Shown here: piece after piece, positions 1-64,000 of the stretch | Layout of the letters: each line of letters begins with the position of its first letter | Numbering within the stretch: the first letter of the stretch is position 1 | Source: a candidate division WWE3 bacterium | GTDB taxonomy: Bacteria; Patescibacteriota; WWE3; UBA101185; UBA10185 | DNA length: 64,000 bases | Direction of reading: 5' to 3' | Assembly (NCBI GenBank): GCA_014729135.1 | Contig: WJKK01000001.1 | Location: forward strand, 389,462-453,461 | The notes under the pieces: generated by a model | Databases searched by the model: none | Told to the model about the DNA's origin: nothing | What the model saw: the letters and a program-made list of their open reading frames with translations, nothing else | Made by a program: the position numbers and the translations under genes

Positions 1-9
1 GGAGTTTTT

Positions 10-342
10 ATGGCAAAAGATAAATCTAAAGAAAAAAAAGAAGTTAGAATTCGCATCAAGCTAAATGCCTATGATAGTAGGATTATGGATGCAAGTTGCG
101 ATAAGATTGTGGAAACTGCTGTAAGAACGGGTGCTAAAGTAGCGGGGCCTATTCCTTTGCCCACAAAAAAGGAGTTATTTACTGTTATTAGAGGACCTCA
201 TATTGACAAGAGGTCTCGTGAGCAATTTGAGTTAAGAACTCACAAGCGCATAATTGATGTTTTAAACCCTACCAGTTCAACTATTGATAGTCTTTCCCAT
301 TTAAACCTTCCTGCCGGTGTTGGAATTTCCCTCCAACTTTAA
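10..342 (+). CDS. rpsJ: 30S ribosomal protein S10
   Basis: 110 aa; [18 protein letters not shown]...[10 protein letters not shown]10 signature; first gene of the S10 operon order. Confidence 0.95.
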
Positions 343-371
343 AATTTTCCGCAACAATTTAAGGAAAATGC

Positions 372-400
372 TTGGAATTTGCTCCAAATACTGGTACAAT
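372..400 (+). promoter_or_regulatory. sigma70-like promoter (TTGGAA-17nt-TACAAT) in the rpsJ-rplC gap
   Basis: TTGGAA at 372-377, 17-nt spacer, TACAAT at 395-400, inside an unusual 194-nt intergenic gap. Confidence 0.4.
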
Positions 401-536
401 GCTCTCCGATGCAATCTCTATTTACATAAGATTTAGCAGATTAATCGGATAGGCAATTTTTAATTTTGGGCCATCCGGCTCAAAATTTTTTTTGACTTAA
501 AAAAGCAAAAAAACTTTAGATACAGGAGTTTACAAA

Positions 537-980
537 ATGGAAACTTTGGAAATAACAGGAAAAAAACTAAACATGACCCAAGTTTTTAAAGAAGACGGGA
601 CAGTTGTACCGGTAACTCTAGTTGAGGTTGCTGCTAAACCTGAAACCGAAGAAGAAATTGAAATCAAAGGCAAATCCGTAGTTGTAACCGGAACCTCCAA
701 AGGTAAAGGATTCACCGGAGTCATTAAGCGCTGGAACTTCCAGAGACAACCCGAAACAAGAGGAGCCTCCGACAAAGTTCGTGTAGGCGGAGCTATTGGT
801 GCTCAAACTCCAGGGAGAGTCTTTAAAGGCAAGCGCATGGCCGGCCGAAGTGGAGGAAAGCGCGTAACCATTAGAGGACTTGAGATTGTCGATTTTAAAG
901 AAGACGACAATTTGATTTTAGTTTCCGGATCAATCCCTGGTCCTAGAAACTCAGAAGTTACATTAAAAGTGGAGTTATAA
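537..980 (+). CDS. rplC: 50S ribosomal protein L3 (short form, 147 aa)
   Basis: GKKLNMTQVF...GTSKGKGFTGVIKRWNF...KGKRMAGRSG motifs of L3; lacks the internal ~60-aa segment present in E. coli L3. Confidence 0.9.
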   Translation: METLEITGKKLNMTQVFKEDGTVVPVTLVEVAAKPETEEEIEIKGKSVVVTGTSKGKGFTGVIKRWNFQRQPETRGASDKVRVGGAIGAQTPGRVFKGKRMAGRSGGKRVTIRGLEIVDFKEDDNLILVSGSIPGPRNSEVTLKVEL

Positions 981-981
981 G

Positions 982-1608
982 ATGAAAGTTAATTTTTATA
1001 CAAAAACAGGAACAAAGAAAAAAGAGCAACTTGAGATTTCAGATGCAGTATTTGGTATTGAGCCTAATGAAGCTCTTTTAACCCAATATATTCACATCTA
1101 TAAGACAAATCAGCGACAAGGTACATCTAAAGTCAAAACTCGTGCCGAAGTCTCCGGAGGCGGTAAAAAGCCCTGGCGACAAAAAGGAACCGGTAGAGCA
1201 CGTCATGGATCTATTAGAAGTCCTATTTGGCGAGGTGGCGGTATTGTTCATGGGCCTACTCCAAAGAGCTGGAAGCTAAACTTTCCCAAAAAGATGCGTG
1301 CACTTGCAATTAAATCTGCTCTAACTTACAAAGCGCAAGAAGAAGCCATTCTCGTTTTAGAAACTCCTAAGTTTGAAAAGCCATCTTCAAAAGAGATGGC
1401 TAAAATTTTGTCAAAAATGGATCTACATGGTAAGGTTTTGCTTGTGCAAAAGGAGAACGGTCTGGCCGTTAGAAAGAGCTGTGCTAACATTTCCAATCTT
1501 AAATGTGCTTTGGTTGAAACTTTAAATGCTTATGAAATTTTATTGGCTGAAAAAATAATTTTTACTGAAGATGCTTTAAAGTTTTTGGAGGAAAAATATG
1601 CGAATTAA
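982..1608 (+). CDS. rplD: 50S ribosomal protein L4
   Basis: 208 aa; operon position after L3; GGGKKPWRQKGTGRAR motif. Confidence 0.9.
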   Translation: MKVNFYTKTGTKKKEQLEISDAVFGIEPNEALLTQYIHIYKTNQRQGTSKVKTRAEVSGGGKKPWRQKGTGRARHGSIRSPIWRGGGIVHGPTPKSWKLNFPKKMRALAIKSALTYKAQEEAILVLETPKFEKPSSKEMAKILSKMDLHGKVLLVQKENGLAVRKSCANISNLKCALVETLNAYEILLAEKIIFTEDALKFLEEKYAN

Positions 1609-1888
1609 TGACGTTTTACTAAAACCCATTGTTACGGAAAAGACCATAGCGCTTTACAATCGCGAAGGTGTTTATACCTTTAAGGTTGCTCTAGATGCTA
1701 CTAAGAATCAGATTAGACAGGCTTTAAAGGACACGTTTGATGTGGAAGCCGGTGATGTTAGGACCTTGGTTATGCCAGGTAAGCGTAGAAGAATTGCAAG
1801 AACTGCTCGTTTTAAGACGACTCCTATGTTTAAGAAGGCAGTTTTTAAGTTGAAAAAAGGTAAGTTAGATTTTTATACGAGCGAGTAA
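1598..1888 (+). CDS. rplW: 50S ribosomal protein L23
   Basis: 96 aa; position and L23-like sequence (VLLKPIVTEK). Confidence 0.9.
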   Translation: MRINDVLLKPIVTEKTIALYNREGVYTFKVALDATKNQIRQALKDTFDVEAGDVRTLVMPGKRRRIARTARFKTTPMFKKAVFKLKKGKLDFYTSE

Positions 1889-1912
1889 ATTAAGGGCAAT
1901 TAAAGAAAGCAT

Positions 1913-2764
1913 ATGATTAAGGAACACAGACCAACAACACCGGGACAAAGAGGCCGAAGATCCTTGAAAAAGGATGTAGATAAGGTGCGTCCTAATAAAA
2001 AGCTTACAAAGTCAGCTAAAGGTCATGTTGGTAGAAATAAAGGTAAAATTTCCAGCAGGCATCGCCAGCGAGGTGCAAAAAAGCATTACCGTGTTATAGA
2101 TTTTAAGCGCGATAAAAAAGGTGTTCCTGCTAAGGTGGCTACAATAGAGCATGATCCTAATAGAGGGGCTAATATTGCTTTGCTTCATTATGTGGATGGT
2201 GAAAAGCGTTATATTTTGGCTCCGGTGGGATTGCAGCGAGGGATGGAAGTGGTCTCTTCCCCCGAGGCGGAAACTAAAGTAGGAAACTGTCTTCCTTTGC
2301 GAAACATTCCTATTGGAACTGAAATTCATAATGTAGAGCTTCGTCCGGGACGTGGTGGGCAAATGGTACGAGGTGCCGGAACTTCCGCTATAATTACAGC
2401 CAAGGAAGGAAAGTACGCTCATGTTAAACTTCCCAGTACTGAGATTAAGCGTGTTTTACTGGATTGTGTTGCTACAGTTGGAAGCTTGAGTAACCCTGAA
2501 AAGCGCAATGTGAATCTTGGTAAAGCCGGTAGAAAGCGTCATCTAGGTAGAAGGCCACATGTTAGAGGAGTAGCACATGCAAGTCCTAGAGAGCACCCTC
2601 ATGGTGGTTCTTACAAAGACAACGGAGTGGGAATGTCCTCACCAAAGACTCCTTGGGGTAAGAAGACGCGCGGTAAGAAGACTCGAAAGAGAACACACAC
2701 TGATAAATATATAGTTAAAGAGCGCCGCAGAGGAAAGAAAAAGAGCGGTGGGAGCAATAGATAA
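1913..2764 (+). CDS. rplB: 50S ribosomal protein L2
   Basis: 283 aa; HPHGGSY... motif region and position; Lys/Arg-rich C-terminal tail. Confidence 0.95.
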
Positions 2765-2766
2765 AA

Positions 2767-3063
2767 ATGGCTAGATCACTTAAAAAAGGTCCTTTTGTGG
2801 ACGAAAAATTAATGAAAAAAGTTAAGAAGGCTAAAGCTGAAAATGACAGAAAGCCTATTAAAACCTGGTCCAGACGTTCTACGGTAATTCCGGAGATGCT
2901 TGGGCTTACTATTGCAATTCATAACGGTAGAAAACACATAGAAGTTTTAATAACGGAGCCCATGGTAGGTCATAAGTTAGGCGAGTTTGCTCCTACTAGA
3001 ACATTTAGAGGGCACTCTTCCAAGAAGTTAACAGAAAAGAAAAAGAAGAAAGGTATTGTTTAA
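2767..3063 (+). CDS. rpsS: 30S ribosomal protein S19
   Basis: 98 aa; [12 protein letters not shown]... S19 signature. Confidence 0.95.
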
Positions 3064-3066
3064 AAA

Positions 3067-3420
3067 ATGACACCTAAAGCACAAGTTTACGCAAAATATA
3101 AAGGAGCCAGAACGTCTGTAAAAAAGGCGCGTACTGTAGCTGACTTGATTCGAGGCAAGGATCTTAAAGATGCTAAGGTGACTTTGGCTTTTCATCAGTC
3201 AAAGGCAGCTAACTTGTTTTTGCAGGTTTTAAAATCAGCGGAAGCTAATGCAGTTAATAACAACAAGCTAAATCCTGCTACGCTTTATGTAGCGGATGCT
3301 CAAGTTTCTCCCGGCCCCACAATGAAGCGGGCTCGAATTGTTGCTTACTCACGGGTTAATCCCATTTTAAAGCGAACGGCTCATTTGGTAGTTGGTTTAT
3401 CCGAGAAGGAGAATAAGTAA
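3067..3420 (+). CDS. rplV: 50S ribosomal protein L22
   Basis: 117 aa; operon position; L22-like. Confidence 0.9.
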   Translation: MTPKAQVYAKYKGARTSVKKARTVADLIRGKDLKDAKVTLAFHQSKAANLFLQVLKSAEANAVNNNKLNPATLYVADAQVSPGPTMKRARIVAYSRVNPILKRTAHLVVGLSEKENK

Positions 3421-4056
3421 ATGGGTCAGAAAATACATCCATATGGTTTTAGAGTAGGAGTTTCCAAGCCTTGGCGATCTAATTGGTTTGCTGATAGAGG
3501 TCAGTATGCTGATTTGGCTTTAGAGGATCATAAGATTCGGGAGTTTTTGGAAGAGCGTTTGTTTAATGCGGGACTTAAAGAGATTATGATTAAGCGTTCT
3601 GTAAATGAGTTGGACATTATTTTAAAGGTGTCTCGTCCCGGTTTGGTTATTGGTAGAGGAGGTTCAGGGATTCAGCAGTTGGAGCAAGATCTTCGCGACT
3701 TTACAAAGTCTAAGATCAAGATGACTGTTGAGGAAATTAAGACTCCTGAGTTGGAGGCAAAGCTGGTTGCAGAGTATATTAGTCGTCAAATTAAGCGCCG
3801 TATGCCTTATAGAAGGACTATTAAGTCGGCAATTCGTTCCGGAATGGATAAGGGTGCTAAGGGAATTAAGATTCGTGTTTCAGGTGTTTTAAGCGGCGGT
3901 AATACAATTGCTCGTTCTGAGGTTTATTCCGAGGGATCAATTCCCACGCAAACTTTACGTGCCAATATTGACTATGCTCAGCATCACTGCAAGCTTTTAT
4001 TTGGAACTATTGGAATTAAGGTGTGGATTTATAAAGGTGAGGAGGATATTTCGTAA
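3421..4056 (+). CDS. rpsC: 30S ribosomal protein S3
   Basis: 211 aa; [13 protein letters not shown]... KH domain S3 signature. Confidence 0.95.
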
Positions 4057-4478
4057 TGTTGTTACCAAAGAGAGTAAAATACCGCTCAACCATGCGTGGA
4101 AAAAACAGGGGAGTTGCTACAAGAGGTTTTACCGTAAACTTTGGTGATTTTGGTTTGAAGGCTTTGGAGCACGGATATGTTTCTTCTCGTCAGATAGAGG
4201 CAGCGCGAAAAGCTATTACGCATAGAACAAAGCGAACAGGTAAGATCTGGATTCGGATTTTTCCCGATAAGCCCATTCCTAAGAAGCCGAATGAAACTCG
4301 AATGGGAAAGGGAAAGTCTCCAACGGATCACTATGCTGCCGTAGTTAAGCCCGGGACAATACTGTTTGAGATCGCCGGAGTTTCTGATGAGCTTGCACGA
4401 TCTGCTATGAGAAGGGCTTCTGATAAGTTAGGTATTAAAACAAAAGTGGTAAGTTCTGATGTTTTTGGAGGGAAATAA
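4056..4478 (+). CDS. rplP: 50S ribosomal protein L16
   Basis: 140 aa; [10 protein letters not shown]...RGKNRG L16 signature. Confidence 0.95.
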
Positions 4479-4481
4479 ATT

Positions 4482-4682
4482 ATGATAGCTGCGGATTTAC
4501 GAAAAAAGACAATAGAAGATTTGGAAAAGCTTGCTAAAAAGACAAAACAGGAAGTTGCTGAAATGCGCTTAGAAGTTATTAAAGAAAAAGAGTCAAATGT
4601 GACAAAAATTAGGGATTTGAGGAAGGATTATGCTAGAATCCTCACTGTTCTTAATGAGAAAAGGAGAAATAACAATGCCTAA
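4482..4682 (+). CDS. rpmC: 50S ribosomal protein L29
   Basis: 66 aa; position between L16 and S17; L29-like helical protein. Confidence 0.85.
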   Translation: MIAADLRKKTIEDLEKLAKKTKQEVAEMRLEVIKEKESNVTKIRDLRKDYARILTVLNEKRRNNNA

Positions 4683-4911
4683 AAAGATATTAAAGGGAAC
4701 AGTAGTTTCCGACAAAATGGAAAAAACAGTAGTAATTGCTGTAGATGTGGCTAAAAAGCATCCGTTGTATACAAAAGCTATTACCAAAACAAAAAGATAT
4801 AAGGCGCATGATGAGTTGGGCGTTAAAGAGGGTACTGAAGTGATAATAGAGGAAAGCCGTCCTTACAGTAAAGAGGTTACTTGGATAGTTAAGGAAGTTG
4901 TTGAGGAGTAA
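4675..4911 (+). CDS. rpsQ: 30S ribosomal protein S17
   Basis: ORF 4630-4911 trimmed to the ATG at 4675 (AAGGAG RBS upstream); [15 protein letters not shown]... S17 signature. Confidence 0.9.
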
Positions 4912-4913
4912 GC

Positions 4914-5282
4914 ATGATCCCTGTAGGAACTACGCTAAGATTAGCCGACAACTCCGGAGCCCGCCGCTTAAAGGTTATTGGTATCCCCGGAGCAGGTCGA
5001 AGAAGGTTTGCAGGTTTGGGCGACACTGTAGTTGCAGCCGTTAAAGGAGCCTCTTCCACAGGCGTCGTAAAAGATCACTCTGTTGTTAAAGCTGTTTTAG
5101 TTAGAACCAAAAAAGAGACTCGAAGAAAAGACGGCAGCTACATTAGATTTGGCGACAATGCTGCCATAGTAGTTAATGCTGACGGAAACATGATAGGAAC
5201 TCGTGTATTTGGTCCCGTAGCCCGAGAATTAAGAGACCGCGGATTTATGAGAATTGTTTCATTAGCTAAGGAAGTTTGGTAA
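4914..5282 (+). CDS. rplN: 50S ribosomal protein L14
   Basis: 122 aa; [18 protein letters not shown]14 signature. Confidence 0.95.
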
Positions 5283-5286
5283 TTCT

Positions 5287-5607
5287 ATGAAATTAAGAAC
5301 AGGTGACAAAGTAAAAGTTATAACCGGTAAGGATAAGGGGAAGATCAGCACTGTTTTAAAGGTGCTTCCTTCTAAGAATAAGGTGATTGTTGAGGATGTG
5401 AATAAGGTTAAAAAGCATGTTAAACCGGGGCAGGTTTCTGAGGAGGGTGGAATTATTGAGATAGAAAAGCCTATTGATGCTTCAAATGTTATGTATTATG
5501 AGGAAAGTGAGAAGGCGGTTACTAGAATTGGGTTTAAGTTTGAAGATGGTAAAAAAGTGCGTATTTCTAAGAAGACGGGTAAAGTTTTAAAGTCTAAGGA
5601 AGATTAA
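5287..5607 (+). CDS. rplX: 50S ribosomal protein L24
   Basis: 106 aa; KLRTGDKVKVITGKDKGK KOW motif. Confidence 0.9.
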   Translation: MKLRTGDKVKVITGKDKGKISTVLKVLPSKNKVIVEDVNKVKKHVKPGQVSEEGGIIEIEKPIDASNVMYYEESEKAVTRIGFKFEDGKKVRISKKTGKVLKSKED

Positions 5608-6156
5608 ATGTCAGAAAGATTGCAAGTAAAATATAAAGAGGAGATTTTGCCGGAGCTTGTAAAGGAGCTCAAGTTGGAGAATTCTATGTCTGCTCCTTCT
5701 ATTAAGAAGGTTTCGGTTAATGCGGGAATTGGAGAGTTTAGGGAGAGTCATGATGCTGTTGAGGCCTTTAAGGAAGAGATGACGGCTTTGTTGGGACAAG
5801 CTCCTCAGGAGCGCCCCGCAAAAAAGGCTATTTCAGGTTTTAAACTGCAGAAGGGTGACATTGTTGGAATTTCTGCTACACTACGTGGGGACAAAATGTG
5901 GGCTTTTATTGATAAGCTTGTTAATATCGTCTTGCCTCGTGTTAGAGATTTTAGAGGTTTGGAAACTACTGCATTTGATGAGCATGGGAACTATTCGATT
6001 GGTTTGGATGATCATACGATTTTTCCTGAGGTTAATCCTAATAAGGTTAAGGAGAGCCGTCCTATGCAGATAAATATTGTTACAAGTGCTGAAACTAAGG
6101 AGGCAAGTGAGCTGCTACTGAGGAAGTTAGGTTTTCCTTTAAAGAAAGAAAAATAA
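5608..6156 (+). CDS. rplE: 50S ribosomal protein L5
   Basis: 182 aa; L5-like; operon position. Confidence 0.95.
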
Positions 6157-6157
6157 A

Positions 6158-6343
6158 ATGGCTAAAAAAGCACTATTAGAAAAACACAAAAAACCAAGGA
6201 AGTTTAAAGTTCGTGAATACAATCGTTGTGAAATTTGCGGTAATCCTCGCGGATACATGCGCCGTTTCAAGATTTGCAGAAAATGTTTTAGAGAGTTAGC
6301 TCACAAGGGAGTATTGCCCGGTGTAAAGAAAGCAAGCTGGTAA
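6158..6343 (+). CDS. rpsN: 30S ribosomal protein S14 (type Z, zinc-binding)
   Basis: 61 aa with CEICG...CRKC zinc ribbon. Confidence 0.9.
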
Positions 6344-6345
6344 CT

Positions 6346-6741
6346 ATGGATACTTTATCAAACATGTTAAGTACAATTAAAAATGCTTATTTGGTAAGAA
6401 AAGAGGCTGTAGAAGTACCTTATTCCAAGCAAAGTGAAGCTGTGGCAAAAGTTTTGGAAGCATCCGGTTTTGTGAAAAAAGTTAAATCCTTTAAGCACAA
6501 AGGCAAAGCTTACAAGGGTTTAAGTATCGAACTTTCCTATGACGAAACTGATTTACCCAAGTTAATGAATGTACGCCGAATTTCTAAGCCCGGAAGAAGA
6601 ATTTATAAAAAAGCTGATGAAATTCGTTCTGTTAAAGGTGGTTATGGAGTATTAGTAGTTTCCACTCCCCGCGGTATCATGTCTGGTGATGAGGCCAGAA
6701 AGCGCCGTTTAGGAGGAGAATTAATTTGCGAGGTTTGGTAA
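6346..6741 (+). CDS. rpsH: 30S ribosomal protein S8
   Basis: 131 aa; S8-like; position. Confidence 0.95.
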   Translation: MDTLSNMLSTIKNAYLVRKEAVEVPYSKQSEAVAKVLEASGFVKKVKSFKHKGKAYKGLSIELSYDETDLPKLMNVRRISKPGRRIYKKADEIRSVKGGYGVLVVSTPRGIMSGDEARKRRLGGELICEVW

Positions 6742-6742
6742 T

Positions 6743-7288
6743 ATGTCTAGAATAGGTAAACAACCGGTGGAGCTTCCCCGTGGAGTCGAGGTAACAATAG
6801 AAAAGACTTTGGTAAAGTTCAAGGGCCCTAAAGGCAACTTAGAGGTTCCTTTACGTTCTGATGTTTCAGTGGAAAAAGTGGAAGATAAGTTGGTGGTTAG
6901 TTCCCGAAACAAGCAGACTAAGGCCTTTTGGGGATTGACACGTGCTCTTTTGGCTAACGCTGTTAAAGGTGTTACGGAAGGCTACGAAAAGGAGTTGGAG
7001 CTTGTGGGAGTTGGTTATCGTGCAAAAAAGCAGGGAAATGACCTTTTTCTGACATTGGGCTTTTCTCATCCGGTTGAGTTTAAAGCCCCTGAGGGAATAG
7101 AATTTGATGTTCCCGACAATAAGAATATTAAAATTACGGGAATTGATAAACAGCTTGTTGGTTTAACGGCTGCCAAGATTCGTCAGTTGAGAAAGCCGGA
7201 ACCTTATAAAGGTAAGGGAATCCGTTACAAAGGAGAAGTTGTTCGTCGTAAGCCGGGTAAATCCTTGGTAGGAGCAGGAGCAGCATAG
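6743..7288 (+). CDS. rplF: 50S ribosomal protein L6
   Basis: 181 aa; L6-like; position. Confidence 0.95.
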   Translation: MSRIGKQPVELPRGVEVTIEKTLVKFKGPKGNLEVPLRSDVSVEKVEDKLVVSSRNKQTKAFWGLTRALLANAVKGVTEGYEKELELVGVGYRAKKQGNDLFLTLGFSHPVEFKAPEGIEFDVPDNKNIKITGIDKQLVGLTAAKIRQLRKPEPYKGKGIRYKGEVVRRKPGKSLVGAGAA

Positions 7289-7303
7289 TTTTAGGAAATA
7301 AAT

Positions 7304-7666
7304 ATGGTAAAAGTACAAGTAAAGACAGCTAAAGAACGTAGAAAAACACGCACAGCAACAGGCATTCATGGAACATCTGATAGGCCTCGTTTAAGTGTAA
7401 ATCGATCTAATCGTTATATTTACGCACAATTAATTGATGACGATGCTAGAGAGACTTTAGTTACAATAGATGATGTTGCTAAAAAAGCTCATGAGGAAAA
7501 GGGCGTTACTAAAAAGCAGGCAGCCTTTAAGTTGGGCAAGACCTTAGCAGAAAGAGCTACTAAAAAAGGAATTAAGGAGGCTGTTTTTGATAAAGGATCT
7601 TACAGATTTCATGGGCGTGTGAAAAATTTGGCTCAAGGTGCCCGTGAAGGAGGTTTAAAGTTTTAA
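7304..7666 (+). CDS. rplR: 50S ribosomal protein L18
   Basis: 120 aa; L18-like; position. Confidence 0.9.
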   Translation: MVKVQVKTAKERRKTRTATGIHGTSDRPRLSVNRSNRYIYAQLIDDDARETLVTIDDVAKKAHEEKGVTKKQAAFKLGKTLAERATKKGIKEAVFDKGSYRFHGRVKNLAQGAREGGLKF

Positions 7667-7669
7667 AAT

Positions 7670-8122
7670 ATGGCTAGAAGAGGTTATAGACAAGAAAAAG
7701 AATATATAGAAAAAGTAGTTGATATTCGTCGTGTCTCCAAAAAGACTAAAGGAGGAGATCAAATGGCTTTTACAGCTTTGGTGGTTGTGGGAAATAAAAA
7801 AGGGAGTATTGGTACCGGTCTTGCCAAGTCTAAAGATGTAGTTTCAGGTATCAAAAAGTCTATTAAGGATGCGCATCGCAATTTAGTTACGGTTAAGACA
7901 ACGGATGATACTATTGCGCATGAGGTGCAAGCTAAGTACGGCGGGGCCGAGGTTTTGATTAAGCCCGCTCCTGAAGGAACCGGTTTAATTGCCGGTGGTG
8001 CTGTGCGAATAGTTTTGGAGTTAGCCGGAGTTAAAAATGCATCCGCTAAAATGCTTGGAAGTAACAACAAGATTTCCAATGTAAGATGCACTATTAAGGC
8101 TTTGCAGAAGTTGCGAGAATAA
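7670..8122 (+). CDS. rpsE: 30S ribosomal protein S5
   Basis: 150 aa; S5-like; followed directly by L15 with no L30 gene. Confidence 0.95.
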   Translation: MARRGYRQEKEYIEKVVDIRRVSKKTKGGDQMAFTALVVVGNKKGSIGTGLAKSKDVVSGIKKSIKDAHRNLVTVKTTDDTIAHEVQAKYGGAEVLIKPAPEGTGLIAGGAVRIVLELAGVKNASAKMLGSNNKISNVRCTIKALQKLRE

Positions 8123-8146
8123 GCACTAGTTTAGCAGTTTAAAATC

Positions 8147-8596
8147 ATGGATTTAAGTAAACTAAAAAAACAAAAAGGAATAAAAAACCCCTCTAAAAGA
8201 GTTGGCCGAGGTTGTGGTAGCGGTAAGGGAATGCACACTGTAGGTGCCGGAATGAAGGGGCAGCTGTCCCGAAGTGGTGGTAAGCCTCCTGTTGGATTTG
8301 AAGGTGGTCAGGTTCCTTTGTACAAGCGCCTCCCACACATTGGCGGATTTAGAAATCCTCGCAGTAAGAAAATAGCAGCAATCTCTTTAGAAACTTTAAA
8401 CACCTTTCGTAAAGGCAGCACCGTAACTCCTCAAGATTTAGTTGAAAAAAAGATATTAAAGAGAGTTCCAAGACATGGTGTTAAAATTCTTGCAAACGGA
8501 GAACTTGAAAAAGAGCTTAAATTACAAGGATTTTTAATGTCCAAATCTGCTCGCGCTAAAATTGAGAAGTCCGGTTCTGAAATTTTAGATGCTTAA
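8147..8596 (+). CDS. rplO: 50S ribosomal protein L15
   Basis: 149 aa; Gly-rich L15 N-terminus GRGCGSGKGMHTVGAG. Confidence 0.9.
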   Translation: MDLSKLKKQKGIKNPSKRVGRGCGSGKGMHTVGAGMKGQLSRSGGKPPVGFEGGQVPLYKRLPHIGGFRNPRSKKIAAISLETLNTFRKGSTVTPQDLVEKKILKRVPRHGVKILANGELEKELKLQGFLMSKSARAKIEKSGSEILDA

Positions 8597-9845
8597 ACTT
8601 TTAAAAAACGAAGAAATACGCAAAAAGCTTTTGTTTACGCTTGGTGTAATTGTGCTTTTTCGTTTTCTGGCCCACATTCCCGTTCCCGGCGTTGATACCG
8701 CTACAATTCGCTCTTATCTGGATCAAAGCCGAATTCTTGGGATTTTTGATTTGTTCAGTGGCGGTGCTTTTCGAAACTTCTCCATTGTTACTTTAGGTGT
8801 AGGTCCTTACATCAACGCCTCCATTATTATTCAGCTTCTAACTATGATGATTCCTTCTTTTGAGGAGCTTTCCAAGGAGGGGGAGTACGGGCGTGAAAAG
8901 CTTAATATGTACACAAAACTTTTGACCTTGCCTTTAGGGATTATTCAAGCTTACGGGATGTACTTTCTTTTAAGTCGCCAACAAGGAGTTTTACGTTTTA
9001 CGGATTTTTTTGGAATTGCTCTTTTTATAGTTACGCTAATCGGCGGTACTATGCTTCTAACTTGGATAGGAGATTTGGTTAGTGAGTATGGCTTAGGTAA
9101 CGGGATCTCCATTTTGATTTTTGTAGGAATTATTAGCCGGTTGCCTTCAGGTGCTTTGTCTTTTGTTTATGGGTTTTCTCCGGAGCAGTCGCTTATGTCT
9201 TTGGCTTTTATAATTTTGTCCTTGCTGATCATCTTAGGAGTGGTTCTTGTAAACGAAGGTACTCGAAATGTTCCTATTGAGTATGGTCGTCGCGGAACTC
9301 GCTCTACAAAGGTTACAAACTATCTTCCTATTAAAATTAATCAAGCAGGAGTTATTCCGATAATTTTTGCCGTTTCCTTGGTTTCAGTTCCAAGTTTAAT
9401 TAGTGGCCCTTTGCAGGCTTCCGGTAATGCCGCACTTCAGGGAATTGGGGATTTTTTGCTTTTAAATTTTAATCAGAATTCCCTTTTGTATAACGCTTTT
9501 TACTTCTTTTTGGTTTTTGGATTTACTTATTTTTATACTTCTGTCCAATTTGATCCTGAAAAAATAGCGGATGATGTTAAGCGTCGAGGTGGTTTTATTC
9601 CGGGTATTCGTCCGGGTAAGTCTACTGCGCGTTATTTAAATGGAATTGTTACACGTTTGACGTTTTGGGGAGCTATGTTTTTAGGTTTTATTGCAATTAT
9701 GCCTTTCTTAATTGGAAATGTTTTAGGTATTGCCGGTTTATCCTTAGGAGGCACGGGCCTTTTAATTGTGGTTTCTACGGTTTTGGATACGGTTCGCCAA
9801 GTGGATTCTCTGAAGGTTAGCAGGGATTACAGCAGTTACCTCTAA
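8589..9845 (+). CDS. secY: preprotein translocase subunit SecY
   Basis: 418 aa polytopic membrane protein at the canonical position after rplO. Confidence 0.95.
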   Translation: MLKLLKNEEIRKKLLFTLGVIVLFRFLAHIPVPGVDTATIRSYLDQSRILGIFDLFSGGAFRNFSIVTLGVGPYINASIIIQLLTMMIPSFEELSKEGEYGREKLNMYTKLLTLPLGIIQAYGMYFLLSRQQGVLRFTDFFGIALFIVTLIGGTMLLTWIGDLVSEYGLGNGISILIFVGIISRLPSGALSFVYGFSPEQSLMSLAFIILSLLIILGVVLVNEGTRNVPIEYGRRGTRSTKVTNYLPIKINQAGVIPIIFAVSLVSVPSLISGPLQASGNAALQGIGDFLLLNFNQNSLLYNAFYFFLVFGFTYFYTSVQFDPEKIADDVKRRGGFIPGIRPGKSTARYLNGIVTRLTFWGAMFLGFIAIMPFLIGNVLGIAGLSLGGTGLLIVVSTVLDTVRQVDSLKVSRDYSSYL

Positions 9846-9878
9846 GAGTTTTTAGAGTACTGTATAATTAGATTTATT

Positions 9879-10142
9879 ATGTTTGATAAAGTTAAAAAAA
9901 TGAATGAGCTGCGAAAGGCTCAATCAAAAATCCAAAAACAATTAGAAGAAATTTACGTAACCGAAGAATCAGGAGATGTTGAGGTTGTTATTAGAGGGGA
10001 TAAACATATTGAAAAAATCTTGATTAATGGCGAGGAAGATAAGAATTTGTTAAAGGTTTTAAACTCTGCCATGAAGAGTGTTGATAAAAAGGTGCAAAAG
10101 AAGATGCGCTCTCAACTATCCGAATTAGGTTTGGGAATTTAA
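9879..10142 (+). CDS. YbaB/EbfC-family nucleoid-associated protein (short)
   Basis: 87 aa; coiled N-terminus then VEVVIRGDKHIEKILINGEED...LLKVLNSAMK, resembling the YbaB core. Confidence 0.55.
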   Translation: MFDKVKKMNELRKAQSKIQKQLEEIYVTEESGDVEVVIRGDKHIEKILINGEEDKNLLKVLNSAMKSVDKKVQKKMRSQLSELGLGI

Positions 10143-10145
10143 GCC

Positions 10146-10763
10146 ATGCGTCTAATGGTAATGGGACCTCAAGGTTCGGGAAAAGGTACAACGGGTAAGA
10201 TGCTGGCAGATCACCTGAATCTTCCTTTTATTTCTCTTGGTAAAGTTTTTCGAGAAATTCCTCAAGATCACGCACTTTATGATGCCATTGACCAGGCCAT
10301 GGATGCAGGAGAGTTAGTTCCTCTACCTATAAGTTCTAAAATTATTGCAGAAAGGTTGGCCCAACCGGATTGTTCCAACGGTTTTGTCCTTGATGGTTGG
10401 TGTCGCAGAATGGAAGACTTGCATGCTTATGATCCTAATCCTGACACCGTTTTAGTTCTAGACATCTCCCGTGAAACCTCCATTAAAAGGATAACCGGAC
10501 GCCGAATCTGCACCTCCGATGGGAAAAATTACAACATCTACACACTTCCAAAAGAGCAGCTAAAAGAATGTAAGGGTGAACTAATTCAGCGGGAAGACGA
10601 CACCAAAGAAGCCGTAGAAACACGCTTAAACATTTACTACACACAAACCAAAGAGGTAATTGAACACTTTAAAAAACAGGGTATAGTAAAAACTATAGAT
10701 GCTGAAGGCCCTCCTGAAGAGGTCTTTGAGAATGCCTTAGAAGCTTTAAATTCTGCCTCTTAA
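10146..10763 (+). CDS. adk: adenylate kinase
   Basis: 205 aa; GPQGSGKGT P-loop; position after secY. Confidence 0.9.
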   Translation: MRLMVMGPQGSGKGTTGKMLADHLNLPFISLGKVFREIPQDHALYDAIDQAMDAGELVPLPISSKIIAERLAQPDCSNGFVLDGWCRRMEDLHAYDPNPDTVLVLDISRETSIKRITGRRICTSDGKNYNIYTLPKEQLKECKGELIQREDDTKEAVETRLNIYYTQTKEVIEHFKKQGIVKTIDAEGPPEEVFENALEALNSAS

Positions 10764-10769
10764 GTTACA

Positions 10770-11507
10770 ATGAAACCAAAATTCCAGAAAAAGTTTGAGG
10801 CAATGAGGCAGGCAGGTCAAATTAGTGCCCTTGCTTTACAAAAAGTCTTAGAAAAGGCAGCTCCCGGAGTAACTTTACAGGAGTTGGATGAACTTGCGGA
10901 AGAAATCATCCTTTCTAAAGGAGCAGAGCCCGGTTTTAAGCGTATGCCGGGATATAATTACACTACTTGTACAAATGTTAATGAAGGGCTTGTGCATGGC
11001 CTTCCTACGGACTATGCGTTAAAGGAGGGGGATTTGCTTAGTGTGGATTTGGGAGCTTACTACAAAGGATACAATTCTGATCAATGTTGGACCGTGGAAA
11101 TAGGTACAAATAAGCATGCCGATTTTCTAGAAGTCGGTGAGAAAACACTAGAACTGGCTATATCAAAAGCAATTCCCGGTAATAGAGTAGGAGACATCTC
11201 GGCAGCAATTCAAGACTCCATCGAATCTGCCGGATATACGGTATCACGTTCTCTGGTTGGACATGGTGTAGGAAAAAAGCTTCATGAACCTCCTCAGATT
11301 CCCGGATTTAAAGGCCCCAATAAAGGTAAAAAGCTTAAAGAAGGCATGACATTGGCCATAGAAGTTATATATCAAAAGGGTGACTATCCTATAAAGGAGG
11401 CAGATGATGGTTGGACAATCGAAACAGCTGATAAAAGTTTAGCAGCCGTGTTTGAACATTCCATTGGAGTTACGAATACAAAACCTTTAGTTTTCACTGA
11501 CTTTTAG
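10770..11507 (+). CDS. map: methionine aminopeptidase type I
   Basis: 245 aa; pita-bread fold motifs (DLGAYYKGY, HGVGKKLHE, LAIEV). Confidence 0.9.
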   Translation: MKPKFQKKFEAMRQAGQISALALQKVLEKAAPGVTLQELDELAEEIILSKGAEPGFKRMPGYNYTTCTNVNEGLVHGLPTDYALKEGDLLSVDLGAYYKGYNSDQCWTVEIGTNKHADFLEVGEKTLELAISKAIPGNRVGDISAAIQDSIESAGYTVSRSLVGHGVGKKLHEPPQIPGFKGPNKGKKLKEGMTLAIEVIYQKGDYPIKEADDGWTIETADKSLAAVFEHSIGVTNTKPLVFTDF

Positions 11508-11517
11508 GTAAAATTGG

Positions 11518-11546
11518 TTGACCCGGCGATAAGTATTTGTTATTAT
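11518..11546 (+). promoter_or_regulatory. sigma70-like promoter TTGACC-17nt-TATTAT upstream of infA
   Basis: TTGACC at 11518-11523, 17-nt spacer, TATTAT at 11541-11546. Confidence 0.45.
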
Positions 11547-11563
11547 CTACCCCGTCGTAAATC

Positions 11564-11782
11564 ATGGGAAAAAAAGTAGTAGAAAAAGATGCAACTGTAA
11601 CAAAAGTTCTAACCGGCGGAATGTTCCGCTTGGAATTAGATGATACAGGTGAGGAAGCAATAGGCGTTATTTCCGGAAAGATAAGGAAATTCCGCATTCG
11701 AATCCTTGCTGGAGATCGCGTTAAAGTTGAATTCTCGCCTCATGATTTAACGCGCGGAAGAATAACTTATAGGTATAAGTAA
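11564..11782 (+). CDS. infA: translation initiation factor IF-1
   Basis: 72 aa; S1-like IF-1 signature. Confidence 0.95.
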   Translation: MGKKVVEKDATVTKVLTGGMFRLELDDTGEEAIGVISGKIRKFRIRILAGDRVKVEFSPHDLTRGRITYRYK

Positions 11783-11899
11783 ATGAAAGTAAGACCATCT
11801 GTTAAAAAAATATGCAAAGATTGCAAACTAATAAAAAGAAAAGGTGTTTTATATGTTTATTGTAAGAGGAATCCTCGACACAATCAGAGACAGGGCTAA
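11783..11899 (+). CDS. rpmJ: 50S ribosomal protein L36
   Basis: Hand-translated 38-aa [41 protein letters not shown] with C..C..C..H zinc ribbon; absent from the ORF track only because it is under 60 aa. Confidence 0.85.
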
Positions 11900-11906
11900 C
11901 TGATAT

Positions 11907-12293
11907 ATGGCACGTGTTTCCGGAGTAGAAATTCCCGACAATAAAAAAGCAAAAATTTCTTTGACTTATGTAAAGGGTATTGGACGTGCCTTGGCAAAAG
12001 ACGTCTTGGAGAAGGCCGGTATTGATCCCGAAGCAAGAGTAAAAGACTTGAATGAAACTGCTATTGCTTCTATTAACAAGACTATTTCTGCTATGGAAAT
12101 TCCTGTAGAAGGAGAGCTTAGAAGAATAGTCCGTGCTAATATCAAGCGCCTAAAGGATATCGGTAGTTACAGAGGCCTTCGGCACAAGCAGGGACTCCCT
12201 GTTAGAGGACAGCGAACAAGTCGCAATGCGCGAACCCGAAAAGGTCCTCGTAAGACTGTTGGTGGAATTAAGCGCACATTAACTAAGACATAA
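11907..12293 (+). CDS. rpsM: 30S ribosomal protein S13
   Basis: 128 aa; [10 protein letters not shown]... S13 signature. Confidence 0.95.
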
Positions 12294-12306
12294 TAATTTT
12301 ATAAAT

Positions 12307-12702
12307 ATGGCAAAAACTAAGAAAAAAACAGCAAAAAAGAGATCCGTAAAAAGTGCTCCTGAGTCAGGAAGAGCTTACATTTCAGCAGGATTTAATAACA
12401 CGCTTGTCACTATTACCGATGCTGAAGGCAATACTTTGTTTTCGGGAAGTGCAGGCGCCTCCGGATTTAGAGGTTCGCGCAAGTCAACTCCATTTGCAGC
12501 TGCTACAGCTGCTGAAAATACCGCCAAACAAGCTTTAAATGCCGGATTAAGAGAAGTTGCTGTTATTGTAAAAGGACCCGGTTATGGTAGAATTTCCGCT
12601 ATTAAAGCTCTAAAAAGTGCAGGTTTAAAAATATTGTCAATTTCGGACGTAACCCCCATCCCTCATAACGGATGCCGTCCTAAAAAGGAGCGAAGAGTTT
12701 AA
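12307..12702 (+). CDS. rpsK: 30S ribosomal protein S11
   Basis: 131 aa; S11-like. Confidence 0.95.
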
Positions 12703-12726
12703 GGAGGGTTAAAAAAGGATTTTATT

Positions 12727-13329
12727 ATGTCAAGAATTCACGGACCAAAATGTAAATTATGTCGACGCGCAGGCGTTAAGCTCTATTTAAAAGGCACCCG
12801 TTGTGATACCGAAAAATGTGCCATGAACAAGCGCCCTTATGCTCCCGGACAACACGGAAGCAGACGCAGCCGAAAATCGGAATATGCCGAGCAACTAAGA
12901 GAAAAGCAAAAGGCCAAGTGGATTTACGGCATTATGGAAAGGCAATTTCGACGCTATGTAGCAGAAGCCATGGACGGTGAGGGTGTTGCAGGTGAAAACT
13001 TGTACCGCATTTTAGAATCTCGTATTGACAATGTAGTTTATCGCAGTGGTTTAGCAGTTTCCAGAGCACAGGCTCGCCAAATGGTCCGCTCGGGCCTCTT
13101 CATGGTAAATGACAAAGTCGTCATGACCCCTTCTTTAATGGTTGGTCCCGGTGACGTCATAAAACCTGTAGATTTTTCAAAAGTTCACTTAAGAGAAGGA
13201 TTTGTTTTACCCGAATGGATTAGTGCAAACGTAAAAGAGCGCTACGTAAAATATGAGAGAATACCAACAATGGAAGATTTTAACGAAAATTATGAAGTTC
13301 AGCCAATTATAGATTTCTACTCCAGATAA
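12727..13329 (+). CDS. rpsD: 30S ribosomal protein S4
   Basis: 200 aa; Cys cluster N-terminus, S4 domain. Confidence 0.95.
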   Translation: MSRIHGPKCKLCRRAGVKLYLKGTRCDTEKCAMNKRPYAPGQHGSRRSRKSEYAEQLREKQKAKWIYGIMERQFRRYVAEAMDGEGVAGENLYRILESRIDNVVYRSGLAVSRAQARQMVRSGLFMVNDKVVMTPSLMVGPGDVIKPVDFSKVHLREGFVLPEWISANVKERYVKYERIPTMEDFNENYEVQPIIDFYSR

Positions 13330-13348
13330 GAAAGGATTTCCTACTATT

Positions 13349-14272
13349 ATGATAAAACCTGTAGATTTAAAAATTAATACTGTTAAAGAAAGCGAGACCG
13401 AAGCTGTATATACTTTTGAGCCCCTTCCTAAGGGATATGGGCACACAATGGGGAGCGTTTTGCGCCGTGTGCTTCTAACTTCCGTTGAAGGAGCTGCTGT
13501 AACTCAGTTTACGGTTAAAGGTGTTAAGCACCAATTTTCCACTATTGAAGGTGTTAAAGAAGATGTAGTTGAGATTACGCTAAATTTAAAGAACCTTCGT
13601 TTTAAGAAGTTTAATGAAAATGCTGTTGTTGCTACTTTGTCAGCCGACAAAAAGGGAGTTATTACAGCCGGTGATTTAGATCATCCTTCAGATATTGAGG
13701 TTGTAAATCCCGAGGCTCCTATTGCAACAATTACAAAAGATGGTACTAAGCTGGAGATGGAGCTGATCATAGAAAGCGGTTATGGTTATTCTCCTTCTGA
13801 GGACCGCGAAACAGATAAGATCGGCGAGATTTTGCTTGATGCCTTGTTTACGCCTGTTTTGGAGGTTTCCTATGAAGTTACTCCTACTCGTTTCGGTAAA
13901 AAGGTAGATTTGGATGAGTTGACGCTTAAGATTAAAACGGATGGTTCTGTTGAGCCTAAGGAAGCGTTATTGGGAAGCTCCCGTTTGGTTAAAGCCTTCT
14001 TTGAAAAGTTAATCCTTTGGGAGGATGCGGAAGACGTTACTGAGGAAGAATTGGAAGAGGTTGAGGCTCCCGAGGATTTGAAGAAGACTTCTACTTCTGT
14101 TGCAGACTTACCCCTGCCTACAAGAACGGTAAATGCTTTGCAGAAAGCAGGAGTTAAGAACCTTTCGGACTTGGCAGGTAAATCTGAAGAGGAATTGATG
14201 GACATTAAGAACGTTGGTAAAAAATCCCTAGAGGAGATTATAAAATTGCTTAAGGAAGAGGATTTAGCCTAA
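13349..14272 (+). CDS. rpoA: DNA-directed RNA polymerase alpha subunit
   Basis: 307 aa; NTD dimerisation motifs and alpha-CTD; position after rpsD. Confidence 0.9.
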   Translation: MIKPVDLKINTVKESETEAVYTFEPLPKGYGHTMGSVLRRVLLTSVEGAAVTQFTVKGVKHQFSTIEGVKEDVVEITLNLKNLRFKKFNENAVVATLSADKKGVITAGDLDHPSDIEVVNPEAPIATITKDGTKLEMELIIESGYGYSPSEDRETDKIGEILLDALFTPVLEVSYEVTPTRFGKKVDLDELTLKIKTDGSVEPKEALLGSSRLVKAFFEKLILWEDAEDVTEEELEEVEAPEDLKKTSTSVADLPLPTRTVNALQKAGVKNLSDLAGKSEEELMDIKNVGKKSLEEIIKLLKEEDLA

Positions 14273-14299
14273 GAGCTTTCGGTAAATCCGTTATTTTTT

Positions 14300-14674
14300 A
14301 TGCGTCATCGTGTTAAAGGTAAAAAGTTGGGGCGAGATGCCTCACACAGAAAAGCTCTTTGCAGAAATTTAGCTTCAAGTTTAATTGAGCATGGAGAGGT
14401 TGTGACTACGTTGGCTAAGGCCAAGTACATTCGTCCTTATGTTGAAAAACTTGTTACTAAGGCAAATAAAAAGGATACTATGAATGCACGCAGGTTTTTA
14501 AGAACGAAACTGGTTAATGATGCTGTTGTGGAGACCTTAATTAATGAAGTAGCTCCAAAGTTTAAGGATCGTGCAGGGGGATATACTCGGATTGTGCGCG
14601 TAGGTAACCGCTCCGGCGATAATTCTATGCTAGCTAGAATATCCTTTGTAGATGGTAGTAAAGGCAAGAAGTAG
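14300..14674 (+). CDS. rplQ: 50S ribosomal protein L17
   Basis: 124 aa; MRHRVKGKKLGRDASHRKAL L17 signature. Confidence 0.9.
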   Translation: MRHRVKGKKLGRDASHRKALCRNLASSLIEHGEVVTTLAKAKYIRPYVEKLVTKANKKDTMNARRFLRTKLVNDAVVETLINEVAPKFKDRAGGYTRIVRVGNRSGDNSMLARISFVDGSKGKK

Positions 14675-14680
14675 CAAAAA

Positions 14681-15172
14681 ATGAAAATAACTAATAAGAC
14701 ATACATGGAAAAGAAAAATAATGTCCGGCGGGATTGGCATCTGTTTGATGCTGAAGGGAAAGTTTTGGGAGATTTTGCTGCCGAAGTTGCTAAGAAGCTT
14801 ATTGGTAAGGGGAAGCCTACTTTTACACCGCATATTAATGTTGGGGATAAGGTCGTTGTAATTAATGCTAAGCGGATTGAGGTTTCAGGTACAAAGGAAA
14901 AGAACAAGAAGTATTTTTGGCACACAGGCTATCCGGGAGGAATTAAGTTTTTAACTTTTGAGCAGTTAATGGCTAAGAATCCTGCTAGAGTTATTGAGAA
15001 GGCCGTTAAAGGGATGCTTCCGCGAAATAAGCTTTTGAAAGAGCGTATGAAGAATCTTTATGTTTATGCAGAAGGTGATCATCCTCATGCGGGGCAGTTG
15101 ACAGATAATAAAGGGAATAGCGATGTAAATTTAGAAAATAACAAAGGTACAGCAAAAAAGGAGGAAAAGTAA
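14681..15172 (+). CDS. rplM: 50S ribosomal protein L13
   Basis: 163 aa; RRDWHLFDAEGKVLG L13 signature. Confidence 0.9.
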   Translation: MKITNKTYMEKKNNVRRDWHLFDAEGKVLGDFAAEVAKKLIGKGKPTFTPHINVGDKVVVINAKRIEVSGTKEKNKKYFWHTGYPGGIKFLTFEQLMAKNPARVIEKAVKGMLPRNKLLKERMKNLYVYAEGDHPHAGQLTDNKGNSDVNLENNKGTAKKEEK

Positions 15173-15595
15173 ATGGCGGAAACTAAAACTAATACAAAAA
15201 AAGATTTAATTACAGGCACTGGTCGAAGGAAGACTGCTGTAGCAAGAGTGTTTATGTATCCGGGTGGGGGGAGTGTTTTAGTTAATGATGTTCCTATTGA
15301 AGAATACTTTTCTGATTTGCCTTATCAAAAGGATGGATGGAAACGTCCTTTTAACCTTTTAGATATTAAACCTGAAGAAGCTTATGATGTAAGCATTAAA
15401 GTTCATGGCTCAGGTAAGTCAGCTCAAATGGATGCGGTTGTTCATGGAGTTTCTTGGGCTCTTGCTAATGCTAACCCTGACTATGCTGTTGTTATGCGAA
15501 AGAACGATCTATTGACACGTGACTCACGAATGGTAGAGCGCAAAAAGTATTGGTTGCGTAAGGCTCGAAAAGCCCCTCAGTATTCGAAGCGTTAA
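15173..15595 (+). CDS. rpsI: 30S ribosomal protein S9
   Basis: 140 aa; C-terminal ...KARKAPQYSKR S9 signature. Confidence 0.95.
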   Translation: MAETKTNTKKDLITGTGRRKTAVARVFMYPGGGSVLVNDVPIEEYFSDLPYQKDGWKRPFNLLDIKPEEAYDVSIKVHGSGKSAQMDAVVHGVSWALANANPDYAVVMRKNDLLTRDSRMVERKKYWLRKARKAPQYSKR

Positions 15596-15609
15596 TATTG
15601 GACGTTTGT

Positions 15610-15939
15610 TTAGACTTGGTTTTGTTCCCGGGGTTTTCCCTTACTATCCACTAAACTCGTATAGCGACCTCCCAAAAGTTCCTCAATTTCTTTCATTTGG
15701 TAGCGAATCTTTTGCAACCTTTCAAGGATCATCTTTTTTGTTTTAATGTTTGGAGCTTTAATATGCCCGCAATACGTATCCGAAATTTTTTCCAATACCT
15801 TCAAAGGCGGAACTACTTTACCCGTTTCATAGGCAGAAACTGTTTTCCCTGAAATTCCTATCTTTTGTCCGAATCTACTTTGGGACAGTCCTTGTTCTTT
15901 TCTTAAATTTTTAATCTGTTTTCCGGGATTTGAATTCAT
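15610..15939 (-). CDS. XRE-family helix-turn-helix transcriptional regulator
   Basis: 109 aa; LRKEQGLSQSRFGQKIGISGKTVSAYETGK HTH_3 pattern; divergent from radC. Confidence 0.75.
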   Translation of the reverse strand: MNSNPGKQIKNLRKEQGLSQSRFGQKIGISGKTVSAYETGKVVPPLKVLEKISDTYCGHIKAPNIKTKKMILERLQKIRYQMKEIEELLGGRYTSLVDSKGKPREQNQV

Positions 15940-15949
15940 TTTTTCAAAA

Positions 15950-15964
15950 TCTAGTTTAACTAGA
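15950..15964. promoter_or_regulatory. perfect 7-1-7 palindrome TCTAGTTtAACTAGA (candidate operator) in the divergent XRE/radC promoter region
   Basis: Read directly from the sequence; CTAGAAT half-site recurs at 15960 and 15997. Confidence 0.5.
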
Positions 15965-16009
15965 ATATACCCTATTTCAATTTGAGTTGCAATAACCTAG
16001 AATGTATGT

Positions 16010-16711
16010 ATGAAGAAAACTTTACATGAATTACCCATAACAGAGCTTCCAAGAGAGCGTATGCTTAAATTTGGAGGCCGAGCTTTATCCGATACTGAAC
16101 TTCTTGCGCTTCTTTTGCGTTCAGGAGGTCCCAATTTAAACGCTTTACAGTTAGCGCAATATTTATTATCAGAGTTTGGAAATTTACGCCAACTTTTAGC
16201 AGCAGATGTGGAGCAGTTAAAAAAAGTGAAGTACTTGGGGGAGGCTAAAGTTTGTTCCTTAAAAGCCGTTAAAGAATTAGCTAAAAGATGCATTGCTATA
16301 GGAGAAATACGTAAGCCTCACGTAGAAACTCCCGAGGAAGTATATGATTTACTTTTACCTCTGACTTTAGGTGAGGAAAAAGAGCACCTCTATTTACTTA
16401 GTCTAGATCTAAACGGAAATTTAATAAAGTTAAGTCTAATTTCCATGGGGAGTTTAACGCAAACCTTAGCAGACACTCGTGAAATCCTTCGAACGGCGTT
16501 ATTAAAAGGGGCAGTTTCAGTAATTCTTGCACACAACCATCCCAATAATAACCCCAAACCAAGCGACCCCGACAAACAACTCACAAAAGAAATCGCTCTA
16601 GCCTGCCCAAAAGTAGGCCTAAACTTTTTGGATCACATAATTGTCACAAACTCGGGATACTTCAGTTTCAAGCTTGCCGGATTATTAAATTACAAATCAG
16701 AAAGGAGGTGA
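16010..16711 (+). CDS. radC: RadC-family JAB/MPN domain protein (UPF0758)
   Basis: 233 aa; N-terminal HhH region, C-terminal HNHPNNNP...SDPD JAMM motif. Confidence 0.8.
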   Translation: MKKTLHELPITELPRERMLKFGGRALSDTELLALLLRSGGPNLNALQLAQYLLSEFGNLRQLLAADVEQLKKVKYLGEAKVCSLKAVKELAKRCIAIGEIRKPHVETPEEVYDLLLPLTLGEEKEHLYLLSLDLNGNLIKLSLISMGSLTQTLADTREILRTALLKGAVSVILAHNHPNNNPKPSDPDKQLTKEIALACPKVGLNFLDHIIVTNSGYFSFKLAGLLNYKSERR

Positions 16712-16715
16712 AAAT

Positions 16716-17321
16716 ATGAAACTTAAACAGTTTAAGCCAAAGAAAGCTTTATATGTCTATGGTTCTTTAGTGCTGCTCTTGGTGCTGACTTTAGGAGTTA
16801 CGTTTGCGACTTTTACGGACACGTTAGACTTTGGAGGAGCTATGTTCTCTGTGGCCAACTCTGAAGTCAAGTTGCTGGATGCAATCGGGGGAGGGATTGA
16901 TCCTAGCAACCTTGTAGATTCAAAGCCCGGTCCTCAGTTTGATAACGTAGCGGGAGGTTGGTTTGCGGATTATCCTGTGGAGATCTACAGTAATGCAACT
17001 ACGGATGTGAATTTGTGGTCTTGGGCTAATTATGAGGATGTAGCTGTAAATGACCCTGCAGAGCTTCGTCAGTACATTTATGTTGAGATTCTGGATTGGA
17101 CGGATGCCAATGGAGACGGTATGCCCGAGCAATCTGAATTTGGTAGCAGCTATGGACGAAAGACGATCTTAAAGTGGAATACGGAAGGCATTGATCTGGG
17201 AACTTTGTCGCCCGGAGAAGTGCGTTCTTTAGCGCTAAGGTTTAGTGTAGATAGCTTGTCGAATGCAAAGCAAGGTGAAAGTTTGCTTTACGATTTCGAG
17301 TTTGAAGCACTAGGGCTCTAG
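16716..17321 (+). CDS. SipW-cognate secreted protein, TasA/camelysin-like
   Basis: 201 aa; N-terminal TM then ...ATFTDTLDF... matching the SipW-cognate signal (F-T-D) pattern; immediately upstream of sipW. Confidence 0.6.
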   Translation: MKLKQFKPKKALYVYGSLVLLLVLTLGVTFATFTDTLDFGGAMFSVANSEVKLLDAIGGGIDPSNLVDSKPGPQFDNVAGGWFADYPVEIYSNATTDVNLWSWANYEDVAVNDPAELRQYIYVEILDWTDANGDGMPEQSEFGSSYGRKTILKWNTEGIDLGTLSPGEVRSLALRFSVDSLSNAKQGESLLYDFEFEALGL

Positions 17322-17370
17322 TTACCTTAGTTAAAGCGCCCTTGGAGGTACTTTTCGGCCGACTCCGGGG

Positions 17371-17856
17371 GTGTGCGCTGATTTGAAAAATATGCAATAC
17401 AAAAAAGTCCCTCAATACATCTTAGCTTTCCTAGCAGGCATAGGAGCATTTGCACTTACACTTCGTTTTGAGCTCCTTCTTGTGCAAACTTCCTCCATGG
17501 AGCCAACAATCCCAAAAGCAACAATAATCCTGGTGGATAAGACGGCCCCTTACAAAAAAGGCGACGTAATAACCTTTAAAATAAAAGATTCCTTAGTTAC
17601 TCATCGGCTCATTCAGACCAAAACCACTGAAAACAACCGCTTTCTTACAACTAAAGGTGACGCCAATAACTATATCGACAAAATTCCTCTAACAAGCAAA
17701 GACGTTTTAGGTCGTGTAATTTTCACCTTTCCCTACTTGGGCTATGCTGTTATGTGTTTAATACATCCCTTGTTTTTGCTTTTGTTCTTTTATATTCCGG
17801 TAGGTCATTACTTTGGAAAAATGTCCAAAAAATTTGTAAACCAAATTCGCAATTGA
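17371..17856 (+). CDS. sipW: signal peptidase I, archaeal/ER type (SipW-like, S26B)
   Basis: 161 aa; N- and C-terminal TM; catalytic TSSMEPT box and downstream His-containing box. Confidence 0.75.
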   Translation: MCADLKNMQYKKVPQYILAFLAGIGAFALTLRFELLLVQTSSMEPTIPKATIILVDKTAPYKKGDVITFKIKDSLVTHRLIQTKTTENNRFLTTKGDANNYIDKIPLTSKDVLGRVIFTFPYLGYAVMCLIHPLFLLLFFYIPVGHYFGKMSKKFVNQIRN

Positions 17857-17868
17857 TATGCTTAAATC

Positions 17869-20430
17869 ATGCTGAAACTGCCTAAGCGCCCGCTGGAGCC
17901 TCTTTTTTGGTTTGCTTATAAAGCTCCAAAAAGAATCTTTAAAATTATCAAACGTCTAATTATTCTTGTAAATCACTCGATTTCCTTTACGTTAAATATC
18001 AAGCTTCTTTTTGTGCCTTTGTTTGGCGACTACACAATTCCCGGTAGAATCATTGGATTTATTTTTAGAATTGCTCAAATTTTTTATGGGCTTTTAGCAC
18101 TTTTGGTTTTGGCATTGCTTTTGATTTTGGCGCCTTTATTTTGGTACATTTCGCCTTTTGTTTTAGCTTATTACATAAAAGGTTATATTTTACTTTTGGC
18201 TTTCGGGATTTATGTGGTACGCTTGTTTGCTATTAGAGACACTCCCCGAAAAAGAGTTACCGATGATAAGACAGAAGATCCTTTAAGTGCAGTTCGCCCT
18301 AATGCCCTCTCCCTTTTAAAACAAGCGCATCGAACTCACTCCTTGGAGAAATTTGCGCATGATGCGGATATTCACTACCTTTTGCAGAAGCTGGAACTGG
18401 ATAAAAAAGATTTCTATGCTCAGGCAACAGATCTTCCGGATTTTGAGGTGTGGAAGGTTGCAAAAAGTGCTTATGAATTGGCTCAGGAGGAAGGTACTCG
18501 TTATGTGGAAAAAGAGCATGTGTTTTATGCCTTGCTGAAGCTTATTCCGGATGTAGAGAATTTTTTGATGTCGTTTGGCGTTGCTCTTGCGGATGTTAAA
18601 GAGGCAATCTTTTGGATTGTGGATGAGCGTGATCGTTTAGCGGGTATTTTCATTTGGCAGGAAGACTATCACATAGACAAGCTCGGAGGTTTTGGTCGCG
18701 GGATGACCGGGCGAGTGACTCCTTCCCTGGATGCAGTTTCCACAGATTTTACGGAGCTTGCTAAAAAAGGCCTCATTGAAGGAATTATTGCTCATCATGC
18801 GGAAATTAAAGAAATTGCTAATCTCCTTTCAGGATCCAAAAAAGTTAACGTCATGATTGTAGGTCCTCCCGGGAGCGGTAAAACCTCCATTGTAAAAGGC
18901 ATAGCTGAGCAAATCATTAAAGGTACCGAATATGAAAAAATTGCTAACAAGCGCATTGTAAGTGTGGAGTCGGGAGCCTTGGTAGCAGGAGCAAAAAGTT
19001 CAGGGGATGTAGCTGCTAAGTTCAAACTCGTCATGAAAGATGCTTTAGAATCGGGCGATATAATCCTGTTTTTTGATGAAATTCACAATTTGGTTTCAGG
19101 CGTTGGGGGAGATGCCACAGAAGTCTCCAGCGTTTACTCCATTTTAGAGCCCTATCTTTCCACCGGGCAAATCCAGGTAATTGCAGCTACAAACCGGAAA
19201 ACTTATCGAAAATACATTGAGCCTAACGGAGCCTTTGCTCGCCTGTTTCATGTAGTTGATATTGAACCTTCAACTAACGAAGAAACAAAAGATATTCTGA
19301 AGTATTTAAGCTTTGATATTGAAGAGGAGGAGGGCGTTTTAATAACTTTGCCCGCCATAAAAAAGATTATTCGCTTGTCCAGCAAGTTAATTCAGGAGCG
19401 CGTTTTCCCGGATAAAGCCGTTGATGTTTTAAATCGCTGTGTTCGTGTGGTTTCACGGGAAAGCAAGGTAGTTACAGCGGAGAAGGCTGCCGAAGTTATT
19501 TCCGAAATGACGCACGTTCCGGTTACAGCGGTTGATGAAGATGAGTCGGAGAAGCTTTTGGAGCTTGAGGATAGAATGAAGGAGCGTGTTATTGGCCAGG
19601 ATCAAGCTGTTGCTGAAGTTTCTAAAGCGCTAAAGCGCGCTCGTGTTGGAATCCGCGATGAAAGTAAGCCCATTGCCTCCTTTTTGTTTGTTGGAACTAC
19701 AGGTGTTGGAAAGACCGAAACTGCTAAGACCTTGTCTCGGCTTTATTTCGGGGAGGAAAGCAAGATGATTCGTTTGGATATGAGTGAGTATCAGCAACCC
19801 GACAGTGTTAAAAAGTTGATTGGTAATTCTGATGGTAGTACTTCCGGCATATTAACGGAGGTGGTGCGCTCTAATCCTTTTTCGGTTTTGCTTCTGGATG
19901 AAATTGAAAAGGCTGCTCCTCAAGTGTTGCTGACGTTTTTGCAGGTTTTAGATGACGGTCGTTTAACGGATTCGGCAGGAAATACCGTGGATTTTGCTAA
20001 CACGATTATTATTGCAACAAGTAACGTGGGGACGCGTGAGATTCAGGCGGTTGCAGCTCGTGATGGTAGCTTTTCCGAAATGGAGGAGGCTGCTTTGAAG
20101 AAGGTTCGCGACCATTATGCTCCCGAGTTTTTAAATAGGTTTAGTGGCATTATTGTGTTTAATCCGTTGTCTAAGGAGGATGTGAAAAAGATTGCACGGA
20201 TTTTGCTTCGTAAGGTGGAGAAAGTGGCAGCAGAAAAGGATATTAAGGTTACTTTTACGGATGGTCTGTTGGAGGGCTTGGTGGAGCGTGGTTATAACAA
20301 GGAGTGGGGTGCGCGTCCTTTAGCGCGTGTTATTGAGGATAAGGTTGAAACGTATTTGGCGGATAAGCTTTTGTCTAAGGAGATTAAGCGTGGGGATGTG
20401 TTGGAACTCGGCCCTGAGGTTTTTGAGTAG
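17869..20430 (+). CDS. membrane-anchored Hsp100/Clp-family AAA+ ATPase (two AAA modules, no M-domain)
   Basis: 853 aa; residues ~25-125 form 3-4 hydrophobic helices; Clp_N-like repeats; Walker A GPPGSGKT and GTTGVGKT; D2 signature LLLDEIEKA, GARPLARVIE; no IG[FL] loop found. Confidence 0.8.
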   Translation: MLKLPKRPLEPLFWFAYKAPKRIFKIIKRLIILVNHSISFTLNIKLLFVPLFGDYTIPGRIIGFIFRIAQIFYGLLALLVLALLLILAPLFWYISPFVLAYYIKGYILLLAFGIYVVRLFAIRDTPRKRVTDDKTEDPLSAVRPNALSLLKQAHRTHSLEKFAHDADIHYLLQKLELDKKDFYAQATDLPDFEVWKVAKSAYELAQEEGTRYVEKEHVFYALLKLIPDVENFLMSFGVALADVKEAIFWIVDERDRLAGIFIWQEDYHIDKLGGFGRGMTGRVTPSLDAVSTDFTELAKKGLIEGIIAHHAEIKEIANLLSGSKKVNVMIVGPPGSGKTSIVKGIAEQIIKGTEYEKIANKRIVSVESGALVAGAKSSGDVAAKFKLVMKDALESGDIILFFDEIHNLVSGVGGDATEVSSVYSILEPYLSTGQIQVIAATNRKTYRKYIEPNGAFARLFHVVDIEPSTNEETKDILKYLSFDIEEEEGVLITLPAIKKIIRLSSKLIQERVFPDKAVDVLNRCVRVVSRESKVVTAEKAAEVISEMTHVPVTAVDEDESEKLLELEDRMKERVIGQDQAVAEVSKALKRARVGIRDESKPIASFLFVGTTGVGKTETAKTLSRLYFGEESKMIRLDMSEYQQPDSVKKLIGNSDGSTSGILTEVVRSNPFSVLLLDEIEKAAPQVLLTFLQVLDDGRLTDSAGNTVDFANTIIIATSNVGTREIQAVAARDGSFSEMEEAALKKVRDHYAPEFLNRFSGIIVFNPLSKEDVKKIARILLRKVEKVAAEKDIKVTFTDGLLEGLVERGYNKEWGARPLARVIEDKVETYLADKLLSKEIKRGDVLELGPEVFE

Positions 20431-20470
20431 CTTCAGTAGTTCATTTTTGGTTTTTTGCTAAGATAAATTC

Positions 20471-21163
20471 ATGCTTAGTTATATTCAAGATTTAATTCTC
20501 ACAAACCTTCTAAATACCAAGGATCCTGCGCGTTACTCAGAGATTCAAGTAGATACTGTAGATAACGATCTTTTTAATTATCATCTTCAGCAGTTAGTTA
20601 AAAGGAATTATGTTTTAAAGGAGGATAAATTATATAGCCTATCTAATAAAGGAAAAGAGTATGTTCACAAGCTTGATGTTAAAGGTCACCTACATGACTT
20701 ATTTAAAGTTTCTGTTTTAGCTTATGTTACTAATTCCGCGGGAGAGTTACTTTTGCAGAAGCGCTTGCGTCACCCATATTTTGGAGAAATAGGTGTTGTA
20801 GCGGGGAAAATGCTCCTAGGAGAGTCTGCTGAAGACGCCGCAAAGAGAAAGCTCTTAGAGGAGACAGGTTTGACTTGTAATTTTAGACTGGTGGGTGTTA
20901 TTCGCAAGACTAGAAAGGATACTGAGGATAAAATCATTGAGGACACTCTTTTTCATGTCTGTTATGGTGATGACTTTTCAGGGGAGTTAGTGGAAGAAAA
21001 TGATTACGGTTTAAATTATTGGGCTTCCTTTGACAAAGCTTTAGATTCTTTTAAGAGAAATGCTACTTTTGGCACTTATTCGGAAGAGGTTTTGGAGAGA
21101 ATTCGGGACAGGCGTTTGGATACTTTTTACTTTCATGAAAGCCTTGAACTCTTAGATTTCTAG
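20471..21163 (+). CDS. Nudix hydrolase with N-terminal winged-helix-like domain
   Basis: 230 aa; Nudix box GKMLLGESAEDAAKRKLLEETGL. Confidence 0.7.
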   Translation: MLSYIQDLILTNLLNTKDPARYSEIQVDTVDNDLFNYHLQQLVKRNYVLKEDKLYSLSNKGKEYVHKLDVKGHLHDLFKVSVLAYVTNSAGELLLQKRLRHPYFGEIGVVAGKMLLGESAEDAAKRKLLEETGLTCNFRLVGVIRKTRKDTEDKIIEDTLFHVCYGDDFSGELVEENDYGLNYWASFDKALDSFKRNATFGTYSEEVLERIRDRRLDTFYFHESLELLDF

Positions 21164-21225
21164 CTTTACCTAGTTTCTCCTCGGTAGACATTTTTGATTC
21201 CTCTCTTAAACTATAGGTAGTTTGT

Positions 21226-21459
21226 GTGGAGATATCTGTAAAGGAGAGAAGGATGGCTATTAAGGGGTTTAAAACGGATAAGCAGACGGTGTTGATTCAA
21301 GGGAATGAGGGCTTTGTTCGTTGGGAGAGACTTCCGGGAAGGCTCCCCGAGGAAGATGGTAACTTCGGCTTCTACGACCATGGCTTCTTAGAAGCGGAGT
21401 CTCTTGAGGAGGCTCTAAGGAAAGGGCGTATCAAAAAAGCTGACGTTAAAGTTTTATAG
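21226..21459 (+). CDS. hypothetical small protein (77 aa)
   Basis: ORF with GGAGAG RBS-like sequence upstream; no recognisable family. Confidence 0.35.
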   Translation: MEISVKERRMAIKGFKTDKQTVLIQGNEGFVRWERLPGRLPEEDGNFGFYDHGFLEAESLEEALRKGRIKKADVKVL

Positions 21460-21468
21460 TTTTCTGTG

Positions 21469-21510
21469 AAAAGGGATTCCTTTCTGTTCGTTGGGGAGGA
21501 ATCCTTTTCT
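21469..21510. terminator. bidirectional intrinsic terminator between the 77-aa ORF and greA
   Basis: AAAAGGGATTCC...GGAATCCTTTT inverted repeat (~11 bp stem) flanked by T-runs on both strands. Confidence 0.5.
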
Positions 21511-21979
21511 AGTTCAAATTGGAGGCTTTTCGGATCTCTAGAATTTTTACTATCTCTTTTGAGTTCAAATTAATCTCTTCTCCTGCTTCTTTACCCAACA
21601 GGGCTTTTGCCATAGGAGACTTATAAGAGATGATGTCTTCATTTAAATTTACATCATCTTCTCCCAGAATAGTAAACTCCTCTTTGTCTTTTCCTATGAG
21701 CAAAGTTACACAGGTACCGAATTTTATCGTTTTTGGATCTTTCTCCAGTGTTTCTTCTGTTACAACTTGAGCATTTTGCAATTTAGCTTTTATATCCCGC
21801 AGACGCGCTTTCATCCTAAAAATATTTTCTTCTGCCGCCTCAAAAGCCGAACTTTCATGCCAACCCTCATCTGCATGAATTTCCCCCTTTTTTCTAATCT
21901 CGCTTTTTAGCTTTTCTTCCAGGTCTTTTTTAGCCTGTTTAAGCTTGTTATATCCTTTTTTTGTCACTAGTTCTTTCAT
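21509..21979 (-). CDS. greA: transcription elongation factor GreA
   Basis: 156 aa; N-terminal coiled coil plus C-terminal FKBP-like domain; GreA-like sequence. Confidence 0.85.
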   Translation of the reverse strand: MKELVTKKGYNKLKQAKKDLEEKLKSEIRKKGEIHADEGWHESSAFEAAEENIFRMKARLRDIKAKLQNAQVVTEETLEKDPKTIKFGTCVTLLIGKDKEEFTILGEDDVNLNEDIISYKSPMAKALLGKEAGEEINLNSKEIVKILEIRKASNLN

Positions 21980-21982
21980 TTT

Positions 21983-22609
21983 TTAGAGGGAAACCCTAGC
22001 CAAAATAGGGAATTGATTTTGAGGATCATTACTTTGACCTGAAATCACAAATTCTTTAACCATAAACGTGTTTTTCAGTATCTCATTATGTTCTTTTGCA
22101 ATCTCAAGAGCTTCTCTGATATTTTTCGGATCTATTTTTACAATAGAAATATGCGCATGGTACTCATAAGGATTACCATTTGTTTTTATTCTATGCTGCT
22201 CCTCTTTCGGGTACTGTTTCCAATTATCCAAATATTTCCGGGGAATCTTTACCTTGTGAATTTTGTTAGCTTTCTCCAGAAACTTTTCATTTAAATCTTT
22301 AAAAGTTTTCTGAGCTTTTTCATCCATCTCTAAAAAGATGTATTTATTGTTTGAGCTTTTTGTGTATTTTGTTAAAGTCACTTCAAAAGGATCTGTATTT
22401 TGCGCTAGTTTTGAGATCTCTTTCACAAATTCTTTCGTTTTTGAACCGGGAAGGAGCTTTCCGCCAACTGCAATATGAGCTTTGAAATTGTTTTCGTCCA
22501 GATATTCATTTGGAAATTTTTTGCTAAGTTTTTTGTAGAGCTGAAAAAGGTATTGATTCACCTTCTCCGGAAGGGATGTGTATATTGTATGGATTTTCTC
22601 ATCGTTCAT
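21983..22609 (-). CDS. putative 2H phosphoesterase superfamily protein (LigT-like)
   Basis: 208 aa; two H-x-[ST/A]-x motifs (AHIAV, AHISIV) ~110 aa apart. Confidence 0.4.
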   Translation of the reverse strand: MNDEKIHTIYTSLPEKVNQYLFQLYKKLSKKFPNEYLDENNFKAHIAVGGKLLPGSKTKEFVKEISKLAQNTDPFEVTLTKYTKSSNNKYIFLEMDEKAQKTFKDLNEKFLEKANKIHKVKIPRKYLDNWKQYPKEEQHRIKTNGNPYEYHAHISIVKIDPKNIREALEIAKEHNEILKNTFMVKEFVISGQSNDPQNQFPILARVSL

Positions 22610-22615
22610 GTGTTT

Positions 22616-22836
22616 TTAGTTTTCATCGGTATCGGTCCATTCCTTCTTGTCTGCTTCCTGTTGAATTCCTTCACGGATTCTCGCAAGAGCTTCTTCCTCC
22701 TCGGCTGTTAATTCTCGCGGCTCTCCCTTCTCGTCCAGGAGTGGTTTTCCAATCGCTTCTTCAAAAGTTCTTTTTACATTCTCCTCTGCTTTCTTTTCTT
22801 GTATCCATTTAGCAGCTTCTGCGGTTTTTTTGCATG
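22616..22836 (-). pseudogene. small acidic protein ORF interrupted by a +1 frame shift at an A7 homopolymer
   Basis: AGGAG RBS with 6-nt spacing to ATG (minus strand start 22836), stop after 8 codons; removing one A from the A7 run (plus-strand T7 at 22825-22831) joins a 74-codon acidic ORF ending at 22616. Confidence 0.3.
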
Positions 22837-22931
22837 CTTAGCTCCTTCATTAAACATAATCATAAAAAATCCTTTCTTAAAACAAATAAACAATGAAATT
22901 TTAGCATAAAAACTACCTTCCTAATTTAGAG

Positions 22932-22990
22932 TTGTCTATGCCATAGTTAACTTTTCTCAAAAAGTCCGCCATGGCATGGACAACTTTTTA
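22932..22990 (+). promoter_or_regulatory. long imperfect hairpin plus T5 run upstream of prfB (terminator/attenuator-like)
   Basis: TTGTCTATGCCATAG (22932-46) pairs with CCATGGCATGGACAA (22969-83); inner CTTTT/AAAAG stem; followed by CTTTTTA. Confidence 0.4.
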
Positions 22991-23061
22991 GTAAAAATCC
23001 CTCATACCATGATTGACTCCAAAGGAAACCTCCCCTCTTTTTTCCATGCTAAACTACTCCC

Positions 23062-24078
23062 ATGAGGGATGAAATAAATTCTGAACAAAAAGAGCGCTTA
23101 GAAAAGCTAAAAAAGCAGCTTTTTATTGCCGAAAAAACCGGAAAATACAACAAACTTAAATCCGAACTGGAAAATCCCGAACTTTGGGAAAATTGGGAAG
23201 AAGGGCAAAAAGTTTCAGAGGATCTTGCAGATTTAGAACGAGATCTTGAAGATTTTGCCTTATTGGAGCTTTTGTTGGAAGAAGGGCAAGAAGAAAAATT
23301 TGAAAAACTTGCCTCTCAAATAGAAGAAAAACTTTTTCTTTCAGGTGATCACGACAAATCCGCTGCTTACCTGTCAATTCATTCCGGTCAGGGTGGTACA
23401 GAGGCCATGGATTGGGCAGAAATGCTCTTACGAATGTATCTCATGTATGCAGAGCGAAAAAACTGGAAAGTGGATCTTATTGATAAGCGTTCAGGGGAGG
23501 AGGCGGGAATTAAAAGCGCAACAATTGAGATTCAAGGAAAATATGCTTACGGTTTTTTAAAGCACGAGTCAGGCACACATCGGCTGGTGCGTCAATCCCC
23601 TTTTAATGCCGATAATTTACGGCAGACCTCTTTTGCTTTGGTGGAAGTTTTGCCGGTTATTGATGATGAGTTAGAAGTTGAAATTAAGGATGAGGACATT
23701 GAGTTTGAGGCGTTTCGCGCAGGAGGTCATGGTGGCCAGAACGTGAATAAGGTTTCTACTGCGGTTCGTATTAAGCACTTGCCAACGGGTATTGTGGTGG
23801 AAAATCAAACGGAGCGAAGTCAGCTGCAGAATCGTCAGCGAGCAATGAGTATTTTGCGATCTAAGCTTTTTGCTTTGGAGGAGGCTAAGCGCTTGGAGGA
23901 GGAGGCTAAGTTAAAAGGTGAGTATAAGAAGCCGGGGTGGGGGAATCAGATTCGGAATTATGTTTTGCATCCCTATAAGTTGGTTAAGGATTTGCGTACA
24001 GGAGTTGAGAGTACGAATCCGGAGCTTGTTTTGGATGGTCATCTGGATGAGTTTGTTGATGCCGAAGTTCGCTTGTAG
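23062..24078 (+). CDS. prfB: peptide chain release factor 2 (single uninterrupted frame)
   Basis: 338 aa; SPF tripeptide (RQSPFNADN) and GGQ motif; no internal UGA frameshift site. Confidence 0.9.
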
Positions 24079-24097
24079 CTTTTTAGTGGACAAAATA

Positions 24098-24125
24098 TTT
24101 ACTCAGTTTCAAAAATCTGTATAAT
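24098..24125 (+). promoter_or_regulatory. sigma70-like promoter TTTACT-16nt-TATAAT upstream of the DUF3048 gene
   Basis: TATAAT at 24120-24125. Confidence 0.35.
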
Positions 24126-24131
24126 GAAACC

Positions 24132-25460
24132 ATGGCAAAGAAATCCTCTCAAAATCCACCAGAAAATTTAGAAAAAAAAGCAAAAGATTCTCCTGAAAAA
24201 GCTCCAGGCAAAAACGCACAGGAAGTCAACAAAGATTTAGAAGTGAAATCCTCCTTTAAGTCTTTTGGAAACGATGCGACCAAAAAAGGTGGTAAGAATG
24301 CTAAAAAAGCTTCCTTTACAAAAGCTCAGTCGCTCGGTGCAAAAAAGAAACTTCCTTTAATTTACATAATCCTAGGGGTGCTAATAGCAGGAGCTCTTTC
24401 TTTAGGACTAGTTTATGCCTTTGGTTTTGGAGGCTTTTCCGGTATTGTTAGCCCCCTCTCTGACGGCACTCCCATAACAACAGAACCTCAAGAAGAAATG
24501 GTTGCAAATCCTTTAACAGGTGAAAAATACTCCAAATCAGAAGCCCCTTGGATAAATGACCGCCCTCTAGCCGTAATGGTCAACAACTATATTGACGCAC
24601 GCCCTCAATCCGGTTTAGTTGATGCCGACCTTGTTTATGAAATCGTCGCCGAAGGAGGCATAACAAGATTTATTCCATTTTTTCTCTCCAAAACGCCTGA
24701 AAAAATTGGCCCTGTTAGAAGCACTCGTGATTACTACTTAGTTCTAGTAAAAGAGTTGGGCGACGCCATGATCATGCACATTGGATGGTCTCCTCAGGCT
24801 TTAGAAGCAATAGAAACCTGGCCTGTTCGCAGTTTAGGTAGAGGTGGTGGTAGCTTTTGGCGAGAAAATCCCCGAAACGTTGCTACAGAACATACTGCCT
24901 ATGTAAATGGTAAAGATCTTCGTGAGCTTGGCGATGAATTAGGTTGGGAAGGAACACGTGAATTTCCGGCTTGGCAGTTTAAAGATGACAGTCCTACTCC
25001 ATTAGCGGAAGGGCCCGACTCCTGTGAAACTGTTGCGGCTTTATGCGATCCCTTAACAATAGACTTTTGGTATGAGGGCGATTATTCCGCAATCTTCAAA
25101 TACAATCCCGATAACAACTCATATTTAAGATTTACAGGATACGATGCTAATGGCGATCCGATTCCACATGAAGATCAAGATACAGGTGAACAAATTGAAG
25201 TTAAAAACGTTATTGTTCAGTTTGCTGATGAAAGTGCTATAGAAGGTGATACGAAAAATCGCCTTTCTTATGCTTTGGTGGGCAGCGGAACCGGTTTGGT
25301 CTTTTTGGATGGTACTGTGGAGGAAGTTACTTGGTCTAAAGCCGAAAGAGATGCTCGCACAATGTTTTACGATCTCAATGGTGAAGAGATGCAGTTTAAT
25401 CGCGGTCAGTTTTGGATTAGTATTGTTCCTACAAGGAATGAATCACAAGTTAAGTATTAA
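24132..25460 (+). CDS. DUF3048 (YerB-like) membrane-anchored protein with Lys-rich N-terminal tail
   Basis: 442 aa; K-rich disordered 70 aa, one TM, then PLAVMVNNYIDARPQSGLVDADLVYEIVAEGGITRF, typical of DUF3048. Confidence 0.6.
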   Translation: MAKKSSQNPPENLEKKAKDSPEKAPGKNAQEVNKDLEVKSSFKSFGNDATKKGGKNAKKASFTKAQSLGAKKKLPLIYIILGVLIAGALSLGLVYAFGFGGFSGIVSPLSDGTPITTEPQEEMVANPLTGEKYSKSEAPWINDRPLAVMVNNYIDARPQSGLVDADLVYEIVAEGGITRFIPFFLSKTPEKIGPVRSTRDYYLVLVKELGDAMIMHIGWSPQALEAIETWPVRSLGRGGGSFWRENPRNVATEHTAYVNGKDLRELGDELGWEGTREFPAWQFKDDSPTPLAEGPDSCETVAALCDPLTIDFWYEGDYSAIFKYNPDNNSYLRFTGYDANGDPIPHEDQDTGEQIEVKNVIVQFADESAIEGDTKNRLSYALVGSGTGLVFLDGTVEEVTWSKAERDARTMFYDLNGEEMQFNRGQFWISIVPTRNESQVKY

Positions 25461-25568
25461 TTTGATTAAAAGGTTTTTGCTAAGGAGGCTTCACAGCTTT
25501 TCCAGGCTAAAAAAGCTCTTGGTAAAAATTTTAAAATTTAATTCCTGCCCTATTAAGAAAGGGTATTT

Positions 25569-26147
25569 ATGCTAGAACAACTTTTTATTTCAGAGGTTAG
25601 AATAGACGTGCTGAAGCTGATGCTGACTCATCCGGAGGAGCAGTATCATGTTAGAGCAATTGTGCGAGAGGTGGATGCGGAGATTAATGCAGTTCGTAGG
25701 GAGCTTGGTCGTTTAGAGGAGATCGGTCTTTTAACCAGTCGTAGAAGCAGCAATCGCCTTTATTATCGAGTTAACACAGCTCACGTTTTTTATGCGGATT
25801 TGCTTTCTATGGTGGCAAAGGACATGGGTATTGGAAAGTCTATGGTGGAAAATGCTAAGCGTTTGGGTGATGTGAAGTTTGCTATGTTATCTACGGCGTT
25901 TGTTCGCGGGAGGGGTTCAACGGTTTTGGATGTGGATCTGTTTTTGGTGGGCAAGCCGGATTTGTCGTTTTTGAAGTCTTTGGTGGAGCATGCCGAGGAG
26001 AAACTGGATCGGGAGATTAACTATTCTGTTATGACTTTGGAGGAGTTTAATCACCGCAAGAGGAGTAATGATCAGTTTATTAATCGGGTTTTGTCTCAAG
26101 GGCGCACTATGCTTATTGGGGATGAGATTAAGTTCGGCAGCCGTTAA
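25569..26147 (+). CDS. winged-helix regulator fused to a minimal nucleotidyltransferase-like domain
   Basis: 192 aa; ArsR-like wHTH N-terminus; C-terminal GRGSTVLDVDLFLV resembles the GS...DxD NTase motif. Confidence 0.45.
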   Translation: MLEQLFISEVRIDVLKLMLTHPEEQYHVRAIVREVDAEINAVRRELGRLEEIGLLTSRRSSNRLYYRVNTAHVFYADLLSMVAKDMGIGKSMVENAKRLGDVKFAMLSTAFVRGRGSTVLDVDLFLVGKPDLSFLKSLVEHAEEKLDREINYSVMTLEEFNHRKRSNDQFINRVLSQGRTMLIGDEIKFGSR

Positions 26148-26325
26148 GGACGATCCTTTAGTTTTTCTTCCCAATTACTTTACATAAGCCCTTGGTGCGC
26201 ATTTCATGCAAGGATAATCCTTCTACCGAATATTAGTTCTTCCCATTAACAAGGCTGAAAATACGTTTGAATACAAGGATTATCTTTAAAACATAAGTTT
26301 AGAAGTGTGTTAATCTGGGAGAGCT

Positions 26326-28008
26326 ATGGACATTAAATCGCGTCTTAATATTTATGGAAAAGCTGCTGATTTAGAAACTGCCCAAAAGCTTTTACTAAAC
26401 AAGCGAGGCTTCTCCAATTTGGATGAGGCTAAAGACTTTTTAAACCCCAAACATGCTCTTGAGTACCTCAGAAACTTTCCATCCGATTTTAAAAACAACT
26501 TAAAAAAGTCGGCCAAACTTATCCGGGAGGCTATAGCAAAAGATCAGCCAATAATAATTCATGGAGATTATGATGCAGATGGAGTTTGCGCTACTTCCAT
26601 TATTTACAACGCCCTAACCAAAGACTTAAACTATCAAAATGTAATTTACTTTATTCCTAACAGATTTGATCACGGCTATGGCCTATCCAAAGGTTCTATA
26701 GATGATTCCATAAGTAAAGCTCTAGCCGAATTAGATAGCGCCTCACAAAAAGCTACTCAAAAACCGGTTCTATTTATAACCGTAGACAGCGGAATCACCT
26801 CCCATGAAGAAGTTGATTACATCAAAAGCCTAGGTCATCAAATTTTAATAACGGATCATCACCAAAAACCCGATACCCTTCCAAAAGCCGATCAAATTTT
26901 ATGGACTGAAAAAATTGTAGGCGCTTCTATAGCTTGGGTTTTGGCCTATGCACTTGGAGCCAAAAACCCTGACTATCTTGCTCTGGCTGCTTTGGCCACA
27001 GTTACCGATGTTTACGATATTAAAGGAATAAACCGCTCTATAGTAAAGCGAGGACTTTCTCAAATTAATACCGCTCCTCCTTTGGGAATTGCCCAGTTAA
27101 TAGAAACTTCCGGTTTAAGCGGTAAGAATATAACGACATATCATTTGGGATGGGTTTTGGGTCCTAGAATAAACGCAACCGGCCGCCTTTCCGAAGCTTC
27201 CAAAGCAGTGCGCCTTTTAACAACTACTGACTCAAAAGTTGCTCTTGCCACAGCTAAACATCTTGATCAAATTAATCGAGATCGGCAAGAAGAGACTTCA
27301 CGCATGTACGATTTGGTAGCCGGAATAAAAACTTCGCAAACCTATTCAGATCAAAATTTCATCCTAGCAGCTCATGAGGACTTTCACGAAGGAATCATTG
27401 GCTTGGTAGCTTCCCGCCTGGTTCGCACTTATTATCGCCCTTCAATTGTCATCAGTAAAAATGAAAAGCACGGTAAGGGGTCGGTTCGCTCTATTGAAGG
27501 CGTTAACATTATTAAGCTTTTGCGTGAGTTTGAAGATTTGTTTGTTGATTTAGGCGGGCATCCTATGGCAGCAGGCTTTACTATTGATTTGCAAAAGATA
27601 GCAGATCTAGAGCAGTCTTTAACTGAGGCTTTTGCGGATCGCTACTCCAAAGAAGTTTTTGTGCCTTCAATTTCTGTTGATGCTGAAATTCTCTTGGATT
27701 TAGTTAATTGGGATTTGTTTAATTTTATAGAGCAGTTGAAGCCTTTTGGGCAAGGGAATCGCTCTCCAAAGTTTTTAACCCGGGATTTAGGTGTGGCAAA
27801 TATTAATTTTGTAGGGCGAGATAAAAATCACACTTCTTTAAAGCTTTTTGATGGTACCCGCTCTCAAAAGGCAATTTATTTTAATTCTAAGGATAAGTTT
27901 TCTAATGTTTCTTTAGGGGATAAACTGGATGTGGTTTATTCTATTAAGGAGAATAATTATCGTGGTAATAGAAGTTTAGATTTGTTTGTCGACGAGATTT
28001 TCTCTTAA
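26326..28008 (+). CDS. recJ: single-stranded-DNA-specific exonuclease RecJ
   Basis: 560 aa; DHH motifs (IIIHGDYDADGV, ITDHHQ) and DHHA1 region. Confidence 0.85.
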   Translation: MDIKSRLNIYGKAADLETAQKLLLNKRGFSNLDEAKDFLNPKHALEYLRNFPSDFKNNLKKSAKLIREAIAKDQPIIIHGDYDADGVCATSIIYNALTKDLNYQNVIYFIPNRFDHGYGLSKGSIDDSISKALAELDSASQKATQKPVLFITVDSGITSHEEVDYIKSLGHQILITDHHQKPDTLPKADQILWTEKIVGASIAWVLAYALGAKNPDYLALAALATVTDVYDIKGINRSIVKRGLSQINTAPPLGIAQLIETSGLSGKNITTYHLGWVLGPRINATGRLSEASKAVRLLTTTDSKVALATAKHLDQINRDRQEETSRMYDLVAGIKTSQTYSDQNFILAAHEDFHEGIIGLVASRLVRTYYRPSIVISKNEKHGKGSVRSIEGVNIIKLLREFEDLFVDLGGHPMAAGFTIDLQKIADLEQSLTEAFADRYSKEVFVPSISVDAEILLDLVNWDLFNFIEQLKPFGQGNRSPKFLTRDLGVANINFVGRDKNHTSLKLFDGTRSQKAIYFNSKDKFSNVSLGDKLDVVYSIKENNYRGNRSLDLFVDEIFS

Positions 28009-28865
28009 TTCAAATTTTCACCTGCTACTTTCTCATGGTATCTCATCAATCTATCAATTCTCCCCTCCACGTCGAAGTCTAAGCCTATCTCTTCGGGAAC
28101 GAAACCGACATCTATTATCCAAGCCTGTAAGCCTTCTTCTTCAGAGTAGCCTATACGAACGCTGTGGTCTCCAATAGTGTATCCCGCCATTTTTGTTGTC
28201 TCATCTGCTATTGAATATACGCGTCGCAGTTCGTCCTCCAACATTTTCCTTTCGGCCTCTGTGAGGGGCTGTTCCAATAGATCTGTTAATTCCATTGCGC
28301 CCACTTTCTCCATTACAGGTACAAAATAGCGCGTAGGAGTGCCAAAAGCGTTCTCCACAGGTGACTCCTGTAGAGCCACACCGTAATATTTAGGGCCCAC
28401 TCCTTTTTCTCCCAAGCGGTGTAAAATATCTGATTGATGAAGATGATAAACGTTTGTATCCGCGCCTTTTTCTATGCGCATTGCATGTAATGCTTTTGCT
28501 ATTAGTGGAGGTGTTTCCACGCCTTCGGGTAATCCTTCTACTCCTAAGACCTCTACCCCTGTATTTGTTGCACCTTGCCCAATAACTTTTCCCAAAGCCG
28601 TTATGTTTAACAATCTGTTTACAGGGGTTTTATAGAGCCCTTCCCCAGAAGTGTCATGTAGTTCTTGTTCTATAAATGTCTCCCCTATGGAGAAGTCTTT
28701 TGCTTCTCCTTCTACTCCCTCTAGTTCTAGGTTGATTTCAAAAGCATCCGGGGCGCTGTATTTTCTTAAACTTTCTTGGTAAGAGGTAGGCATTTCTCCC
28801 CGTTCCGTTTTTAACATATTTCTATTATAGTTTTTGTTGACACACCTTGCAAAATCCCCTATCAT
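28005..28865 (-). CDS. hypothetical protein with protein-kinase-like motifs
   Basis: 286 aa; Gly-rich LGKVIGQGATNTGVEV, HLHQSDILH (His-x-x-Asp), IIDVGF (DFG-like); local GC higher than neighbours. Confidence 0.35.
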   Translation of the reverse strand: MIGDFARCVNKNYNRNMLKTERGEMPTSYQESLRKYSAPDAFEINLELEGVEGEAKDFSIGETFIEQELHDTSGEGLYKTPVNRLLNITALGKVIGQGATNTGVEVLGVEGLPEGVETPPLIAKALHAMRIEKGADTNVYHLHQSDILHRLGEKGVGPKYYGVALQESPVENAFGTPTRYFVPVMEKVGAMELTDLLEQPLTEAERKMLEDELRRVYSIADETTKMAGYTIGDHSVRIGYSEEEGLQAWIIDVGFVPEEIGLDFDVEGRIDRLMRYHEKVAGENLN

Positions 28866-29246
28866 TCCAGCACAAGCAACGACGGAGATTGTGACCCTCC
28901 CGAGCTTTTGGAAGAAACTGGAAAGTTTTGTTTTGAAATCCGCCGGAGAAAACTCCAGAAAACTCCCCGGAAAAAGGAGAAAAATAGCAAAACGTCACCA
29001 CAAGTAAATCCAAACGGGTAAGCCCGTAACAGCTATAAATCAAGTAAAAGCATAGGTGGCACCGTCCACAAACTAAAAGCCTCTTTAAAAAGCCAAAAAA
29101 GCTAAACAAAAGACAAGCTTTTAGCCAAAGGACCCTACGCAGCAGGCGGGGTCTATTTTATTTCCCCAAACAAAATTAAATCGTTATAATCAAATGGAAC
29201 CTCTTACTTATACATCTACAGAGGCTCCCTAAAAAAGGAAGGCAAC

Positions 29247-30533
29247 ATGGAAAGAACACACATATCAAAATTAAAAGAAGCAGTAGGCAAAGAAGTCTTA
29301 ATTAAAGGATTTGTAGAAGCAATTCGCGACCAGGGAAAGATTAAGTTTTTAGTTATTCGGGATGTTACCGGGCAAGTGCAGGTTGTGGTAAAGGATTCTC
29401 CTGCTTTGGAAAAGGTAGAGGACTTAACTTTGGAGTCGGTCATTTCGTTAACCGGTTTGGCAAAAGAAGAGGCACAGGCTCCTGGAGGTTTTGAGATTAA
29501 GGCTACAGACTTTGAGGTTTTGTCTAAAGCAGATCCTGAGTTGGCTATTCCTGTGGTTTACGAAAAGAGTGGGGGAGAAGTAGATGTTTCTAAGCGCTTT
29601 GACTACCGCTGGCTAGACATGCGCCGCCCTGAAAAGCAGGAAATTCTTAAAGTTTGGACCCATTTGGAAAAAGGTTTTAGAGAATTCATGCTAAGTCAGG
29701 ATTTTATCCAAGCTTACAGCCCCTCCTTCATGACGGCTCCGAGTGAATCCGGTTCTGAAGTTTTTGAAGTTTCCTATTTTGAAAGAAAGGCTTATTTAGC
29801 CCAGTCACCTCAATTTTATAAGCAAATGGCTATGGCAGCAGGCCTTGAGAAAATCTTTATGATTGGTCCTGTTTATAGGGCAGAACCTTCTTTTACCACG
29901 CGCCATGTAACAGAATTCACAGGATGGGACTTGGAGTTTTCCTATATTAAAGATCATTACGATGTTATGTCAATGGAAGAGGACATGTTAATTGCAGCTT
30001 TCACGGAGGCCAAAGAAGCTCTGGATCTGGATATAGAAATTCCCACTAAGCCCTTTCCCAAAATAACTATGGTAGAAGCTAAGGAAAAGTTAAAAGCGGC
30101 AGGAGTTCATAGTGCTAAGGAGCATGATGTTAGTCCGGAGGAAGAGCGAGAAATTAGTCGCATAATTAAGGAAGAAACGGGGCATGATTTTGTGTTTTTA
30201 ACAGATTGGCATGTTTCAGAGCGTCCTTTTTATCATATGCGGCATGAAGATAATCCTCAGCTTACAAAAAGTTTTGACTTGATTTACAAAGGCGTTGAAA
30301 TTACAACAGGTGCTCAAAGGGAGCATCGCCTAGAGGTGCTTAAAGAACAAGCTCTGGAAAAGGGTATGTCACTTGACTCTATAGCGGAGTATTTGAAGTT
30401 TTTTCAGTATGGATGTCCTCCACATGGAGGTGCAGGAATAGGTCCGGCAAGAATTGTGATGAAGCTTATGGATCTTCCAAGTATAAAAGAGGCTACATTT
30501 TTGCCTAGAGATGTTAAGCGATTGACGCCCTAG
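29247..30533 (+). CDS. aspS: aspartyl-tRNA synthetase, archaeal/eukaryotic-type class IIb
   Basis: 428 aa; QSPQFYKQ, FRAE-like PVYRAEPS, GAGIGPARIVM motif 3; TATAAT at 29185-29190 upstream. Confidence 0.8.
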   Translation: MERTHISKLKEAVGKEVLIKGFVEAIRDQGKIKFLVIRDVTGQVQVVVKDSPALEKVEDLTLESVISLTGLAKEEAQAPGGFEIKATDFEVLSKADPELAIPVVYEKSGGEVDVSKRFDYRWLDMRRPEKQEILKVWTHLEKGFREFMLSQDFIQAYSPSFMTAPSESGSEVFEVSYFERKAYLAQSPQFYKQMAMAAGLEKIFMIGPVYRAEPSFTTRHVTEFTGWDLEFSYIKDHYDVMSMEEDMLIAAFTEAKEALDLDIEIPTKPFPKITMVEAKEKLKAAGVHSAKEHDVSPEEEREISRIIKEETGHDFVFLTDWHVSERPFYHMRHEDNPQLTKSFDLIYKGVEITTGAQREHRLEVLKEQALEKGMSLDSIAEYLKFFQYGCPPHGGAGIGPARIVMKLMDLPSIKEATFLPRDVKRLTP

Positions 30534-30545
30534 ACTAAAGCAGAA

Positions 30546-31037
30546 TTGTTATCTGATCAACAAAAAATGACAGTAAAAGAAAAAATCCTAAAAATGCTGC
30601 AAGAAGCAGACATAAAATATCGCTCTATTGAACATGAGCCTGTTTACACCAGCAAGGAAGCCGCTGAAATAAGAGATACTCGAGATGATATGGGTGCTAA
30701 GGCTTTAATTTGCAGTGCTGATAAAAAGCCTGTTTTGATAGTAGTTCCCGGCAATAAAAAGGTTGATTTTAAGGCTTTTAAGCATCGGTTTAATGTTTCG
30801 GATTTGTATTTGCTATCACCCGAAAAGGTCACAGAGTTAACCGGATTAGAAATAGGTTCAATTCCTCCCGTAGGTAAGGCCATGGACTTGCCTTCTTATT
30901 ACGATATCACCTTTCGCGAAGTTGACGATGTTGCTTTTAATGCCGGTTCCCACACATTTTCCATTGTTATGCAGGCTGCTGATTTAATTAAGCTGGAAGA
31001 GCCTCGTTTTGGGAAATTTGCATGCTCGAAAAGTTAG
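30546..31037 (+). CDS. ybaK: YbaK/ProX-family aminoacyl-tRNA deacylase (trans-editing)
   Basis: 163 aa; YbaK-like fold signature ...LEIGSIPPVG... Confidence 0.7.
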   Translation: MLSDQQKMTVKEKILKMLQEADIKYRSIEHEPVYTSKEAAEIRDTRDDMGAKALICSADKKPVLIVVPGNKKVDFKAFKHRFNVSDLYLLSPEKVTELTGLEIGSIPPVGKAMDLPSYYDITFREVDDVAFNAGSHTFSIVMQAADLIKLEEPRFGKFACSKS

Positions 31038-32053
31038 TAAGAAAAATCTTAGTTTTTGGAGTTGACGCTTTTCTTTTTTCTGTTGTTTTTATTGGCAAGT
31101 TAGGAAGTTTACATGGGGTTTTTCAACTTTTTCTTTTTTCATTTCTCTTTATTACTCTAGCTAGAGCGGAAAAACTTGCAAACGTTTCTCCTAATTATTT
31201 TACTCACTTGTACACGCCCTACAAAGAAATTTCATCAAAAAAGGAGCCCCTGTCAGCGGATCTCAATCTTACTCGCTTTCCTGAAGTAACAGCAAAAGCA
31301 GTTTTAGTTGCAGACCTAAATTCGCAAAAAATTTTGTATGAAAAGTCAGCTGATGTTCGGTTTGCCCCGGCGTCTACAACAAAACTAATGACTGCTCTAG
31401 TGGCGCGTGATCTTTACTTTCCTCTAAGGGATGACATTTATATTCCTTTAAAGTGTGCGCAAACGCCGGGAATGGAGTTGGGGCTTTTTGCAGAGGAGAA
31501 AATTTCTTACATAGATTTGTTAAACGCCGCTCTTATAGGATCCGCTAATGATGCCGCTTGTACTTTGGCTAATGAGCTTACTTCAGAGGAGGAGTTTGTA
31601 GCTGCTATGAATGCAAAGGCCGAGGATTTAGGCCTGGAAGATACGCACTTTACTAATCCGGTGGGATTTGATGACGCTAATTATTTGCATTATTCGTCAG
31701 CGCGGAATTTGTACCTGCTTACTTTGGAGGCGCGTAAGGATCCGGTGATTAAAAAGCTAATCCGGCAAAAAAATTACACTTTGTTAACAGGGGATATTTT
31801 GCGAAAGGCGACTTCTACAAATAAGCTTTTATGGGAGATTCCGGGGACTGTGGGTGTTAAGACGGGAACAACGGAGGAGGCGGGTCAGGTTTTAATTTAT
31901 GAGTATGATTCTGCTTTTGATTCTTCAAAGGGGGCAGTTGCCAAGAATGGGGAAAAGCGCAATATTTTGATCATTGTTATGGGAAGTGAGGATCGCTTTA
32001 AAGAAACCGAAAAGATTTTGGACTGGACCTTAAAGCGCTTCGTCTGGCTTTAG
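31022..32053 (+). CDS. D-alanyl-D-alanine carboxypeptidase (S11, PBP5-like)
   Basis: 343 aa; SxxK (ASTTK), SxN (GSANDAA), KTG (VKTGTT) motifs; N-terminal TM. Confidence 0.8.
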   Translation: MLEKLVRKILVFGVDAFLFSVVFIGKLGSLHGVFQLFLFSFLFITLARAEKLANVSPNYFTHLYTPYKEISSKKEPLSADLNLTRFPEVTAKAVLVADLNSQKILYEKSADVRFAPASTTKLMTALVARDLYFPLRDDIYIPLKCAQTPGMELGLFAEEKISYIDLLNAALIGSANDAACTLANELTSEEEFVAAMNAKAEDLGLEDTHFTNPVGFDDANYLHYSSARNLYLLTLEARKDPVIKKLIRQKNYTLLTGDILRKATSTNKLLWEIPGTVGVKTGTTEEAGQVLIYEYDSAFDSSKGAVAKNGEKRNILIIVMGSEDRFKETEKILDWTLKRFVWL

Positions 32054-32054
32054 T

Positions 32055-33230
32055 TTACTCTAGCGGTTCACTTTCCACCTGCTTCACATACTCCCCTGAA
32101 ACTGCCGGATAATAAAGCGAAATCGAACCCTTCTCATTATTAGGCCCAATGTAATTACCCTCAAAAACATAAACAGGTTGCAAATAAAGCTGCTCCTCCG
32201 AATCGTCATAATAAGCCAAAGAAATATCATTAACTAAAATCTCCGCAATTTCCACAGGCTTATACTCCTGAAAAGGACTTTGCGTATTTGGCTTCACATA
32301 AGAAATCACAGCATTATCCTGAATCACCTGATTCCATGCAGTTCCCACCGGAATAACCGGATACGTAGCCCGTGTTTGTGTCTGAATCTCGCGAACATTG
32401 TACTCAATATGCGGATGAATTAACACATTTCCCACAGCATCCCGATCAACCTCTTTTTTCCCCACATAAACCCGCACCAAACCCCGCCCATGATTAGGCC
32501 CTACAATAGGAAAATCCTCAATCTCCCGGAAAAATTCAACCATCCCAATTTCAGCTTCTCCCGCATAAGACGTATACTCAATAACTCCATTTTCAACACT
32601 TCCCAAATTAACCTCTTGAGACCCCCGCAAATACAAAGGATCCGAAAAGCGTCCAATATTTTGCAGCACATTCTTAGCAATTGCCTTCGCCGAAGTCCTA
32701 TCCATGCTCCCCTCCGGATACTTTCCTGTTAACGATGTCTGAGGAGTTCGCAAATTCAGCTCCTGCGTATTAGTATCAATTGTCAAATTTGCTCCCGTTA
32801 AAGGCTCCACCCACGTATAAACATCTCCCTTCAAATTAGTAGTCAAATTATCCTCCGAAAAACCCAACGTTTCTGCATTTCTGGCAGCACGCTTTCCTGC
32901 CTCATAAGAAAAAGGCGTCTTAATATACTTGTAAACTTTCATCCTTTGAGGCAAATTAGCCGGAAGCTTTCCATCACTTGTAAAAAGCGTGTATTTAGGC
33001 GACTCCGTATTCAATATTTTTTGCGGTTCAAACTGGATAGGCTCCAAAAGCCCAAATGCAGGATTTGGCGGATTCTTTGGCGGAAACATAGCTTTCCAAG
33101 CATTTTTAGCTGCAGGAGCAAGGAAAAATGCCCCCATAAAATACACAAGTATAAACACCACAATTCCCACGAAAGCAAGTTTTGTGGTTTTGGCAGCTGT
33201 AGTAAGACTCATGCATTTATTATAGTACAA
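32055..33230 (-). CDS. hypothetical membrane-anchored extracytoplasmic protein
   Basis: 391 aa; single N-terminal TM then a soluble domain; no family recognised. Confidence 0.5.
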   Translation of the reverse strand: MYYNKCMSLTTAAKTTKLAFVGIVVFILVYFMGAFFLAPAAKNAWKAMFPPKNPPNPAFGLLEPIQFEPQKILNTESPKYTLFTSDGKLPANLPQRMKVYKYIKTPFSYEAGKRAARNAETLGFSEDNLTTNLKGDVYTWVEPLTGANLTIDTNTQELNLRTPQTSLTGKYPEGSMDRTSAKAIAKNVLQNIGRFSDPLYLRGSQEVNLGSVENGVIEYTSYAGEAEIGMVEFFREIEDFPIVGPNHGRGLVRVYVGKKEVDRDAVGNVLIHPHIEYNVREIQTQTRATYPVIPVGTAWNQVIQDNAVISYVKPNTQSPFQEYKPVEIAEILVNDISLAYYDDSEEQLYLQPVYVFEGNYIGPNNEKGSISLYYPAVSGEYVKQVESEPLE

Positions 33231-33253
33231 AAAGTATGTGTTAAAATCTCACT

Positions 33254-34714
33254 ATGTCAGTACGAGTAAGAATGGCGCCAAGTCCTACAGGTGAATATCA
33301 TATTGGGCATATTCGCACGGTTCTGTACAATTGGGCGTTTGCTAAAAAGGAAGAAGGTACTTTTGTAATTCGCATTGAAGATACTGATCGGGAGCGCTTT
33401 GTTGAGGGGGCAGCAGACAGAATTTTGGCTGTTATTTCGCTTTATGGTTTAGATTGGGATGAGGGTCCTAATAAGGGAGGTTCTTTTGGTCCGTATACTC
33501 AGTCAAAACGGCTTGATCTTTATAAGGATTATGCCGAAAACCTAGTGGAGCAGGGCGATGCTTATTATTGTTTTTGTACTAAAGAAAGGCTGAGCGATTT
33601 AAGGAAGCAGCAGCGAGAGCAGGGGATTCCTCCTAAGTACGATAAAAAATGTCTTGGGCTTTCCAAGGATGCGGTAAAAGAGCGTTTGGAAGCAGGCGAG
33701 TCTCACGTAATTCGTCTAAATGTTCCCGAAAACAGAGATATTACTTTTTCGGATGTTGTCTATGGCGATATAACAGTTAATACAAACGATATTGATGATC
33801 AGGTTTTGTTAAAGTCCGATGGATTTCCTACTTACCACTTGGCTGTAGTTATAGATGATCATTTAATGGAAATTACACACATTATGCGAGGAATGGACTG
33901 GATTCCTTCAACGCCAAAGCATGTTTTGTTGTATGAAGCTTTTGGCTGGGATCTTCCTATTTATGCGCATCTGCCTAATATTAAGGAATTGGGCGGTAGT
34001 AAAAAGCTTTCTAAACGTTTTGGTTCCGTTTATGCGATTGAATTTCTAAAAGAAGGTTATCTTTCTGAGGCTCTCCTAAACTTTCTAATGTTTTTAGGTT
34101 GGAATCCCGGTACAGAAAAGGAAATCTATACATTGGAAGAGTTTATTGAGGACTTTTCACTGGAAGATGTTCATAAAACAGATCTGGTTGCTTTTGATCG
34201 CAAAAAGCTTTTATGGATGAATGGGCAGTACATTCGCAATTTGGAAACTAAGGATTTGTGGCAAAAACTTAAGGAATGGTCTGAAAGGTTTGAAATTGAT
34301 TTAGGTGTAGGGGAGATCTCCGAGGAATATATTTTACAGGCTTTATCTTTAGTGCAAACTCGTATGAAGTTGTTGCCGGATTTTATGGAAAGGACTACTT
34401 ACTTTTTTAAGGAACCGGAAATTCCCGTGGAGTTGCTAACAAAGTATGCCAAATCCCCGGAACGTACAAAAGAAATTCTTGAAAAATTTATTGACCTTTA
34501 TGAAGGCGTGAAAGAGTGGTCTGTGGAAATTCTTGATCAAACTTCACATGAGTTAATAGAAAAACATGATTATTCTCCAAAAGAGGCGTTTATGACCGTG
34601 CGTGTGGCTATAAGTGGGCGAAAGGCGACTCCTCCGCTTTTTGACATGCTAGGCTTAATAGGAAAAGAAAAGTCTGTTAATCGCTTAAAAGAATCACTAA
34701 AACTACTTGAATAG
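33254..34714 (+). CDS. gltX: glutamyl-tRNA synthetase
   Basis: 486 aa; HIGH (YHIGH) and KMSKS-like (KLSKR) motifs. Confidence 0.9.
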   Translation: MSVRVRMAPSPTGEYHIGHIRTVLYNWAFAKKEEGTFVIRIEDTDRERFVEGAADRILAVISLYGLDWDEGPNKGGSFGPYTQSKRLDLYKDYAENLVEQGDAYYCFCTKERLSDLRKQQREQGIPPKYDKKCLGLSKDAVKERLEAGESHVIRLNVPENRDITFSDVVYGDITVNTNDIDDQVLLKSDGFPTYHLAVVIDDHLMEITHIMRGMDWIPSTPKHVLLYEAFGWDLPIYAHLPNIKELGGSKKLSKRFGSVYAIEFLKEGYLSEALLNFLMFLGWNPGTEKEIYTLEEFIEDFSLEDVHKTDLVAFDRKKLLWMNGQYIRNLETKDLWQKLKEWSERFEIDLGVGEISEEYILQALSLVQTRMKLLPDFMERTTYFFKEPEIPVELLTKYAKSPERTKEILEKFIDLYEGVKEWSVEILDQTSHELIEKHDYSPKEAFMTVRVAISGRKATPPLFDMLGLIGKEKSVNRLKESLKLLE

Positions 34715-34816
34715 CTTCTAGAATTCCAGTTTAGATAGAATAATGCCTGTTGTAATTTATTTCGTGATATCGTAGACTTAACTTAATTACATAAAAAAGT
34801 TTGAAAGGAAAATAAA

Positions 34817-35938
34817 ATGGCTAAAAAATCAGCAAAGAATGAACAAGATAACAGTAACGATGCAAAGCAAGTAGCTTTAAAGTCGGCTTTATCTCAAATT
34901 GAAAAAGAATTTGGTACGGGAGCAATTATGAAGTTGGGCGATCGTGCTAAGCAGCAGGTAGAGGTTATTCCCACAGGGTCTATTGCACTTGATATTGCTT
35001 TAGGTGTTGGAGGAGTTCCACGTGGGCGAATTGTAGAGGTTTACGGTCCTGAATCTTCGGGTAAGACTACGTTAATTCAACATATTATTGCAGAGGCGCA
35101 AAAAGCCGGAGGTACGGCAGCCCTAATTGACGCGGAAAATGCTTTTGATCCCATTTATGCGCAAAAAACAGGAGTAGATGTGGAGAATTTGCTTGTCTCC
35201 CAGCCCGATACAGGTGAGCAGGCTTTAGAAATAGCAGAAACTTTAATTCGCTCCAATGCTTTAGATATCATTGCTATAGACTCAGTTGCAGCTTTAGTGC
35301 CTCGTGCGGAAATTGAAGGCGACATTGGCGACTCCACTATTGCTTTGCAGGCACGTTTGATGAGCAAGGCTCTCCGTAGGATTACAAGTGCCGTAAATCG
35401 CTCCAATACAACCGTAATCTTTACTAACCAGTTAAGAATGAAGATAGGTGTTATGTTTGGTAATCCGGAAACTACTCCGGGAGGCCGTGCTTTAAGATTT
35501 TATTCGTCAGTAAGAATGGATATTCGTAGGATTCAGTCGCTAAAGGAAGATGGAGAATTTGAAGGAAATCGTGTGCGAGTTAAAGTAGTGAAAAATAAGG
35601 TGGCTCCTCCCTTTAGAACAGCAGAATTTGATATTTTGTTTAACGAAGGAATTAGCAAGGAAGGAAACATTTTAGATGTAGGTGCAGAGTTTGACATTAT
35701 AGAAAGAGCCGGTTCTTGGTATAGCTATGGCGAGGAAAAGTTAGGTCAGGGGCGTGCAAATTCCATAGATACTTTAAAGCAAAATAAAAAGCTATGCGAC
35801 GAAATAGAAAAAAAGATCAAAAAGAAGGTAAGGGAAGAAAAAGAAATTCCTTTGGCTGTGGGCTCCGATGAAGATGAATCCTCCGAAAAAGATACAGAAA
35901 CAGACGGATCAAAAGATCAGCAAAAAGACGAAAAATAA
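34817..35938 (+). CDS. recA: recombinase RecA
   Basis: 373 aa; [10 protein letters not shown] Walker A and RecA core; acidic C-tail. Confidence 0.95.
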
Positions 35939-36395
35939 GCTAGAAGCCAAAATTTTAAGGTTTTTAAGTTACAAGTCACGCACTGTTTCTGAAACTAGGG
36001 AAGCCGGTCACAAATATCTAAGAAACTATAAATCCTTATCTAAAGCGGAAAAAGAGCAACTAATTAACGAGATTTTGGAACCTCTAAAAGAAGCAGGATA
36101 TTTGGATGATGTTGATTACGCGGCGTCTTATATAAGAGAGCAAAAGCAAAGATCACTCCCAAGGGGACCCTACTATATTTTTAGCTTTTTGCGTACAAAA
36201 GGTCTGGAAAGAGACTTAATCCAAAAATCCTTAGAAGAAAACTACTCCGATGAAGATCAAGAAAAATGTATTCGGAATTTAATCCGAAAAAAGAACGACA
36301 AACCAAAAGACAAATTAATAGCTTATTTACTTAGACGAGGCTTCAGTAAGCACTTAGTTTACCGCCTTGTTGACAGCAATCACAAAAATCATTAA
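35868..36395 (+). CDS. recX: regulatory protein RecX (start uncertain, overlaps recA 3' end)
   Basis: 175 aa; three-helix repeat pattern ([15 protein letters not shown]...); directly after recA. Confidence 0.65.
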
Positions 36396-36574
36396 AATTC
36401 ACCCTGTTGAGGATTTTTAGGATTATGAGAAATACAACATTTTATGTTAAACACACATGAAAAAACAACAGAACATGAACGTCTTGCTATTGCGATAACC
36501 GTAGTATCTCTTACGGCCTAAATTCCTCTTTACTAACAATTTAAGTTTTACCCTAGTGGTAGAAAGGTTTATTT

Positions 36575-38212
36575 ATGTCAGGATTAGTGTTTGGAATTAT
36601 CATTTCCGCGTTAGTTAGCGGAGGGGCAGTATATTTAGTTTTGGAGTCTAAAAAAGATAAGGGAGTTTCTAAGTCGGATGAACCGGTAGTACCTTCTATG
36701 GAGGGGGAACCGGAGGAAAAGGAAGCTGCAGAAGTGGCTGTAAAAGAAGAAACTCCAATTACGGAGCAGGTGGATGAGGCTACTTTAGCAAAAGCAAATC
36801 TTGCAAAACAGCATCTTATTCGTGAGGCAAAAAATCGTGCAAAAGAAATTCTTCTGGAGGCTAAGGACAAAGGTTTAGAAATAGTAAATGAGGCTGAGGA
36901 AAAGGCGCGTCAGGCAAAAAACGAGGCAGCCGGACTGGAAAAGGATTTAGCTGTTAGGGAGGCCAAAATAGAATCTCACGAAGAAGACATTAAAGAAAAG
37001 GCTGCTGCGCTAAAGCAGGCTCGTGAAGCTATAGAAAAGCGACAAGAGGACATTGATCAGCTATTTCACAAGCAAAAGAAAAAGCTTCAGGAAGTTTCGT
37101 CCTTAACTCGGGAAGAAGCACGTGAGATTTTACTAAAGCGTTTTGACAAGGAGCTGGCGGAAGAAAAAAGCAAGCGAATTCGTGAGCTGGAAAAGGAAAT
37201 AAAAGAAAAAGCGGATTCTAAGTCACAGGAAATCCTTTTGGAGGCTTTGCGCCATGGTTCTACCGACTACATAGTAGAGCACACTACTTCTAAGGTTAAA
37301 TTGGCGGACCCCGATATGAAGGGGAGAATTATAGGTAAGGAAGGCCGTAATATTAAAACTTTTGAAAAGTTAACCGGAGTAGAGCTGGATTTGGATGACT
37401 CTTCAGGTGACATTACGGTTTCTTGTTTTGACTCCGTTCGTAGGGAAATCGGAAAAATTGCCTTAGAGCGGTTAATAGCAGACGGTCGAATTCAGCCGGC
37501 AAGAATTGAGGATATTGTTGAGCAAACTCGCAAAGACATTGAGCACATAATTTACAAGGAAGGCGACAAGCTTTGCCACATGTTGGGAGTTTACGATTTG
37601 CCAAAGGATTTGGTTCGTACTTTGGGCAAGTTTAAGTATCGTTTCTCTTATGGCCAAAATATGACTAAGCACACGCTGGAGGTTGCTAAAATAGGAATTT
37701 CTCTGGCGCAGCAGCTTAATGCTGATGTAGACGTGGTTCGTATGGGGTGTTTGTTGCATGACGTAGGTAAGGTTTTAGGTGACGGTAAAGGCAGCCATGT
37801 AGATCTTGGCCTGGATTATCTAAAAGAGCATGGAGTTTCTCAGGACGTTCTAGCTTGTGTTAAAGAGCACCACGAAGATGATTACAGTTCTATTGAGGCG
37901 GCTATTGTTGCTTTGGCAGATCACATTAGTGGAGCTCGTCCGGGAGCCCGTTCTGAAGATTACGAGTCTTTTTCACAGCGAATGCGAGATTTGGAAGAAG
38001 CAGCTACAGCCTTTGACGGCGTAGAAAAAGCTTATGCCATCTCCTCCGGGAGGGAAGTGCGCGTCTTTGTAGAGCCCGATAAGGTGGATGATGCCTCTAC
38101 GGCCTTGCTAGCAAGAGAGATAGCACGTAAAATAGAGCTAGAGCAGACTTACCCGGGAGTTGTTAATGTGACGGTTATTCGAGAGACACGTAAAATGGAG
38201 ACAGCTCGTTAA
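36575..38212 (+). CDS. rny: ribonuclease Y
   Basis: 545 aa; N-terminal TM, coiled coil, KH domain, HD domain (LLHDVGK). Confidence 0.9.
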   Translation: MSGLVFGIIISALVSGGAVYLVLESKKDKGVSKSDEPVVPSMEGEPEEKEAAEVAVKEETPITEQVDEATLAKANLAKQHLIREAKNRAKEILLEAKDKGLEIVNEAEEKARQAKNEAAGLEKDLAVREAKIESHEEDIKEKAAALKQAREAIEKRQEDIDQLFHKQKKKLQEVSSLTREEAREILLKRFDKELAEEKSKRIRELEKEIKEKADSKSQEILLEALRHGSTDYIVEHTTSKVKLADPDMKGRIIGKEGRNIKTFEKLTGVELDLDDSSGDITVSCFDSVRREIGKIALERLIADGRIQPARIEDIVEQTRKDIEHIIYKEGDKLCHMLGVYDLPKDLVRTLGKFKYRFSYGQNMTKHTLEVAKIGISLAQQLNADVDVVRMGCLLHDVGKVLGDGKGSHVDLGLDYLKEHGVSQDVLACVKEHHEDDYSSIEAAIVALADHISGARPGARSEDYESFSQRMRDLEEAATAFDGVEKAYAISSGREVRVFVEPDKVDDASTALLAREIARKIELEQTYPGVVNVTVIRETRKMETAR

Positions 38213-38320
38213 GAAGGGCAGCAAGAAGGTCAGCAGAAGGAGTCTTAAAAAACGGAGCCCCCTGTTAGTGCTAGAGAGCCCCTTTGCTAAACAAACACTG
38301 CTCAAACTAGAAAGCAAAAA

Positions 38321-38533
38321 ATGTACTACATACTTTTAGGAATAGCGTTAATATTAGCTTATTCTTTAGTGACCAAATTGGTTAGTTCCTTAGTTAAGGG
38401 CTGTGCAATTGTTATTGGTTTGGCCCTTTTTGCAGGAGTAGTTTATGTTTTTATTGCTTCCACAAATCGCCCTATAACATTGTTAAATCGTTATGTAGTC
38501 GAAGATTTCACTGTTAGAAAGGTGGCAAATTAA
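38321..38533 (+). CDS. small two-TM membrane protein
   Basis: 70 aa, two hydrophobic helices; sits between rny and ymdB. Confidence 0.4.
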   Translation: MYYILLGIALILAYSLVTKLVSSLVKGCAIVIGLALFAGVVYVFIASTNRPITLLNRYVVEDFTVRKVAN

Positions 38534-39312
38534 TGCGCATTTTATTCATAGGAGACTTAGTAGGACGCCCCGGAAGATCCATTGTAAAAGACTTATTACC
38601 CCAAATTAGAAAAGATGAAGATGTAGACCTCGTTATTGCCTCCGCAGACAACTTAGCAGGAGGTAGAGGGGCTACAAGAGGCACTATAAACGAAACGAGA
38701 GATGCCGGTGTGGACTTTTTTACAGGAGGCGATCACATTTTTCATCATCGCGAATTTGAACAAGACATAGAGGATTTACCTATTGTAAGGCCCGCAAATT
38801 ATCCCGGAGATGCCCCCGGAGTAGGTTATGCTGTTATTGATTTAGGCTCTAAAGGTTCTGTTTTGTTAATTAACTTAATGGGGCGTACAGCTTTCGGGGG
38901 TCCGCAGGCATATTTAGAGGATCCTTTTACAAGAGCAGCTGAAATTTTAGAAGAATTTTCCTCAGAAGAGGATTTAATTAGGTTAGTGGATTTTCATGCA
39001 GAGGCTACAAGTGAGAAGAAAGCATTAGGTTTTTACCTGGATGGGCGTGTTGACGGAGTTTTTGGTACTCACACGCACGTTCCTACTTGTGATGCTCGAA
39101 TTCTCCCTTTAGGAACAGCTTATGTGACGGATGTGGGTATGTCGGGAAATATCGAATCCGTGTTGGGAGTTAAAAAAGATATTATAATCGAGCTTTTCCT
39201 AACCGCGAGACTGCAAAAGTTTGAATGGGAAAACACTGGTACAAAAGCGTTTAGAAGTGTATTATTGAATACGGACTCCAATCACATAAAACGATTGGAT
39301 TTTGAAAAGTAA
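38533..39312 (+). CDS. ymdB: YmdB-family metallophosphoesterase (2',3'-cyclic nucleotide phosphodiesterase)
   Basis: 259 aa; MRILFIGDLVGRPGR...GGDH...; rny-ymdB synteny as in Bacillus subtilis. Confidence 0.8.
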   Translation: MRILFIGDLVGRPGRSIVKDLLPQIRKDEDVDLVIASADNLAGGRGATRGTINETRDAGVDFFTGGDHIFHHREFEQDIEDLPIVRPANYPGDAPGVGYAVIDLGSKGSVLLINLMGRTAFGGPQAYLEDPFTRAAEILEEFSSEEDLIRLVDFHAEATSEKKALGFYLDGRVDGVFGTHTHVPTCDARILPLGTAYVTDVGMSGNIESVLGVKKDIIIELFLTARLQKFEWENTGTKAFRSVLLNTDSNHIKRLDFEK

Positions 39313-39351
39313 TTAATGCCAGGCAGTTTGAAAGGGGGTGTACTAACCTAA

Positions 39352-39627
39352 ATGACAAAAACAGATCTAATAGATTTAGTTGCTGATCAAGCCGGTTTAA
39401 CCAAGGTAGATGCTAAGAAAGCAGTTGACGCTGTTGATGAAATCATCGGAGATGCATTGAGCAGAGGTGAGAAAGTAACTTGGACCGGATTTGGTACCTT
39501 TGAGGTTCGATCACGAGCCGCTCGAATGGGGAGGAATCCTCAGACAGGAGCTCCTATGCGAATTCCTGCAACAAAGACCCCCGCTTTCCGAGCAGGTAAG
39601 GGACTTAAGGACTCAGTTAAGGACTAA
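39352..39627 (+). CDS. hup: DNA-binding protein HU
   Basis: 91 aa; ...[21 protein letters not shown]... HU signature. Confidence 0.9.
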
Positions 39628-39736
39628 ACATAAACTAAGCTTTATTTAAGCTTTACTGACTTGCGGTTTTAGCTTTTGCTTTGGCTGTGAGTCAATGGAG
39701 GAGGGGCTTTTTCTAAGCTTTTTCTCTAAAACAAAA

Positions 39737-39759
39737 CCCCGTTAATAGCGGGGTTTTTG
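39737..39759 (+). terminator. intrinsic terminator after hup
   Basis: CCCCG-ttaatag-CGGGG hairpin followed by TTTTT. Confidence 0.7.
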
Positions 39760-39771
39760 TATAATTTAAAC

Positions 39772-40908
39772 ATGAAAATCGGAATAGATTGCCAATACCT
39801 ATCCAAAAAATACCCTGCAGGACCTGAAAAATACCTCATAAACTTATTAAACGCCCTATCAAAGACAGATAAATCCAATAATTACACCCTTTACTTCAAA
39901 TCCACTCCCTCACAAAAATTACTAAAAACACTTACAAACGCTTCCTCAAATTTTTACTCTAAAGTTTTAAACTCAAACCTCTCATGGACACAACACGCTC
40001 TAACAAAAGAACTCCTAAAAAATCCCCCTGACGTTTTCTTTACAGCCTTTCACACACTTCCTGTTTTAGCAACATTTCCTCCATTTAAAGCGCTTAAAAA
40101 AACAAAAATTGTAAGCATGATTCATGGAATTGATTACATCTACGAATACAAAAATCCATTACGCAAATTTTGGGAAGGTCTGCCCTTGCGTTACACTGCT
40201 TACTTCTCGGATGCAATTATTGTTCCGGCAGCACACACAAAAGAAAAACTTTCCAAATTTCCTTGGCTAGTAGCCTCCAAAAAAATAACTGTAATTCCTG
40301 AAGGGGTTGATAATCGCTTTAAAAAATACTCCCAAGATCAAGTAAAACAAGTTCAAGAAAAATTTAACTTAGCACAAAAGCCTTACTTTCTTTTCATCTC
40401 CACAATTCAACCGCGAAAAAATATCCCTAACTTAGTAGCTGGATTTGCCCAAGCTTTAAAATCCGATCAAATCCCTGAAAATGCAGTTTTAGCTTTAGCA
40501 GGAAAAAAAGGATGGGACTATGAAGAAAGCTTAGAAGCTCCTCAAAAATACAACGTACAAAAAAACGTAAAATTTTTAGGCCGTATTTCTGATCAAGACT
40601 TACCCCCTTTACTTTCAGGAGCAACTGCTTTTGTTAGCACCTCCTTTGAAGAAGGCTTTGGACTTCCCTTGTTAGAGGCAATGGCTAGTGAAGTTCCTTG
40701 TGTAGTTTCGGAAATACCTTCATATAAAGCTTTAGCAAAAGAAACCGCTGTTTTTGTAGACCCTTATGATCCCGACTCCATTGCAAAAGGACTAGCAGAG
40801 GCTTCCACTACAAATCCGCAAACCCTAAAAAAAGCCAAAGAAACGGCACAAAAATACTCCTGGGAGGAAACCGCCAAAAAAACATTACAAGTATTTAAAA
40901 ACACCTAA
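39772..40908 (+). CDS. glycosyltransferase family 4 (GT-B fold)
   Basis: ORF 39757 trimmed to the ATG at 39772 (after the terminator); C-terminal EGFGLPLLEAMA GT4 motif. Confidence 0.75.
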   Translation: MKIGIDCQYLSKKYPAGPEKYLINLLNALSKTDKSNNYTLYFKSTPSQKLLKTLTNASSNFYSKVLNSNLSWTQHALTKELLKNPPDVFFTAFHTLPVLATFPPFKALKKTKIVSMIHGIDYIYEYKNPLRKFWEGLPLRYTAYFSDAIIVPAAHTKEKLSKFPWLVASKKITVIPEGVDNRFKKYSQDQVKQVQEKFNLAQKPYFLFISTIQPRKNIPNLVAGFAQALKSDQIPENAVLALAGKKGWDYEESLEAPQKYNVQKNVKFLGRISDQDLPPLLSGATAFVSTSFEEGFGLPLLEAMASEVPCVVSEIPSYKALAKETAVFVDPYDPDSIAKGLAEASTTNPQTLKKAKETAQKYSWEETAKKTLQVFKNT

Positions 40909-40993
40909 GCTATTATTTAAGACACCTAAAGCCCAAAAGCAAACCAACCTTTTTTACTTTTTACAACAAACAAAATCCACTATAATTTAAACA

Positions 40994-42049
40994 ATGCCTA
41001 TAAACCTGCTCGACGATCAGACAAAAATAGTCAACGATTGGCGCAAAGACAATCATGCCATTAAAAAATACAGCTTTTTGCATTTAGTTCTACCGCATCC
41101 CGAAGAAAAGCGCAGGGCTAAGCTTTTATCTTCAAAAGCGCTTTCAATTTATACGCTAATTTTAGTTCTAATTTTTGGGGCTTTTAAATTTATTCCACGT
41201 GTGGCTCCCGGAGTTTTGGGATATGCCTCTAACATTCATGTTCAAAATTTGCTGAAGGAAACTAATAAAATTCGTGCTGAGTCGGGTCTTGCTCCTTTAA
41301 AGATGAACAACGCTTTGTCACGGGCGGCACAGGCCAAAGCAAAGGACATGTTTGAGGACAATTATTGGGCGCATGTGGCTCCGGATGGGACGCAGCCTTG
41401 GGATTTCATTTTGCAGGCCGGTTATGATTATTCTTTTGCGGGCGAGAATTTGGCAAAAAACTTTAATGAATCTTCTGAGGTGGTTCGTGCTTGGTATGAT
41501 TCGCCTTCACATAGGGAAAATCTTTTAAGTGCAAATTATGATGAGATAGGTTTTGCAGTTGTTAATGGCGTTTTGGATGGTTATGAGACGACTTTGGTTG
41601 TGCAAACTTTTGGTCGGCAGCGAACGCCTACGTATTTGAGTTCGGCTAGTAATGAGCCTGTAGAGACTATAGAGGAGTCTGTTCCGGCGGAGGCTCCGGG
41701 GGAGACGCAGGGTTTGCAGGAGGTTTCCACAGATTTAGAGCAGATGGCGCCAAATGAAGATACAGAGGTGATCTTACTGGAGGAGTCCAAGCCCACCGCT
41801 ACTATTGACCTCCCCGGAGGTTTGCCTGAAGAAGACATAACGTTACCTGCTATAGACATAACTGCAGCCTCTCAATTTATAAACATTGGTTTTGTAGGCT
41901 TTTTGGGAAGTTTGTTAGTTGTAGACATTTGGTATTCAAAAAGAAAAGGCATTCGCAAAATTTCCGGGCATGCTTTGGCACACATTTTATTCTTGATTTT
42001 TGCATTTGTAGGTATGTGGTTTGCTTTATCACCGGGAAAGATTTTGTAG
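40994..42049 (+). CDS. CAP/SCP/PR-1-like domain membrane protein
   Basis: 351 aa; N-terminal TM, CAP core (...WYDSPSHRENLLSANYDEIGFAV...), acidic linker, C-terminal 2 TM. Confidence 0.65.
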   Translation: MPINLLDDQTKIVNDWRKDNHAIKKYSFLHLVLPHPEEKRRAKLLSSKALSIYTLILVLIFGAFKFIPRVAPGVLGYASNIHVQNLLKETNKIRAESGLAPLKMNNALSRAAQAKAKDMFEDNYWAHVAPDGTQPWDFILQAGYDYSFAGENLAKNFNESSEVVRAWYDSPSHRENLLSANYDEIGFAVVNGVLDGYETTLVVQTFGRQRTPTYLSSASNEPVETIEESVPAEAPGETQGLQEVSTDLEQMAPNEDTEVILLEESKPTATIDLPGGLPEEDITLPAIDITAASQFINIGFVGFLGSLLVVDIWYSKRKGIRKISGHALAHILFLIFAFVGMWFALSPGKIL

Positions 42050-42091
42050 TGCTTCAGCGGTAGTAAGGCCCAATATCAAAACTAAAACTTT

Positions 42092-42349
42092 ATGACACAA
42101 CACGAAAAACACATAGCACATTACTCCATTTTAATAAGTGGTCTAGGTCTTTTAGGCGTTCTATTCATCCTTTTTCGATACAATGAACCGCTTCAAATCT
42201 TTGTAGGTGGCTTGGGTTGTCTTTTTTACATTCTTTGGGGTATATTTCATCATGCTTTGGAAGAGCGAATTACCAAACTTGTGGTGTTTGAGTACGTTTC
42301 TTTTGGGTTGCTGGGCTTAATTTTGCTGATTTTATTTGTGACGATATAG
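42092..42349 (+). CDS. small membrane protein (85 aa, 3 TM)
   Basis: hydrophobicity only. Confidence 0.4.
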   Translation: MTQHEKHIAHYSILISGLGLLGVLFILFRYNEPLQIFVGGLGCLFYILWGIFHHALEERITKLVVFEYVSFGLLGLILLILFVTI

Positions 42350-42446
42350 ACTTCTGTGAAAGGCGCTCCAATTGGAATCACGAAAAAACTTTGCAAATCT
42401 AAAACTCCATTTGTGCTTAAGGCCTTAGCCGTTTAAAATTTAATCT

Positions 42447-43574
42447 ATGAAAACAGTTATTGTAATTCCCACTTATAACGAGCGGGAAAATATTCAAAAG
42501 CTTATTCCTGCCGTTGAAGACGTTTTAACAGAGGTTCCCGAAAAGCATGAAGTTTCTATTTTAGTAGTCGACGGCAATTCCCCGGATGGTACCGGTGAAG
42601 TGGTAGAGCAGTTTTCAGAGGAGTATCCCAACGTTCACCTTTTGCTGGAAAATGAAAAGAATGGTTTAGGTGCTGCTTACGTTTATGGCTTTAAGTACGC
42701 TATGAATGAAATGGATGCCGACGTCATTATAGAAATGGATGCCGACTTTCAGCATGATCCTGCGGACTTGCCTCGTTTTATAAAAGCTATAGAAGAAGGC
42801 GCTGATTATGTTATAGGCTCCCGTTTTGTTAAAGGGGGAAGTATCCCTAAAGACTGGGCTTTTTACAGAAAGTTTTTAAGTTGGGGTGGAAGCCTTTTTT
42901 CCAAAGTAGTTTTAGGTATTTTTAGTGTTAACGACTTTACAACAGGTTACAAAGCTTCAAGAGTTAAAGGTTTTGTAGACAAGATGGATTTAGATGCAAT
43001 TTTATCCCAAGGATTTGCCTACAAAATAGATTTATTACATCGCATGCATCGTTTAGGGTCTAAAATAAAGGAAATCCCCATTGATTTTGCTTTGCGTGAA
43101 GAGGGCGACTCTAAAATGGAAGGCAACAATATGCTTGATTCCTTACGAGTAGTTTTAACGCTGCGCCTTCGCGAACTTCAGCGATTTTTAAAGTTTATAG
43201 TTGTGGGATTTATAGGACTTTTCACCGATTTAGGCCTTTTCAACCTGCTCATCCTTTTAACGACATTACCTGAAAAATACTCCAGTGGAGCTTCCGGATT
43301 CATTGCCATGAACGTAACCTTTCTATTAAATAACTTTTGGTCCTTTGGCGACTCCAAAGTAACCAAAGTCAGCAACATCCTCAAAAAAGTACCCCTTTAT
43401 TACCTAATTTCCTACGCTCCTATAATCTTTAGAAGTTGGCTAATAAACTTTTCACTTCAAAACATTGCAGACAACTGGCTAGTGGCAAATCTTGCTTTCT
43501 TTATGGGAATTACCATAGGCTTAATCTGGAATTTTACTTTTTATAGTAAAATAATCTGGCAGAAAAATGATTGA
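42447..43574 (+). CDS. GT2 polyprenyl-phosphate sugar synthase (Dpm1-like) fused to C-terminal GtrA-like 4-TM domain
   Basis: 375 aa; VIPTYNEREN...VVDGNSPDGT...DADFQHDP GT2 motifs; C-terminal FLKFIVVGFIGLFTDLGLFNLL GtrA-like. Confidence 0.8.
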   Translation: MKTVIVIPTYNERENIQKLIPAVEDVLTEVPEKHEVSILVVDGNSPDGTGEVVEQFSEEYPNVHLLLENEKNGLGAAYVYGFKYAMNEMDADVIIEMDADFQHDPADLPRFIKAIEEGADYVIGSRFVKGGSIPKDWAFYRKFLSWGGSLFSKVVLGIFSVNDFTTGYKASRVKGFVDKMDLDAILSQGFAYKIDLLHRMHRLGSKIKEIPIDFALREEGDSKMEGNNMLDSLRVVLTLRLRELQRFLKFIVVGFIGLFTDLGLFNLLILLTTLPEKYSSGASGFIAMNVTFLLNNFWSFGDSKVTKVSNILKKVPLYYLISYAPIIFRSWLINFSLQNIADNWLVANLAFFMGITIGLIWNFTFYSKIIWQKND

Positions 43575-44322
43575 TTATTCTATAGTTATACCCGCTTATA
43601 ATGAGTCGGGGAAAATAACTGCCTCCTTAACTCAGGTTGTAAATTTTATGAACTCTTTTAATGAGTCTTATGAAGTTGTAGTGGTGGATGATGGTAGTGA
43701 AGACGATACGGTGGCAAAGATTGAGGCTTATCAAAAGGAGCATCCGAAAATTCGTTTAATTAAGAATCCGCATAAAGGGAAGGGTCCGACAGTTTGGAAG
43801 GGTATTATGGAGGCTAAAGGTAACTATATTTATTTGGCGGATGCTGATCTTTCTTCTCCTATGGAGGAGCTTAAAAAGATGGCGGTTTGGCTTACGGATC
43901 ATGATTATGATTTGGCCATAGCCTCTCGGGAAGGTCATGGTGCTCAAAGAGTAGATGAACCTTTTTATCGGCATTTAATGGGGCGCGTTTTTAATTTTTG
44001 GGTACAGGTTGTGGCTTTACCGGGAATAAAAGACTCCCAATGTGGTTTCAAGCTTTTTAAAAATGAGGTGGCAAAGGATATTTTTTCACGTTTAACAATT
44101 TATGGTGAAGATGCTCCTGAAATTAAAAAAGCTTACATGGGAGCTTTTGATGTAGAGGTTTTATTTATTGCTTTGCAGCTTGGTTACAAGATTAAGGAGG
44201 TTCCTGTGAAATGGGTTTATGTGGAGACTACGCGTTTAAACCCTCTTTCAGATTCAATAGATATGGCTTTGGACGTGCTAAAAGTAAGATTAAATACTTT
44301 AAAAGGAGTTTATAATTTATGA
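43567..44322 (+). CDS. GT2 glycosyltransferase (Dpm1/GtrB-like)
   Basis: 251 aa; VIPAYNES...VVDDGSEDDT...YLADADLSSP. Confidence 0.75.
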   Translation: MIDYSIVIPAYNESGKITASLTQVVNFMNSFNESYEVVVVDDGSEDDTVAKIEAYQKEHPKIRLIKNPHKGKGPTVWKGIMEAKGNYIYLADADLSSPMEELKKMAVWLTDHDYDLAIASREGHGAQRVDEPFYRHLMGRVFNFWVQVVALPGIKDSQCGFKLFKNEVAKDIFSRLTIYGEDAPEIKKAYMGAFDVEVLFIALQLGYKIKEVPVKWVYVETTRLNPLSDSIDMALDVLKVRLNTLKGVYNL

Positions 44323-45683
44323 AATTATGTGTCGTAGGTACAGGATATGTTGGTTTAGTGGGAGCAGCGGTTTTTGCAGATTGGGGTAATGAAGTTGTGG
44401 GAGTTGATATTGATGAGGAGAAGATTAAAAAGATTCAATCGGGTGAGATGCCAATTTATGAACCGGGTTTGGCGGAAATTGTTTTAGATAACATTGATCA
44501 GGGGAGGCTTACTTTTACCACTTCGTTGGCCAAGGGCATGAAGGATGCTGATTTAGTTTTTATTTGTGTGGGAACTCCTCAGGATGATAAGACCGGTGCT
44601 GCTAATTTAAGTGCCGTTTTAGGGGTTGCGGCAGAAATTGGCGGGAATTTGGATGGTTATAAGGTTGTTGTTACTAAGAGCACTGTTCCTGTTGGTACCA
44701 ATGAGCGTGTTAAGCAGATAGTTCGTGAAAATGCTCCTAAAGGAGCTCACTTTGATGTCGCTTCAAATCCGGAGTTTTTGCGGGAGGGTTCCTCTGTTGA
44801 GGACATGAATGTAACAGATCGTGTGGTTATTGGGGCGGAGTCGGAAAAAGCTTTTGAGAAGGTGAAAAGCTTGTATGACCACTTGAATGCGGTTATCGTT
44901 GAAACGGATTTGCGGTCGGCGGAGATGATTAAGTATGCTTCTAATTCTTTTTTGGCTACTAAAATTTCCTTTATTAATGAGATGGCTCAGATTTGTGAGC
45001 GCGCAGGGGCGGATGTTAGTGAAGTTGCTTACGGGATGGGACTTGATAAGCGTGTTGGTAAGTACTTTTTGCGTGCCGGGATAGGTTATGGAGGTAGTTG
45101 TTTCCCTAAGGACGTGGCTGCTTTGTATAAAACTTCTACTGATAAAGCTTACGATTTTAAGTTGCTGCGATCGGTTATGGAGGTAAATGAAAATCAGCGC
45201 CATTATTTTATGGATAAGGTTACGGATTATTTTGGGATGAATTTGGACGGCAAGACGATTGCTTGTTTAGGTCTGGCTTTTAAGTCTAATACGGATGATA
45301 TTCGGGAGTCGGTTTCTATTAAGATTGTACAGGCTTTGCGTGGTTTGGGGGCTAAAATCAAGGCTTATGATCCTAAGGCTATGGAAAATGCTCAAGGAGT
45401 TTTGGGTGACTTTGGGATTGAGTATGGCGAGGGGATTTATGAGGTTATGAAAGATGCTGATGGTTTGTGTTTGTTAACCGAATGGAGCCAATTTGGCGAG
45501 TTGGATTTGGAGCGGGTTAAGCAGGAGATGAAGGGTAAGGTGATTTTTGACGGTCGCAATTTGCTTGATAAAGAGGCGGTTGAAAAGGCGGGCTTTACGT
45601 ATTTTGCCATTGGTAAGCGTACAAACGGAGGGGAATATGGCCGGTTTGAGGGTGGTTCTGCTATTTTAAAGGATGCCTCTTAA
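44319..45683 (+). CDS. ugd: UDP-glucose 6-dehydrogenase
   Basis: 454 aa; N-terminal GTGYVG Rossmann motif, GGSCFPKD catalytic Cys motif. Confidence 0.85.
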   Translation: MKLCVVGTGYVGLVGAAVFADWGNEVVGVDIDEEKIKKIQSGEMPIYEPGLAEIVLDNIDQGRLTFTTSLAKGMKDADLVFICVGTPQDDKTGAANLSAVLGVAAEIGGNLDGYKVVVTKSTVPVGTNERVKQIVRENAPKGAHFDVASNPEFLREGSSVEDMNVTDRVVIGAESEKAFEKVKSLYDHLNAVIVETDLRSAEMIKYASNSFLATKISFINEMAQICERAGADVSEVAYGMGLDKRVGKYFLRAGIGYGGSCFPKDVAALYKTSTDKAYDFKLLRSVMEVNENQRHYFMDKVTDYFGMNLDGKTIACLGLAFKSNTDDIRESVSIKIVQALRGLGAKIKAYDPKAMENAQGVLGDFGIEYGEGIYEVMKDADGLCLLTEWSQFGELDLERVKQEMKGKVIFDGRNLLDKEAVEKAGFTYFAIGKRTNGGEYGRFEGGSAILKDAS

Positions 45684-46926
45684 TAACAATCTTAAAGACA
45701 ATAAAAGTGGTATGAAAAGGGTTTTGGTTTTGGTGCCTGAATTTCCTCGGTTAACTGAGACGTTTATTCAACGTGAAATTTCTAAGTTGATTGAGCTTGG
45801 TAATTTGGATGTTACGGTTTTTGCTATGGCAAAGGCAACTGGGAAGTTGATGGATAATGTCAAGGGTCACGTTGTTTATAAGCGCTTGTCTGTGGTTTCC
45901 GGTATTCGGGCTTTTTTCTATTTTTTACCGCAATTGGCTAAGGTTTTGCGGGTTTACTTCTGGTTTATTCGGCAAAGTTTAGCTGAAAAGGAAGCGTGTG
46001 TTCTGAAGGCTCCTTACTTTTTTGCCAAAAGTTGCGGTTATGCCTATTTATTTGCTGAAGAGACTCCGGAGTATATTCATGCCAACTTTATGTCCTGGCC
46101 CTCTACTATGGCGCTGATTGCCTCCAAGTTGCTGGATATCCCTTATAGCATTTCAGCCCATGCCAAGGATGTAATGGTGGAGGGGGAGTACTTTGAGGCA
46201 AAGGTGGCTAGCGCTAAGTTTATTGCAATTTGTAATGTTTATGCTTATAAATCGTGTCTGGACCAGTCCGGTAAAAAGGATCCCAAGAATGTTTTGCTTA
46301 GGTATCACGGGATTGATCCTTCCAAGGCTTTTGATGTGGATGTAAGTGTTGAAAAGCCGGCTAGAGTGGTTTTATGTAATGTAGGTGATCGATTGGTTGC
46401 TAAGAAGGGGCAGAAGTATCTTATTGAGGCTGCAAAAATTCTTAAAGATAGGGGTTATGATTTTGAGTTGCATATTGGCGGTCCTGGTCCTTTGTATGAG
46501 GAGTTGATGGCGCAAATTAAGGATTTAGGTTTGACGGATGTGGTGTTTATTCATGGTGAGGGTGAGGGGGTGCCTTTTGAAACGGTGGTGTCTTATTTAA
46601 AGATTGCGGATATTGTGGTTAAGTCGAATATTAATTTGGGTTCGGGGGATGCTGATGGGATTCCTACTTCGGTTATTGAGGCGGCAATGATGGGGAAGCC
46701 TGTTGTGGCAACGGATGCGGGTAGTGTTACTGATTTGATTGTTAATGAGGAGACGGGTTTGATAGTTTCGCAGCGGAATCCGGAGGAGTTGGCTGAGGCG
46801 GTTGTAAGGCTTTTGGATAATCCCGATTTAGCGAGTGAGTTAGCTTCTTCGGCAAAGGAAAAAGCGTTTGAAATGTTTGATTTAACCCGAAATGTGCAAG
46901 AAATCGAGCAACTGATTCTGAACTAG
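45673..46926 (+). CDS. glycosyltransferase family 4
   Basis: 417 aa; ...EAAMMGKPVVATDAGS... GT4 C-terminal domain. Confidence 0.75.
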   Translation: MPLNNNLKDNKSGMKRVLVLVPEFPRLTETFIQREISKLIELGNLDVTVFAMAKATGKLMDNVKGHVVYKRLSVVSGIRAFFYFLPQLAKVLRVYFWFIRQSLAEKEACVLKAPYFFAKSCGYAYLFAEETPEYIHANFMSWPSTMALIASKLLDIPYSISAHAKDVMVEGEYFEAKVASAKFIAICNVYAYKSCLDQSGKKDPKNVLLRYHGIDPSKAFDVDVSVEKPARVVLCNVGDRLVAKKGQKYLIEAAKILKDRGYDFELHIGGPGPLYEELMAQIKDLGLTDVVFIHGEGEGVPFETVVSYLKIADIVVKSNINLGSGDADGIPTSVIEAAMMGKPVVATDAGSVTDLIVNEETGLIVSQRNPEELAEAVVRLLDNPDLASELASSAKEKAFEMFDLTRNVQEIEQLILN

Positions 46927-47080
46927 TTTTTCCCAGCACATACACTTTTGCATATTTTATTTCAACTAGCCAAGAGGAATGTCAAGTGTAGTGAAGCTAC
47001 CTTGACTTTTTAGGTAAATGCGTGCGGAGCACCATTTAGCTATGCTGTCCCTTTTTTCCACCCATGCTAGAATACAAACC

Positions 47081-48310
47081 ATGAGGATAGCGGTCTTTAT
47101 TAAATCCACAACATTTCATGCTAATTTTGGCGGGTTGGAAACTCAAAACAAAGTTCTCTGTGAAGGTCTAGTAAAACGGGGTCATGACGTTTTAGTCTTT
47201 GCACCTCAACAAGAGCTCAAATTTGAAACCAAATACGAAAACGGGGTCAAATACCACTTCATCCCCTCCGTTTATCGCCTGCTCCGCTTTAACAAAAACA
47301 ATTGGTATTACAAATCTCAAGAAGCATTTCAAAAATTTCACAAAGAAAAATCCTTTGACCTCATACTTAGCCAAAGTTCTGCCGGAGTCGGCCCTATCTC
47401 TACAAAAGACACCTACAAAGTTCCCGCTATTTCCATCTCACATGGCACCATCCTTGGAGAGTTTCGAACACGCCTCCAAACGGCCACAGGACTTAAAGAA
47501 CTTTTAGCCCTAACAAAAGACACTCTATTTGTTCTTCATAACTTTTTTGGGCGTCAGCGCAAGTTTGTTCATGGTTCTGACAAAATCATTGCCGTATCTT
47601 CCGCTGTAAAAGAAGCTTTAGTTGAAGAGACCTTTACTCTGGAGGATAAAATAGAGGTGATAAACAATGGCATAGATCCCAAAAAGATAGAAAATGCCAA
47701 GCCTCCAGCGCATGACCATGCCTCGCCATCTAAAAAATCGATCCTTTATGTAGGGCAAATACAAAAGTCCAAAGGTTTGAATACTTTATTCAAATTAGCC
47801 CAAGAGCCCGAATTTAAGGATGTAGACTTTGAAGTGATTGGTGGGGGAGATTATCTGGAAGAACTTAGGCAAAAAACCAAATCCGCCAACATGCAGGATA
47901 AGTTTCGTCTTCATGGCAAACTTCCCTACGAGAAAGTGTTGGCTTATTTCAAAACCCCTTCAATAAAGTTATTTGCACTTCCCACTCAAAGAGTTGAAGG
48001 CTTCCCAATGGTCTTAGTAGAGGCGTTATTTGCAGGACTCCCTATAGTGGCTTATGATATAGGAGGCGTTTCAGATGCTGTGATTACGGGTAAGACAGGT
48101 TTTTTGGTTCCTGCAGGGGATTACGAAACTTTTAAGAAGCACGTCCTTGAGTTACTTTCGGATGTAGATTTACAGGAGAATCTCAGCAAACCCGCTAAAG
48201 ACTTTGCCTACAGTAATCTTACTTTGGAAGCTGTGTTATCAAGTTATGAGGAGGTTTTTGAGCAAGTAGTTGATTCGCAGGAGGAACCTGCAGAGGCTTC
48301 TGAACTTTAG
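47081..48310 (+). CDS. glycosyltransferase family 4
   Basis: ORF 47018 trimmed to MRIAVFIKS at 47081; ...EGFPMVLVEALFAGLPIVAYDIGG... Confidence 0.75.
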   Translation: MRIAVFIKSTTFHANFGGLETQNKVLCEGLVKRGHDVLVFAPQQELKFETKYENGVKYHFIPSVYRLLRFNKNNWYYKSQEAFQKFHKEKSFDLILSQSSAGVGPISTKDTYKVPAISISHGTILGEFRTRLQTATGLKELLALTKDTLFVLHNFFGRQRKFVHGSDKIIAVSSAVKEALVEETFTLEDKIEVINNGIDPKKIENAKPPAHDHASPSKKSILYVGQIQKSKGLNTLFKLAQEPEFKDVDFEVIGGGDYLEELRQKTKSANMQDKFRLHGKLPYEKVLAYFKTPSIKLFALPTQRVEGFPMVLVEALFAGLPIVAYDIGGVSDAVITGKTGFLVPAGDYETFKKHVLELLSDVDLQENLSKPAKDFAYSNLTLEAVLSSYEEVFEQVVDSQEEPAEASEL

Positions 48311-48331
48311 TTAGAATTAAAAAATAAACAT

Positions 48332-49525
48332 ATGAAAATATTACGCATAATTTATGACTGGCCGGAACCTTGGGTAGGTTTGTCACCGCATCCGTATGAA
48401 CTTACCGTTTCACAGGCTAAAAAAGGGCATGAAATAACAGTCTTTGCAGGTCAATGGCCCCGATCCGGAAAAATGCAAACTCCCGAAAACGTTACCGTTA
48501 AAGGATTCATTCGCGAACCCCTTAAAGGAACACTTAACATAACGACGTCTATAGCTCTCTTTTTTTACTATTTAAAATGGCGCAAACAAAACACTCCGGA
48601 TGTGGTGCATGCGCATGGCCATTTTGCTATTTGGATTTATCTCTATCGACTCTTTTTAAAACGCTTCTTTAAAAAAGCTAAAGAGCTGGACATCCCTTTA
48701 GTAGCGCACTTCCACAATACGGTAGAGGGTCGCAAACAAAAACTTGAAAGTACGGGAGCTTCCATAGATCCAATTTCCCAATACCTTTCCTGGCCTTTAG
48801 CAAAGCTTTCAGATCAATGGGCAATTAAGGCAGCAGATGCTTACATTTTTGTTAGTGATGAGCTTAAAGAGGAGGCAAAAAAGTTCTATGGTGCTTCCGA
48901 GGAAAAAAGTTTTATTGTGGAGTCCGGAGTAAACGATGCACTTTTTAGACCGGTAGGCGAAGAAGAAAAGGAAAAAACCCGCCATGATTTGGATCTGGAT
49001 CGTTTAGATCGTGTAATCATTAATTACGGCATGATGGTGGAGCGCAAAAATATTCATGAGCTAATTCTTTCGCTTAAACATCTTCCCGAGAAATACAAAC
49101 TTTTGCTTGTTGGTCCAGGAGATAACGAATACCTGGAAAAACTTAACCAAATAATTAAAGACAACAAACTTACTTCGCGCATTATTCAGGCAGGCTACAC
49201 GCCTTATCCGCAAATTCCCATTGCACTTCAAGCAGCGGACATTTTTGTGCTTCCCTCCAGTTTTGAAGGAACGCCAAAAGTAGTTATGGAAAGTTTATCC
49301 TGTGGAGTTCCTGCTTTAGTTTCAGGGTTTAAGCTTTCGGAAGACATAAAAGGGTTGTTTTACCTTGATTCTACAGATGCTGAAACAATTGCCCGACAAA
49401 TTCGCGAAGTAGATCAGCAAAGCGTTTACGTTGATAGAGGAAAAGTGCATCAGTTATTTTCCTGGGCCACACGTGCTCAAAAAGTTGAGAAAGTCTATGA
49501 ATTTGTTACAAAGACTAAAAGCTAA
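48332..49525 (+). CDS. glycosyltransferase, GT4-like
   Basis: 397 aa; ...SFEGTPKVVMESLSCGVPALVS... Confidence 0.65.
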   Translation: MKILRIIYDWPEPWVGLSPHPYELTVSQAKKGHEITVFAGQWPRSGKMQTPENVTVKGFIREPLKGTLNITTSIALFFYYLKWRKQNTPDVVHAHGHFAIWIYLYRLFLKRFFKKAKELDIPLVAHFHNTVEGRKQKLESTGASIDPISQYLSWPLAKLSDQWAIKAADAYIFVSDELKEEAKKFYGASEEKSFIVESGVNDALFRPVGEEEKEKTRHDLDLDRLDRVIINYGMMVERKNIHELILSLKHLPEKYKLLLVGPGDNEYLEKLNQIIKDNKLTSRIIQAGYTPYPQIPIALQAADIFVLPSSFEGTPKVVMESLSCGVPALVSGFKLSEDIKGLFYLDSTDAETIARQIREVDQQSVYVDRGKVHQLFSWATRAQKVEKVYEFVTKTKS

Positions 49526-51137
49526 ACCGCAACTTCTACTTTTTGCTCTCTTTTTTGCCTTCCACTTGCTGCTTTTAAATGTTAATTACGTGGAGTGGGG
49601 CGACTCTTACAGAATTTTGCGGGCTTCCGAATATATTAGGGATTTTAGTTATCCCCTTGATGAAAAGCGTCCTCCTTTGTATTCTGCGCTTCTTGCCTTG
49701 CGTCCTTTGAAAGATTTGGATCCTGTCTTTTGGGGTAAGGTTTTTATGCTTGCAGTGAGCGCTTTGTGTTTTTATGTTTTTTATCTGGTTTCCCGGGAGA
49801 TTTTTAAAAAGCATGCAAATTCAAAAAAGCTGACTTTAATTTCTTTGTTGTTTTTTGCTTTCAATCCGGTGTTTTTTTATTGGTCATTGCGTATTTATGC
49901 GGATGCTTTTTTTGCTCTTTTGGTTTTGCTGGCCCTTTTAGTTTATTTGAAGGACAAGGAGCTTACCCATTTTAAGACGTTTTTCTTTTTGGCTTTGCTT
50001 TCAGCTTTAGGGATTTTGACCCGTTTTGAAGGTTATCTTTTGGTGCTATCTCTTGGTCTAACTTTTTTGCTTAAGGGTTTTCAACGGATAGATTACACGT
50101 CCTTACAAACTCTGACTATTTCCAAGCTTTGGGACGTAATTAGAAAGCCTCTAACTTACGGTCTTTTAACTACTCTGTTGATTTTGCCTTATTGGATTTG
50201 GCGAAACCCCCTAGCATCCAGTTATTTTGAGGAGCCTTCAGGGCGTTCTTATGATTTAGTAATGCTGGCTCGTTATATTTTGTCACTAGCATTTTTATTT
50301 GGATTTACCCCCGCTTTTGCTTTTTTTGCGGGTAGTTACAAAAAGGCAGCTCACTTTTTTAAGGAGAATCTATTTGTGTTTATCTTTACTTTTCTAGAGT
50401 TGCTGCTTGTTTTGGCTTGGCCGGCCGCAGTTCCTCGTTTGTTCATTCCTGTAATTCCGCTGTTAATTTGGCCTTTAAGTATTTCTGTTTCAGCTTACTT
50501 TCGCTCTTTAAACGAGACTCCCTCAAATAATCACTTCTCCCGCATGACCCTGCCTCTTTTCTCACTAGGATTAACAGCACTTTACATTCTAGGGCAGCGC
50601 TTTATAACACTTCAGTTTTTGATTCCCTCTTTTAAGTTGGTTTTGGTGGTGGCTTTAATAAATCTGCTGGCCCTTTGGCCTCTCTACAAAAAATCCCTTG
50701 TTCCTTTTATGGCTCTAACCGCTCTATCAATAATCTTATGGTCAGCCGGAGTAATTTATGCCCATCGCAATATTTACAGCACTATTCGTCAAGGGCTTGA
50801 TTACTTAACAAATCCCGCAAATGATGTTTACGGAAGGGTGGCTTATAACGATTCCAGTAGTGTTTCGGATTGGTATCTAAATGAAAACCCCACTATTTTT
50901 TCTCAAGCACTTGAAGGGACCTATTTTGAATACGGCTCCTCTGAGCAACTTTCTCTTTCAAACCTGCAGGAGAAAGGTTATGACTACCTCCTTTTTACAA
51001 ACGAACACAATCCGGCTTTAGATGTTGACTTTGATAAGCGTCCTTATTTAAAGACTTTGGCAACTTTTGAGAAGGAGATAAATGGTAAAATGTTCTTCAC
51101 GAAAGTAATAGAGGTTATGGAGCCCTCAACGGAGTAA
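49497..51137 (+). CDS. polytopic GT-C-type membrane glycosyltransferase (PMT/ArnT-like), putative
   Basis: ~546 aa from the ATG at 49497 (ORF 49431); more than 10 predicted TM helices plus a C-terminal soluble domain. Confidence 0.5.
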   Translation: MNLLQRLKAKPQLLLFALFFAFHLLLLNVNYVEWGDSYRILRASEYIRDFSYPLDEKRPPLYSALLALRPLKDLDPVFWGKVFMLAVSALCFYVFYLVSREIFKKHANSKKLTLISLLFFAFNPVFFYWSLRIYADAFFALLVLLALLVYLKDKELTHFKTFFFLALLSALGILTRFEGYLLVLSLGLTFLLKGFQRIDYTSLQTLTISKLWDVIRKPLTYGLLTTLLILPYWIWRNPLASSYFEEPSGRSYDLVMLARYILSLAFLFGFTPAFAFFAGSYKKAAHFFKENLFVFIFTFLELLLVLAWPAAVPRLFIPVIPLLIWPLSISVSAYFRSLNETPSNNHFSRMTLPLFSLGLTALYILGQRFITLQFLIPSFKLVLVVALINLLALWPLYKKSLVPFMALTALSIILWSAGVIYAHRNIYSTIRQGLDYLTNPANDVYGRVAYNDSSSVSDWYLNENPTIFSQALEGTYFEYGSSEQLSLSNLQEKGYDYLLFTNEHNPALDVDFDKRPYLKTLATFEKEINGKMFFTKVIEVMEPSTE

Positions 51138-51203
51138 AAAGCGGTGAAACCCTCCTTGGAGCTGGCGTCAAAAAACAAATCTAAAAGCTGATACAATTTT
51201 TAT

Positions 51204-51896
51204 ATGAAATTATCAATCGTAATACCGGTTTACAACGAAAAAGACACACTTAAAAAGCTTCTTAAAAAAGTTGAAGAGGTTGATTTGGAAGGCGTGGAAA
51301 AGGAGTTTGTTTTAGTGGACGATGCCTCTTCTGATGGTTCTGCAGAATTATTAAAAGAGATTCAAAAAGAAAATCCTGAATATAAAACTTACTTTCATTT
51401 AACAAATCAAGGTAAAGGCGCAAGTTTGCGGGATGCTTTTCAGTTAACTACAGGTGATTACGTAATTGTTCAGGATGCTGACTTAGAGTACGATCCGCAA
51501 GATTATAAAAAGCTTTTGCGAGCTTTAGAGGAGGAGCATGTTGATGTTGTTTATGGTTCCCGTTTTTCGGGAAGTTACAAAGATATGACCGGTCTTCATT
51601 ATATTGGTAACAAAGCCTTAACGCTTCTTACCAATATTTTGTATGGTGTGATGCTGACGGATATGGAAACTTGTTATAAGCTTTTGCCGGGGGATTTTGT
51701 GCGCAGTTTAAAGATCAAGTCTAATCGTTTTAATTTTGAGCCTGAAATAACGGCAAAAATCCTAAAGTCAGGTATGAAAATAGTGGAGGTGCCCATTTCC
51801 TATGAGGGTCGCTCCTTTGAGGAAGGTAAAAAAATTACTTGGCGCGATGGTATTTCTGCTTTGGCAACTTTAATTTTGTTTAGGTTTACCGACTAG
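51204..51896 (+). CDS. GT2 glycosyltransferase (Dpm1-like)
   Basis: 230 aa; IVIPVYNEKD...LVDDASSDGS...VQDADLEYDP. Confidence 0.8.
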   Translation: MKLSIVIPVYNEKDTLKKLLKKVEEVDLEGVEKEFVLVDDASSDGSAELLKEIQKENPEYKTYFHLTNQGKGASLRDAFQLTTGDYVIVQDADLEYDPQDYKKLLRALEEEHVDVVYGSRFSGSYKDMTGLHYIGNKALTLLTNILYGVMLTDMETCYKLLPGDFVRSLKIKSNRFNFEPEITAKILKSGMKIVEVPISYEGRSFEEGKKITWRDGISALATLILFRFTD

Positions 51897-51986
51897 GCAT
51901 CCGTTAAATGTGGACTGGTATGTGCGAGAGCATGGACGCAGGAACAAGCGTAGGCAAGAAATGCCTCTTAAATCAACACTAAAACT

Positions 51987-54089
51987 ATGCAGAAGTTTAT
52001 TAATTTTATAAAAAAGAACTTCTTTCTAATTGCCTTAGCCCTTTATTCTCTAGGCTTTTTGGCTGTAAACGTCAAAATGAACCTCTTTAGCTATCATAAC
52101 TTTGATTTTGGGAAGTTTGACCTAGGGAACATGACCCAAATGGTTTGGAATACTATGCATGGGCGTTTCCTTTACCTAACGGATTATTTTGGTACGAATA
52201 TGCCTCGGTGGGGAATGAGTCATGTTGATCCTATTTTGGTCCTGTTTGTTCCGGTCTTTTTCTTTTTTCAGTCTCCTTTAACTTTGGTTTTTTCGCAGTT
52301 GATTTTAGTAACGGCAACTTCTTTTCTAATTTACAAACTGGCAGAGCTTAAACTTAAATCCTCTTTAACAGCATTTTTGTTAGCTTTGTCCTACCTTTTA
52401 TATCCTGCTGTTGGGTTTTTAACAGCTAGAACAGGCTTTCATGGAGTCACCTCCGCAATTTTCTTTTTTACGGCAACCTTCTATGTTTTTGAGCTTATGT
52501 ATGAGAAAAATAATTTTTCAACAAAGTGGCTAAGTCTTTTTTGGGTTCTAGCTGCAATCACAATGAGCGGTAAGGAGCAAATTCCCTTGTATACTTTTTT
52601 CTTTGGTCTTTTTATTTGGCTTTACCGTGGGAAGAAAAAACTAGGGCTAACCCTCTCCGGAGTTTCTTTTGCTTGGTTTGTAGCTGCTTTTTTCATTATT
52701 ATTCCGGCCTTTGCAGATTATCGTATTGAAGGTTATCGGGATTTTGCCACTAATCTGGGGCTTTCCGGAGACTCCCTTACGGACGTTACAAGCTCAAACT
52801 ACTTTCTAAGCCGTTACGAAGAATTTGGCGAAACCTATACAGAAGTAATGTGGGGAATGGTTACACATCCGGGCCAGGTTGCTCGCGTGTTTTTTGGCGG
52901 AGAAAAGATGAAAAACTTTAAAGAAACGCTACTTCCTGTGGGCTACATTCCTTTTGTTTATCCGGCAACGTTTATAATGGCCCTGCCCGATTTTCTAATC
53001 AACTATTTAACTACTGCCGGTGGAATTGGTACTGCCGAAATTTACAATCATAGGGTTTCCATGATTGTACCGGTTGTTTTTATTTCTGTTATTTTTAGCA
53101 TTCAGTTTTTAGCAGGGGTCGTTAGCAAGTGGCAGCCAAAGCTTAAATACAATTACGTTTTGATCTCTTTAGCAGGTTTAATTTTAGGTTTAAACATCTA
53201 TACAAGTTTTAAATTTAATAATCCCGTTTACTTGTGGATTGAGCAAGCTGTTCGTAAAAGGGTGATTCATTTTGTGCATGCAAAGACTTTGGATGATGAG
53301 GTTGATCTAAATGATTTGGAAATAGGCGATGTGGAACGCTTTTCCCACTTGGAAAACAAGGATCGCGAATGTGCTTCAAATATTGTCCAAATGATTCGCC
53401 AAAAGGAGCAAGACGTAGAGGAAAGATTTTCAATTTCAGGTCCCGATTATTTAGGGGCGCACCTTTCTATGCGAGAAACTTATGCAATTTTCCCGGCCCT
53501 TTATAATGAAGCAGATTACGTTATTGTGGATGTTTTTTCTAAAAAAATTATGCGAATTTTAGATGCAGACGTTAATTTAGTTCGTGATGTAGTTGAAGAT
53601 ATTATTAGAAATCCTGATTATAAGCTTGCTGCCGGTTGTGGAAATCTTTTTGTTTTTGAAAAGGTTGGAGCACATGAAAAAGATTCTAAGCTTCCTTTGC
53701 AAGAACGTTATGCCTTTGAAGAAAAGCTTGATCTTGAAATCTTTAAGACACTTACAGTTGTAGATTATTCCTTGCCTACGGAGCTAACTCGTGGTGAAAA
53801 CTCCAATTTAGAAATTGCTTACGTTAAAAGGGGAGACGATGCTTTAGACGGCTACTTTTTGTTTTTGACGTTTGTAAATGAAGAAACTGAGGAGATGTAT
53901 CAGGTGGCAAATCTTCCCTCGTTTAGTTTGTATGAGCTTCCCGACTGGACAGAGGACCGTTATTATATTGAAAATCTAGAGCTTGCCTTGCCGGAGTTTT
54001 TGGATGCGGGAGATTATAAGGTTTTTGTAGGCATGTCTAACATTATTCGCACACGCAGTCTTTATTTAGGCGATGTTGTTGTAAAGTAG
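51987..54089 (+). CDS. large polytopic membrane protein with ~300-aa C-terminal soluble domain (DUF2079/GT-C-like, tentative)
   Basis: 700 aa; N-terminal ~400 aa multi-TM; no catalytic motif recognised. Confidence 0.45.
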   Translation: MQKFINFIKKNFFLIALALYSLGFLAVNVKMNLFSYHNFDFGKFDLGNMTQMVWNTMHGRFLYLTDYFGTNMPRWGMSHVDPILVLFVPVFFFFQSPLTLVFSQLILVTATSFLIYKLAELKLKSSLTAFLLALSYLLYPAVGFLTARTGFHGVTSAIFFFTATFYVFELMYEKNNFSTKWLSLFWVLAAITMSGKEQIPLYTFFFGLFIWLYRGKKKLGLTLSGVSFAWFVAAFFIIIPAFADYRIEGYRDFATNLGLSGDSLTDVTSSNYFLSRYEEFGETYTEVMWGMVTHPGQVARVFFGGEKMKNFKETLLPVGYIPFVYPATFIMALPDFLINYLTTAGGIGTAEIYNHRVSMIVPVVFISVIFSIQFLAGVVSKWQPKLKYNYVLISLAGLILGLNIYTSFKFNNPVYLWIEQAVRKRVIHFVHAKTLDDEVDLNDLEIGDVERFSHLENKDRECASNIVQMIRQKEQDVEERFSISGPDYLGAHLSMRETYAIFPALYNEADYVIVDVFSKKIMRILDADVNLVRDVVEDIIRNPDYKLAAGCGNLFVFEKVGAHEKDSKLPLQERYAFEEKLDLEIFKTLTVVDYSLPTELTRGENSNLEIAYVKRGDDALDGYFLFLTFVNEETEEMYQVANLPSFSLYELPDWTEDRYYIENLELALPEFLDAGDYKVFVGMSNIIRTRSLYLGDVVVK

Positions 54090-54095
54090 GTTTAT

Positions 54096-55595
54096 ATGAA
54101 GTCATTAGTTAAATTGCAAGTTTATAGTTTCATTTCGCGAATGAGTGCTATGCTTTTGGGAATGATTCAGACGTTTGTAATTGTTCGTGTCCTGACAGTT
54201 TCCGAGTGGGGAGTTGTGCAGTTGGCTGCTTCCATTGGAGGTGCCTTTGGAATTTACCAGCATCTTGGCCTTTCCTCCGGTTCTACCCGGGAGATTTCCG
54301 CTGCCAAGGACGATGAAGATGTTTTTAAGATTTTTTTGACCGGTTTAATAATTCGCTATTTGGTGACAATTCCCATTGCTTTATTTTTGTTTTTCTCTGC
54401 AAATAACCTAGCCCTAAATAAATATAGTAATGCTGCTCTAATTTTGCCTATTAAGCTTTACGCATTGGTTTTAATTGTTGAAAGTGCTCAAAGCATTTTA
54501 AATTCAGTAATTTCTGGAACCAAGCGCTTCAAACAGCTTTTCATTTATCAATCCTTGATAGCTTTAATTAGCGTCTGCATTTATATTCCTTTAGTCTACT
54601 TTTTTAAAGTTAATGGCTACTTTTATGCCTTGGCTTTGTTTAATTTAATTGGGACTTTAACTTTAACTGTTGTAGCTTTTAAGCCCTATTTAGGAAAGAT
54701 CTCGCTACCTTCCAAAGAAGATTTTGTGCGCTTGTTTAAAGAGCTTTTGTCTATTAGTTTGGCAATTTATGTGGTTAAGATAATTTATACGTGGTGGGAA
54801 AAGTCCGGCGCTTTATTGTTGGGGCTTGATTTAAGTTCTGAAATGGTGGCCTTCTTTTCTTTTGCGCTTTTGTATGGCAAGAAGTTGATGTTAATTTCGG
54901 ATTCAGCTACAACTGTTAATTTGCCGGTTTTATCAGAAAAGTTTACGGAGAATTTATATGAGTTTAAGGAGCTTTTCGTTAATAATTTTAATAAGCTTTA
55001 TGTTTTTATTTTAGGGGCGGGTTTTGCAGCTGTGTTTTGGGCTCGAGAAATCTTTTACGTTTTAGTTGGAGGTAATAAGTATGATTCTTCGTTGCCTCTA
55101 GTTTTGCCTTTGGTTTTTGCTTTTGTTTTTTATTCGCTTATTAACATAATTAAATCAAGTATTGTGATTCCGGCTAAGAAGGTGTTTATTATGATTGCCA
55201 GTTTTGTAATTATGATTGTTGTAACTGTAGGAGGGTTCTTTTTGTTTGGGGATAAACTGGATCCCTTGATTGCCATGGCGTATTTTGTGGCTCTGGGGAG
55301 TTTTTCCGGGCTATTGTTTATGAGTTTTGCCGGTTCTTTTAAGTTGCAGTTTAATATTTTAGGTTGGAAGCACTTTGTTTTGCTTGTTCAGGTTTTGGGA
55401 ATGTCTTTAAGCTTTTTACTGCAGAATGTATGGTTGAAAGTAATTTTATTCATTGTTTTTGTTTGGCTTTATTGGTGGGCAGTTACATTAACAGGATTTT
55501 TAACAAAGGAGCATGTCTTTATTGCCAAGGAGTTGGTTTTGTCTAAGTTAGGGGAGCTAAGGGCTAGGTTTAGGAGAGTGGAGGGAGAAATTTAA
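54096..55595 (+). CDS. Wzx-like polysaccharide/oligosaccharide flippase (MOP superfamily)
   Basis: 499 aa; ~14 TM; N-terminus typical of polysaccharide biosynthesis proteins. Confidence 0.7.
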   Translation: MKSLVKLQVYSFISRMSAMLLGMIQTFVIVRVLTVSEWGVVQLAASIGGAFGIYQHLGLSSGSTREISAAKDDEDVFKIFLTGLIIRYLVTIPIALFLFFSANNLALNKYSNAALILPIKLYALVLIVESAQSILNSVISGTKRFKQLFIYQSLIALISVCIYIPLVYFFKVNGYFYALALFNLIGTLTLTVVAFKPYLGKISLPSKEDFVRLFKELLSISLAIYVVKIIYTWWEKSGALLLGLDLSSEMVAFFSFALLYGKKLMLISDSATTVNLPVLSEKFTENLYEFKELFVNNFNKLYVFILGAGFAAVFWAREIFYVLVGGNKYDSSLPLVLPLVFAFVFYSLINIIKSSIVIPAKKVFIMIASFVIMIVVTVGGFFLFGDKLDPLIAMAYFVALGSFSGLLFMSFAGSFKLQFNILGWKHFVLLVQVLGMSLSFLLQNVWLKVILFIVFVWLYWWAVTLTGFLTKEHVFIAKELVLSKLGELRARFRRVEGEI

Positions 55596-55598
55596 AAA

Positions 55599-56156
55599 TT
55601 GAAAGTAATAGTTGGTTCTAAAAATCCGGTTAAGCTGGGAGCTGTTGTCAGCGCCTTTGAAGCGATGTTTCCTGGAATTTCATTTGAATTTGAAGGGGTT
55701 TCAGTAGCTTCTGGTGTAAGTGATCAACCTATGTCCGAAGAGGAAACTTTGGAGGGTGCTGAAATTAGAGCTCGTAATGCTCGGGAATCTTCTCCGGAAG
55801 CGACTTATTGGGTTGGTGTTGAAGGTGGTTTGGAAAAAGACTCCTTTGGGTTGCGGTGTTTTAGTTGGGTAGTTGTTCTTGGAAATTCTTCGTGCGTTGG
55901 AAAGGGTTCCTCCGGTAGTTTTTACCTTCCCGCTAAGATTAGCTCTTTAATTGCTGATGGAAAAACTCTAGGTGAAGCAGATGATTTGGTTTTTGATCGA
56001 AAAGATTCATCCAAGAAAGCTGGGGCGATAGGGCTCTTAACCGGAGGAGTAATTAATCGAGAGACTTTTTATTTTCCCGCTGTTGTTAGAGCCCTAATTC
56101 CCCATTTGAATAGTGATTTGTACCCCCATAGTGACTCTCCTAAGCATTCAATATGA
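55599..56156 (+). CDS. yjjX: non-canonical purine NTP phosphatase (YjjX family)
   Basis: 185 aa; MKVIVGSKNPVKL...SGVSDQPMSEEET...YWVGVEGG matches the YjjX ITPase/XTPase pattern. Confidence 0.75.
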   Translation: MKVIVGSKNPVKLGAVVSAFEAMFPGISFEFEGVSVASGVSDQPMSEEETLEGAEIRARNARESSPEATYWVGVEGGLEKDSFGLRCFSWVVVLGNSSCVGKGSSGSFYLPAKISSLIADGKTLGEADDLVFDRKDSSKKAGAIGLLTGGVINRETFYFPAVVRALIPHLNSDLYPHSDSPKHSI

Positions 56157-56224
56157 ATCCTAAGAAGGTATTAAACTTTTTTCATTCTTTTTTTCAATTT
56201 ACTTCAAGTGTGTATAATACCTCC

Positions 56225-57652
56225 ATGGCTTTAGAAAAGCGAAACATCACATCCCAAAAAGAAAGCTTTGCAAAGTGGTATCAAGATGTAGTTCGAGAGG
56301 CAGAATTAGCTGAAAATTCCGATGTGAGAGGTTGCGGTATTGTTAAGCCCTACGGTTTTAAGATCTGGAAACTTATTAAAGAAGAACTCTCCCGAAAAAT
56401 AGATTCTTCCGGTGTTGAAGAGGTGTATTTTCCAATGTTTATACCTCTAAGTAATTTAAATGCGGAAGCTGCTCATGTGGAGGGATTTTCTCCTGAACTT
56501 GCGGTTGTAACTCATGGCGGCGGAAAAGAATTGGAGGAACCTTTGGCTGTTCGCCCTACAAGTGAATCTTCTATGTATCCAACTTTTGGTAAGTGGATAC
56601 AAAGTTATAGAGATTTACCTTTGAGAGTTAATCAATGGAATAATGTTGTGCGCTGGGAAAAACGTCCTCGTCCCTTTTTACGTTGGTCGGAGTTTCTTTG
56701 GCAAGAGGGCCACACAGCTTTTGCAACAGAAAAGGCAGCTCGTAAGGAAGTCCGGGAAATGCTTGAAATGTATAAAGATTTATATGAGTACATGGCTATT
56801 CCCAGTTTTATAGGACGTAAGTCAACTTTGGAAAAATTTGCGGGAGCCGAGATGACTACAACAGTAGAGCTTATGGTTCGCGACGGAAAAGCTATTCAAG
56901 GAGCAACAAGTCACTATTTGGGTACTAACTTTGCTAAAGTTTTTGATGTCCAATATTTAGGTGAAGATGGAGATTTGCATTATTGTCATCAAAATAGTTG
57001 GGGATTAAGTTGGCGCTCTGTTGGTGCCGTTATTATGGCTCATGGTGATGACAGTGGTTTAAGGCTTCCCCCAAATATAGCACCTATACAAGTTGTTATT
57101 GTTCCTATATATAAGGAGGATACACGCTCTAAGGTTTTGGAGTTTGCGGAAAATTTGAAAGAGGAGTTGAGCGATTTTAGAGTTGCGGTAGATCTACGAG
57201 ATGATCAAACTCCCGGTTTTAAATTTAACCATTGGGAGGTTAAGGGAGTTCCTTTGCGTTTGGAGGTAGGAGCTCGTGAAATTGATGAAGGTAAAATTAC
57301 TGTTTTTCGCAGGGACCTAAATGCCAAAACTTCTATTCCTTTAGTTGACTTGTCAAATCAGGTTGAGGGGCTTTTAAAATCTGTTTATACTGAATTATTT
57401 AAACAGGCCAAGGATTTTTCCAGTCGGCATATTCATAGAATAGAAAGTATTGACGATATTAATGATCAAGTAGGCTTTTTTGAGGCAAGTTGGTGTGAGA
57501 GTGTGGAGTCCGAAAAACTCTTAAAAGAGAAATTTTCCATGGTTTCAAGGGTTTTACCGCGTGAGTTTGAAGACAAGGAGCCAAAAAACGAGAAGTGTTT
57601 TATAACGGGAGAACCTGCTAAACATGATTGGCTTTTTGCCAAGTCTTATTGA
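56225..57652 (+). CDS. proS: prolyl-tRNA synthetase, archaeal/eukaryotic type (no editing domain)
   Basis: ORF 56153 trimmed to the ATG at 56225; FAKWYQDV... N-terminus, class II motifs, C-terminal Zn-binding domain ending ...AKSY. Confidence 0.85.
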   Translation: MALEKRNITSQKESFAKWYQDVVREAELAENSDVRGCGIVKPYGFKIWKLIKEELSRKIDSSGVEEVYFPMFIPLSNLNAEAAHVEGFSPELAVVTHGGGKELEEPLAVRPTSESSMYPTFGKWIQSYRDLPLRVNQWNNVVRWEKRPRPFLRWSEFLWQEGHTAFATEKAARKEVREMLEMYKDLYEYMAIPSFIGRKSTLEKFAGAEMTTTVELMVRDGKAIQGATSHYLGTNFAKVFDVQYLGEDGDLHYCHQNSWGLSWRSVGAVIMAHGDDSGLRLPPNIAPIQVVIVPIYKEDTRSKVLEFAENLKEELSDFRVAVDLRDDQTPGFKFNHWEVKGVPLRLEVGAREIDEGKITVFRRDLNAKTSIPLVDLSNQVEGLLKSVYTELFKQAKDFSSRHIHRIESIDDINDQVGFFEASWCESVESEKLLKEKFSMVSRVLPREFEDKEPKNEKCFITGEPAKHDWLFAKSY

Positions 57653-59304
57653 TTAGGCAGATTCTTACTCATATAAAGCTTTTCAAGCTCAAAACCCCTC
57701 TTTCTGTAATACTCCCTTGTGCCTATAGCAGAAATAACACTTAACTTTTTCAAACCTTGCACTTTAGCAATTTCTTCAGCCCTTTCCAAAAGCTTAGTGC
57801 CCAGACCCAGATGCTGTGCTTTTCCCTCCATCTCCTTTCCAATAGGAACAACCTGACCATAAACATGAATTTCCCTTATAATTGCGGAATTTTCAAGCTC
57901 CTCTATAAAATGCCCCTTTTGATATTTTCTTTTTGGAATTGAAAGACGCAAAAAACCAGCTATCTCATCCTTTTTTGTTACAAATGAAATGAAGTACTCT
58001 GTTGAAATCGTAGTCTTATATTTTTGTACCTGCAGCTCCAAGTCCTCTTGAGTCACTTCTTTGTTTTTAATTTCCCGGCATCTAATGCACTTACAGGAGT
58101 TGCCTTCCTTTTTAAGCTTATTAAAAACCAGCTGCCTTAGATTAGATCTTTTTGTTCCTGCTGCAATCTCCTGAGAGGGTATGTCCCGCATAACTCTTGT
58201 GATTCTGCAGAATTTAGGCACTTGCTTTTTAAGTTCAGCCACAAGATTTACCAGAGTTTCTTCTGCATAAGGAGTGTATTTGCCTGCTTCGAAAAGTTCG
58301 TGAAGTTTTGTGTTTTCAATTACCGAAGTAGGGTAGATTTTTAATTCATCCGGTTGAAAATCCTTTGACCATAGCTTTTTAAAATCCTTTACATCTTTTT
58401 TAGGAGTTGCCCCATGCAGATTTACCATCCAATGAGCCTGAATTTTAAATCCTGCCAAACGCAGCAGCTCAAAAGCCTTCTTAATTTGTTTTACGGTATG
58501 ATCGCGTTTGTTTAATTTAAGCAGTTTATTATTAAGAGTTTGCACGCCAATTTGCACTTTTGTACACCCTAAACTTCGCAAGTGAATTACTTCCTCTTTG
58601 GTTATTAGATCCGGACGAGTTTCCAAGGAAAGGCCCACACATTTGTGTTTTGCAGTTTCGTTAATTTTCTGCTGCTCTCGTAGCTCTTTTAAAGTTGCTT
58701 TTTTTTCTGGATTTTTCTTTTTGCTCTGTTTCTTTTCCGTTGGATTATTCGAAGCCTCAAAACACCTCTTTATAAACCAAACCTGATAACCCTTTGGATA
58801 CGCCGACCAAGAACCTCCCAAAACAATTAGTTCCACTTTTTCGGTATTATGCCCAATATTTTTTAGCGCCTGAATACGCCTCTGCACCTGCAAATAAGGA
58901 TCAAAATTTAAAGCTGCAGCTCTTTGGGCCCCCGGTTCACTTTCTATATAGCTTTTTGGCATATTTGGCTCATTAGGGCAATAAATACATTTTCCCGGAC
59001 ATGGCCAAGGCTTTGTTAGCACCGTTACCGGAGTTACTCCCGATTGCGTGCGAATGGGCTTCATCCTAATTCTTTTGATAATCTTTTTATTTGGTTCAAG
59101 GAGGTTGTTTTTTACAAGATGTTTATAGCCTCTTAAAAGGTCGTTCTTGCTAAACATATGCTTTCCATCTTTGGGGTGCTGCGCTTGAATCTGTCTAAGC
59201 CTGTCTTTATCCCACTTTTCCTCAGTTTGAATAGCTTTCAAAATTTTCAGCAGGATCTTTTCGTATTTTTCTGCCTCAAACTTATATTTTTGCGTCTTGT
59301 ACAT
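57646..59304 (-). CDS. elp3: Elp3-family radical SAM / GNAT acetyltransferase
   Basis: 552 aa; CPGKCIYC CxxxCxxC radical-SAM cluster; C-terminal GNAT with QHLGLGTKLLERAEEIA. Confidence 0.8.
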   Translation of the reverse strand: MYKTQKYKFEAEKYEKILLKILKAIQTEEKWDKDRLRQIQAQHPKDGKHMFSKNDLLRGYKHLVKNNLLEPNKKIIKRIRMKPIRTQSGVTPVTVLTKPWPCPGKCIYCPNEPNMPKSYIESEPGAQRAAALNFDPYLQVQRRIQALKNIGHNTEKVELIVLGGSWSAYPKGYQVWFIKRCFEASNNPTEKKQSKKKNPEKKATLKELREQQKINETAKHKCVGLSLETRPDLITKEEVIHLRSLGCTKVQIGVQTLNNKLLKLNKRDHTVKQIKKAFELLRLAGFKIQAHWMVNLHGATPKKDVKDFKKLWSKDFQPDELKIYPTSVIENTKLHELFEAGKYTPYAEETLVNLVAELKKQVPKFCRITRVMRDIPSQEIAAGTKRSNLRQLVFNKLKKEGNSCKCIRCREIKNKEVTQEDLELQVQKYKTTISTEYFISFVTKKDEIAGFLRLSIPKRKYQKGHFIEELENSAIIREIHVYGQVVPIGKEMEGKAQHLGLGTKLLERAEEIAKVQGLKKLSVISAIGTREYYRKRGFELEKLYMSKNLPNQ

Positions 59305-59340
59305 GCGCGTATTTTAGCACTAAGGTATAATCTTCATGTT

Positions 59341-60330
59341 GTGAAACTAAAAACGGAAAAGTCAGAAAATACCTCCGCGGAAAAAAACAAAAAGGGGAAG
59401 CTTTTAAAAACAGGCCTAAAAATACTTGTAAGCTCGGTTCTTTTGTACGTCATTTTCTCCAGAATCGATAAAGAAAGCTTCATTCAAAACATAAGCCTTA
59501 TGGATTTGCGTCTAGCCCCCTTCATCATAGGTTTTATAATTCTTAACTACATAGTAAGCGCTTTTCGTTGGAAGCAGCTTCTTATCTATAAGGAAACACG
59601 TCAAGTGAAGCTTCCTTATCTAATAAATCTCTATTTCATCGGTTCTTTTTTCAACAACTTTATGCCTACAAGCATAGGTGGCGATGTGTTTAAGATGTAC
59701 CAACTTGGCCGCAAAATAGGTAATGCAGCAAAAGGCCTTTCCGCAACTTTCATGGAGCGTTTTACAGGAATCATTGCTTTGGTGACGATTTCCTATTTTG
59801 GTTTAATTAGAACGCTTCCGTTTTGGGTGGAAATGTTACCTGCAGATGCTCAAGCCAATCCCTTGTTGGTTACACTTTTTAAAGTCGTTTTATTTACGGG
59901 ATTTTGGATAGCTGCCGTCATTGGGTTTTTCTCTTTAAGCATTTTAGCCAAAAAAATATCCTTTTTTGAAAAAATCTATTCAGCACTTATTTCCTATAAG
60001 AACAACACGAAGCCTCTTTTTAAAGCCTTTTTAATTTCATTTGCCGTCCAACTCCTTTCAATTTTCACCCAATACTTCATTTTCCTTTCTTTAGGCGTGG
60101 AATTACCTTTGTTCTATTCCTTTTTTGTGTTTCCCGTTATAACTTTAGCCGGATTTTTTGTGCCTTCCTTAAATGGTCTTGGTGTTCAGGATGCCCTATA
60201 TATCAGCTTTATGGGAATGGTTGGAGTTTCGGAATCTTTAGCTTTAAGCGCCTCTATTCTTTATCATCTCTCCCGACTTTTGGTAAGCTTAATTGGAGGA
60301 GTTTTATATGCCCTGGGAAAAAATGAATAA
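59341..60330 (+). CDS. flippase-like (LPG-synthase TM / UPF0104) membrane protein; start uncertain
   Basis: ORF 59158 overlaps elp3; GTG at 59341 follows TATAAT at 59325-59330; IGSFFNNFMPTSIGGDVFK core motif. Confidence 0.5.
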   Translation: MKLKTEKSENTSAEKNKKGKLLKTGLKILVSSVLLYVIFSRIDKESFIQNISLMDLRLAPFIIGFIILNYIVSAFRWKQLLIYKETRQVKLPYLINLYFIGSFFNNFMPTSIGGDVFKMYQLGRKIGNAAKGLSATFMERFTGIIALVTISYFGLIRTLPFWVEMLPADAQANPLLVTLFKVVLFTGFWIAAVIGFFSLSILAKKISFFEKIYSALISYKNNTKPLFKAFLISFAVQLLSIFTQYFIFLSLGVELPLFYSFFVFPVITLAGFFVPSLNGLGVQDALYISFMGMVGVSESLALSASILYHLSRLLVSLIGGVLYALGKNE

Positions 60331-61945
60331 ACTATTTACAAATAAGGTTCTCCTGATTTTTGTTTTCATAGTGCTTTTTGCTGCAACCCGCCTTCCTTAT
60401 TTAGGTAAAGATGCCATTAATCCCGATGCTGTTAATTGGCACTATCGTTCAGAGCAGTTTGTTGTGGGTTTAAAAAATGGAATTTGGGAAAAGACCTATC
60501 AGCATTATCACCCGGGAGTTACTTTGATGTGGGTTTTAGGGCCAACGGTTGAGGTTGCTCGGCAGATTAATCCGGAGTTTCGGGTTTACGATCATCATAA
60601 CTTTTTATATTTGCATACTTTAGGTAAGCAGGTTTTGGTGGCGGTTCAGTTGATTCTTTCTTTAGGGGTTTTGTACGTTTTTTCCAAAATTTTAGGTTTT
60701 TACAAAGGGTTTTTTGTGACGGCGCTTTTTTCTTTAGAGCCTTTTTTCATCGGAAATTCGCGGATGCTTCACATGGATGTTTTGTTGACGCTGTTTTTGT
60801 GTTTGGGCTTGGGTCTTGCTTATTTAGGCCTTTTTTCCGGAAAAGCTTTTAGTAAATCCTCTGAGGGGACTGTCTCTTCAACTGGGCTTTCCAGCAAAGG
60901 TATTTTCAAAACCGGGAACCCCTCAATAGCACTCATCTTCTCCGGAGTCTTTTTAGCGCTTGCTTTCCTAACTAAGAGCATTGCTATAGGGGCCATTCTT
61001 TTTGTTTTAGGCATGGCTGTTTTAGTAAAACTAAAAACCCCCAAGGAATTACCGAAGACTTTATTGCTAATACTTGTCCCTTTTGTTGCGGCTTTATTTC
61101 TGTTCTTTCCGGCACTTTGGGTAGAGCCTGTTCATACCATAGTTCGAATTTTTGATGAAGCCGAACGCGTGGGAATTAGAAAAGGGCATGGTCAGATTTA
61201 TTTTGGCAAGTACACACGAGATCCAGGATTGTTTTTTTATCCTGTTGTGATCTTTTTAAAAACTTCTCCCGTTTTGCTTTTAGGAGTTTTAGCTTTTCTT
61301 GCAACTCTGCTAAAGGCCTCTAAAGGCAAACCTCTAGTTCGATTTTTCCGTGACAATGAAATTTCCTTTTTAGGCTTTTTAACAATATTTTTTGCAGGAT
61401 ACATGTTGGTCATGACCATATCCTCCAAAAAGATTGATCGCTACTTAGTCCCGCTTTTTCCTTACTTAAGCTTAATGGCAGTCTTAGGCTTTGCGTCTTT
61501 AAAAAAGATAAAGAGCGCTGTAATAGTTTCACTTTCTTTACTTGCCCTACTGGCCTTAAACTACAAAGCACATCCTTATCAATTCACGTACACAACTCCT
61601 CTTGTAGGATCTGCCGAAAGAGCCCACTGGATGGTTGCCCAAAAACCTTTTGGCATAGGAATCCCTTATCTTAAAGAGTTAATCCTGGATTCCTACGGCA
61701 AAAACTACCCTCCTCTAGGTTTTTACGATACTAAGCCTATGAAAACAATTTATCCTGCCACAAAAGTAGCTGATGTTGATGTAAATGGCGTTTCGGACTA
61801 TGTGTTTTTGATTCTGGGTCCTAACGAAGAGATGCCTGAGGAAGTCTTGGATTCGCCTTATCCCTTTGAATTAGATAAAGTAGTAAATATAAATGGTTTA
61901 GATTATTGGAGAATTTATGATCGAAAAGGAAATCCCCAAGATTAA
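60293..61945 (+). CDS. GT-C membrane glycosyltransferase (PMT_2/ArnT-like), paralog A
   Basis: 550 aa polytopic; conserved QHYHPGVTLMW loop shared with the gene at 63457. Confidence 0.55.
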   Translation: MEEFYMPWEKMNKLFTNKVLLIFVFIVLFAATRLPYLGKDAINPDAVNWHYRSEQFVVGLKNGIWEKTYQHYHPGVTLMWVLGPTVEVARQINPEFRVYDHHNFLYLHTLGKQVLVAVQLILSLGVLYVFSKILGFYKGFFVTALFSLEPFFIGNSRMLHMDVLLTLFLCLGLGLAYLGLFSGKAFSKSSEGTVSSTGLSSKGIFKTGNPSIALIFSGVFLALAFLTKSIAIGAILFVLGMAVLVKLKTPKELPKTLLLILVPFVAALFLFFPALWVEPVHTIVRIFDEAERVGIRKGHGQIYFGKYTRDPGLFFYPVVIFLKTSPVLLLGVLAFLATLLKASKGKPLVRFFRDNEISFLGFLTIFFAGYMLVMTISSKKIDRYLVPLFPYLSLMAVLGFASLKKIKSAVIVSLSLLALLALNYKAHPYQFTYTTPLVGSAERAHWMVAQKPFGIGIPYLKELILDSYGKNYPPLGFYDTKPMKTIYPATKVADVDVNGVSDYVFLILGPNEEMPEEVLDSPYPFELDKVVNINGLDYWRIYDRKGNPQD

Positions 61946-63470
61946 AAAGGCTTTTACGGAAAAGATTTGCACTAAAGAGTTGTTTTGTAGAAATAAGACT
62001 TTGATTTTTCTTCTTGTTGTTGGAGGTTTGTTACGGCTGCTTGGTTTAAGGCATGGGTTTCCTTTTATTTTTCATCCGGATGAGCCTTCGGTAATTCGTT
62101 CTGCCTTAGGCATTCGTTTTTTTCCAAATCCGGATCATTTTGATTGGCCTCATCTATATTTTTATCTGAATTACTTTTTGTATATGGGATTTTCAGGTTT
62201 TCGTAACTTTTTGGAGGCGTTACGTTTAAAACCGTTTATTTCCGATATTTTCCCTCTAATTTGGAACGATCCTTTAATCTTTTATTATCTTACTCGGCTT
62301 TTTTCTGCAACTTTGGGGACATTAACAATAATCCCGCTTTATCTTTCCGGCAAAGAACTTTTCGGCAAAAGGGGAGGGATTCTGGCCGCTTCCATTTTAG
62401 CCATCTTTCCTTATCATGTTTGGCATTCTCATTACAGCGTAATTGATGTTCCAATGCTCTTTTTCTTTGCTTGGGCAGTTTATTTTTCTATAAAGGTTTT
62501 ATTTTCGGATAAGCTTTTGCATTACATTTTAGCGGGTGCATTTGTTGGTTTAGCCGCTTCCACTAAATATCATGGAGGTTTTTCCGCTTTCTTTTTAGGA
62601 TTTGTATTTTTTGCAAAGTATCTGTCTTCAAAGGATTTCCCCGGTTTATTGAAGAATAGTTACAAGCCTTTTTTAGCGGGAATAACTTCCCTAGTAACCT
62701 TTCTACTGGGAACTCCTTTTGCTCTTTTGGATTGGGAGACGTTTAGTAGCACGGATTCAGCAAAGGGGGCTTTTTGGCAGTTTACAAATGTAGGAAGCGT
62801 TTCCTTTAATCAGCAGATTTTTCAGTTTTTAAATGCCTTTATTGACAAGTTTATGCATGATTGGAGCATTACTTTTGTTTTTGCTTTTTTGCTTGCAGCA
62901 GGGTATGCGGTCTACATTTTATTTAGGCAAAAGGAGGATATCGCTTTAAAAACCAAGCTTTTAGCACTTTTCGTACCGGCTTTTACCTTTTTAGTTTATA
63001 TTTCCGGTTTTGAGAAAAATCGAAGTCACTATTACATGATTGCCTATCCATTTGTTATTTTAGGTATAAGTTGGTTTCTTTTAACTCTGGAGAAGTTTTC
63101 CAAATCCAAAGAATACGTTATGTTGTTGTTTGTTGTCTTTGCTTTTCCTGTAGTTTTATCTGTTAAGAATATGCTCATGTTTGCATTAAAGGACACGCGT
63201 GTAGTCTTACATGATTGGTACGGTATGCGCTTGGATCTGAAGTCTTATAAGTTTTATTCAGATAGTGACGAGTTGAAGGCGTCGTTAACCGGAGATGGTG
63301 GCAGTGCTAAATCTCCCGAGGATTATGTTATAGGGGAGGAGCTTTCGCCTCCTTATGTTTTAGTGAAGCAATGCTCTTCCGATAAGGAGTTTAAAGATCA
63401 AAAGCCTTTTAAAGTTATAGAAAACACCTTAAGGAGAGGTCCGGAGATCTGTATTTATGTGCAAGATTAA
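61917..63470 (+). CDS. GT-C membrane glycosyltransferase (ArnT/GT39-like)
   Basis: 517 aa polytopic; ...FIFHPDEPSVIRSALG... periplasmic-loop motif. Confidence 0.55.
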   Translation: MIEKEIPKIKKAFTEKICTKELFCRNKTLIFLLVVGGLLRLLGLRHGFPFIFHPDEPSVIRSALGIRFFPNPDHFDWPHLYFYLNYFLYMGFSGFRNFLEALRLKPFISDIFPLIWNDPLIFYYLTRLFSATLGTLTIIPLYLSGKELFGKRGGILAASILAIFPYHVWHSHYSVIDVPMLFFFAWAVYFSIKVLFSDKLLHYILAGAFVGLAASTKYHGGFSAFFLGFVFFAKYLSSKDFPGLLKNSYKPFLAGITSLVTFLLGTPFALLDWETFSSTDSAKGAFWQFTNVGSVSFNQQIFQFLNAFIDKFMHDWSITFVFAFLLAAGYAVYILFRQKEDIALKTKLLALFVPAFTFLVYISGFEKNRSHYYMIAYPFVILGISWFLLTLEKFSKSKEYVMLLFVVFAFPVVLSVKNMLMFALKDTRVVLHDWYGMRLDLKSYKFYSDSDELKASLTGDGGSAKSPEDYVIGEELSPPYVLVKQCSSDKEFKDQKPFKVIENTLRRGPEICIYVQD

Positions 63471-64000
63471 GTCTTTTATTCAAAATTTTGGTATTGAAAT
63501 TGCTGTTTTTCTCTTTTTTGTGTTGCTGCATATTCCTGGTTTGGGGAGGGAGACGTTTAATACGGATGTGTGGAAGTGGAAGGCTCGAACTTATGATTTT
63601 GGGGAGGGGGTTTTTACGCTGAATTTTGAAAAAACCATTCAAAAGTATCACCCGGGGGTTACTTTAATGTGGATAGGTACTGGGGCTGTAAAGATTTACA
63701 ATTTATATTACGATTTGGTTTTTAGCCATCCTCCTGTAAATAACGATGTCTCCACGGTTTTTGAATTGCATCTGGTTCAGAAGTTTTGTCTGGTAGTTTT
63801 TATTGCGCTTGCTTTATCTTTTTGCATCTATGTTTTAAAAAAGGAGTTTGGAAAGAGGGTTGCGCTTATTTTTGGGATTCTTGCTAGTATAGAGCCTTTT
63901 TACTACGCTTTAACTCGTGTTTTTCACTTGGAAGGTTTGATGTCGATTTTGATGTTGGCCTCTTTTCTGTGGTTTTATCATTATTTGCAGGAGAAGAAGT
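63457..64000 (+). CDS. GT-C membrane glycosyltransferase, paralog of 60293 (partial, runs off the window)
   Basis: Hand-translated from the ATG at 63457: MCKIKSFIQNFGIEIAVFLFF...KYHPGVTLMWIGTG...; no stop before position 64000. Confidence 0.5.
   Translation, partial: MCKIKSFIQNFGIEIAVFLFFVLLHIPGLGRETFNTDVWKWKARTYDFGEGVFTLNFEKTIQKYHPGVTLMWIGTGAVKIYNLYYDLVFSHPPVNNDVSTVFELHLVQKFCLVVFIALALSFCIYVLKKEFGKRVALIFGILASIEPFYYALTRVFHLEGLMSILMLASFLWFYHYLQEKK

Follow-up and report, generated by a model that had tools for sequence, protein, structure and literature searches.

The question raised by this locus is what a Clp/Hsp100-type ATPase of a candidate division WWE3 bacterium might do when it begins with a hydrophobic region and appears to lack the elements through which its best-known relatives work. 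The gene lies in a stretch of 64,000 nucleotides (hereafter the window), and its 853-residue product is identical to a protein (P0001) on an 864,248-bp contig that is annotated as 'AAA domain-containing protein [candidate division WWE3 bacterium]'. In this one chain, Pfam recognizes AAA (residues 328-452, E = 6.5e-26), AAA_lid_9 (470-566, E = 9e-10), AAA_2 (600-759, E = 6e-53) and ClpB_D2-small domains, which together form the class I Clp/Hsp100 layout. ClpB and ClpC entries in the PDB are matched at E ~1e-125, and Foldseek also retrieves both proteins, with ClpC as the best full-length structural match. The reading frame opens with the first ATG, which comes 12 nt past an upstream stop codon. 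Across independent assemblies, more than 120 homologues span 97-100% of the query, and W14, P50, G59, R67, W92 and P126 are invariant within the first 130 residues; a true start downstream of the hydrophobic region, which the initial annotation had left as an option, is therefore excluded. Family-wide conservation likewise indicates that the features of the ATPase described below result neither from chance nor from sequencing error. From the N-terminus, the protein consists of a membrane module, a Clp_N-like domain, a Gly-rich linker, the first AAA+ ring module (D1), a short connector, the second ring module (D2) and a D2-small domain (Table 1).

Table 1. Coordinates (window positions) and residues of the Clp-type ATPase gene, its parts and its upstream neighbours
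Feature	Residues	Position	Strand	Basis or remark
radC		16010..16711	+	Pfam, NCBIfam
Predicted secreted or membrane protein, 201 aa		16716..17321	+	Weak SipW-dependent-type signal peptide
Archaeal/SipW-type signal peptidase I		17371..17856	+	12 nt upstream of Clp gene
Double AAA+ Clp/Hsp100-type ATPase gene, membrane-fused	853 aa	17869..20430	+	
Amphipathic K/R-rich N-terminal helix	4-34	17878..17970	+	Periodic charge/hydrophobic pattern, 54 sequences
Signature motif	35-67	17971..18069	+	N-N-x-x-S-F-T-L-N-x-R-L-L-F-x-P-L-F-G-D-Y-T-x-x-G-R-x-I-G-F-x-x-R
Hydrophobic hairpin	68-117	18070..18219	+	Hydropathy, no charges
Basic juxtamembrane segment (T-P126-x-K-R) and polar linker	118-137	18220..18279	+	
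Divergent Clp_N-type N-domain	138-257	18280..18639	+	Closest to ClpC N-domains
Family-specific Gly-rich linker	258-288	18640..18732	+	W263-Q-E-D-Y...G-G-x-G-x-G-M-T-G-R-V-T-P-x-L-D
D1 AAA+ module	289-552	18733..19524	+	
D1 pore loop AGAKSSGDVAAK	373-384	18985..19020	+	S377 at ClpB Y251 / ClpA KYR place
Short ClpA-like D1-D2 connector, no M-domain coiled coil	553-576	19525..19596	+	
D2 AAA+ module	577-766	19597..20166	+	
D2 pore loop LIGNSDGSTSGIL	650-662	19816..19854	+	4-aa deletion vs GAPPGYVG[YF]xxGG
Region homologous to ClpA IGL / ClpC [VA]GF loop, AVAARDGSFS	727-736	20047..20076	+	
ClpB_D2-small domain	767-845	20167..20403	+	Pfam E 1.7e-21

The membrane module begins with a helix (marked by W14, W15, P20, K21, R22, K28 and R29) for which a position at the cytoplasmic membrane interface is predicted. 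It continues into a signature motif in which N35, N43, R45, F48, P50, D54, G59, R60, G63 and R67 are invariant or nearly so, and then into a hydrophobic hairpin made of TM1 (residues 68-88), a turn of the form P89-x-x-W92-x-x-x-P96 with all three named residues conserved, and TM2 (97-117). Kyte-Doolittle maxima over 19 residues reach 2.7 at about residue 82 and 1.8 at about residue 112, and residues 71-100 are free of charge across 54 sequences. Patches of Lys and Arg border the hydrophobic region on both sides, such that the positive-inside rule holds at either flank, and we infer that the hairpin adopts an N-in/C-in topology. AF2 places helices at residues 6-38, 40-45, 57-103 and 106-121 with pLDDT values of 80-90. 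The module has no match by sequence in Pfam, NCBIfam or the PDB, and by fold the PDB matches among the N-terminal parts of the protein fall on the Clp_N part only.

The N-terminal membrane anchor proposed in the initial annotation is thus real and conserved, but it is not a simple anchor, since in other CPR lineages the module is a gene of its own. Stand-alone proteins of about 110 residues bearing the same signature motif are found in candidate division Kazan, Parcubacteria and Minisyncoccia, and in six of eight look-ups the gene for such a protein sits directly upstream of one for a related Clp-like ATPase. In five of these (L059, L063, L064, L066 and L069) the ATPase gene encodes 817-868 residues and follows the module gene by 2-17 nt or overlaps it, and in the sixth (L072) it encodes at least 660 residues before the contig ends. 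The split-type ATPases are related to the 853-residue protein and are TM-anchored, and in those that were checked D1 is catalytically degenerate and D2 intact. This adjacency of a separate module gene and a Clp-like ATPase gene shows that the membrane module and the ATPase make up one functional unit.

Behind the module lies a putative, divergent N-domain whose profile is closest to those of ClpC and ClpC1 (E = 5e-5 to 1e-4, as compared with 0.13 for ClpA and 0.84 for ClpB), with the second Clp_N repeat fitting ClpC N-domains at E = 5e-5. The 50 best PDB matches returned by Foldseek for the N-terminal region are all Clp N-domains (E = 0.04-0.9), and hhalign against the E. coli ClpB N-domain gives a probability of 30%. 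The Pfam family PF02861 is precomputed on eight homologues and is absent among the best 25 of the 36 Pfam families matched by the 853-residue protein itself. The Gly-rich linker that follows ends in TPxLD, which resembles the TPTLD of ClpC (in the Staphylococcus aureus protein this stretch reads NNTPTLDSLARDLT), and the split-type relatives carry NRAWT[AS]RPTPxLD in its place.

The initial annotation held that the protein has neither a ClpB-type M-domain nor a ClpP-docking loop, and both claims survive careful alignment. E. coli ClpA aligns as one continuous stretch over residues 287-840, whereas ClpB and ClpC align as two, and when the protein is aligned to ClpA and ClpB of E. coli, a gap faces the entire ClpB coiled coil. 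With the M-domain absent, no known coupling to DnaK/Hsp70 is available. Where ClpA reads RKSIGLIHQ, the 853-residue protein reads AVAARDGSFSEM (residues 727-738), and where S. aureus ClpC has RFAGFGG it has a gap. A hydrophobic-Gly-hydrophobic tripeptide occurs at this D2 position in none of 54 family members, the consensus being xxxG[ST][FL]xEM. The statement that the protein is neither a ClpP partner nor a classic disaggregase thus has the support of its sequence. An I-G-F tripeptide does occur at residues 62-64, within the membrane-proximal motif, and was considered as a docking element; we rejected it, as the motif is not homologous to the D2 loop and AF2 places it in a helix beside TM1, at the opposite end of the protein from the ClpP-binding face of D2.

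This tripeptide, together with the label 'ATP-dependent Clp protease ATP-binding subunit ClpC/ClpA' carried by relatives in the databases, might be taken to indicate an ordinary cytosolic ClpC or ClpA orthologue that either has an artefactual TM region or docks ClpP through a non-canonical contact. We consider this extremely improbable. The artefact is already contradicted by the conservation of the N-terminal region at the protein level, and the scores of the protein fall far under every Clp equivalog cut-off: 524.8 against 1232.1 bits for ClpB (TIGR03346), 483.4 against 993.15 for ClpA (TIGR02639) and 436.5 against 884.95 for ClpV/TssH. Moreover, tblastn with the E. coli proteins finds no clpP, clpX, clpS or second Clp gene in the window, which covers 7% of the contig. 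ClpX was presumably lost on the CPR stem.

Both rings retain the motifs needed for ATP hydrolysis. D1 has a Walker A sequence GPPGSGKT (residues 332-339, positions 18862-18885), a Walker B sequence ILFFDE (399-404, positions 19063-19080) and a single Arg, R458 in ARLF, in place of the ClpB ERRF pair; D2 has GTTGVGKT (609-616), VLLLDE (673-678), an Arg finger at N756-R757 and a sensor-2 motif G814-A-R-P, and its motifs are intact in all relatives examined. The pore loops have changed. In D1, AGAKYRGEF has become AGAKSSGDV (KYRG to KSSG), and residue 377 is Thr in 27, Ser in 20, Asn in 4, Gly in 2 and His in 1 of 54 sequences. Tyr is found in this column (ClpB Y251) in none of the 54 WWE3-type members and none of 41 wider representatives. 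In D2, the Y-V-G-aromatic of the canonical loop has been removed by the four-residue deletion, leaving the family consensus G-x-P-D-G-[SK]-[ST]-K-G, and Tyr in the corresponding column (Y653) occurs in none of the 54 and in one of the 41 (P0129). The shortening of LIGNSDGSTSG (residues 650-660) relative to LIGAPPGYVGFDQGG had been noticed before, and the deletion holds across the family; what had been called a ClpA-like loop is, in fact, the D2 pore loop. Among wider CPR relatives this loop forms a graded series from full length without Tyr, through shortened, to wholly deleted, and in many of them D1 is catalytically dead.

Aromatic pore loops have been described as conserved in Clp/Hsp100 proteins and as critical for processive unfolding (PMC5425593), and their loss here makes canonical threading unlikely. 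The earlier proposal of a dedicated unfoldase or translocase is weakened. A membrane-anchored unfoldase or dislocase, akin to FtsH without its protease or to a bacterial Msp1, which pulls membrane or secretory proteins through its central channel, entering on the membrane side, into the cytoplasm, is accordingly a possible but unlikely account of the protein. It would be in keeping with the intact ATPase motifs of both rings, with an N-terminal anchor that probably turns the D1 entry face toward the membrane, with pore loops that are conserved and not random, and with the local genes, namely those for a signal peptidase and a secreted protein upstream, a signal peptidase near a distant family member, and SecA upstream of another (L056). 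Against it stand the near-universal loss of both aromatic residues, a D2 loop that is shortened and, in several relatives, gone altogether, and a D1 that is dead in many. An N-terminal TM anchor also keeps the ring ATPases FtsH, Msp1/ATAD1 and Bcs1 at the membrane, but these are single-ring enzymes of other AAA clades. They have functional aromatic pore loops, and FtsH also has a protease domain. Peptidase_M41 is absent among the best 25 of the 36 Pfam families matched by the 853-residue protein, whose identified domains fill the chain through residue 845.

Comparison with the established Hsp100 proteins gives a mixed picture. With ClpC, the protein shares two AAA+ rings with a D2-small domain, the best N-domain profile match and the TPxLD motif before D1, but it lacks the MecA-binding half M-domain, the [VA]GF ClpP loop and the pore-loop tyrosines, and it has the membrane module in addition. 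Like ClpA, it has a short connector without a coiled coil and aligns in one piece; unlike ClpA, it is membrane-anchored and lacks the IGL loop as well as the KYR and GYVG pore motifs. Its D2 is most similar to that of ClpB/Hsp104 (45% identity to the E. coli ClpB D2), which also has no ClpP loop, yet the M-domain and the equivalents of Y251 and Y653 are missing and ClpB/Hsp104 has no such anchor. On balance, and with moderate confidence, we favor the view that the protein represents a core Clp/Hsp100 branch specific to Patescibacteria, a two-ring AAA+ ATPase permanently joined to a membrane module, most likely derived from ClpC (on the basis of its N-domain profile, top structural match and TPxLD motif) and acting as an ATP-driven remodeller that does not thread polypeptides by the canonical route. 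The protein keeps the Walker motifs in both rings and the Arg finger and sensor-2 in D2. Throughout the family, apart from the D2 Tyr in P0129, there is no M-domain, no ClpP-docking tripeptide and no pore-loop tyrosine in either ring.

According to this model, the protein would form a hexamer held by six hairpins, with its D1 face toward the inner face of the membrane and D2 as the motor. The ATPase would work without ClpP and without DnaK coupling, and it would not thread polypeptides processively with aromatic paddles. Instead, ATP-driven movements of the rings, together with the membrane module and the N-domain, might remodel, extract or assemble something at the membrane. The most economical guess is that its clients are membrane or secreted proteins, because genes for a signal peptidase and a secreted protein adjoin its own. 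The replacement pore loops are conserved and not decaying: 38 of 54 sequences have K659, and G374, G379, G652 and G660 hardly vary. They may therefore still take hold of a substrate through a different chemistry, and that substrate might be a polypeptide.

Such a mode of action would be nearer to the arrangement of Torsin with a TM cofactor than to that of ClpB or ClpA. Torsin, which works with LAP1/LULL1 in the eukaryotic ER and nuclear envelope, is related to Clp/Hsp100 proteins, has no aromatic pore loops, associates with the membrane by way of an N-terminal hydrophobic region and depends on a TM partner (PMC5425593). The likeness, which lies in Clp relatedness, membrane association, the missing aromatic loops and the TM partner, is functional only. 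Torsin has a single AAA+ module, has no Arg finger of its own and is luminal, whereas the 853-residue protein has two rings, its own Arg fingers (N756-R757 in D2 and R458 in D1) and a predicted cytoplasmic location. The partner module likewise differs, being a small hairpin protein in this case and a degenerate AAA+ fold for Torsin. Torsin may thus offer the closest analogy for a possible working mode, with no direct descent implied.

The progressive degeneration of the D1 catalytic motifs and the D2 pore loop across the superfamily could also be read as the mark of a regulatory or scaffolding pseudo-unfoldase, largely non-mechanical, in which the binding or hydrolysis of ATP gates how the membrane module assembles or acts, for instance as a channel formed by the hairpins, and no work is done on a threaded client. 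The module shows the strongest motif conservation of the N-terminal region and is the only constant partner of the ATPase, which fits this idea. However, genuine ATP turnover is favored by the catalytic motifs, which the WWE3 branch keeps in both rings and which are complete in D2 throughout, and the hairpin channel is hypothetical. We therefore give this reading little credence.

The neighbours of the gene provide a further source of clues. In WWE3 its position is syntenic: 40-48 of 55 genomes have it beside the ribosomal protein cluster. Its neighbours include ribosomal protein genes, radC, the signal peptidase gene and, downstream, prfB, in which a programmed frameshift was looked for and not seen. 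The radC, 201-residue protein, signal peptidase and Clp genes are separated by 4, 49 and 12 nt, respectively, and possibly form one unit with radC first. The first of these had been considered as a TasA-like secreted protein, a reading that the Pfam and NCBIfam assignments to RadC led us to reject. The 201-residue protein has no Pfam family and scores 14.9 bits on TIGR04088, under the cut-off of 19; in 48 of 55 related genomes its gene directly precedes the Clp gene cluster. The signal peptidase scores 79.6 bits on TIGR02228 (cut-off 51.85), belongs to Pfam S24/S26 and is detected by tblastn in 22 of 55 related loci, and a distant family member (L074) likewise has a Peptidase_S26 gene nearby. 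Terminator-like hairpins are present at 15615-15632 and 20414-20436, in a scan that as a whole is not above chance. There is no type VI secretion neighbourhood around the gene. Membership in a defence system was also rejected, as PADLOC returned only partial AAA_2-type matches (PDC-M37B, DolB), and the syntenic, core status of the gene in WWE3 genomes likewise speaks against a defence-island context. Outside WWE3 the neighbourhoods are heterogeneous, and the context therefore names no consistent client.

Genes of DNA metabolism recur beside family members, in several independent arrangements: radC at the gene studied here, an AP endonuclease gene upstream in L054 and L055 and downstream in L064, PolX downstream in L058, L059 and L069, PolA in L064, RecO in L066, and RuvA, NUDIX and MGMT in L059 and L069. 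Combined with replacement loops that are small, polar and basic (K376; K659 in 38/54), this raises the idea of a membrane-tethered nucleic-acid motor, driven by D2 in the manner of RuvB and the HCLR clade and using Lys/Ser/Thr pore loops in DNA uptake, segregation or repair in nucleotide-scavenging cells. The neighbour categories were picked post hoc, however, no DNA-binding domain is recognizable, and the Clp_N domain points to the binding of proteins or adaptors. In Firmicutes, clpC adjoins radA and disA, and the repair-gene neighbours may therefore be inherited synteny. Since DNA-metabolism neighbours are absent in three further independent contexts (L074, L075 and L076), the motor remains only a low-probability rival. 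A broader variant, which we also regard as rather improbable, is an unrecognized two-part membrane machine of Patescibacteria that moves or remodels, at or across the membrane, a cargo that is not an unfolded polypeptide. In this machine, whose parts are fused in WWE3 and encoded separately in Kazan, Parcubacteria and Minisyncoccia, a ClpC-derived ring would have been repurposed with pore loops rebuilt to be small, polar and basic and with a hairpin partner bearing the invariant PL[FY]GDY..GR..G..R, and the cargo might be DNA in uptake or repair, or the bilayer or envelope in a Torsin-like way.

The preferred reading of a membrane-joined remodeller without canonical threading bears on how the family as a whole is understood. 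Hsp100/Clp proteins are polypeptide-threading motors, and the large, conserved branch described here keeps the ATPase engine, drops the three canonical couplings (docking to ClpP, the M-domain that couples to Hsp70, and aromatic paddles in the pore) and has gained an obligatory membrane partner. Our search of the literature on WWE3 and CPR bacteria together with ClpP, ClpC or Hsp100 found nothing on a membrane-fused Clp family, and Clp goes unmentioned in the paper on the RAAC2 WWE3 genome. The membrane-fused Clp ATPases thus constitute an undescribed, lineage-wide branch of a well-studied family, and their gene is probably a core gene of the entire ultra-small symbiotic bacterial radiation. 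They may be a bacterial parallel to the Torsin problem, still unsolved, of a Clp-like ATPase without pore loops at a membrane, in a system that may be easier to study because one or two genes suffice and eukaryotic cofactors are not involved. Were the two-part machine to prove correct, it would add a new mechanistic class to the Hsp100 proteins and a trait that defines the CPR as a lineage. The ClpC/ClpA label is a mis-annotation of the branch and would wrongly suggest Clp proteolysis in reconstructions of CPR metabolism and proteostasis. The ClpP genes that appear in papers on TM7x are those of its host.

The 853-residue product of the ORF at 17869-20430 is a 100% match to an NCBI protein encoded on an 864,248-bp contig. 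Its Pfam domains (see table), together with PDB matches to ClpB and ClpC both by sequence (E ~1e-125) and by fold (Foldseek E ~1e-51), therefore identify it as a two-ring Clp/Hsp100 protein. It scores well below the cut-off of each curated Clp equivalog model: 525 versus 1232 for ClpB, 483 versus 993 for ClpA, 437 versus 885 for ClpV and ~435 versus 1900 for ClpG/ClpK. The profile of the N-domain matches those of ClpC best (E 5e-5, versus 0.13 for ClpA and 0.84 for ClpB), the top 50 matches to its fold are all Clp N-domains, and the end of the Gly-rich linker (TPxLD) resembles the TPTLD motif of ClpC. The protein appears to be descended from ClpC, in modified form.

Features of the 853-aa Clp protein and of the genes around it (aa, residues of the protein; nt, positions in the window)
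Feature	Position	Remarks
Amphipathic helix, K/R-rich	aa 4-34	
Signature motif NNxxSFTLNxRLLFxPLFGDYTxxGRxIGFxxR	aa 35-67	
TM1 of hydrophobic hairpin	aa 68-88	
Hairpin turn P89xxW92xxxP96		
TM2 of hydrophobic hairpin	aa 97-117	
Basic TPxKR patch		directly after hairpin
Clp_N-type domain, divergent	aa 138-257	best profile match ClpC; fold matches to Clp N-domains
Gly-rich linker WQEDY...GGxGxGMTGRVTPxLD		family-specific; directly after Clp_N-type domain
AAA module	aa 328-452	Pfam
AAA_lid_9	aa 470-566	Pfam
AAA_2 module	aa 600-759	Pfam
ClpB_D2-small	aa 767-845	Pfam
201-aa protein	nt 16716-17321	weak signal peptide of SipW-dependent type (TIGR04088, 14.9 bits; cut-off 19)
Archaeal/SipW-type signal peptidase I	nt 17371-17856	TIGR02228, 79.6 vs 51.85
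NUDIX hydrolase with N-terminal DUF7347/wHTH domain	nt 20471-21163	
77-aa ORF	nt 21226-21459	
greA	nt 21509-21979	minus strand
2'-5' RNA ligase-superfamily gene	nt 21983-22609	minus strand
prfB	nt 23062-24078	

Alignment of the WWE3 protein and its relatives with E. coli ClpA, ClpB, ClpP and ClpX bears out the architecture described in the initial annotation. The M-domain is indeed absent, since that of ClpB lies wholly opposite a gap and ClpA aligns in one continuous stretch. The ClpP-docking IG[FL] loop is missing as claimed: AVAARDGSFS stands at the position of IGL in ClpA and 'RFAGFGG' in ClpC, and none of the 54 family members in the alignment has a hydrophobic-Gly-hydrophobic tripeptide there. 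The proposed N-terminal anchor is strongly hydrophobic (Kyte-Doolittle(19) peaks 2.7 and 1.8), is free of charged residues at aa 71-100 in 54 sequences, and is predicted by AF2 (pLDDT 83, pTM 0.72) to form helices 6-38, 40-45, 57-103 and 106-121. A true start downstream of the hydrophobic region is excluded because the query is covered to 97-100% by over 120 homologues, which come from independent assemblies, and because invariant residues are present within aa 1-130 of the family alignment. The N-terminus is more than an anchor: it is a three-part module of helix, motif and hairpin, whose motif at aa 35-67 contains the best-conserved residues among the first 290. Its topology is probably N-in/C-in, consistent with the positive-inside rule.

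With each GTDB species represented by one genome, an N-terminal profile scan recovered 55 loci, all from Patescibacteria and mostly from WWE3, including the complete RAAC2_WWE3_1 chromosome. Two loci, L030 and L031, lie on separate contigs of one WWE3 bin (MAG AS27yjCOA_165) with one family copy each, and could represent a paralogue pair or strain heterogeneity in the bin. Of 1.84 billion representatives searched exhaustively by HMM, 789 matched at E ≤ 1e-3, 120 of them at ≤ 1e-10 and 39 at ≤ 1e-30; 41 of the matches are full-length Clp ATPases that carry the module and were drawn from separate 50%-identity clusters. About 25 others are stand-alone proteins of 108-128 aa that consist of the amphipathic helix, a PL[FY]GDY..GR..G..R motif and the hydrophobic hairpin, with nothing else, and match no Pfam family. 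A separate set (P0179, P0190, P0195, P0208, P0210 and others; 320-776 aa) matches only through the Clp_N-repeat portion, with profile positions ~195-258 hit 4-6 times in each; these proteins carry multiple Clp_N repeats and no AAA module.

Genomic positions were looked up for eight of the stand-alone module genes, and additionally for P0244. A Clp-like double AAA+ gene lies directly 3' of the module gene in six of the eight (loci L059, L063, L064, L066, L069 and L072), with a gap of 2-17 nt or an overlap, and encodes 817-868 aa, or at least 660 aa at L072, where it is ended by the contig edge. The module gene at L070 is followed by a gene that starts with a TM segment and is incomplete at the contig end, and P0225 (L065) sits on a 1.3-kb contig with just 74 aa of the downstream gene before the end. 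P0244 is a clear exception, having an alanyl-tRNA synthetase-like gene downstream. The organisms with this split type belong to candidate division Kazan, Parcubacteria and Minisyncoccia, and their small proteins are annotated as "hypothetical", the large ones as "Clp ATP-binding subunit" or "AAA family ATPase". The split-type ATPases have their own TM hairpin at the N-terminus, a Clp_N-like domain and the linker NRAWT[AS]RPTPxLD, and are without M-domain, IGF loop or GYVG; D1 is degenerate (e.g. GKN/…PDIH, GSGRT/…PHIH) and D2 intact at L059, L063, L064 and L066, and D1 is intact at L072. That the module is fused in some lineages and adjacent in others is strong evidence that module and ATPase act as one working unit.

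The shortened 'ClpA-like loop' of the initial annotation (LIGAPPGYVGFDQGG to LIGNSDGSTSG) proved to be the D2 pore loop, and the deletion takes out the Tyr-Val pair that grips substrate in the canonical loop. The D1 pore loop has also lost its Tyr, reading AGAKSSGDVA versus AG[TA]KYRG[DE]FE in ClpA/ClpB; the 54 aligned members have Thr (27), Ser (20), Asn (4), Gly (2) or His (1) at this position, and their D2 loop has the conserved form G-x-P-D-G-[SK]-[ST]-K-G, without an aromatic residue. Among the 41 module-bearing ATPases, Tyr occurs in none at the ClpB-Y251 column and in one, P0129, in the D2 loop. The D2 loops of relatives can be arranged as a gradation of four states: GAPPGQAGYQEGG, with full length but the first Tyr gone; GSPPGAGTIEVGQ; GSPDG----STKG, the WWE3 form; and absence by deletion. 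With G374, G379, G652 and G660 near-invariant, the replacement loops are conserved and look rebuilt rather than decayed. Both rings of the WWE3 protein have intact Walker A and B motifs. D2 also keeps its arginine finger (N756-R757) and sensor-2 (GARP), and D1 retains one of the two arginines of ClpB. The D2 Walker motifs are intact in every relative, and D1 Walker B is degenerate in several lineages. Two loci, L058 (8083-10731) and L059 (5288-7858), encode highly divergent Clp-like ATPases with a TM anchor and 'IPDVH' or 'FPDIH' in place of D1 Walker B; that of L058 has its D2 pore loop wholly deleted, and a PolX (HHH_8/PHP) gene lies downstream in both.

Judged by their sequences, these proteins form a CPR-wide conserved Clp/Hsp100 branch with an obligatory membrane module and ATPase motifs intact at least in D2, that has lost M-domain and ClpP loop as well as the two aromatic pore residues. 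The family is real, conserved and at present mis-annotated; a literature search, with subscription journals outside its scope, found no published work on it, and its combination of features would be a surprise to Hsp100 specialists. The initial annotation proposed a dedicated membrane-proximal unfoldase or translocase that is neither a ClpP partner nor a classic disaggregase. The absence of M-domain and ClpP loop supports this in part, but the loss of the aromatic pore residues casts doubt on canonical threading. No ClpP or other Clp ATPase was found within the 64-kb window. We suspect that the protein assembles into a hexamer anchored on the cytoplasmic side of the membrane, its D1 ring toward the bilayer, that D2 would be its main power source, and that it would act independently of ClpP and DnaK, without canonical processive threading of polypeptides. 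Processive unfolding by Clp/Hsp100 proteins is described as depending critically on aromatic pore loops, which are conserved in this group; Torsins lack them, and for that reason processive unfolding by Torsins has been doubted (PMC5425593). Since such loops are absent here too, the closest functional analogy is likely to be Torsin with its transmembrane cofactors. Coleman et al. infer that ClpX was lost on the stem of the CPR, which fits a rewired Clp system.

The most economical guess is that the clients are membrane or secreted proteins. A nucleic-acid substrate is a speculative alternative, to which the polar and basic pore loops and the recurrence of DNA-repair neighbours would lend themselves, although such neighbours are not universal. 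Outside WWE3 the neighbourhood varies, with AP endonuclease, PolX, PolA, RecO, RuvA and MGMT in several lineages, SecA and signal peptidase S26 once each, and glycosyltransferases or dockerin proteins elsewhere; the membrane module alone is a constant partner.

The order rplQ, rplM, rpsI, radC, 201-aa secreted protein, (SipW-type signal peptidase), clp, prfB holds in 40-48 of the 55 loci. Whereas prfB directly follows clp in most WWE3 genomes, here it lies beyond an insertion of four genes, from the NUDIX-wHTH gene to the 2'-5' RNA ligase-like gene. A single transcription unit from radC through clp is suggested by the gaps between these genes (4, 49 and 12 nt) and by hairpins resembling terminators at 15615 and 20414, with the terminator scan overall not above chance. 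Immediately 5' of clp, the secreted protein (no Pfam family) and the signal peptidase may constitute, in this CPR bacterium, a secreted-fibre cassette resembling TapA/TasA; by tblastn, the former is upstream in 48 of the 55 related genomes and the latter in 22. The housekeeping neighbourhood is conserved, and defence-system models match the Clp gene only generically: it is a core gene, and a mobile or defence element is rejected.

Downstream of prfB, a DUF3048 protein (N- and C-terminal domains; 24132-25460) occupies the same position in several WWE3 genomes. No tRNA genes were found in the 64 kb by ARAGORN. The first 15.6 kb of the window resembles the super-operon of ribosomal-protein genes, with rplQ, rplM and rpsI at its end. 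Nearly every ORF of the window is on the + strand, only four 2-kb windows lack positive GC skew, and cumulative skew climbs over the 64 kb. At L066 (candidate division Kazan), a ~4.3-kb stretch (1722-6001) that lies upstream of the paired module and Clp genes contains LAGLIDADG homing-endonuclease ORFs at 3053-3832 and 4767-5237 and no other called genes. rRNA genes with introns have been reported for CPR bacteria, and such genes would look like this.

Follow-up and report, generated by a model that had tools for sequence, protein, structure and literature searches.

In multi-component transmembrane glycosylation systems (GacI/GacJ/GacK/GacL, CsbB/GtcA/YfhO and GtlA/GtlB, and the Gram-negative GtrA/B/V), a GT-A polyprenyl-P-sugar synthase is encoded together with a GtrA- or Wzx-type flippase and a GT-C protein, and these classes are shared by the locus described here. 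The synthase/flippase/GT-C triads GacI/GacK/GacL and CsbB/GtcA/YfhO have variants with a TM-less GT-A enzyme and a small membrane partner, or with a Wzx-type flippase (PMC8035078). Mycobacterial and corynebacterial PIM-LM-LAM and arabinogalactan assembly shares with our locus a proposed scheme in which GT4 enzymes act first in the cytoplasm and several GT-C enzymes then work outside the membrane, supplied with polyprenyl-P-sugars. The haloarchaeal Agl pathway (AglJ/AglD, AglM, AglR, AglS, Agl22/Agl23) is built from the same classes of parts and, by analogy, would share the use of Dol-P-hexose outside the cell. Among four candidate-phylum genomes, WWE3 was the richest in glycosyltransferases (Kantor et al. 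2013; PMC3812714).

The window analysed here, a stretch of 64,000 nucleotides from candidate division WWE3 (Patescibacteria), carries an envelope-glycan gene set of four GT4 and three GT2 enzymes, Ugd, a Wzx-like protein, a UPF0104 protein and five GT-C proteins (Pfam, NCBIfam; Table 1). An earlier sequence-only reading had placed four GT4, three Dpm1-like GT2, ugd, a Wzx-like and a UPF0104 gene here, all of which are present (Pfam, NCBIfam), together with '5-6' polytopic GT-C proteins, for which Pfam, homologues and AlphaFold2/Foldseek give the lower number. Its statement that these genes lie on one strand holds for all of the GT4, GT2, Ugd, flippase and GT-C genes (Pfam, NCBIfam); ELP3, one of three unrelated housekeeping genes that interrupt the cluster here, is on the minus strand. 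The other non-glycosyltransferase members of the interval are a CAP/YkwD membrane protein and a conserved 85-aa protein with three TM segments. The glycan-related genes cover ~19.9 kb, or ~2.3% of the 864,248-bp contig, which bears out the impression of a large investment for an 864-kb genome.

Table 1. Features of the envelope-glycan interval, with positions counted from the first nucleotide of the window
Feature	Position	Strand	Basis
GT4a, GT4 glycosyltransferase	39772..40908	+	Glycos_transf_1 102 bits, Glyco_transf_4 47 bits (Pfam)
CAP/YkwD-domain protein, membrane-anchored	40994..42049	+	CAP 77.8 bits (Pfam); predicted TM segments
85-aa three-TM protein	42092..42349	+	Conserved; tblastn
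DPMS-type polyprenyl-phosphate hexose synthase	42447..43574	+	Glycos_transf_2 100.7 bits, GtrA_DPMS_TM 50.6 bits (Pfam)
GT2b, Dpm1-like, TM-less, 251 aa	43567..44322	+	Glycos_transf_2 104.9 bits (Pfam)
Ugd, UDP-glucose 6-dehydrogenase	44319..45683	+	All three UDPG_MGDP_dh domains (Pfam)
GT4b	45673..46926	+	Glycos_transf_1 103 bits (Pfam)
GT4c	47081..48310	+	Glycos_transf_1 117 bits, Glyco_transf_4 74 bits (Pfam)
GT4d	48332..49525	+	Glyco_transf_4 81.7 bits, Glycos_transf_1 77 bits (Pfam)
C1, PMT_2/ArnT-like GT-C, GF360_02255, 546 aa	49497..51137	+	Polytopic; family by homologues
GT2c, Dpm1/AglJ/ArnC-like, TM-less, 230 aa	51204..51896	+	Glycos_transf_2 111 bits (Pfam)
DUF2079 GT-C-fold protein, 700 aa	51987..54089	+	DUF2079 94 bits (Pfam)
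Wzx-like MOP-family flippase	54096..55595	+	Polysacc_synt_3 57.5 bits (GA 23), Polysacc_synt 48.4 bits; polytopic
ITPase, archaeal-type ProRS, ELP3	55599-59304	ELP3 on minus strand	Housekeeping, unrelated
UPF0104/MprF-type flippase-like membrane protein	59341..60330	+	LPG_synthase_TM 155.6 bits (Pfam)
C3, ArnT/PMT_2-like GT-C, GF360_02295, 545 aa	60308..61945	+	Homologues and AlphaFold2 model
C4, PMT_2/PMT-family GT-C	61917..63470	+	PMT_2 55.2 bits, PMT 47.2 bits, both above gathering scores
C5, N-terminal 181 aa of GT-C, truncated by window end	63457..64000	+	PMT_2 23.9 bits on fragment

Comparative synteny, which had been proposed as a check, revealed a nearly invariant order in ~50 WWE3 species genomes, including the complete genome CP006914: CAP–small TM–DPMS–GT2–Ugd–GT4×3–GT-C–GT2–DUF2079–Wzx–(UPF0104)–GT-C×3. 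This order is kept although median protein identity is merely 39-68%. In 50 related loci, each of at least 21 kb, the Wzx-like gene comes directly after DUF2079 in all 50, GT4b-c-d are adjacent in 47, C3-C4-C5 in 46 and DPMS-GT2b in 44; GT2c adjoins DUF2079 in 40, and the order Wzx-UPF0104-C3 is found in 35. The tightest associations are GT2c-DUF2079-Wzx and UPF0104-C3. Recurrence of the order in 50 loci places the clustering far beyond chance, and its near-invariance at 40–68% identity in ~50 genomes argues for a native operon rather than a horizontally acquired island. In addition, the GC content of the interval (0.37-0.42) is similar to that of the remaining window, no flanking repeats were found around it, and nothing in the locus points to mobility or to a foreign composition. 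Judged by these sequence comparisons, the cluster is a vertically inherited, lineage-defining WWE3 operon, which makes its earlier description as a 24-kb 'island' misleading. The glycan cluster itself is real.

Most of a 27-30 kb operon, probably for envelope-glycan assembly, lies within the interval; the operon runs past the window end at 64000 and leaves the last GT-C gene (C5) incomplete. In relatives the cluster goes on with a full third PMT_2 gene, a second Wzx-like gene, two GT2 genes, a ferredoxin and a B12-radical SAM gene. Pfam and motif searches found no initiating phosphoglycosyltransferase, Wzy-type polymerase, LCP ligase or WWDYG-type or canonical oligosaccharyltransferase (OST) in the window, and no initiating phosphoglycosyltransferase, polymerase or ligase in those relatives' flanks that were examined, so that the earlier claim of a 'complete pathway' is unproven. 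We consider it probable that the operon is an expanded 'multi-component transmembrane glycosylation system' for envelope glycan assembly. Direct support comes from the family or fold assignments of all components, the conserved acidic residues after TM1 of the GT-C proteins, and co-inheritance as one unit; we infer the donor sugars, the pairing of flippases with cargo, and the acceptor, which may be a wall-associated glycopolymer (possibly GlcA-containing and anionic), a lipoglycan or surface proteins.

The first of the four GT4 genes, GT4a, adjoins the conserved WWE3 cluster without, as judged by synteny, belonging to it: an orthologue occupies the same position only in locus L065. Its mechanical ORF begins at TTG 39757, which is overlapped by a terminator-like hairpin (39733-39757), and ATG 39772 is the likelier start. 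The cluster itself opens with the conserved CAP gene, which lies just upstream of the DPMS gene in 49 related loci. Its product has an acidic S/T/P-rich linker and TM helices at its C-terminus, and scores 104 bits against the YkwD model, under the NCBIfam cut-off. The 85-aa protein holds the same position in 50 loci (tblastn), with A4, Y46, W49, G50, H53, E67 and Y68 invariant in the alignment; its sole Pfam match, in 16 of 20 members, is to DUF5656, of which it covers the C-terminal part. Possible roles are those of a small flippase or of a membrane partner to the TM-less GT2b and GT2c.

The three GT2 enzymes are paralogues across the whole catalytic domain, conserve their DxD motifs, and have polyprenyl-phosphate sugar synthases (PfDPMS 5MLZ, ArnC, GtrB, AglJ and PpgS) as nearest relatives. 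These similarities point to enzymes related to lipid carriers, as had been proposed, and not to unrelated soluble transferases. The DPMS-type product matches PDB 5MLZ over residues 1-355 (E 1.7e-46; ArnC next) and conserves the DAD motif within 'EMDAD', with a median orthologue identity of 58%. Its membrane portion, taken earlier for a GtrA domain fused to a GT2, is an integral DPMS domain by this full-length match and not a separately fused flippase. GT2b best matches DPMS 5MLZ (4.6e-18), ArnC and GtrB in the PDB, shares 26% identity with the DPMS-like gene product over 254 residues, and aligns over its full length with the haloarchaeal dolichyl-P hexose transferase model, under the NCBIfam cut-off. 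GT2c (median orthologue identity 67%) is 31% identical to the DPMS-like product, matches ArnC (7.7e-17) and DPMS (9e-16) over ~207 residues, and scores 106 bits against AglJ, again under cut-off (NCBIfam). Both GT2b and GT2c are devoid of TM segments and fall under every curated NCBIfam cut-off; a lipid-phosphate acceptor is predicted for them from their nearest relatives only.

Ugd, the most conserved gene of the cluster (median identity 68%), is by best match the UDP-glucose 6-dehydrogenase that it had been taken for (TuaD 552 bits, AglM 398 bits, TIGR03026 474 bits against a cut-off of 190) and would supply UDP-glucuronate. Of the GT4 enzymes that follow, GT4b, syntenic in 47 of the 50 loci, aligns with EpsE over its full length (152 bits, under the NCBIfam cut-off), and its best PDB matches, PimB' and TarM, are both weak (~5e-9). 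The mechanical ORF of GT4c would place its start at 47018, but NCBIfam alignments begin at residue 22 and MRIAVF at 47081 is the likelier start. GT4d (median identity 54%) finds TuaC as its best NCBIfam match, at 81 bits and under cut-off. The UPF0104 protein scores 68 bits against TIGR00374 (cut-off 43); its likely start is GTG 59341, with a mechanical ORF from 59158 and orthologues of ~312-332 aa.

These enzymes bear on the possibility of a lipoglycan made in the mycobacterial PIM/LM/LAM manner, in which a membrane lipid would first be glycosylated by the GT4 enzymes on the cytoplasmic face and then exported by a flippase, after which GT-C proteins would polymerise and branch the glycan from polyprenyl-P-sugars. 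Und-PP initiation, Wzy and a ligase would be unnecessary, which would account for a cluster without phosphoglycosyltransferase, Wzy or LCP genes. The gene classes fit PimA/PimB' (GT4), Ppm1 (GT2) and PimE/MptA/MptB/Emb (GT-C), PimB' is the best PDB match of GT4b, the GT4 enzymes match glycolipid-anchor and DAG glucosyltransferase models (under cut-off), and the cluster includes an MprF-type lipid-flippase domain. However, the GT4 matches reflect generic GT4 C-terminal-domain similarity (~1e-9, below all curated cut-offs), the Foldseek ranking puts the GT-C proteins nearer to ArnT and OST than to PimE or Emb, and Wzx-like MOP proteins usually carry polyprenyl-linked and not acyl-lipid-linked glycans. 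We regard such a lipoglycan as unlikely.

The five polytopic GT-C proteins, four PMT_2/ArnT-like and one DUF2079, all conserve acidic residues directly after TM1 (60-78 orthologues), in keeping with their earlier assignment as GT-C proteins with catalytic loops. C1, C4 and C5 are PMT_2 proteins as assigned by Pfam, homologues or profile-profile comparison. C1 itself reaches just 22 bits with PMT_2, many of its homologues carry PF13231 or PF02366, its family matches that of C3 (hhalign probability 95%, E 1.6e-8), and E-W-G-D is invariant right after TM1. C5 is a C3 paralogue (31% identity) with conserved FNTD after TM1 and QKYHPGVTLMW; full-length copies of ~530-542 aa come after C4 in relatives. 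C4, which also has a weak Pfam match to STT3, carries a HPDEP ('DE') motif after TM1, with D54-E55 conserved in at least 90% of 61 orthologues.

This PMT-like motif, and the scores of C4 above the Pfam PMT and PMT_2 gathering thresholds, would suit protein O-glycosylation of the kind carried out by actinobacterial Ppm1/Pmt, in which secreted proteins, S-layer proteins or pilins would receive mannose or a different hexose directly on Ser/Thr, PMT_2/PMT-like GT-C proteins taking it from polyprenyl-P-sugar, and the GT4 enzymes and Ugd would serve a separate glycan. So would the DPMS-type synthase within the same operon, the 'glycosyltransferase family 39' label of many homologues at NCBI, the secreted CAP protein with its S/T/P-rich linker as first cluster gene, and the pilins and sortase substrates encoded in WWE3 genomes (PMC3812714). 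Nevertheless, we find this reading improbable: Pfam finds no PMT_4TMC or MIR domain, no solved PMT is matched in sequence, the best structural match of C3 is the lipid-modifying ArnT and not a PMT, and the PMT_2 family is broad, including the wall-polymer glycosylases GtlB and GttB (PMC8035078). Five GT-C proteins, three synthases, three GT4 enzymes and Ugd also exceed the needs of protein O-mannosylation, and the analysis found no target protein.

C3 itself has no Pfam match, although its homologues carry PMT_2 or PMT, and N-P-D after TM1 is invariant. Its AlphaFold2 model (pLDDT 88.1, pTM 0.90) matches ArnT 5f15 (3.2e-7), then AglB, ALG9, AftA, Pmt4 and STT3 in a Foldseek search of the PDB, and its family profile matches ArnT 5ezm with E 0.011. 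The co-location of an ArnT-like GT-C protein (by structure to 5f15, by profile to 5ezm) with Ugd and ArnC-like GT2 enzymes recalls an Arn-like charge modification of a lipid head group, conferring resistance to cationic peptides, to which the flippase would contribute. This is most improbable, as equivalents of ArnA, ArnB, ArnD and ArnE/F were not found in the window (Pfam), lipid A synthesis is missing from the candidate-phylum genomes, that of WWE3 among them (PMC3812714), and three GT4 enzymes, five GT-C proteins and three synthases would be left unexplained.

The DUF2079 protein ends in a 240-aa extracytoplasmic domain of alpha/beta plus Ig-like folds, and has invariant D45 (in the KFDLGN motif), D66 and H79-V-D81-P. 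The top 22 PDB matches of its AlphaFold2 model (pLDDT 85.8, pTM 0.81) are all GT-C proteins, led by AglB (2.3e-6) and followed by STT3, PglB, DPY19 and ArnT, with low TM-scores of ~0.4; its profile shows no similarity to any PDB chain. As modelled, C3 and the DUF2079 protein have the GT-C fold, their PDB matches being exclusively GT-C enzymes.

With OSTs (AglB, STT3, PglB) ahead of ArnT among its nearest structures, the DUF2079 protein might be a divergent oligosaccharyltransferase or ligase of a Wzx-dependent en-bloc pathway. There, an unlinked phosphoglycosyltransferase would start the glycan, the GT4 enzymes would build an Und-PP-oligosaccharide, Wzx would flip it, and DUF2079 would attach it to an acceptor protein or wall component, with PMT_2 proteins adding terminal sugars like Haloferax AglS. 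With its AglJ-, AglM-, AglR- and AglS-like members the gene set is similar to the haloarchaeal Agl pathway, the DUF2079 and Wzx-like genes are adjacent in all 50 loci, and both DUF2079 and OSTs have a sizeable extracytoplasmic C-terminal domain. A flexible loop (345-355) follows a conserved G-T-S-E, and 'GPDYLGAH' is invariant in the C-terminal domain, motifs that we take to resemble, loosely, the TIXE/SVSE and WWDYG motifs of OSTs. Yet all five GT-C proteins lack a WWD motif, DUF2079 has no Pfam STT3 match, its profile finds no PDB OST, and its structural scores are low as given above. Its pairing with a monosaccharide-type GT2 points instead to a polyprenyl-P-sugar donor, and we judge the en-bloc pathway very unlikely. 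GT-C-fold proteins here need not all be transferases, given that the GT-C-like Agl23 has been reported to be a flippase (PMC11182771).

In the expanded multi-component system that we favour, UDP-glucuronate from Ugd would be available at the cytoplasmic face, where the three GT4 (GT-B) enzymes would use nucleotide sugars to build a glycolipid or a lipid-linked oligosaccharide. The three Dpm1/ArnC/GtrB-type GT2 enzymes would load single sugars onto polyprenyl phosphate, TM-less GT2b and GT2c possibly assisted by the 85-aa membrane protein. The Wzx-like MOP protein, the MprF-type UPF0104 protein and the second Wzx-like protein past the window would carry lipid-linked intermediates to the outer face, and the five GT-C proteins (DUF2079 and four PMT_2/ArnT-like) would extend or decorate an extracytoplasmic acceptor from polyprenyl-P-sugars. 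In sum, the earlier interpretation is partly supported: the cluster is real and conserved lineage-wide in a tiny-genome candidate phylum, and is proposed to make and flip lipid-linked sugars from which GT-C proteins build or decorate a surface glycan or glycoprotein.

Each known system matches this operon in part. ArnT (GT83) is the closest structure to C3, and the Arn pathway shares ArnC-like GT2 and Ugd, but the host has no lipid A, ArnA, ArnB and ArnD were not found in the window, and the C3-ArnT sequence similarity is marginal. To the Bacillus subtilis tua operon, Ugd is closest through TuaD, GT4d through TuaC and GT2 weakly through TuaG, with a Wzx-like protein in common; by analogy this suggests a glucuronate-containing anionic polymer. 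The WWE3 cluster has no equivalents of TuaA (initiating transferase), TuaE (polymerase) or TuaF, and tua, in turn, has no GT-C enzymes or polyprenyl-P-sugar synthases. In comparison with Agl, GT2c is best matched to AglJ, Ugd to AglM, and C3/C4 weakly to Agl23, all under curated cut-offs, whereas AglB/STT3 and WWDYG are missing and the host is a bacterium. The DPMS-type product aligns with the Pyrococcus furiosus type III DPMS (5MLZ) from the GT2 domain through the interface region to the 4-TM GtrA/DPMS domain; the WWE3 enzyme is bacterial, and undecaprenyl phosphate or some other polyprenyl phosphate is its presumed lipid. The PIM-LM-LAM lipoglycan branch needs neither Wzy nor ligase, and neither was found in the WWE3 window, but the WWE3 GT-C proteins have no sequence relation to GT87, GT53 or GT85 of the mycobacterial system (Emb/Aft included), whose genes are dispersed and not in one operon. 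In comparison with the multi-component systems, polymer-synthesis genes (TagO/Wzy/LCP-type) are not linked in WWE3 and one GT-C protein is the uncharacterised DUF2079; PMT_2-type GT-C proteins are also known from Gram-positive wall-polymer systems (GtlB, GttB). The GT2c-DUF2079-Wzx and UPF0104-C3 pairs mirror the GacI/GacK/GacL and CsbB/GtcA/YfhO triads, and the WWE3 operon joins three synthases, at least three flippase candidates, five GT-C proteins, three GT4 enzymes and Ugd.

WWE3 is a candidate phylum within the Patescibacteria (CPR). In this genome the glycan genes follow housekeeping genes and begin at a strong terminator hairpin after the HU gene (39733-39757; an 11-bp stem and a T-run), the one meaningful-looking element in a promoter and terminator scan of which the counts did not exceed shuffled expectation. 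Because the hairpin overlaps the mechanically called TTG start of GT4a, the first GT4 gene, the real start of that gene is probably the ATG at 39772. By NCBI lengths and the sequence itself, mechanical starts are too long for several genes, among them C1 (49497 rather than 49431) and C3 (60308 rather than 60293), two of the large polytopic proteins. The flippase-like UPF0104 protein likely starts at GTG 59341, 36 bp from the divergent start of ELP3 at 59304, and upstream of the polytopic protein genes C3-C5. Pfam and NCBIfam bear out the gene inventory read from the sequence alone, i.e., four GT4 and three GT2 glycosyltransferases, the UDP-glucose 6-dehydrogenase Ugd, a Wzx-like flippase, UPF0104 and the polytopic proteins, which number five where five or six had been proposed; the CAP/YkwD protein, an 85-residue open reading frame, the ITPase, ProRS and ELP3 had not been listed.

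Features of the window, with positions in nucleotides
Feature	Position	Strand	Remarks
S10-spc-alpha ribosomal protein operon	about the first 17-20 kb	+	
Housekeeping genes	17.8-39.7 kb		ClpB-like, GreA, RF, RecJ, AsnRS/AspRS-type, GluRS, RecA, RNase Y, YmdB, HU
D-Ala-D-Ala carboxypeptidase	31022-32053	+	Peptidase_S11
GT4 genes (GT4a-d)	starts 39772, 45673, 47081, 48332		
CAP/YkwD protein	40994-42049	+	membrane-anchored
85-aa open reading frame	42092-42349	+	three TM segments
GT2 genes (DPMS-like, GT2b, GT2c)	starts 42447, 43567, 51204		
Ugd	44319-45683		552 bits to TuaD, 398 bits to AglM; above the TIGR03026 cut-off
C1	start 49497		GF360_02255
DUF2079 protein	51987-54089		same contig in NCBI
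Wzx-like MOP protein	54096-55595		
YjjX-type ITPase	55599-56156		between the Wzx-like and UPF0104 genes
ProRS, archaeal/eukaryal type	56153-57652		TIGR00408 at 550 bits
ELP3, bacterial homologue	57646-59304	-	TIGR01211 at 538 bits
LPG_synthase_TM/UPF0104 protein	end 60330		156 bits; above the TIGR00374 cut-off
C3	60308-61945		GF360_02295, 100% identical
C4	start 61917		
C5	start 63457		runs past the window end

The five polytopic proteins, which carry multiple hydrophobic segments, belong to the GT-C glycosyltransferases, as the sequence-only reading had proposed: C3 and the DUF2079 protein by AlphaFold2 and Foldseek, C4 by Pfam, and C1 and C5 through their relatives. At E<1e-3, the models of C3 (pLDDT 88) and DUF2079 (pLDDT 86) match GT-C enzymes alone. 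The C3 model (35 homologues, pTM 0.90) has ArnT as its best PDB match (3.2e-7), followed by AglB, ALG9, AftA, Pmt4, STT3, PglB and Emb, and no non-GT-C fold appears at E<0.3. C3 itself has no Pfam match; its homologues, annotated as GT39 or ArnT-family, bear PMT_2 or PMT. The C3 family profile reaches ArnT in the PDB marginally, at E 0.011, and this was the one PDB match that sequence or profile searching gave for C1, C3, C4 and DUF2079. C4 lies above the Pfam gathering scores of both PMT_2 (55 bits) and PMT (PF02366; 47.2 bits, gathering score 22.7). C1 reaches a weak 22 bits on PMT_2, a model that many of its homologues do pass, and its profile aligns with that of the C3 family at 95% probability in hhalign. 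C5 is a paralogue of C3, with 31% identity.

Acidic residues right after the first transmembrane helix, of the DxD/DE kind anticipated for the periplasmic loops or of the variant ExD, are present in all five proteins and are at least 90% conserved among 61-78 orthologues from related genomes; the motifs are EWGD in C1, FD..KFDLGN in DUF2079, NPD in C3, HPDEP in C4 and FNTD in C5. Conserved acidic positions include D40 of C3 and D45, D81, E351 and D487 of DUF2079. An outward-facing position of the loop, like that in known GT-C enzymes, is predicted from the GT-C models and from N-termini rich in K and R. The co-inheritance of the five proteins with three GT2 genes resembling polyprenyl-phosphate-sugar synthases suggests, from context, that their donors may be lipid-phosphate-linked sugars.

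Closer assignments within the GT-C superfamily were also considered. For a protein O-mannosyltransferase, C4 offers its PMT score and the conserved HPDEP, a DE motif in loop 1; C1, C3 and C5 fall short of the PMT gathering score, no PMT_4TMC or MIR domain is found in Pfam at E<=0.01, phmmer retrieves no PMT chain from the PDB for C4, and for C3 Foldseek places ArnT, AglB and ALG9 ahead of Pmt4 and Pmt1/2. A canonical oligosaccharyltransferase (STT3/AglB/PglB, GT66) was rejected for any of the five since the WWD motif is absent; neither WWD nor WxDxG occurs in them, and an STT3 match is confined to C4 and sub-threshold (17.8 bits, gathering score 24.5). Nor do C3 (31 bits) and C4 (21 bits) reach the cut-off of 126 bits for the Agl23 family (TIGR03663). 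Agl23 is an archaeal GT-C-like protein reported as a flippase (PMC11182771), a precedent that by analogy is a caveat on the transferase role of the predicted GT-C proteins.

The DUF2079 protein occupies the central and most conserved position in the operon, paired with GT2c, the most conserved GT2 enzyme, and with the Wzx-like protein. A PDB profile search provides no sequence-level link to solved structures. The top 22 PDB matches of its model (30 homologues, pTM 0.81) are nonetheless all GT-C enzymes, led by the oligosaccharyltransferases AglB, STT3 and PglB and followed by DPY19 and ArnT. Residues 460-700 form a predicted extracytoplasmic alpha/beta plus Ig-like sandwich, which has weak matches to NPC2/ML and to the carbohydrate-binding domain of Wzt. 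We note a conserved GIGTSEI-NHR segment ahead of residues 345-355, a stretch modelled with low confidence that is probably a flexible loop on the outside; the extracytoplasmic domain contains an invariant SGPDYLGAH (residues 485-492) and the conserved cysteines C462 and C551. The two segments may loosely resemble the TIXE/SVSE and WWDYG motifs of oligosaccharyltransferases. A literature search on DUF2079 (PF09852) found nothing relevant.

By their best PDB matches, the GT2 enzymes are closest to lipid-phosphate sugar synthases and not to soluble or processive GT2 enzymes, in agreement with the original proposal. All three match the dolichol-phosphate mannose synthase (DPMS) 5MLZ and ArnC best, with GtrB (5ekp) further down, and conserve the DAD/DxD motif. 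The product of the DPMS-like gene at 42447 aligns with the Pyrococcus furiosus enzyme 5MLZ over its full length (residues 1-355, E 1.7e-46), with ArnC second. What had been described as a fused GtrA domain is thus the integral transmembrane domain of a type III DPMS. Among NCBIfam models the GT2 enzymes score best against AglJ, PgfS and ArnC; PpgS and a haloarchaeal Dol-P hexose transferase come lower, none of these scores reaches its equivalog cut-off, and EPS-type GT2 models fit GT2b about equally well.

GT2b (251 residues) and GT2c (230 residues) align with their DPMS-like paralogue over about 245 residues and have no transmembrane segment, while the DPMS-like gene encodes a GtrA_DPMS_TM domain. 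Synthases of the GT-A fold that lack transmembrane segments and pair with a small membrane protein are known, e.g., GacI/GacJ (PMC8035078). In 50 related WWE3 loci the 85-residue, three-TM protein is encoded between CAP and DPMS, and it carries an invariant W-G..H...E-Y signature (Y46, W49-G50, H53, E67-Y68). This protein could serve the TM-less GT2 enzymes as a partner in the manner of GacJ, or act as a small flippase. Its only Pfam match is to the C-terminal part of DUF5656, so the partner role is put forward tentatively, and Pfam supports its identification neither as GacJ nor as GtrA.

The comparison of related loci, collected by DUF2079 alignment, covers the best 80 of 116 species-level genomes, nearly all of them WWE3 or unclassified Patescibacteria and including the complete genome CP006914, RAAC2_WWE3_1. 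With open reading frames labelled by best hit, a single gene order is conserved throughout: CAP–(small TM)–DPMS–GT2b–Ugd–GT4b–GT4c–GT4d–C1–GT2c–DUF2079–Wzx–(UPF0104)–C3–C4–C5. Among the 50 loci that span 21 kb or more, DUF2079–Wzx adjacency is invariable (50/50), and GT4b–c–d (47/50), C3–C4–C5 (46/50), DPMS–GT2b (44/50), GT2c–DUF2079 (40/50) and Wzx–UPF0104–C3 (35/50) follow. The tightest sub-modules are GT2c–DUF2079–Wzx and UPF0104–C3. Relative to the window proteins, median identity is lowest for C1 (39%) and highest for GT2c and Ugd (67-68%), and the gene order has therefore outlived long divergence. A distant Patescibacteria locus (L084), with 30% identity in DUF2079, retains C1–GT2c–DUF2079–Wzx–GT-C–GT-C. 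GT4a lies outside the conserved unit.

The cluster was earlier called an island, a description that does not hold. Its GC composition is that of the rest of the window, and neither repeats at its flanks nor tRNA genes nor signs of mobile elements were found; together with the phylum-wide order, these observations led us to reject a horizontally transferred island. The whole 64 kb contains neither tRNA genes nor Rfam matches at the gathering threshold. The insertion of housekeeping genes between Wzx and UPF0104 (55599-59304) is confined to the subclade of the window. A minus-strand ELP3 also occurs in five other loci (L007, L011, L018, L065 and L069), and in the closest relative (L085) the site is taken instead by a tRNA_edit gene, a minus-strand ELP3 and a fragment of a methyltransferase gene.

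In relatives the cluster extends past C5, where Pfam gene calls identify a second Wzx-like protein and two GT2 enzymes, of which one is of the Glyco_trans_2_3 type, along with a small ferredoxin and a B12-binding radical SAM protein (L001 15807-21539, L003 14680-19716, L085 14748-16952); the pairing of ferredoxin with radical SAM protein hints that a sugar or lipid is modified in an unusual way. Some relatives have epimerase/dehydratase genes after C5, and one genome has an epimerase-GT4 fusion. At the opposite end, CAP is the conserved first cluster gene in 49 related loci; its product has one TM helix at the N-terminus, others at the C-terminus and an acidic linker rich in S, T and P, and it matches the divisome-associated lipoprotein DalA below cut-off.

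With Ugd and three GT4 genes in one operon, the most economical reading is a four-part scheme. A lipid-linked glycan would be assembled on the inside from nucleotide sugars by the three GT4 enzymes, with glucuronate as one likely sugar; up to three different polyprenyl-phosphate-monosaccharides would be synthesized; lipid-linked intermediates would be flipped to the outer face; and the five GT-C enzymes would carry out stepwise extension or decoration outside the cytoplasm. Direct observation covers the identity of the components, their conserved catalytic-loop residues and their inheritance as a unit; for the sugars, flippase assignments and acceptor we infer the roles given here. The best PDB and NCBIfam matches of the GT4 enzymes reflect generic GT4 similarity and are uninformative as to acceptor type.

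The complete pathway claimed from the sequence alone goes beyond the evidence, because neither the window nor the relatives' clusters and flanks examined encode an initiating phosphoglycosyltransferase, Wzy polymerase, ligase/LCP or oligosaccharyltransferase. Of a Wzx/Wzy-dependent pathway, the window and the relatives' clusters contain the Wzx-like component alone. Either unlinked genes supply the missing steps, or the pathway has no need of them, as in a lipoglycan or direct protein O-glycosylation. The Arn (Ara4N) modification of lipid A was rejected: ArnA, ArnB and ArnD are absent from the cluster, and WWE3 is reported to lack lipid A synthesis (PMC3812714).

The operon, of 15 to 20 genes, takes up at least 2.3% of the 864-kb genome. 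Since one gene order is kept across the phylum, the operon probably has a central role at the WWE3 cell surface and, through it, in attachment, phage recognition and immunity. CPR bacteria are ultra-small, mostly uncultured and thought to be host-attached, and their envelope chemistry is essentially unknown; the operon provides testable parts, i.e., three putative polyprenyl-phosphate-sugar synthases, a member of the uncharacterised GT-C family DUF2079 with a high-confidence model, and conserved catalytic-loop residues suited to mutation. Among four candidate-phylum genomes, WWE3 was found to be especially rich in glycosyltransferases and alone in having no complete identifiable peptidoglycan pathway (Kantor et al. 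2013, PMC3812714), although a D-Ala-D-Ala carboxypeptidase gene is present in the window. In a more far-reaching reading, which we regard as improbable, the operon would be the assembly line of the principal wall or surface polymer of WWE3, with DUF2079 as a novel type of polymerase or en-bloc transferase working outside the cytoplasm and a glucuronate-containing layer that supplements or partly replaces peptidoglycan.

All parts of the operon belong to known superfamilies. Our literature searches found no description of this WWE3 operon, and nothing relevant on GT-C enzymes in CPR bacteria or O-mannosyltransferases in Patescibacteria. Work on wall-polymer glycosylation in Gram-positives, on mycobacterial lipoglycans and on glycosylation in archaea has made the component classes and the general mechanism familiar, so the advance would be a variant in a new lineage and not a new principle. 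In overall logic the operon follows the Gac/Csb/Gtl systems, mycobacterial LM/LAM and arabinogalactan assembly, and the haloarchaeal Agl pathway. Unlike these systems, a single WWE3 operon unites three synthases, at least three flippase candidates and five GT-C enzymes, is centred on an uncharacterised DUF2079 GT-C protein, and resides in a different host lineage.

What the first reader, a model, noticed from the sequence alone, without database searches (positions are those of the whole stretch)
57646..59304. Bacterial Elp3 homolog (radical SAM + GNAT) on the opposite strand inside the glycosylation island
Seen in sequence: the CPGKCIYC CxxxCxxC cluster follows ...KPIRTQSGVTPVTVLTKPWPC..., and the C-terminal GNAT carries QHLGLGTKLLERAEEIA. 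Both are Elp3 hallmarks. Established knowledge: Elp3 catalyses cm5U34 tRNA wobble modification in eukaryotes and archaea. Bacterial homologs are rare, with Dehalococcoides as the known example. Inference: this is a tRNA-modifying enzyme of likely archaeal affinity in this lineage. That fits the archaeal-type AspRS and ProRS here.
Basis: partly seen in the sequence, partly recalled or inferred. Interest (0 to 1): 0.55.

Follow-up and report, generated by a model that had tools for sequence, protein, structure and literature searches.

The report
Stand-alone bacterial Elp3 tRNA-modifying enzyme
This gene is an intact, already-annotated Elp3 (the enzyme that adds a carboxymethyl group to the wobble uridine of tRNA) in a tiny-genome WWE3 bacterium; it belongs to a large bacterial Elp3 lineage rather than being a recent archaeal import, and unlike most relatives it has no Trm9-like methyltransferase gene next to it.

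Summary
Window 57646-59304 (-) encodes a 552-aa protein with a radical-SAM domain (CPGKCIYC), Radical_SAM_C and a C-terminal GNAT domain (QHLGLG). It scores 538 bits on TIGR01211/ELP3 (cutoff 350). Every experimentally validated Elp3 catalytic residue is present, and the confident AF2 model matches only Elp3 structures at high score. NCBI already names it Elp3 (MBD3366152.1, candidate division WWE3).

- **Rarity:** Bacterial Elp3 is not rare. One peptide-seeded scan of GTDB species genomes found 106 relatives, and the 80 kept were all bacterial (about 7 phyla).
- **Archaeal affinity:** This is not supported. Archaeal Elp3s split from all bacterial ones (189/200 bootstraps), and two indels agree. 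The query is about 43% identical to both archaeal Elp3s and DmcElp3, but 47-74% identical to other bacterial Elp3s.

Three further results:
- The main bacterial clade has its own basic N-terminal domain, which Pfam ELP3_N does not detect.
- Most bacterial elp3 genes are paired divergently with a Trm9-like methyltransferase.
- That partner is absent from this 64-kb window and probably from this genome.

Verdict: a real, ordinary member of a known family, with moderately interesting context.

The parts
57646..59304 (-). elp3 coding sequence, 552 aa, ATG start, TAA stop
   Evidence: ORF; TIGR01211 538 bits vs cutoff 350; identical to NCBI MBD3366152.1, named Elp3
59059..59304 (-). N-terminal basic helical domain, residues 1-82 (23 K/R, 10 D/E); presumed tRNA-binding extension of bacterial type
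   Evidence: Translation. AF2 helices 11-27, 33-42, 53-65 and 73-79 at pLDDT 86-95. No Pfam ELP3_N hit; hhalign vs archaeal N-termini gives 4% probability. An HMM of this domain hits Elp3 N-termini in Acidobacteriota 38/38, Chloroflexota 10/10, Myxococcota 7/7 and archaeal-side 0/114.
58354..59058 (-). radical-SAM domain, residues 83-317
   Evidence: Pfam Radical_SAM 102-301. Contains K156, E228 and K287, equivalents of MinElp3 K150, E207 and K266.
58978..59001 (-). [4Fe-4S] cluster motif CPGKCIYC (C102, C106, C109), Cx3Cx2C spacing
   Evidence: Translation. Aligned to MinElp3 C90/C95/C98. The three Cys are invariant in all 139 aligned sequences; the spacing is bacterial-type.
58660..58749 (-). 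variable Lys-rich surface loop, residues 186-215 (NNPTEKKQSKKKNPEKKATLKELREQQKIN)
   Evidence: Translation. 30 residues here vs 15 in Dmc/Min and 60-88 in Acidobacteriota/Myxococcota. pLDDT dips to about 64.
58111..58353 (-). Radical_SAM_C domain, residues 318-398, with K322 and Y324 (MinElp3 K302, Y304)
   Evidence: Pfam 1.8e-20; residue mapping
58078..58095 (-). linker Cys triad CKCIRC (C404, C406, C409), equivalent to the zinc-binding/disulfide linker motif of Dmc/Min Elp3
   Evidence: Translation; mapping. Retained here but replaced in Acidobacteriota, Myxococcota and many CPR.
57658..58047 (-). GNAT/KAT domain, residues 420-549, with E478, H480 and Y532 (MinElp3 Q461, H463, Y517)
   Evidence: Pfam Acetyltransf_1 436-538; mapping; conservation
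57799..57816 (-). acetyl-CoA binding loop QHLGLG (Q-x-x-G-x-G), residues 497-502
   Evidence: Translation. Q497 and G502 are invariant wherever a residue is aligned, and G500 in all but 3 archaeal-side sequences.
59305..59340 (.). short divergent intergenic gap between elp3 and the LPG_synthase_TM gene (probable GTG start at 59341). In the closest relatives a Trm9-like methyltransferase gene occupies this slot; here it is empty.
   Evidence: Sequence; synteny; MTase positions; no MTase hit anywhere in the window
56153..57652 (+). proS (archaeal/eukaryotic-type ProRS), convergent neighbour overlapping the elp3 stop by 7 bp; context only
   Evidence: TIGR00408 549.7 bits vs cutoff 437; sequence; absent from the syntenic site in L001-L004

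Best explanation
The gene encodes a functional, stand-alone Elp3, a tRNA wobble-uridine (U34) 5-carboxymethyl (cm5U) synthase.

Inferred mechanism, by homology to MinElp3 and Elongator:
1. The basic N-terminal helical domain (residues 1-82) and the cleft between the two catalytic domains bind the tRNA anticodon stem-loop.
2. tRNA binding triggers hydrolysis of acetyl-CoA held in the GNAT domain (QHLGLG loop, K287, E478, Y532; trigger lysine K156).
3. The released acetate travels through an internal tunnel to the radical-SAM site.
4. There the [4Fe-4S] cluster on C102/C106/C109 cleaves SAM to a 5'-deoxyadenosyl radical, which abstracts a hydrogen from the acetate methyl group.
5. The resulting radical adds to C5 of U34, positioned by E228, K322 and Y324.

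Evolutionarily it belongs to a large bacterial Elp3 clade (CPR, Acidobacteriota, Chloroflexota, Myxococcota, Planctomycetota and others). That clade is distinct from archaeal Elp3 and also from the atypical, N-terminally truncated Dehalococcoides enzyme.

In most members of the clade a divergently transcribed Trm9-like methyltransferase probably converts cm5U to mcm5U. This genome has no such gene at the syntenic site, so here the pathway may stop at cm5U or continue by another route.

Shown: family membership, residue conservation, predicted fold, phylogenetic placement and gene-neighbourhood pattern. Inferred: enzymatic activity, substrate tRNAs and the end product.
For: - **Family scores:** TIGR01211 gives 538 bits vs cutoff 350 over the full model length. 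All three Pfam domains are present.
- **Solved homologues:** phmmer against PDB hits only Elp3 chains, from 1e-112 (M. infernus) through 1e-105 (D. mccartyi) to 1e-92..-94 (yeast, mouse, human).
- **Catalytic residues:** Every MinElp3 residue validated by mutagenesis (PMC6367351: K150, K266, Q461, Y517; PMC13315578: E207, K302, Y304) maps to an identical residue. The exception is Q461->E478, and Glu is also found in DmcElp3 (E386) and in 24/32 archaeal-side sequences. These positions are invariant in 60 close relatives.
- **Predicted structure:** AF2 gives pLDDT 89.7 and pTM 0.85. The top 11 Foldseek hits are all Elp3. The best is tRNA-bound human Elp3, 8ptx_C, at E = 3.8e-44 and TMq 0.82; the next family is at 1.8e-07.
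- **Phylogeny and indels:**
- **N-terminal domain conserved across bacterial phyla:**
- **Partner methyltransferase:** It is adjacent and divergent in 33 loci and present in the flank of 57-58 of about 70 informative loci. Its profile's best PDB match is Trm9 (5cm2_Z, 1e-17), with R29, D72, H115, H116, W145, W168 and R241 equivalents conserved.
Against: - No biochemical or tRNA-nucleoside data exist for any CPR organism, and none exist for any bacterial Elp3 in vivo (PMC7663514).
- DmcElp3, the only bacterial enzyme tested, is weakly active in vitro.
- The window has no tRNA genes, so substrates cannot be examined.
- The N-terminal domain has no detectable sequence homology to the archaeal/eukaryotic ELP3_N, so its tRNA-binding role is inferred from charge, position and whole-chain structural superposition only.
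- The usual Trm9-like partner is missing nearby, which could hint at a pathway in decay.
- The tree is neighbour-joining without eukaryotes, and the archaeal sample was drawn from neighbours of MinElp3.
Confidence: 0.85

Rival explanations
1. Recent horizontal acquisition from archaea: the enzyme is an archaeal-type Elp3 that entered this CPR lineage, in line with its archaeal-type AspRS and ProRS.
For: The best-scoring solved structure by sequence is archaeal MinElp3, at 381 bits vs 358 for Dmc. The protein has a long basic N-terminus like archaeal Elp3 and unlike Dmc. AspRS and ProRS in the window are archaeal-type families.
Against: The higher Min score reflects a longer alignment (69-549 vs 83-549). 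Core identity is 43% to both. The archaeal/bacterial bipartition has 189/200 support, and the query is nested in CPR at 200/200. The Cx3Cx2C motif and 6-residue spacer are shared with all bacterial Elp3s and not with archaeal ones. The N-terminus is not ELP3_N but is shared with Acidobacteriota, Chloroflexota and Myxococcota. proS is not even syntenic in the closest relatives.
Confidence: 0.05
2. The protein is a protein lysine acetyltransferase or another non-tRNA acyltransferase (the historical 'histone acetyltransferase, ELP3 family' annotation), or it modifies another RNA.
For: It has a GNAT fold with an intact acetyl-CoA site. Older database names for homologues read 'histone acetyltransferase, ELP3 family'.
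Against: [quoted passage not shown] The radical-SAM residues needed specifically for cm5U formation (E228, K322, Y324) are invariant. Linkage across several phyla to a Trm9-like cm5U methyltransferase points to tRNA U34.
Confidence: 0.04
3. The gene is a relic on the way to loss, or has been repurposed in this particular genome, because its usual methyltransferase partner is gone.
For: No Trm9-like sequence occurs in the 64-kb window. No close homologue on an 864,248-bp contig appears among the top 120 database hits. Local rearrangement is evident from the proS-ITPase insertion.
Against: The ORF is full length, with no frameshift, and every catalytic residue is intact. About 12 other loci with adequate flanks also lack an adjacent MTase. 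cm5U itself, or an ncm5U-type derivative, could be a functional end product. A divergent MTase below about 38% identity, like that of L023, would have escaped.
Confidence: 0.05
4. It belongs to a different radical-SAM family that merely resembles Elp3, such as MnmL/YtqA/YhcC or HemN/HemW-like.
For: Secondary NCBIfam hits: TIGR01212 MnmL/YtqA 71.7 bits, HemZ 48 bits, HemW 45 bits.
Against: All are far below their cutoffs (180, 321 and 205), cover only residues about 204-400, and lack the GNAT domain. The Elp3 model is matched end to end above its cutoff.
Confidence: 0.01

Closest known systems
Dehalococcoides mccartyi Elp3 (DmcElp3; PDB 5L7J, 5L7L, 6IA6), the only characterised bacterial Elp3
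   Same: It is a stand-alone enzyme with rSAM + Radical_SAM_C + KAT architecture. It has the identical CPGKCIYCP motif with Cx3Cx2C spacing and the same 6-residue spacer to P-x-S-Y. It has Glu at the MinElp3 Q461 position (E386 vs E478) and the CxCxxC linker triad.
   Different: Core identity is only 43%. Dmc lacks the whole N-terminal domain: the query has 82 extra residues, and Dmc residue 4 aligns to query residue 83. The query has a 30-residue loop at 186-215 where Dmc has 15. In the tree Dmc branches next to the archaeal cluster (196/200), far from the query's clade.
Methanocaldococcus infernus Elp3 (MinElp3; PDB 6IA8, 6IAZ, 6IAD), the mechanistic model enzyme
   Same: It is a monomeric stand-alone enzyme of similar length with a basic N-terminal extension of about 75 aa. 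All validated catalytic and tunnel residues are conserved: K150, E207, K266, K302, Y304, H463 and Y517, plus the tunnel positions I154/M156, which are I160/L162 here.
   Different: Identity is 44%. Min has Cx4Cx2C and a 5-residue insertion after the cluster. Its N-terminus is Pfam ELP3_N, which the query's is not. Q461 is Glu in the query.
Eukaryotic Elp3 within Elongator (yeast 6QK7/8ASV/8ASW, human 8PTX, mouse 8AVG)
   Same: The fold is the same. The best structural match overall is tRNA-bound human Elp3 (TMq 0.82, 568 aligned columns), which suggests the query's N-terminal helices superpose on the ordered eukaryotic N-terminus.
   Different: Sequence identity in the structural alignments is 31-36%. 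Eukaryotic Elp3 needs Elp1, Elp2 and Elp4-6, whereas stand-alone function is expected here as in archaea. No Elongator accessory genes are seen in the window.
MnmL/YtqA/YhcC (TIGR01212), radical-SAM tRNA xm5U34 enzyme of bacteria
   Same: It shares the rSAM + Radical_SAM_C core and acts on wobble-uridine side chains.
   Different: It has no GNAT domain. The query scores 71.7 bits vs a cutoff of 180, so it is not a member.
Trm9 (Trm9-Trm112, PDB 5CM2; ALKBH8 MTase domain), for the partner gene found beside elp3 in relatives
   Same: The profile of the bacterial partner hits Trm9 first (1e-17, near full length). Equivalents of Sc R29, D72, H115, H116, W145, W168 and R241 are invariant or at least 90% conserved. 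Elp3-Trm9 gene clustering is already noted in Sulfolobus (PMC6144793).
   Different: Sc Y243 is mostly Cys (RYCH motif), and N271 could not be aligned. Dependence on Trm112 is unknown. No curated NCBIfam model covers the family. The gene is not present in this window.

Membership tests
Elp3 (TIGR01211; tRNA U34 cm5U synthase) | Full-length match to the curated family model above its trusted cutoff | tested here: met
   538.2 bits vs cutoff 350; protein residues 24-549 match model positions 5-522 of 522
Elp3 (TIGR01211; tRNA U34 cm5U synthase) | Radical-SAM domain with three cluster-ligating cysteines | tested here: met
   C102/C106/C109 align to MinElp3 C90/C95/C98 and are invariant in 139 sequences; Pfam Radical_SAM 4e-14
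Elp3 (TIGR01211; tRNA U34 cm5U synthase) | Radical_SAM_C domain following the rSAM core | tested here: met
   PF16199 1.8e-20, residues 318-398
Elp3 (TIGR01211; tRNA U34 cm5U synthase) | C-terminal GNAT/KAT domain with a Q/R-x-x-G-x-G/A acetyl-CoA loop | tested here: met
   Acetyltransf_1 7.8e-6 at 26.6 bits vs cutoff 20.7; QHLGLG at 497-502; Q497 and G502 are invariant wherever a residue is aligned, and G500 in all but 3 archaeal-side sequences
Elp3 (TIGR01211; tRNA U34 cm5U synthase) | Residues shown by mutagenesis to be needed for acetyl-CoA hydrolysis and cm5U formation (MinElp3 K150, E207, K266, K302, Y304, Q461, Y517) | tested here: met
   K156, E228, K287, K322, Y324 and Y532 are identical. 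Q461 is E478, as in DmcElp3 E386 and 24/32 archaeal-side sequences.
Elp3 (TIGR01211; tRNA U34 cm5U synthase) | Elp3 fold with the rSAM and KAT domains packed around a cleft | tested here: met
   AF2 pLDDT 89.7, pTM 0.85. Foldseek ranks 1-11 are all Elp3, with TM normalised to target 0.81-0.92. This is a predicted structure, not a solved one.
Elp3 (TIGR01211; tRNA U34 cm5U synthase) | Fe-S cluster and SAM binding, tRNA-induced acetyl-CoA hydrolysis, and cm5U34 formation | not testable with these tools
   Requires anaerobic reconstitution and LC-MS of tRNA nucleosides
Archaeal/eukaryotic-type Elp3 subgroup | Pfam ELP3_N (PF23613) N-terminal domain | tested here: not met
   No hit at E <= 0.01 in the query, whereas archaeal P0135 hits at 1.1e-14. 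hhalign probability is 4%. An archaeal N-terminal HMM hits 0/117 bacterial N-termini, and the reciprocal test gives 0/114.
Archaeal/eukaryotic-type Elp3 subgroup | Cx4Cx2C cluster spacing and an 8-11-residue spacer before P-x-S-Y | tested here: not met
   The query has Cx3Cx2C and a 6-residue spacer, like 105/106 bacterial sequences; 31/32 archaeal-side sequences have Cx4
Archaeal/eukaryotic-type Elp3 subgroup | Phylogenetic placement among archaeal sequences | tested here: not met
   The archaeal-side vs bacterial bipartition is 189/200, and the query lies in a CPR clade at 200/200. This is a neighbour-joining tree with limited archaeal sampling and no eukaryotes.
Eukaryotic Elongator holo-complex | Presence of Elp1, Elp2 and Elp4-6 partners | not tested
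   Nothing resembling them appeared among the window ORFs annotated. Absence is expected for prokaryotes (PMC6367351).
MnmL/YtqA/YhcC (TIGR01212) | Score above the family cutoff | tested here: not met
   71.7 bits vs cutoff 180; only residues 217-400 match
Bacterial Elp3 + Trm9-like divergent gene pair (pattern defined here) | A Trm9-like class-I methyltransferase immediately upstream of elp3 on the opposite strand | tested here: not met
   The pair is present in L001-L004, L023 and 33 loci in all. In the window only about 36 bp separate elp3 from the LPG_synthase_TM gene, and there is no tblastn or HMM hit anywhere in the 64 kb.
Trm9 family (for the partner protein in related loci) | Best profile match and conservation of the validated active-site residues | tested here: inconclusive
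   The top PDB hit is 5cm2_Z at 1e-17 vs 1.9e-13 for the next hit. Seven of the eight aligned critical residues are conserved, Y243 is mostly Cys, and N271 is unaligned. No curated model passes.

The most novel reading that the evidence does not exclude
This Elp3 may represent the main, uncharacterised bacterial Elp3 lineage, which spans at least seven phylum-level labels. That lineage carries its own N-terminal tRNA-binding domain, unrelated in sequence to ELP3_N, and is normally wired to a Trm9-type methyltransferase. On this reading an Elongator-style cm5U -> mcm5U wobble pathway, so far described only in eukaryotes and archaea, would be native to many bacteria. The textbook bacterial example (Dehalococcoides) would be an atypical, archaeal-like outlier. 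This particular WWE3 genome would be a natural 'Trm9-less' variant that stops at cm5U or uses an unknown follow-up step.
Probability: 0.4. Interest if true: 0.6.

Novelty: new member of a known kind. Interest (0 to 1): 0.35.

Why it matters
The gene itself is an ordinary, already-annotated family member. The value lies in its context, in three respects.

First, published discussion of bacterial Elp3 rests on one enzyme, DmcElp3. That enzyme lacks the N-terminal domain, binds tRNA weakly and is barely active. Here it proves unrepresentative of the bulk of bacterial Elp3s.

Second, a full-length bacterial Elp3 from the main clade would be a better model for stand-alone Elp3 biochemistry.

Third, the widespread Elp3/Trm9-like gene pair predicts mcm5U-type wobble modifications in Acidobacteriota, Chloroflexota, Myxococcota, Planctomycetota and CPR bacteria. 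This is directly testable by tRNA mass spectrometry in any cultured member.

For CPR biology, it shows that a genome of roughly 0.86 Mb keeps an oxygen-sensitive radical-SAM wobble-uridine enzyme, which implies that U34 modification matters for decoding there. Whether it replaces MnmE/MnmG could not be checked.

Tried and rejected
- **Source contig:** An exact-protein lookup found no record, so the rest of the genome could not be read. Only the 64-kb window could be screened, and it has no MnmE, MnmG, MnmA or Trm9-like gene.
- **tRNA and Rfam scans:** Both were empty, so no substrate tRNAs could be inspected.
- **Glatt et al. 2016 (PMC5018218):** The paper is not held. Statements about DmcElp3 come from the 2019, 2020 and 2025 papers.
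- **Motif filter for the methyltransferase:** My first regular-expression filter was too strict and missed the Chloroflexota copies. I replaced it with an HMM search.
- **Spurious 'conserved neighbours':** Clusters 2, 4 and 5 were ORFs overlapping elp3 in high-GC genomes and were discarded.
- **Q461->E478:** I considered this a possibly meaningful active-site change. I rejected that because Glu is the majority state, including in DmcElp3 and 24/32 archaeal-side sequences.
- **Viral origin or carriage:** Only two weak fragments restricted to the radical-SAM region appeared (30-31% identity, covering query residues 66-300 at most), and neither is an Elp3.
- **Functional link to the glycosylation genes:** The position is conserved only among the four closest relatives and is lost in more distant CPR, so no functional link is claimed.
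- **Literature searches:** Searches for Elp3 with CPR, Patescibacteria, Acidobacteria or a bacterial Trm9 pairing found nothing relevant.

Full report
**Observation.** An ORF of 552 aa lies at exactly 57646-59304 on the minus strand. It contains KPIRTQSGVTPVTVLTKPWPC followed by CPGKCIYC (residues 82-109; window 58978-59001) and QHLGLGTKLLERAEEIA (residues 497-513). Pfam finds Radical_SAM (4e-14), the Elp3-typical Radical_SAM_C (1.8e-20) and Acetyltransf_1 (7.8e-6) in that order. The curated NCBIfam model TIGR01211 'ELP3' matches end to end at 538 bits against a cutoff of 350. The next family, MnmL/YtqA, reaches 72 bits against a cutoff of 180. Against all PDB sequences, the only hits are Elp3 chains: M. 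infernus 1e-112, D. mccartyi 1e-105, and yeast/mouse/human 1e-92 to 1e-94.

**Host and prior annotation.** The window carries bacterial SecY, RpoA, RNase Y, RecJ, GltX, RecA, GreA and RF2. Exact-sequence look-ups show that the window's SecY, RpoA and AspRS are NCBI proteins of a 'candidate division WWE3 bacterium' on an 864,248-bp contig. The Elp3 itself is MBD3366152.1, already named Elp3 by NCBI's pipeline. Identifying it as Elp3 is therefore not new at the database level.

**Active site and fold.** I derived MinElp3 numbering from the phmmer alignment and validated it against residues named in two papers: K150/I154/M156 fall in DKIELIIMGG. With that numbering, the cluster cysteines C90/C95/C98 map to C102/C106/C109. 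The residues required for tRNA-induced acetyl-CoA hydrolysis or binding (K150, K266, Y517; PMC6367351) map to K156, K287 and Y532. The residues required for cm5U formation in the radical-SAM site (E207, K302, Y304; PMC13315578) map to E228, K322 and Y324. Only Q461 differs (E478), and Glu is also the state in DmcElp3 (E386), in all other bacterial groups sampled except Chloroflexota (mostly Asp), and in 24 of 32 archaeal-side sequences. All these positions are invariant among 60 close relatives. An AlphaFold2 model built on that alignment is confident (pLDDT 89.7, pTM 0.85). Its 11 best PDB matches are all Elp3, and the next family follows at E = 1.8e-07. The best match is tRNA-bound human Elp3 (8ptx_C, TMq 0.82, 568 aligned columns). 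Structures lacking an ordered N-terminus give TMq 0.63-0.74. This suggests, but does not prove, that the query's N-terminal helices occupy the place of the eukaryotic N-terminus.

[quoted passage not shown] A 2026 paper says 'numerous bacteria'. In the databases the query has at least 7,968 homologues at E <= 1e-10, a capped figure. A peptide-seeded scan of one genome per GTDB species found 106 relatives. The 80 kept were all bacterial: Patescibacteria (Saccharibacteria-labelled, Dojka-, Beckwith-, Falkowbacteria, WWE3), Acidobacteriota, Chloroflexota, Myxococcota, Planctomycetota and Acidimicrobiales. 'Rare' is therefore outdated.

**Archaeal affinity?** I gathered 120 neighbours of MinElp3. 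The named ones are Methanococcales, Methanothermus and Aciduliprofundum. Two unnamed ones sit beside archaeal exosome or GPN-loop GTPase genes. All but two of the 120 carry Pfam ELP3_N, and every one used in the tree does.
- **Tree:** A neighbour-joining tree of 139 sequences over 451 core columns, with 200 bootstraps, separates all 32 archaeal-side sequences from all 107 bacterial ones at 189/200. It places the query in a 12-member CPR clade at 200/200.
- **Indels:** Two discrete characters agree. Bacterial Elp3s have Cx3Cx2C (105/106, plus the query) and a 6-residue spacer to P-x-S-Y. Archaeal-side ones have Cx4Cx2C (31/32) and mostly 8 or 11 residues.
- **Identity:** Core identity of the query is 43% to DmcElp3 and a median of 43% to archaeal-side Elp3s. 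It is 47-54% to Acidobacteriota, Chloroflexota, Myxococcota and Planctomycetota, and up to 74% within CPR.
- **Position of Dmc:** DmcElp3 is the bacterial sequence closest to the archaeal cluster ({Dmc + archaea} 196/200). The only characterised bacterial Elp3 is thus atypical of bacteria.

The caveats are that the tree is distance-based, has no eukaryotes, and samples archaea only around MinElp3.

**N-terminal domain.** The query has 82 residues ahead of the point where DmcElp3 begins. They are strongly basic (23 K/R against 10 D/E) and are predicted as four helices at pLDDT 86-95.
- Pfam ELP3_N matches archaeal P0135 (1.1e-14) but not the query.
- hhalign of bacterial against archaeal N-terminal alignments gives 4% probability, and an archaeal N-terminal HMM hits 0/117 bacterial N-termini.
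- An HMM built only from the query's closest clade detects the N-termini of Elp3s from Acidobacteriota (38/38), Chloroflexota (10/10), Myxococcota (7/7), Planctomycetota (2/2) and named CPR (9/13). It detects 0/114 archaeal-side proteins.

There is thus a bacterial-type Elp3 N-terminal domain, conserved across phyla and not captured by current domain models. By analogy with MinElp3, whose N-terminus provides most of the tRNA affinity, I infer that it binds tRNA.

**Genomic context.** elp3 is a lone minus-strand gene. Its stop overlaps the stop of the convergent proS by 7 bp. Upstream, only about 36 bp separate its ATG from the probable GTG start of an LPG_synthase_TM gene. Around it lie GT4 and GT2 glycosyltransferases, UDP-glucose dehydrogenase, PMT_2-type transferases, DUF2079 and a Wzx-like flippase. 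In the four closest relatives (64-71% identity) elp3 occupies the same place and orientation between the flippase and the LPG_synthase/PMT genes. Those relatives lack the ITPase-proS pair. More distant CPR share no neighbours. The placement is therefore a lineage-specific gene order and not evidence of a functional link to glycosylation.

**A conserved partner, missing here.** I clustered all ORFs in the flanks of the 80 bacterial loci. This revealed a class-I SAM methyltransferase of about 225-265 aa immediately upstream of elp3 on the opposite strand.
- **Distribution:** It is adjacent (<400 bp, often with overlapping starts) in 33 loci. It lies within the fetched flank in 57-58 of about 70 informative loci, across CPR (including L001-L004 and the complete WWE3 genome L023), Chloroflexota, Acidobacteriota, Myxococcota, Planctomycetota and Acidimicrobiales.
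- **Family assignment:** Pfam and NCBIfam give only generic methyltransferase hits below family cutoffs. A profile of 33 members finds Yarrowia Trm9 (5cm2_Z) as the best solved relative, at 1e-17 over nearly its full length, against 1.9e-13 for the next generic enzyme.
- **Active-site residues:** The Trm9 residues shown by mutagenesis to matter (Sc R29, D72, H115, H116, W145, W168, R241; PMC4678810) align with columns that are invariant or at least 90% conserved (R28, D82, H127, H128, W157, W190, R198). Y243 is mostly Cys, and N271 falls outside the aligned stretch.
- **Prior recognition:** JGI already labels many of these proteins 'TRM9'. Elp3-Trm9 clustering has been noted in Sulfolobus. I found no paper describing it in bacteria.
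- **Status in this genome:** The window has no trace of this gene (no tblastn or HMM hit). In a database search with the closest relative's methyltransferase, none of the top 120 hits (down to about 38% identity) lies on an 864,248-bp contig. By contrast, the nearest relatives' Elp3 and methyltransferase share contigs. A more divergent copy, such as L023's at 34% identity, would have been missed. I therefore rate absence from the genome as probable but not shown.

**Mechanism proposed.**
1. *Shown:* family membership, intact catalytic residues, predicted fold and neighbourhood pattern.
2. *Inferred from MinElp3/Elongator work:* tRNA binds via the N-terminal domain and the inter-domain cleft, and this triggers acetyl-CoA hydrolysis (K156, K287, E478, Y532, QHLGLG). 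Acetate passes through the tunnel (I160 and L162 line it). The C102/C106/C109 cluster cleaves SAM. The 5'-deoxyadenosyl radical abstracts a hydrogen from acetate, and the carbon radical adds to C5 of U34, positioned by E228, K322 and Y324, giving cm5U.
3. *Inferred from gene linkage:* in most bacteria with this enzyme a Trm9-like methyltransferase converts cm5U to mcm5U. In this genome that step is probably missing or is performed by something else.

**Verdict.** This is a correct identification of a real and intact Elp3. It is ordinary as a family member and is already annotated. The claims of rarity and archaeal affinity do not hold. The moderately interesting results are the distinctness of the main bacterial Elp3 clade from DmcElp3, its own N-terminal domain, and the widespread Elp3/Trm9-like pair from which this genome deviates.

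Noticed in passing
L001:5116-5838(-), L003:5221-5949(-), L004:5037-5816(-), L023:5173-5856(-) and about 50 further loci; empty slot at window 59305-59340: A Trm9-like class-I SAM methyltransferase is divergently paired with elp3 across at least 7 bacterial phylum labels. It is adjacent in 33 loci, and its best PDB profile hit is Trm9 5cm2_Z at 1e-17. It is absent from this window and probably from this genome.
   Followed up: yes
window 59059-59304 (-), residues 1-82: A bacterial-type Elp3 N-terminal domain, basic and predicted as four helices, is conserved across bacterial phyla. Pfam ELP3_N does not detect it, and it has no detectable sequence similarity to archaeal N-termini.
   Followed up: yes
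window 55599-57652 (+): An ITPase/XTPase gene plus proS sit between the Wzx-like flippase and elp3 only in this genome. The four closest relatives have flippase and elp3 directly adjacent, so this looks like a local insertion or rearrangement. The NCBI proS product differs from the longest ORF, since that exact sequence is not in the collection, so its start codon is probably downstream of 56153.
   Followed up: partly
window 59311-59319 (-): TGcTAAAAT, an extended -10-like element, ends 6 nt before the elp3 ATG, and there is no obvious Shine-Dalgarno sequence. The mRNA may be leaderless. The consensus promoter scan did not flag it.
   Followed up: no
window 58078-58095 (-), residues 404-409 (CKCIRC): The linker Cys triad (a zinc site in DmcElp3, a disulfide in MinElp3) is kept in the query, Dmc, most Chloroflexota and archaea. 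It is replaced by Asp/Ala/Ser in all sampled Acidobacteriota, in Myxococcota and in about 40% of CPR relatives.
   Followed up: partly
window 58660-58749 (-), residues 186-215: A Lys-rich low-confidence loop varies greatly in length among Elp3s: 15 aa in Dmc/Min, 30 here, and 60-88 in Acidobacteriota/Myxococcota. The Haloferax paper reports an insertion at about the same place.
   Followed up: partly
window 59158-60330 (+): The longest ORF of the LPG_synthase_TM gene would overlap elp3 by 147 bp. However, the Pfam match starts at residue 87, and a GTG at 59341 is the more likely start.
   Followed up: partly
window 17371-17856 (+): The signal peptidase I scores above cutoff on the archaeal-type model TIGR02228 (79.6 vs 51.85) rather than the bacterial model. 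This is another 'archaeal-type' housekeeping gene in this CPR genome, alongside AspRS and ProRS.
   Followed up: no
L001-L004, L030, L045, L047, L050, L051, L057, L067: Taxonomic labels look unreliable. The window is labelled WWE3, but its closest Elp3 and synteny relatives are labelled Saccharibacteria. The complete WWE3 genome L023 has only about 50% identical Elp3. Several MAGs labelled Pseudomonadales or Gammaproteobacteria carry CPR-like Elp3s (52-57% identity).
   Followed up: no
L083:5514-5876 (-): In an archaeal MAG, elp3 (P0197) overlaps a convergent ThiS/Urm1-like gene. That gene may be a sulfur carrier for 2-thiolation of the same wobble uridine.
   Followed up: no
window 24132-25460 (+), 60293-61945 (+), 32055-33230 (-), 28005-28865 (-): Several sizeable ORFs (442, 550, 391 and 286 aa) had no hit in the one family library each was searched against. 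The 550-aa ORF is a multi-pass membrane protein conserved next to the PMT_2 gene in relatives.
   Followed up: no
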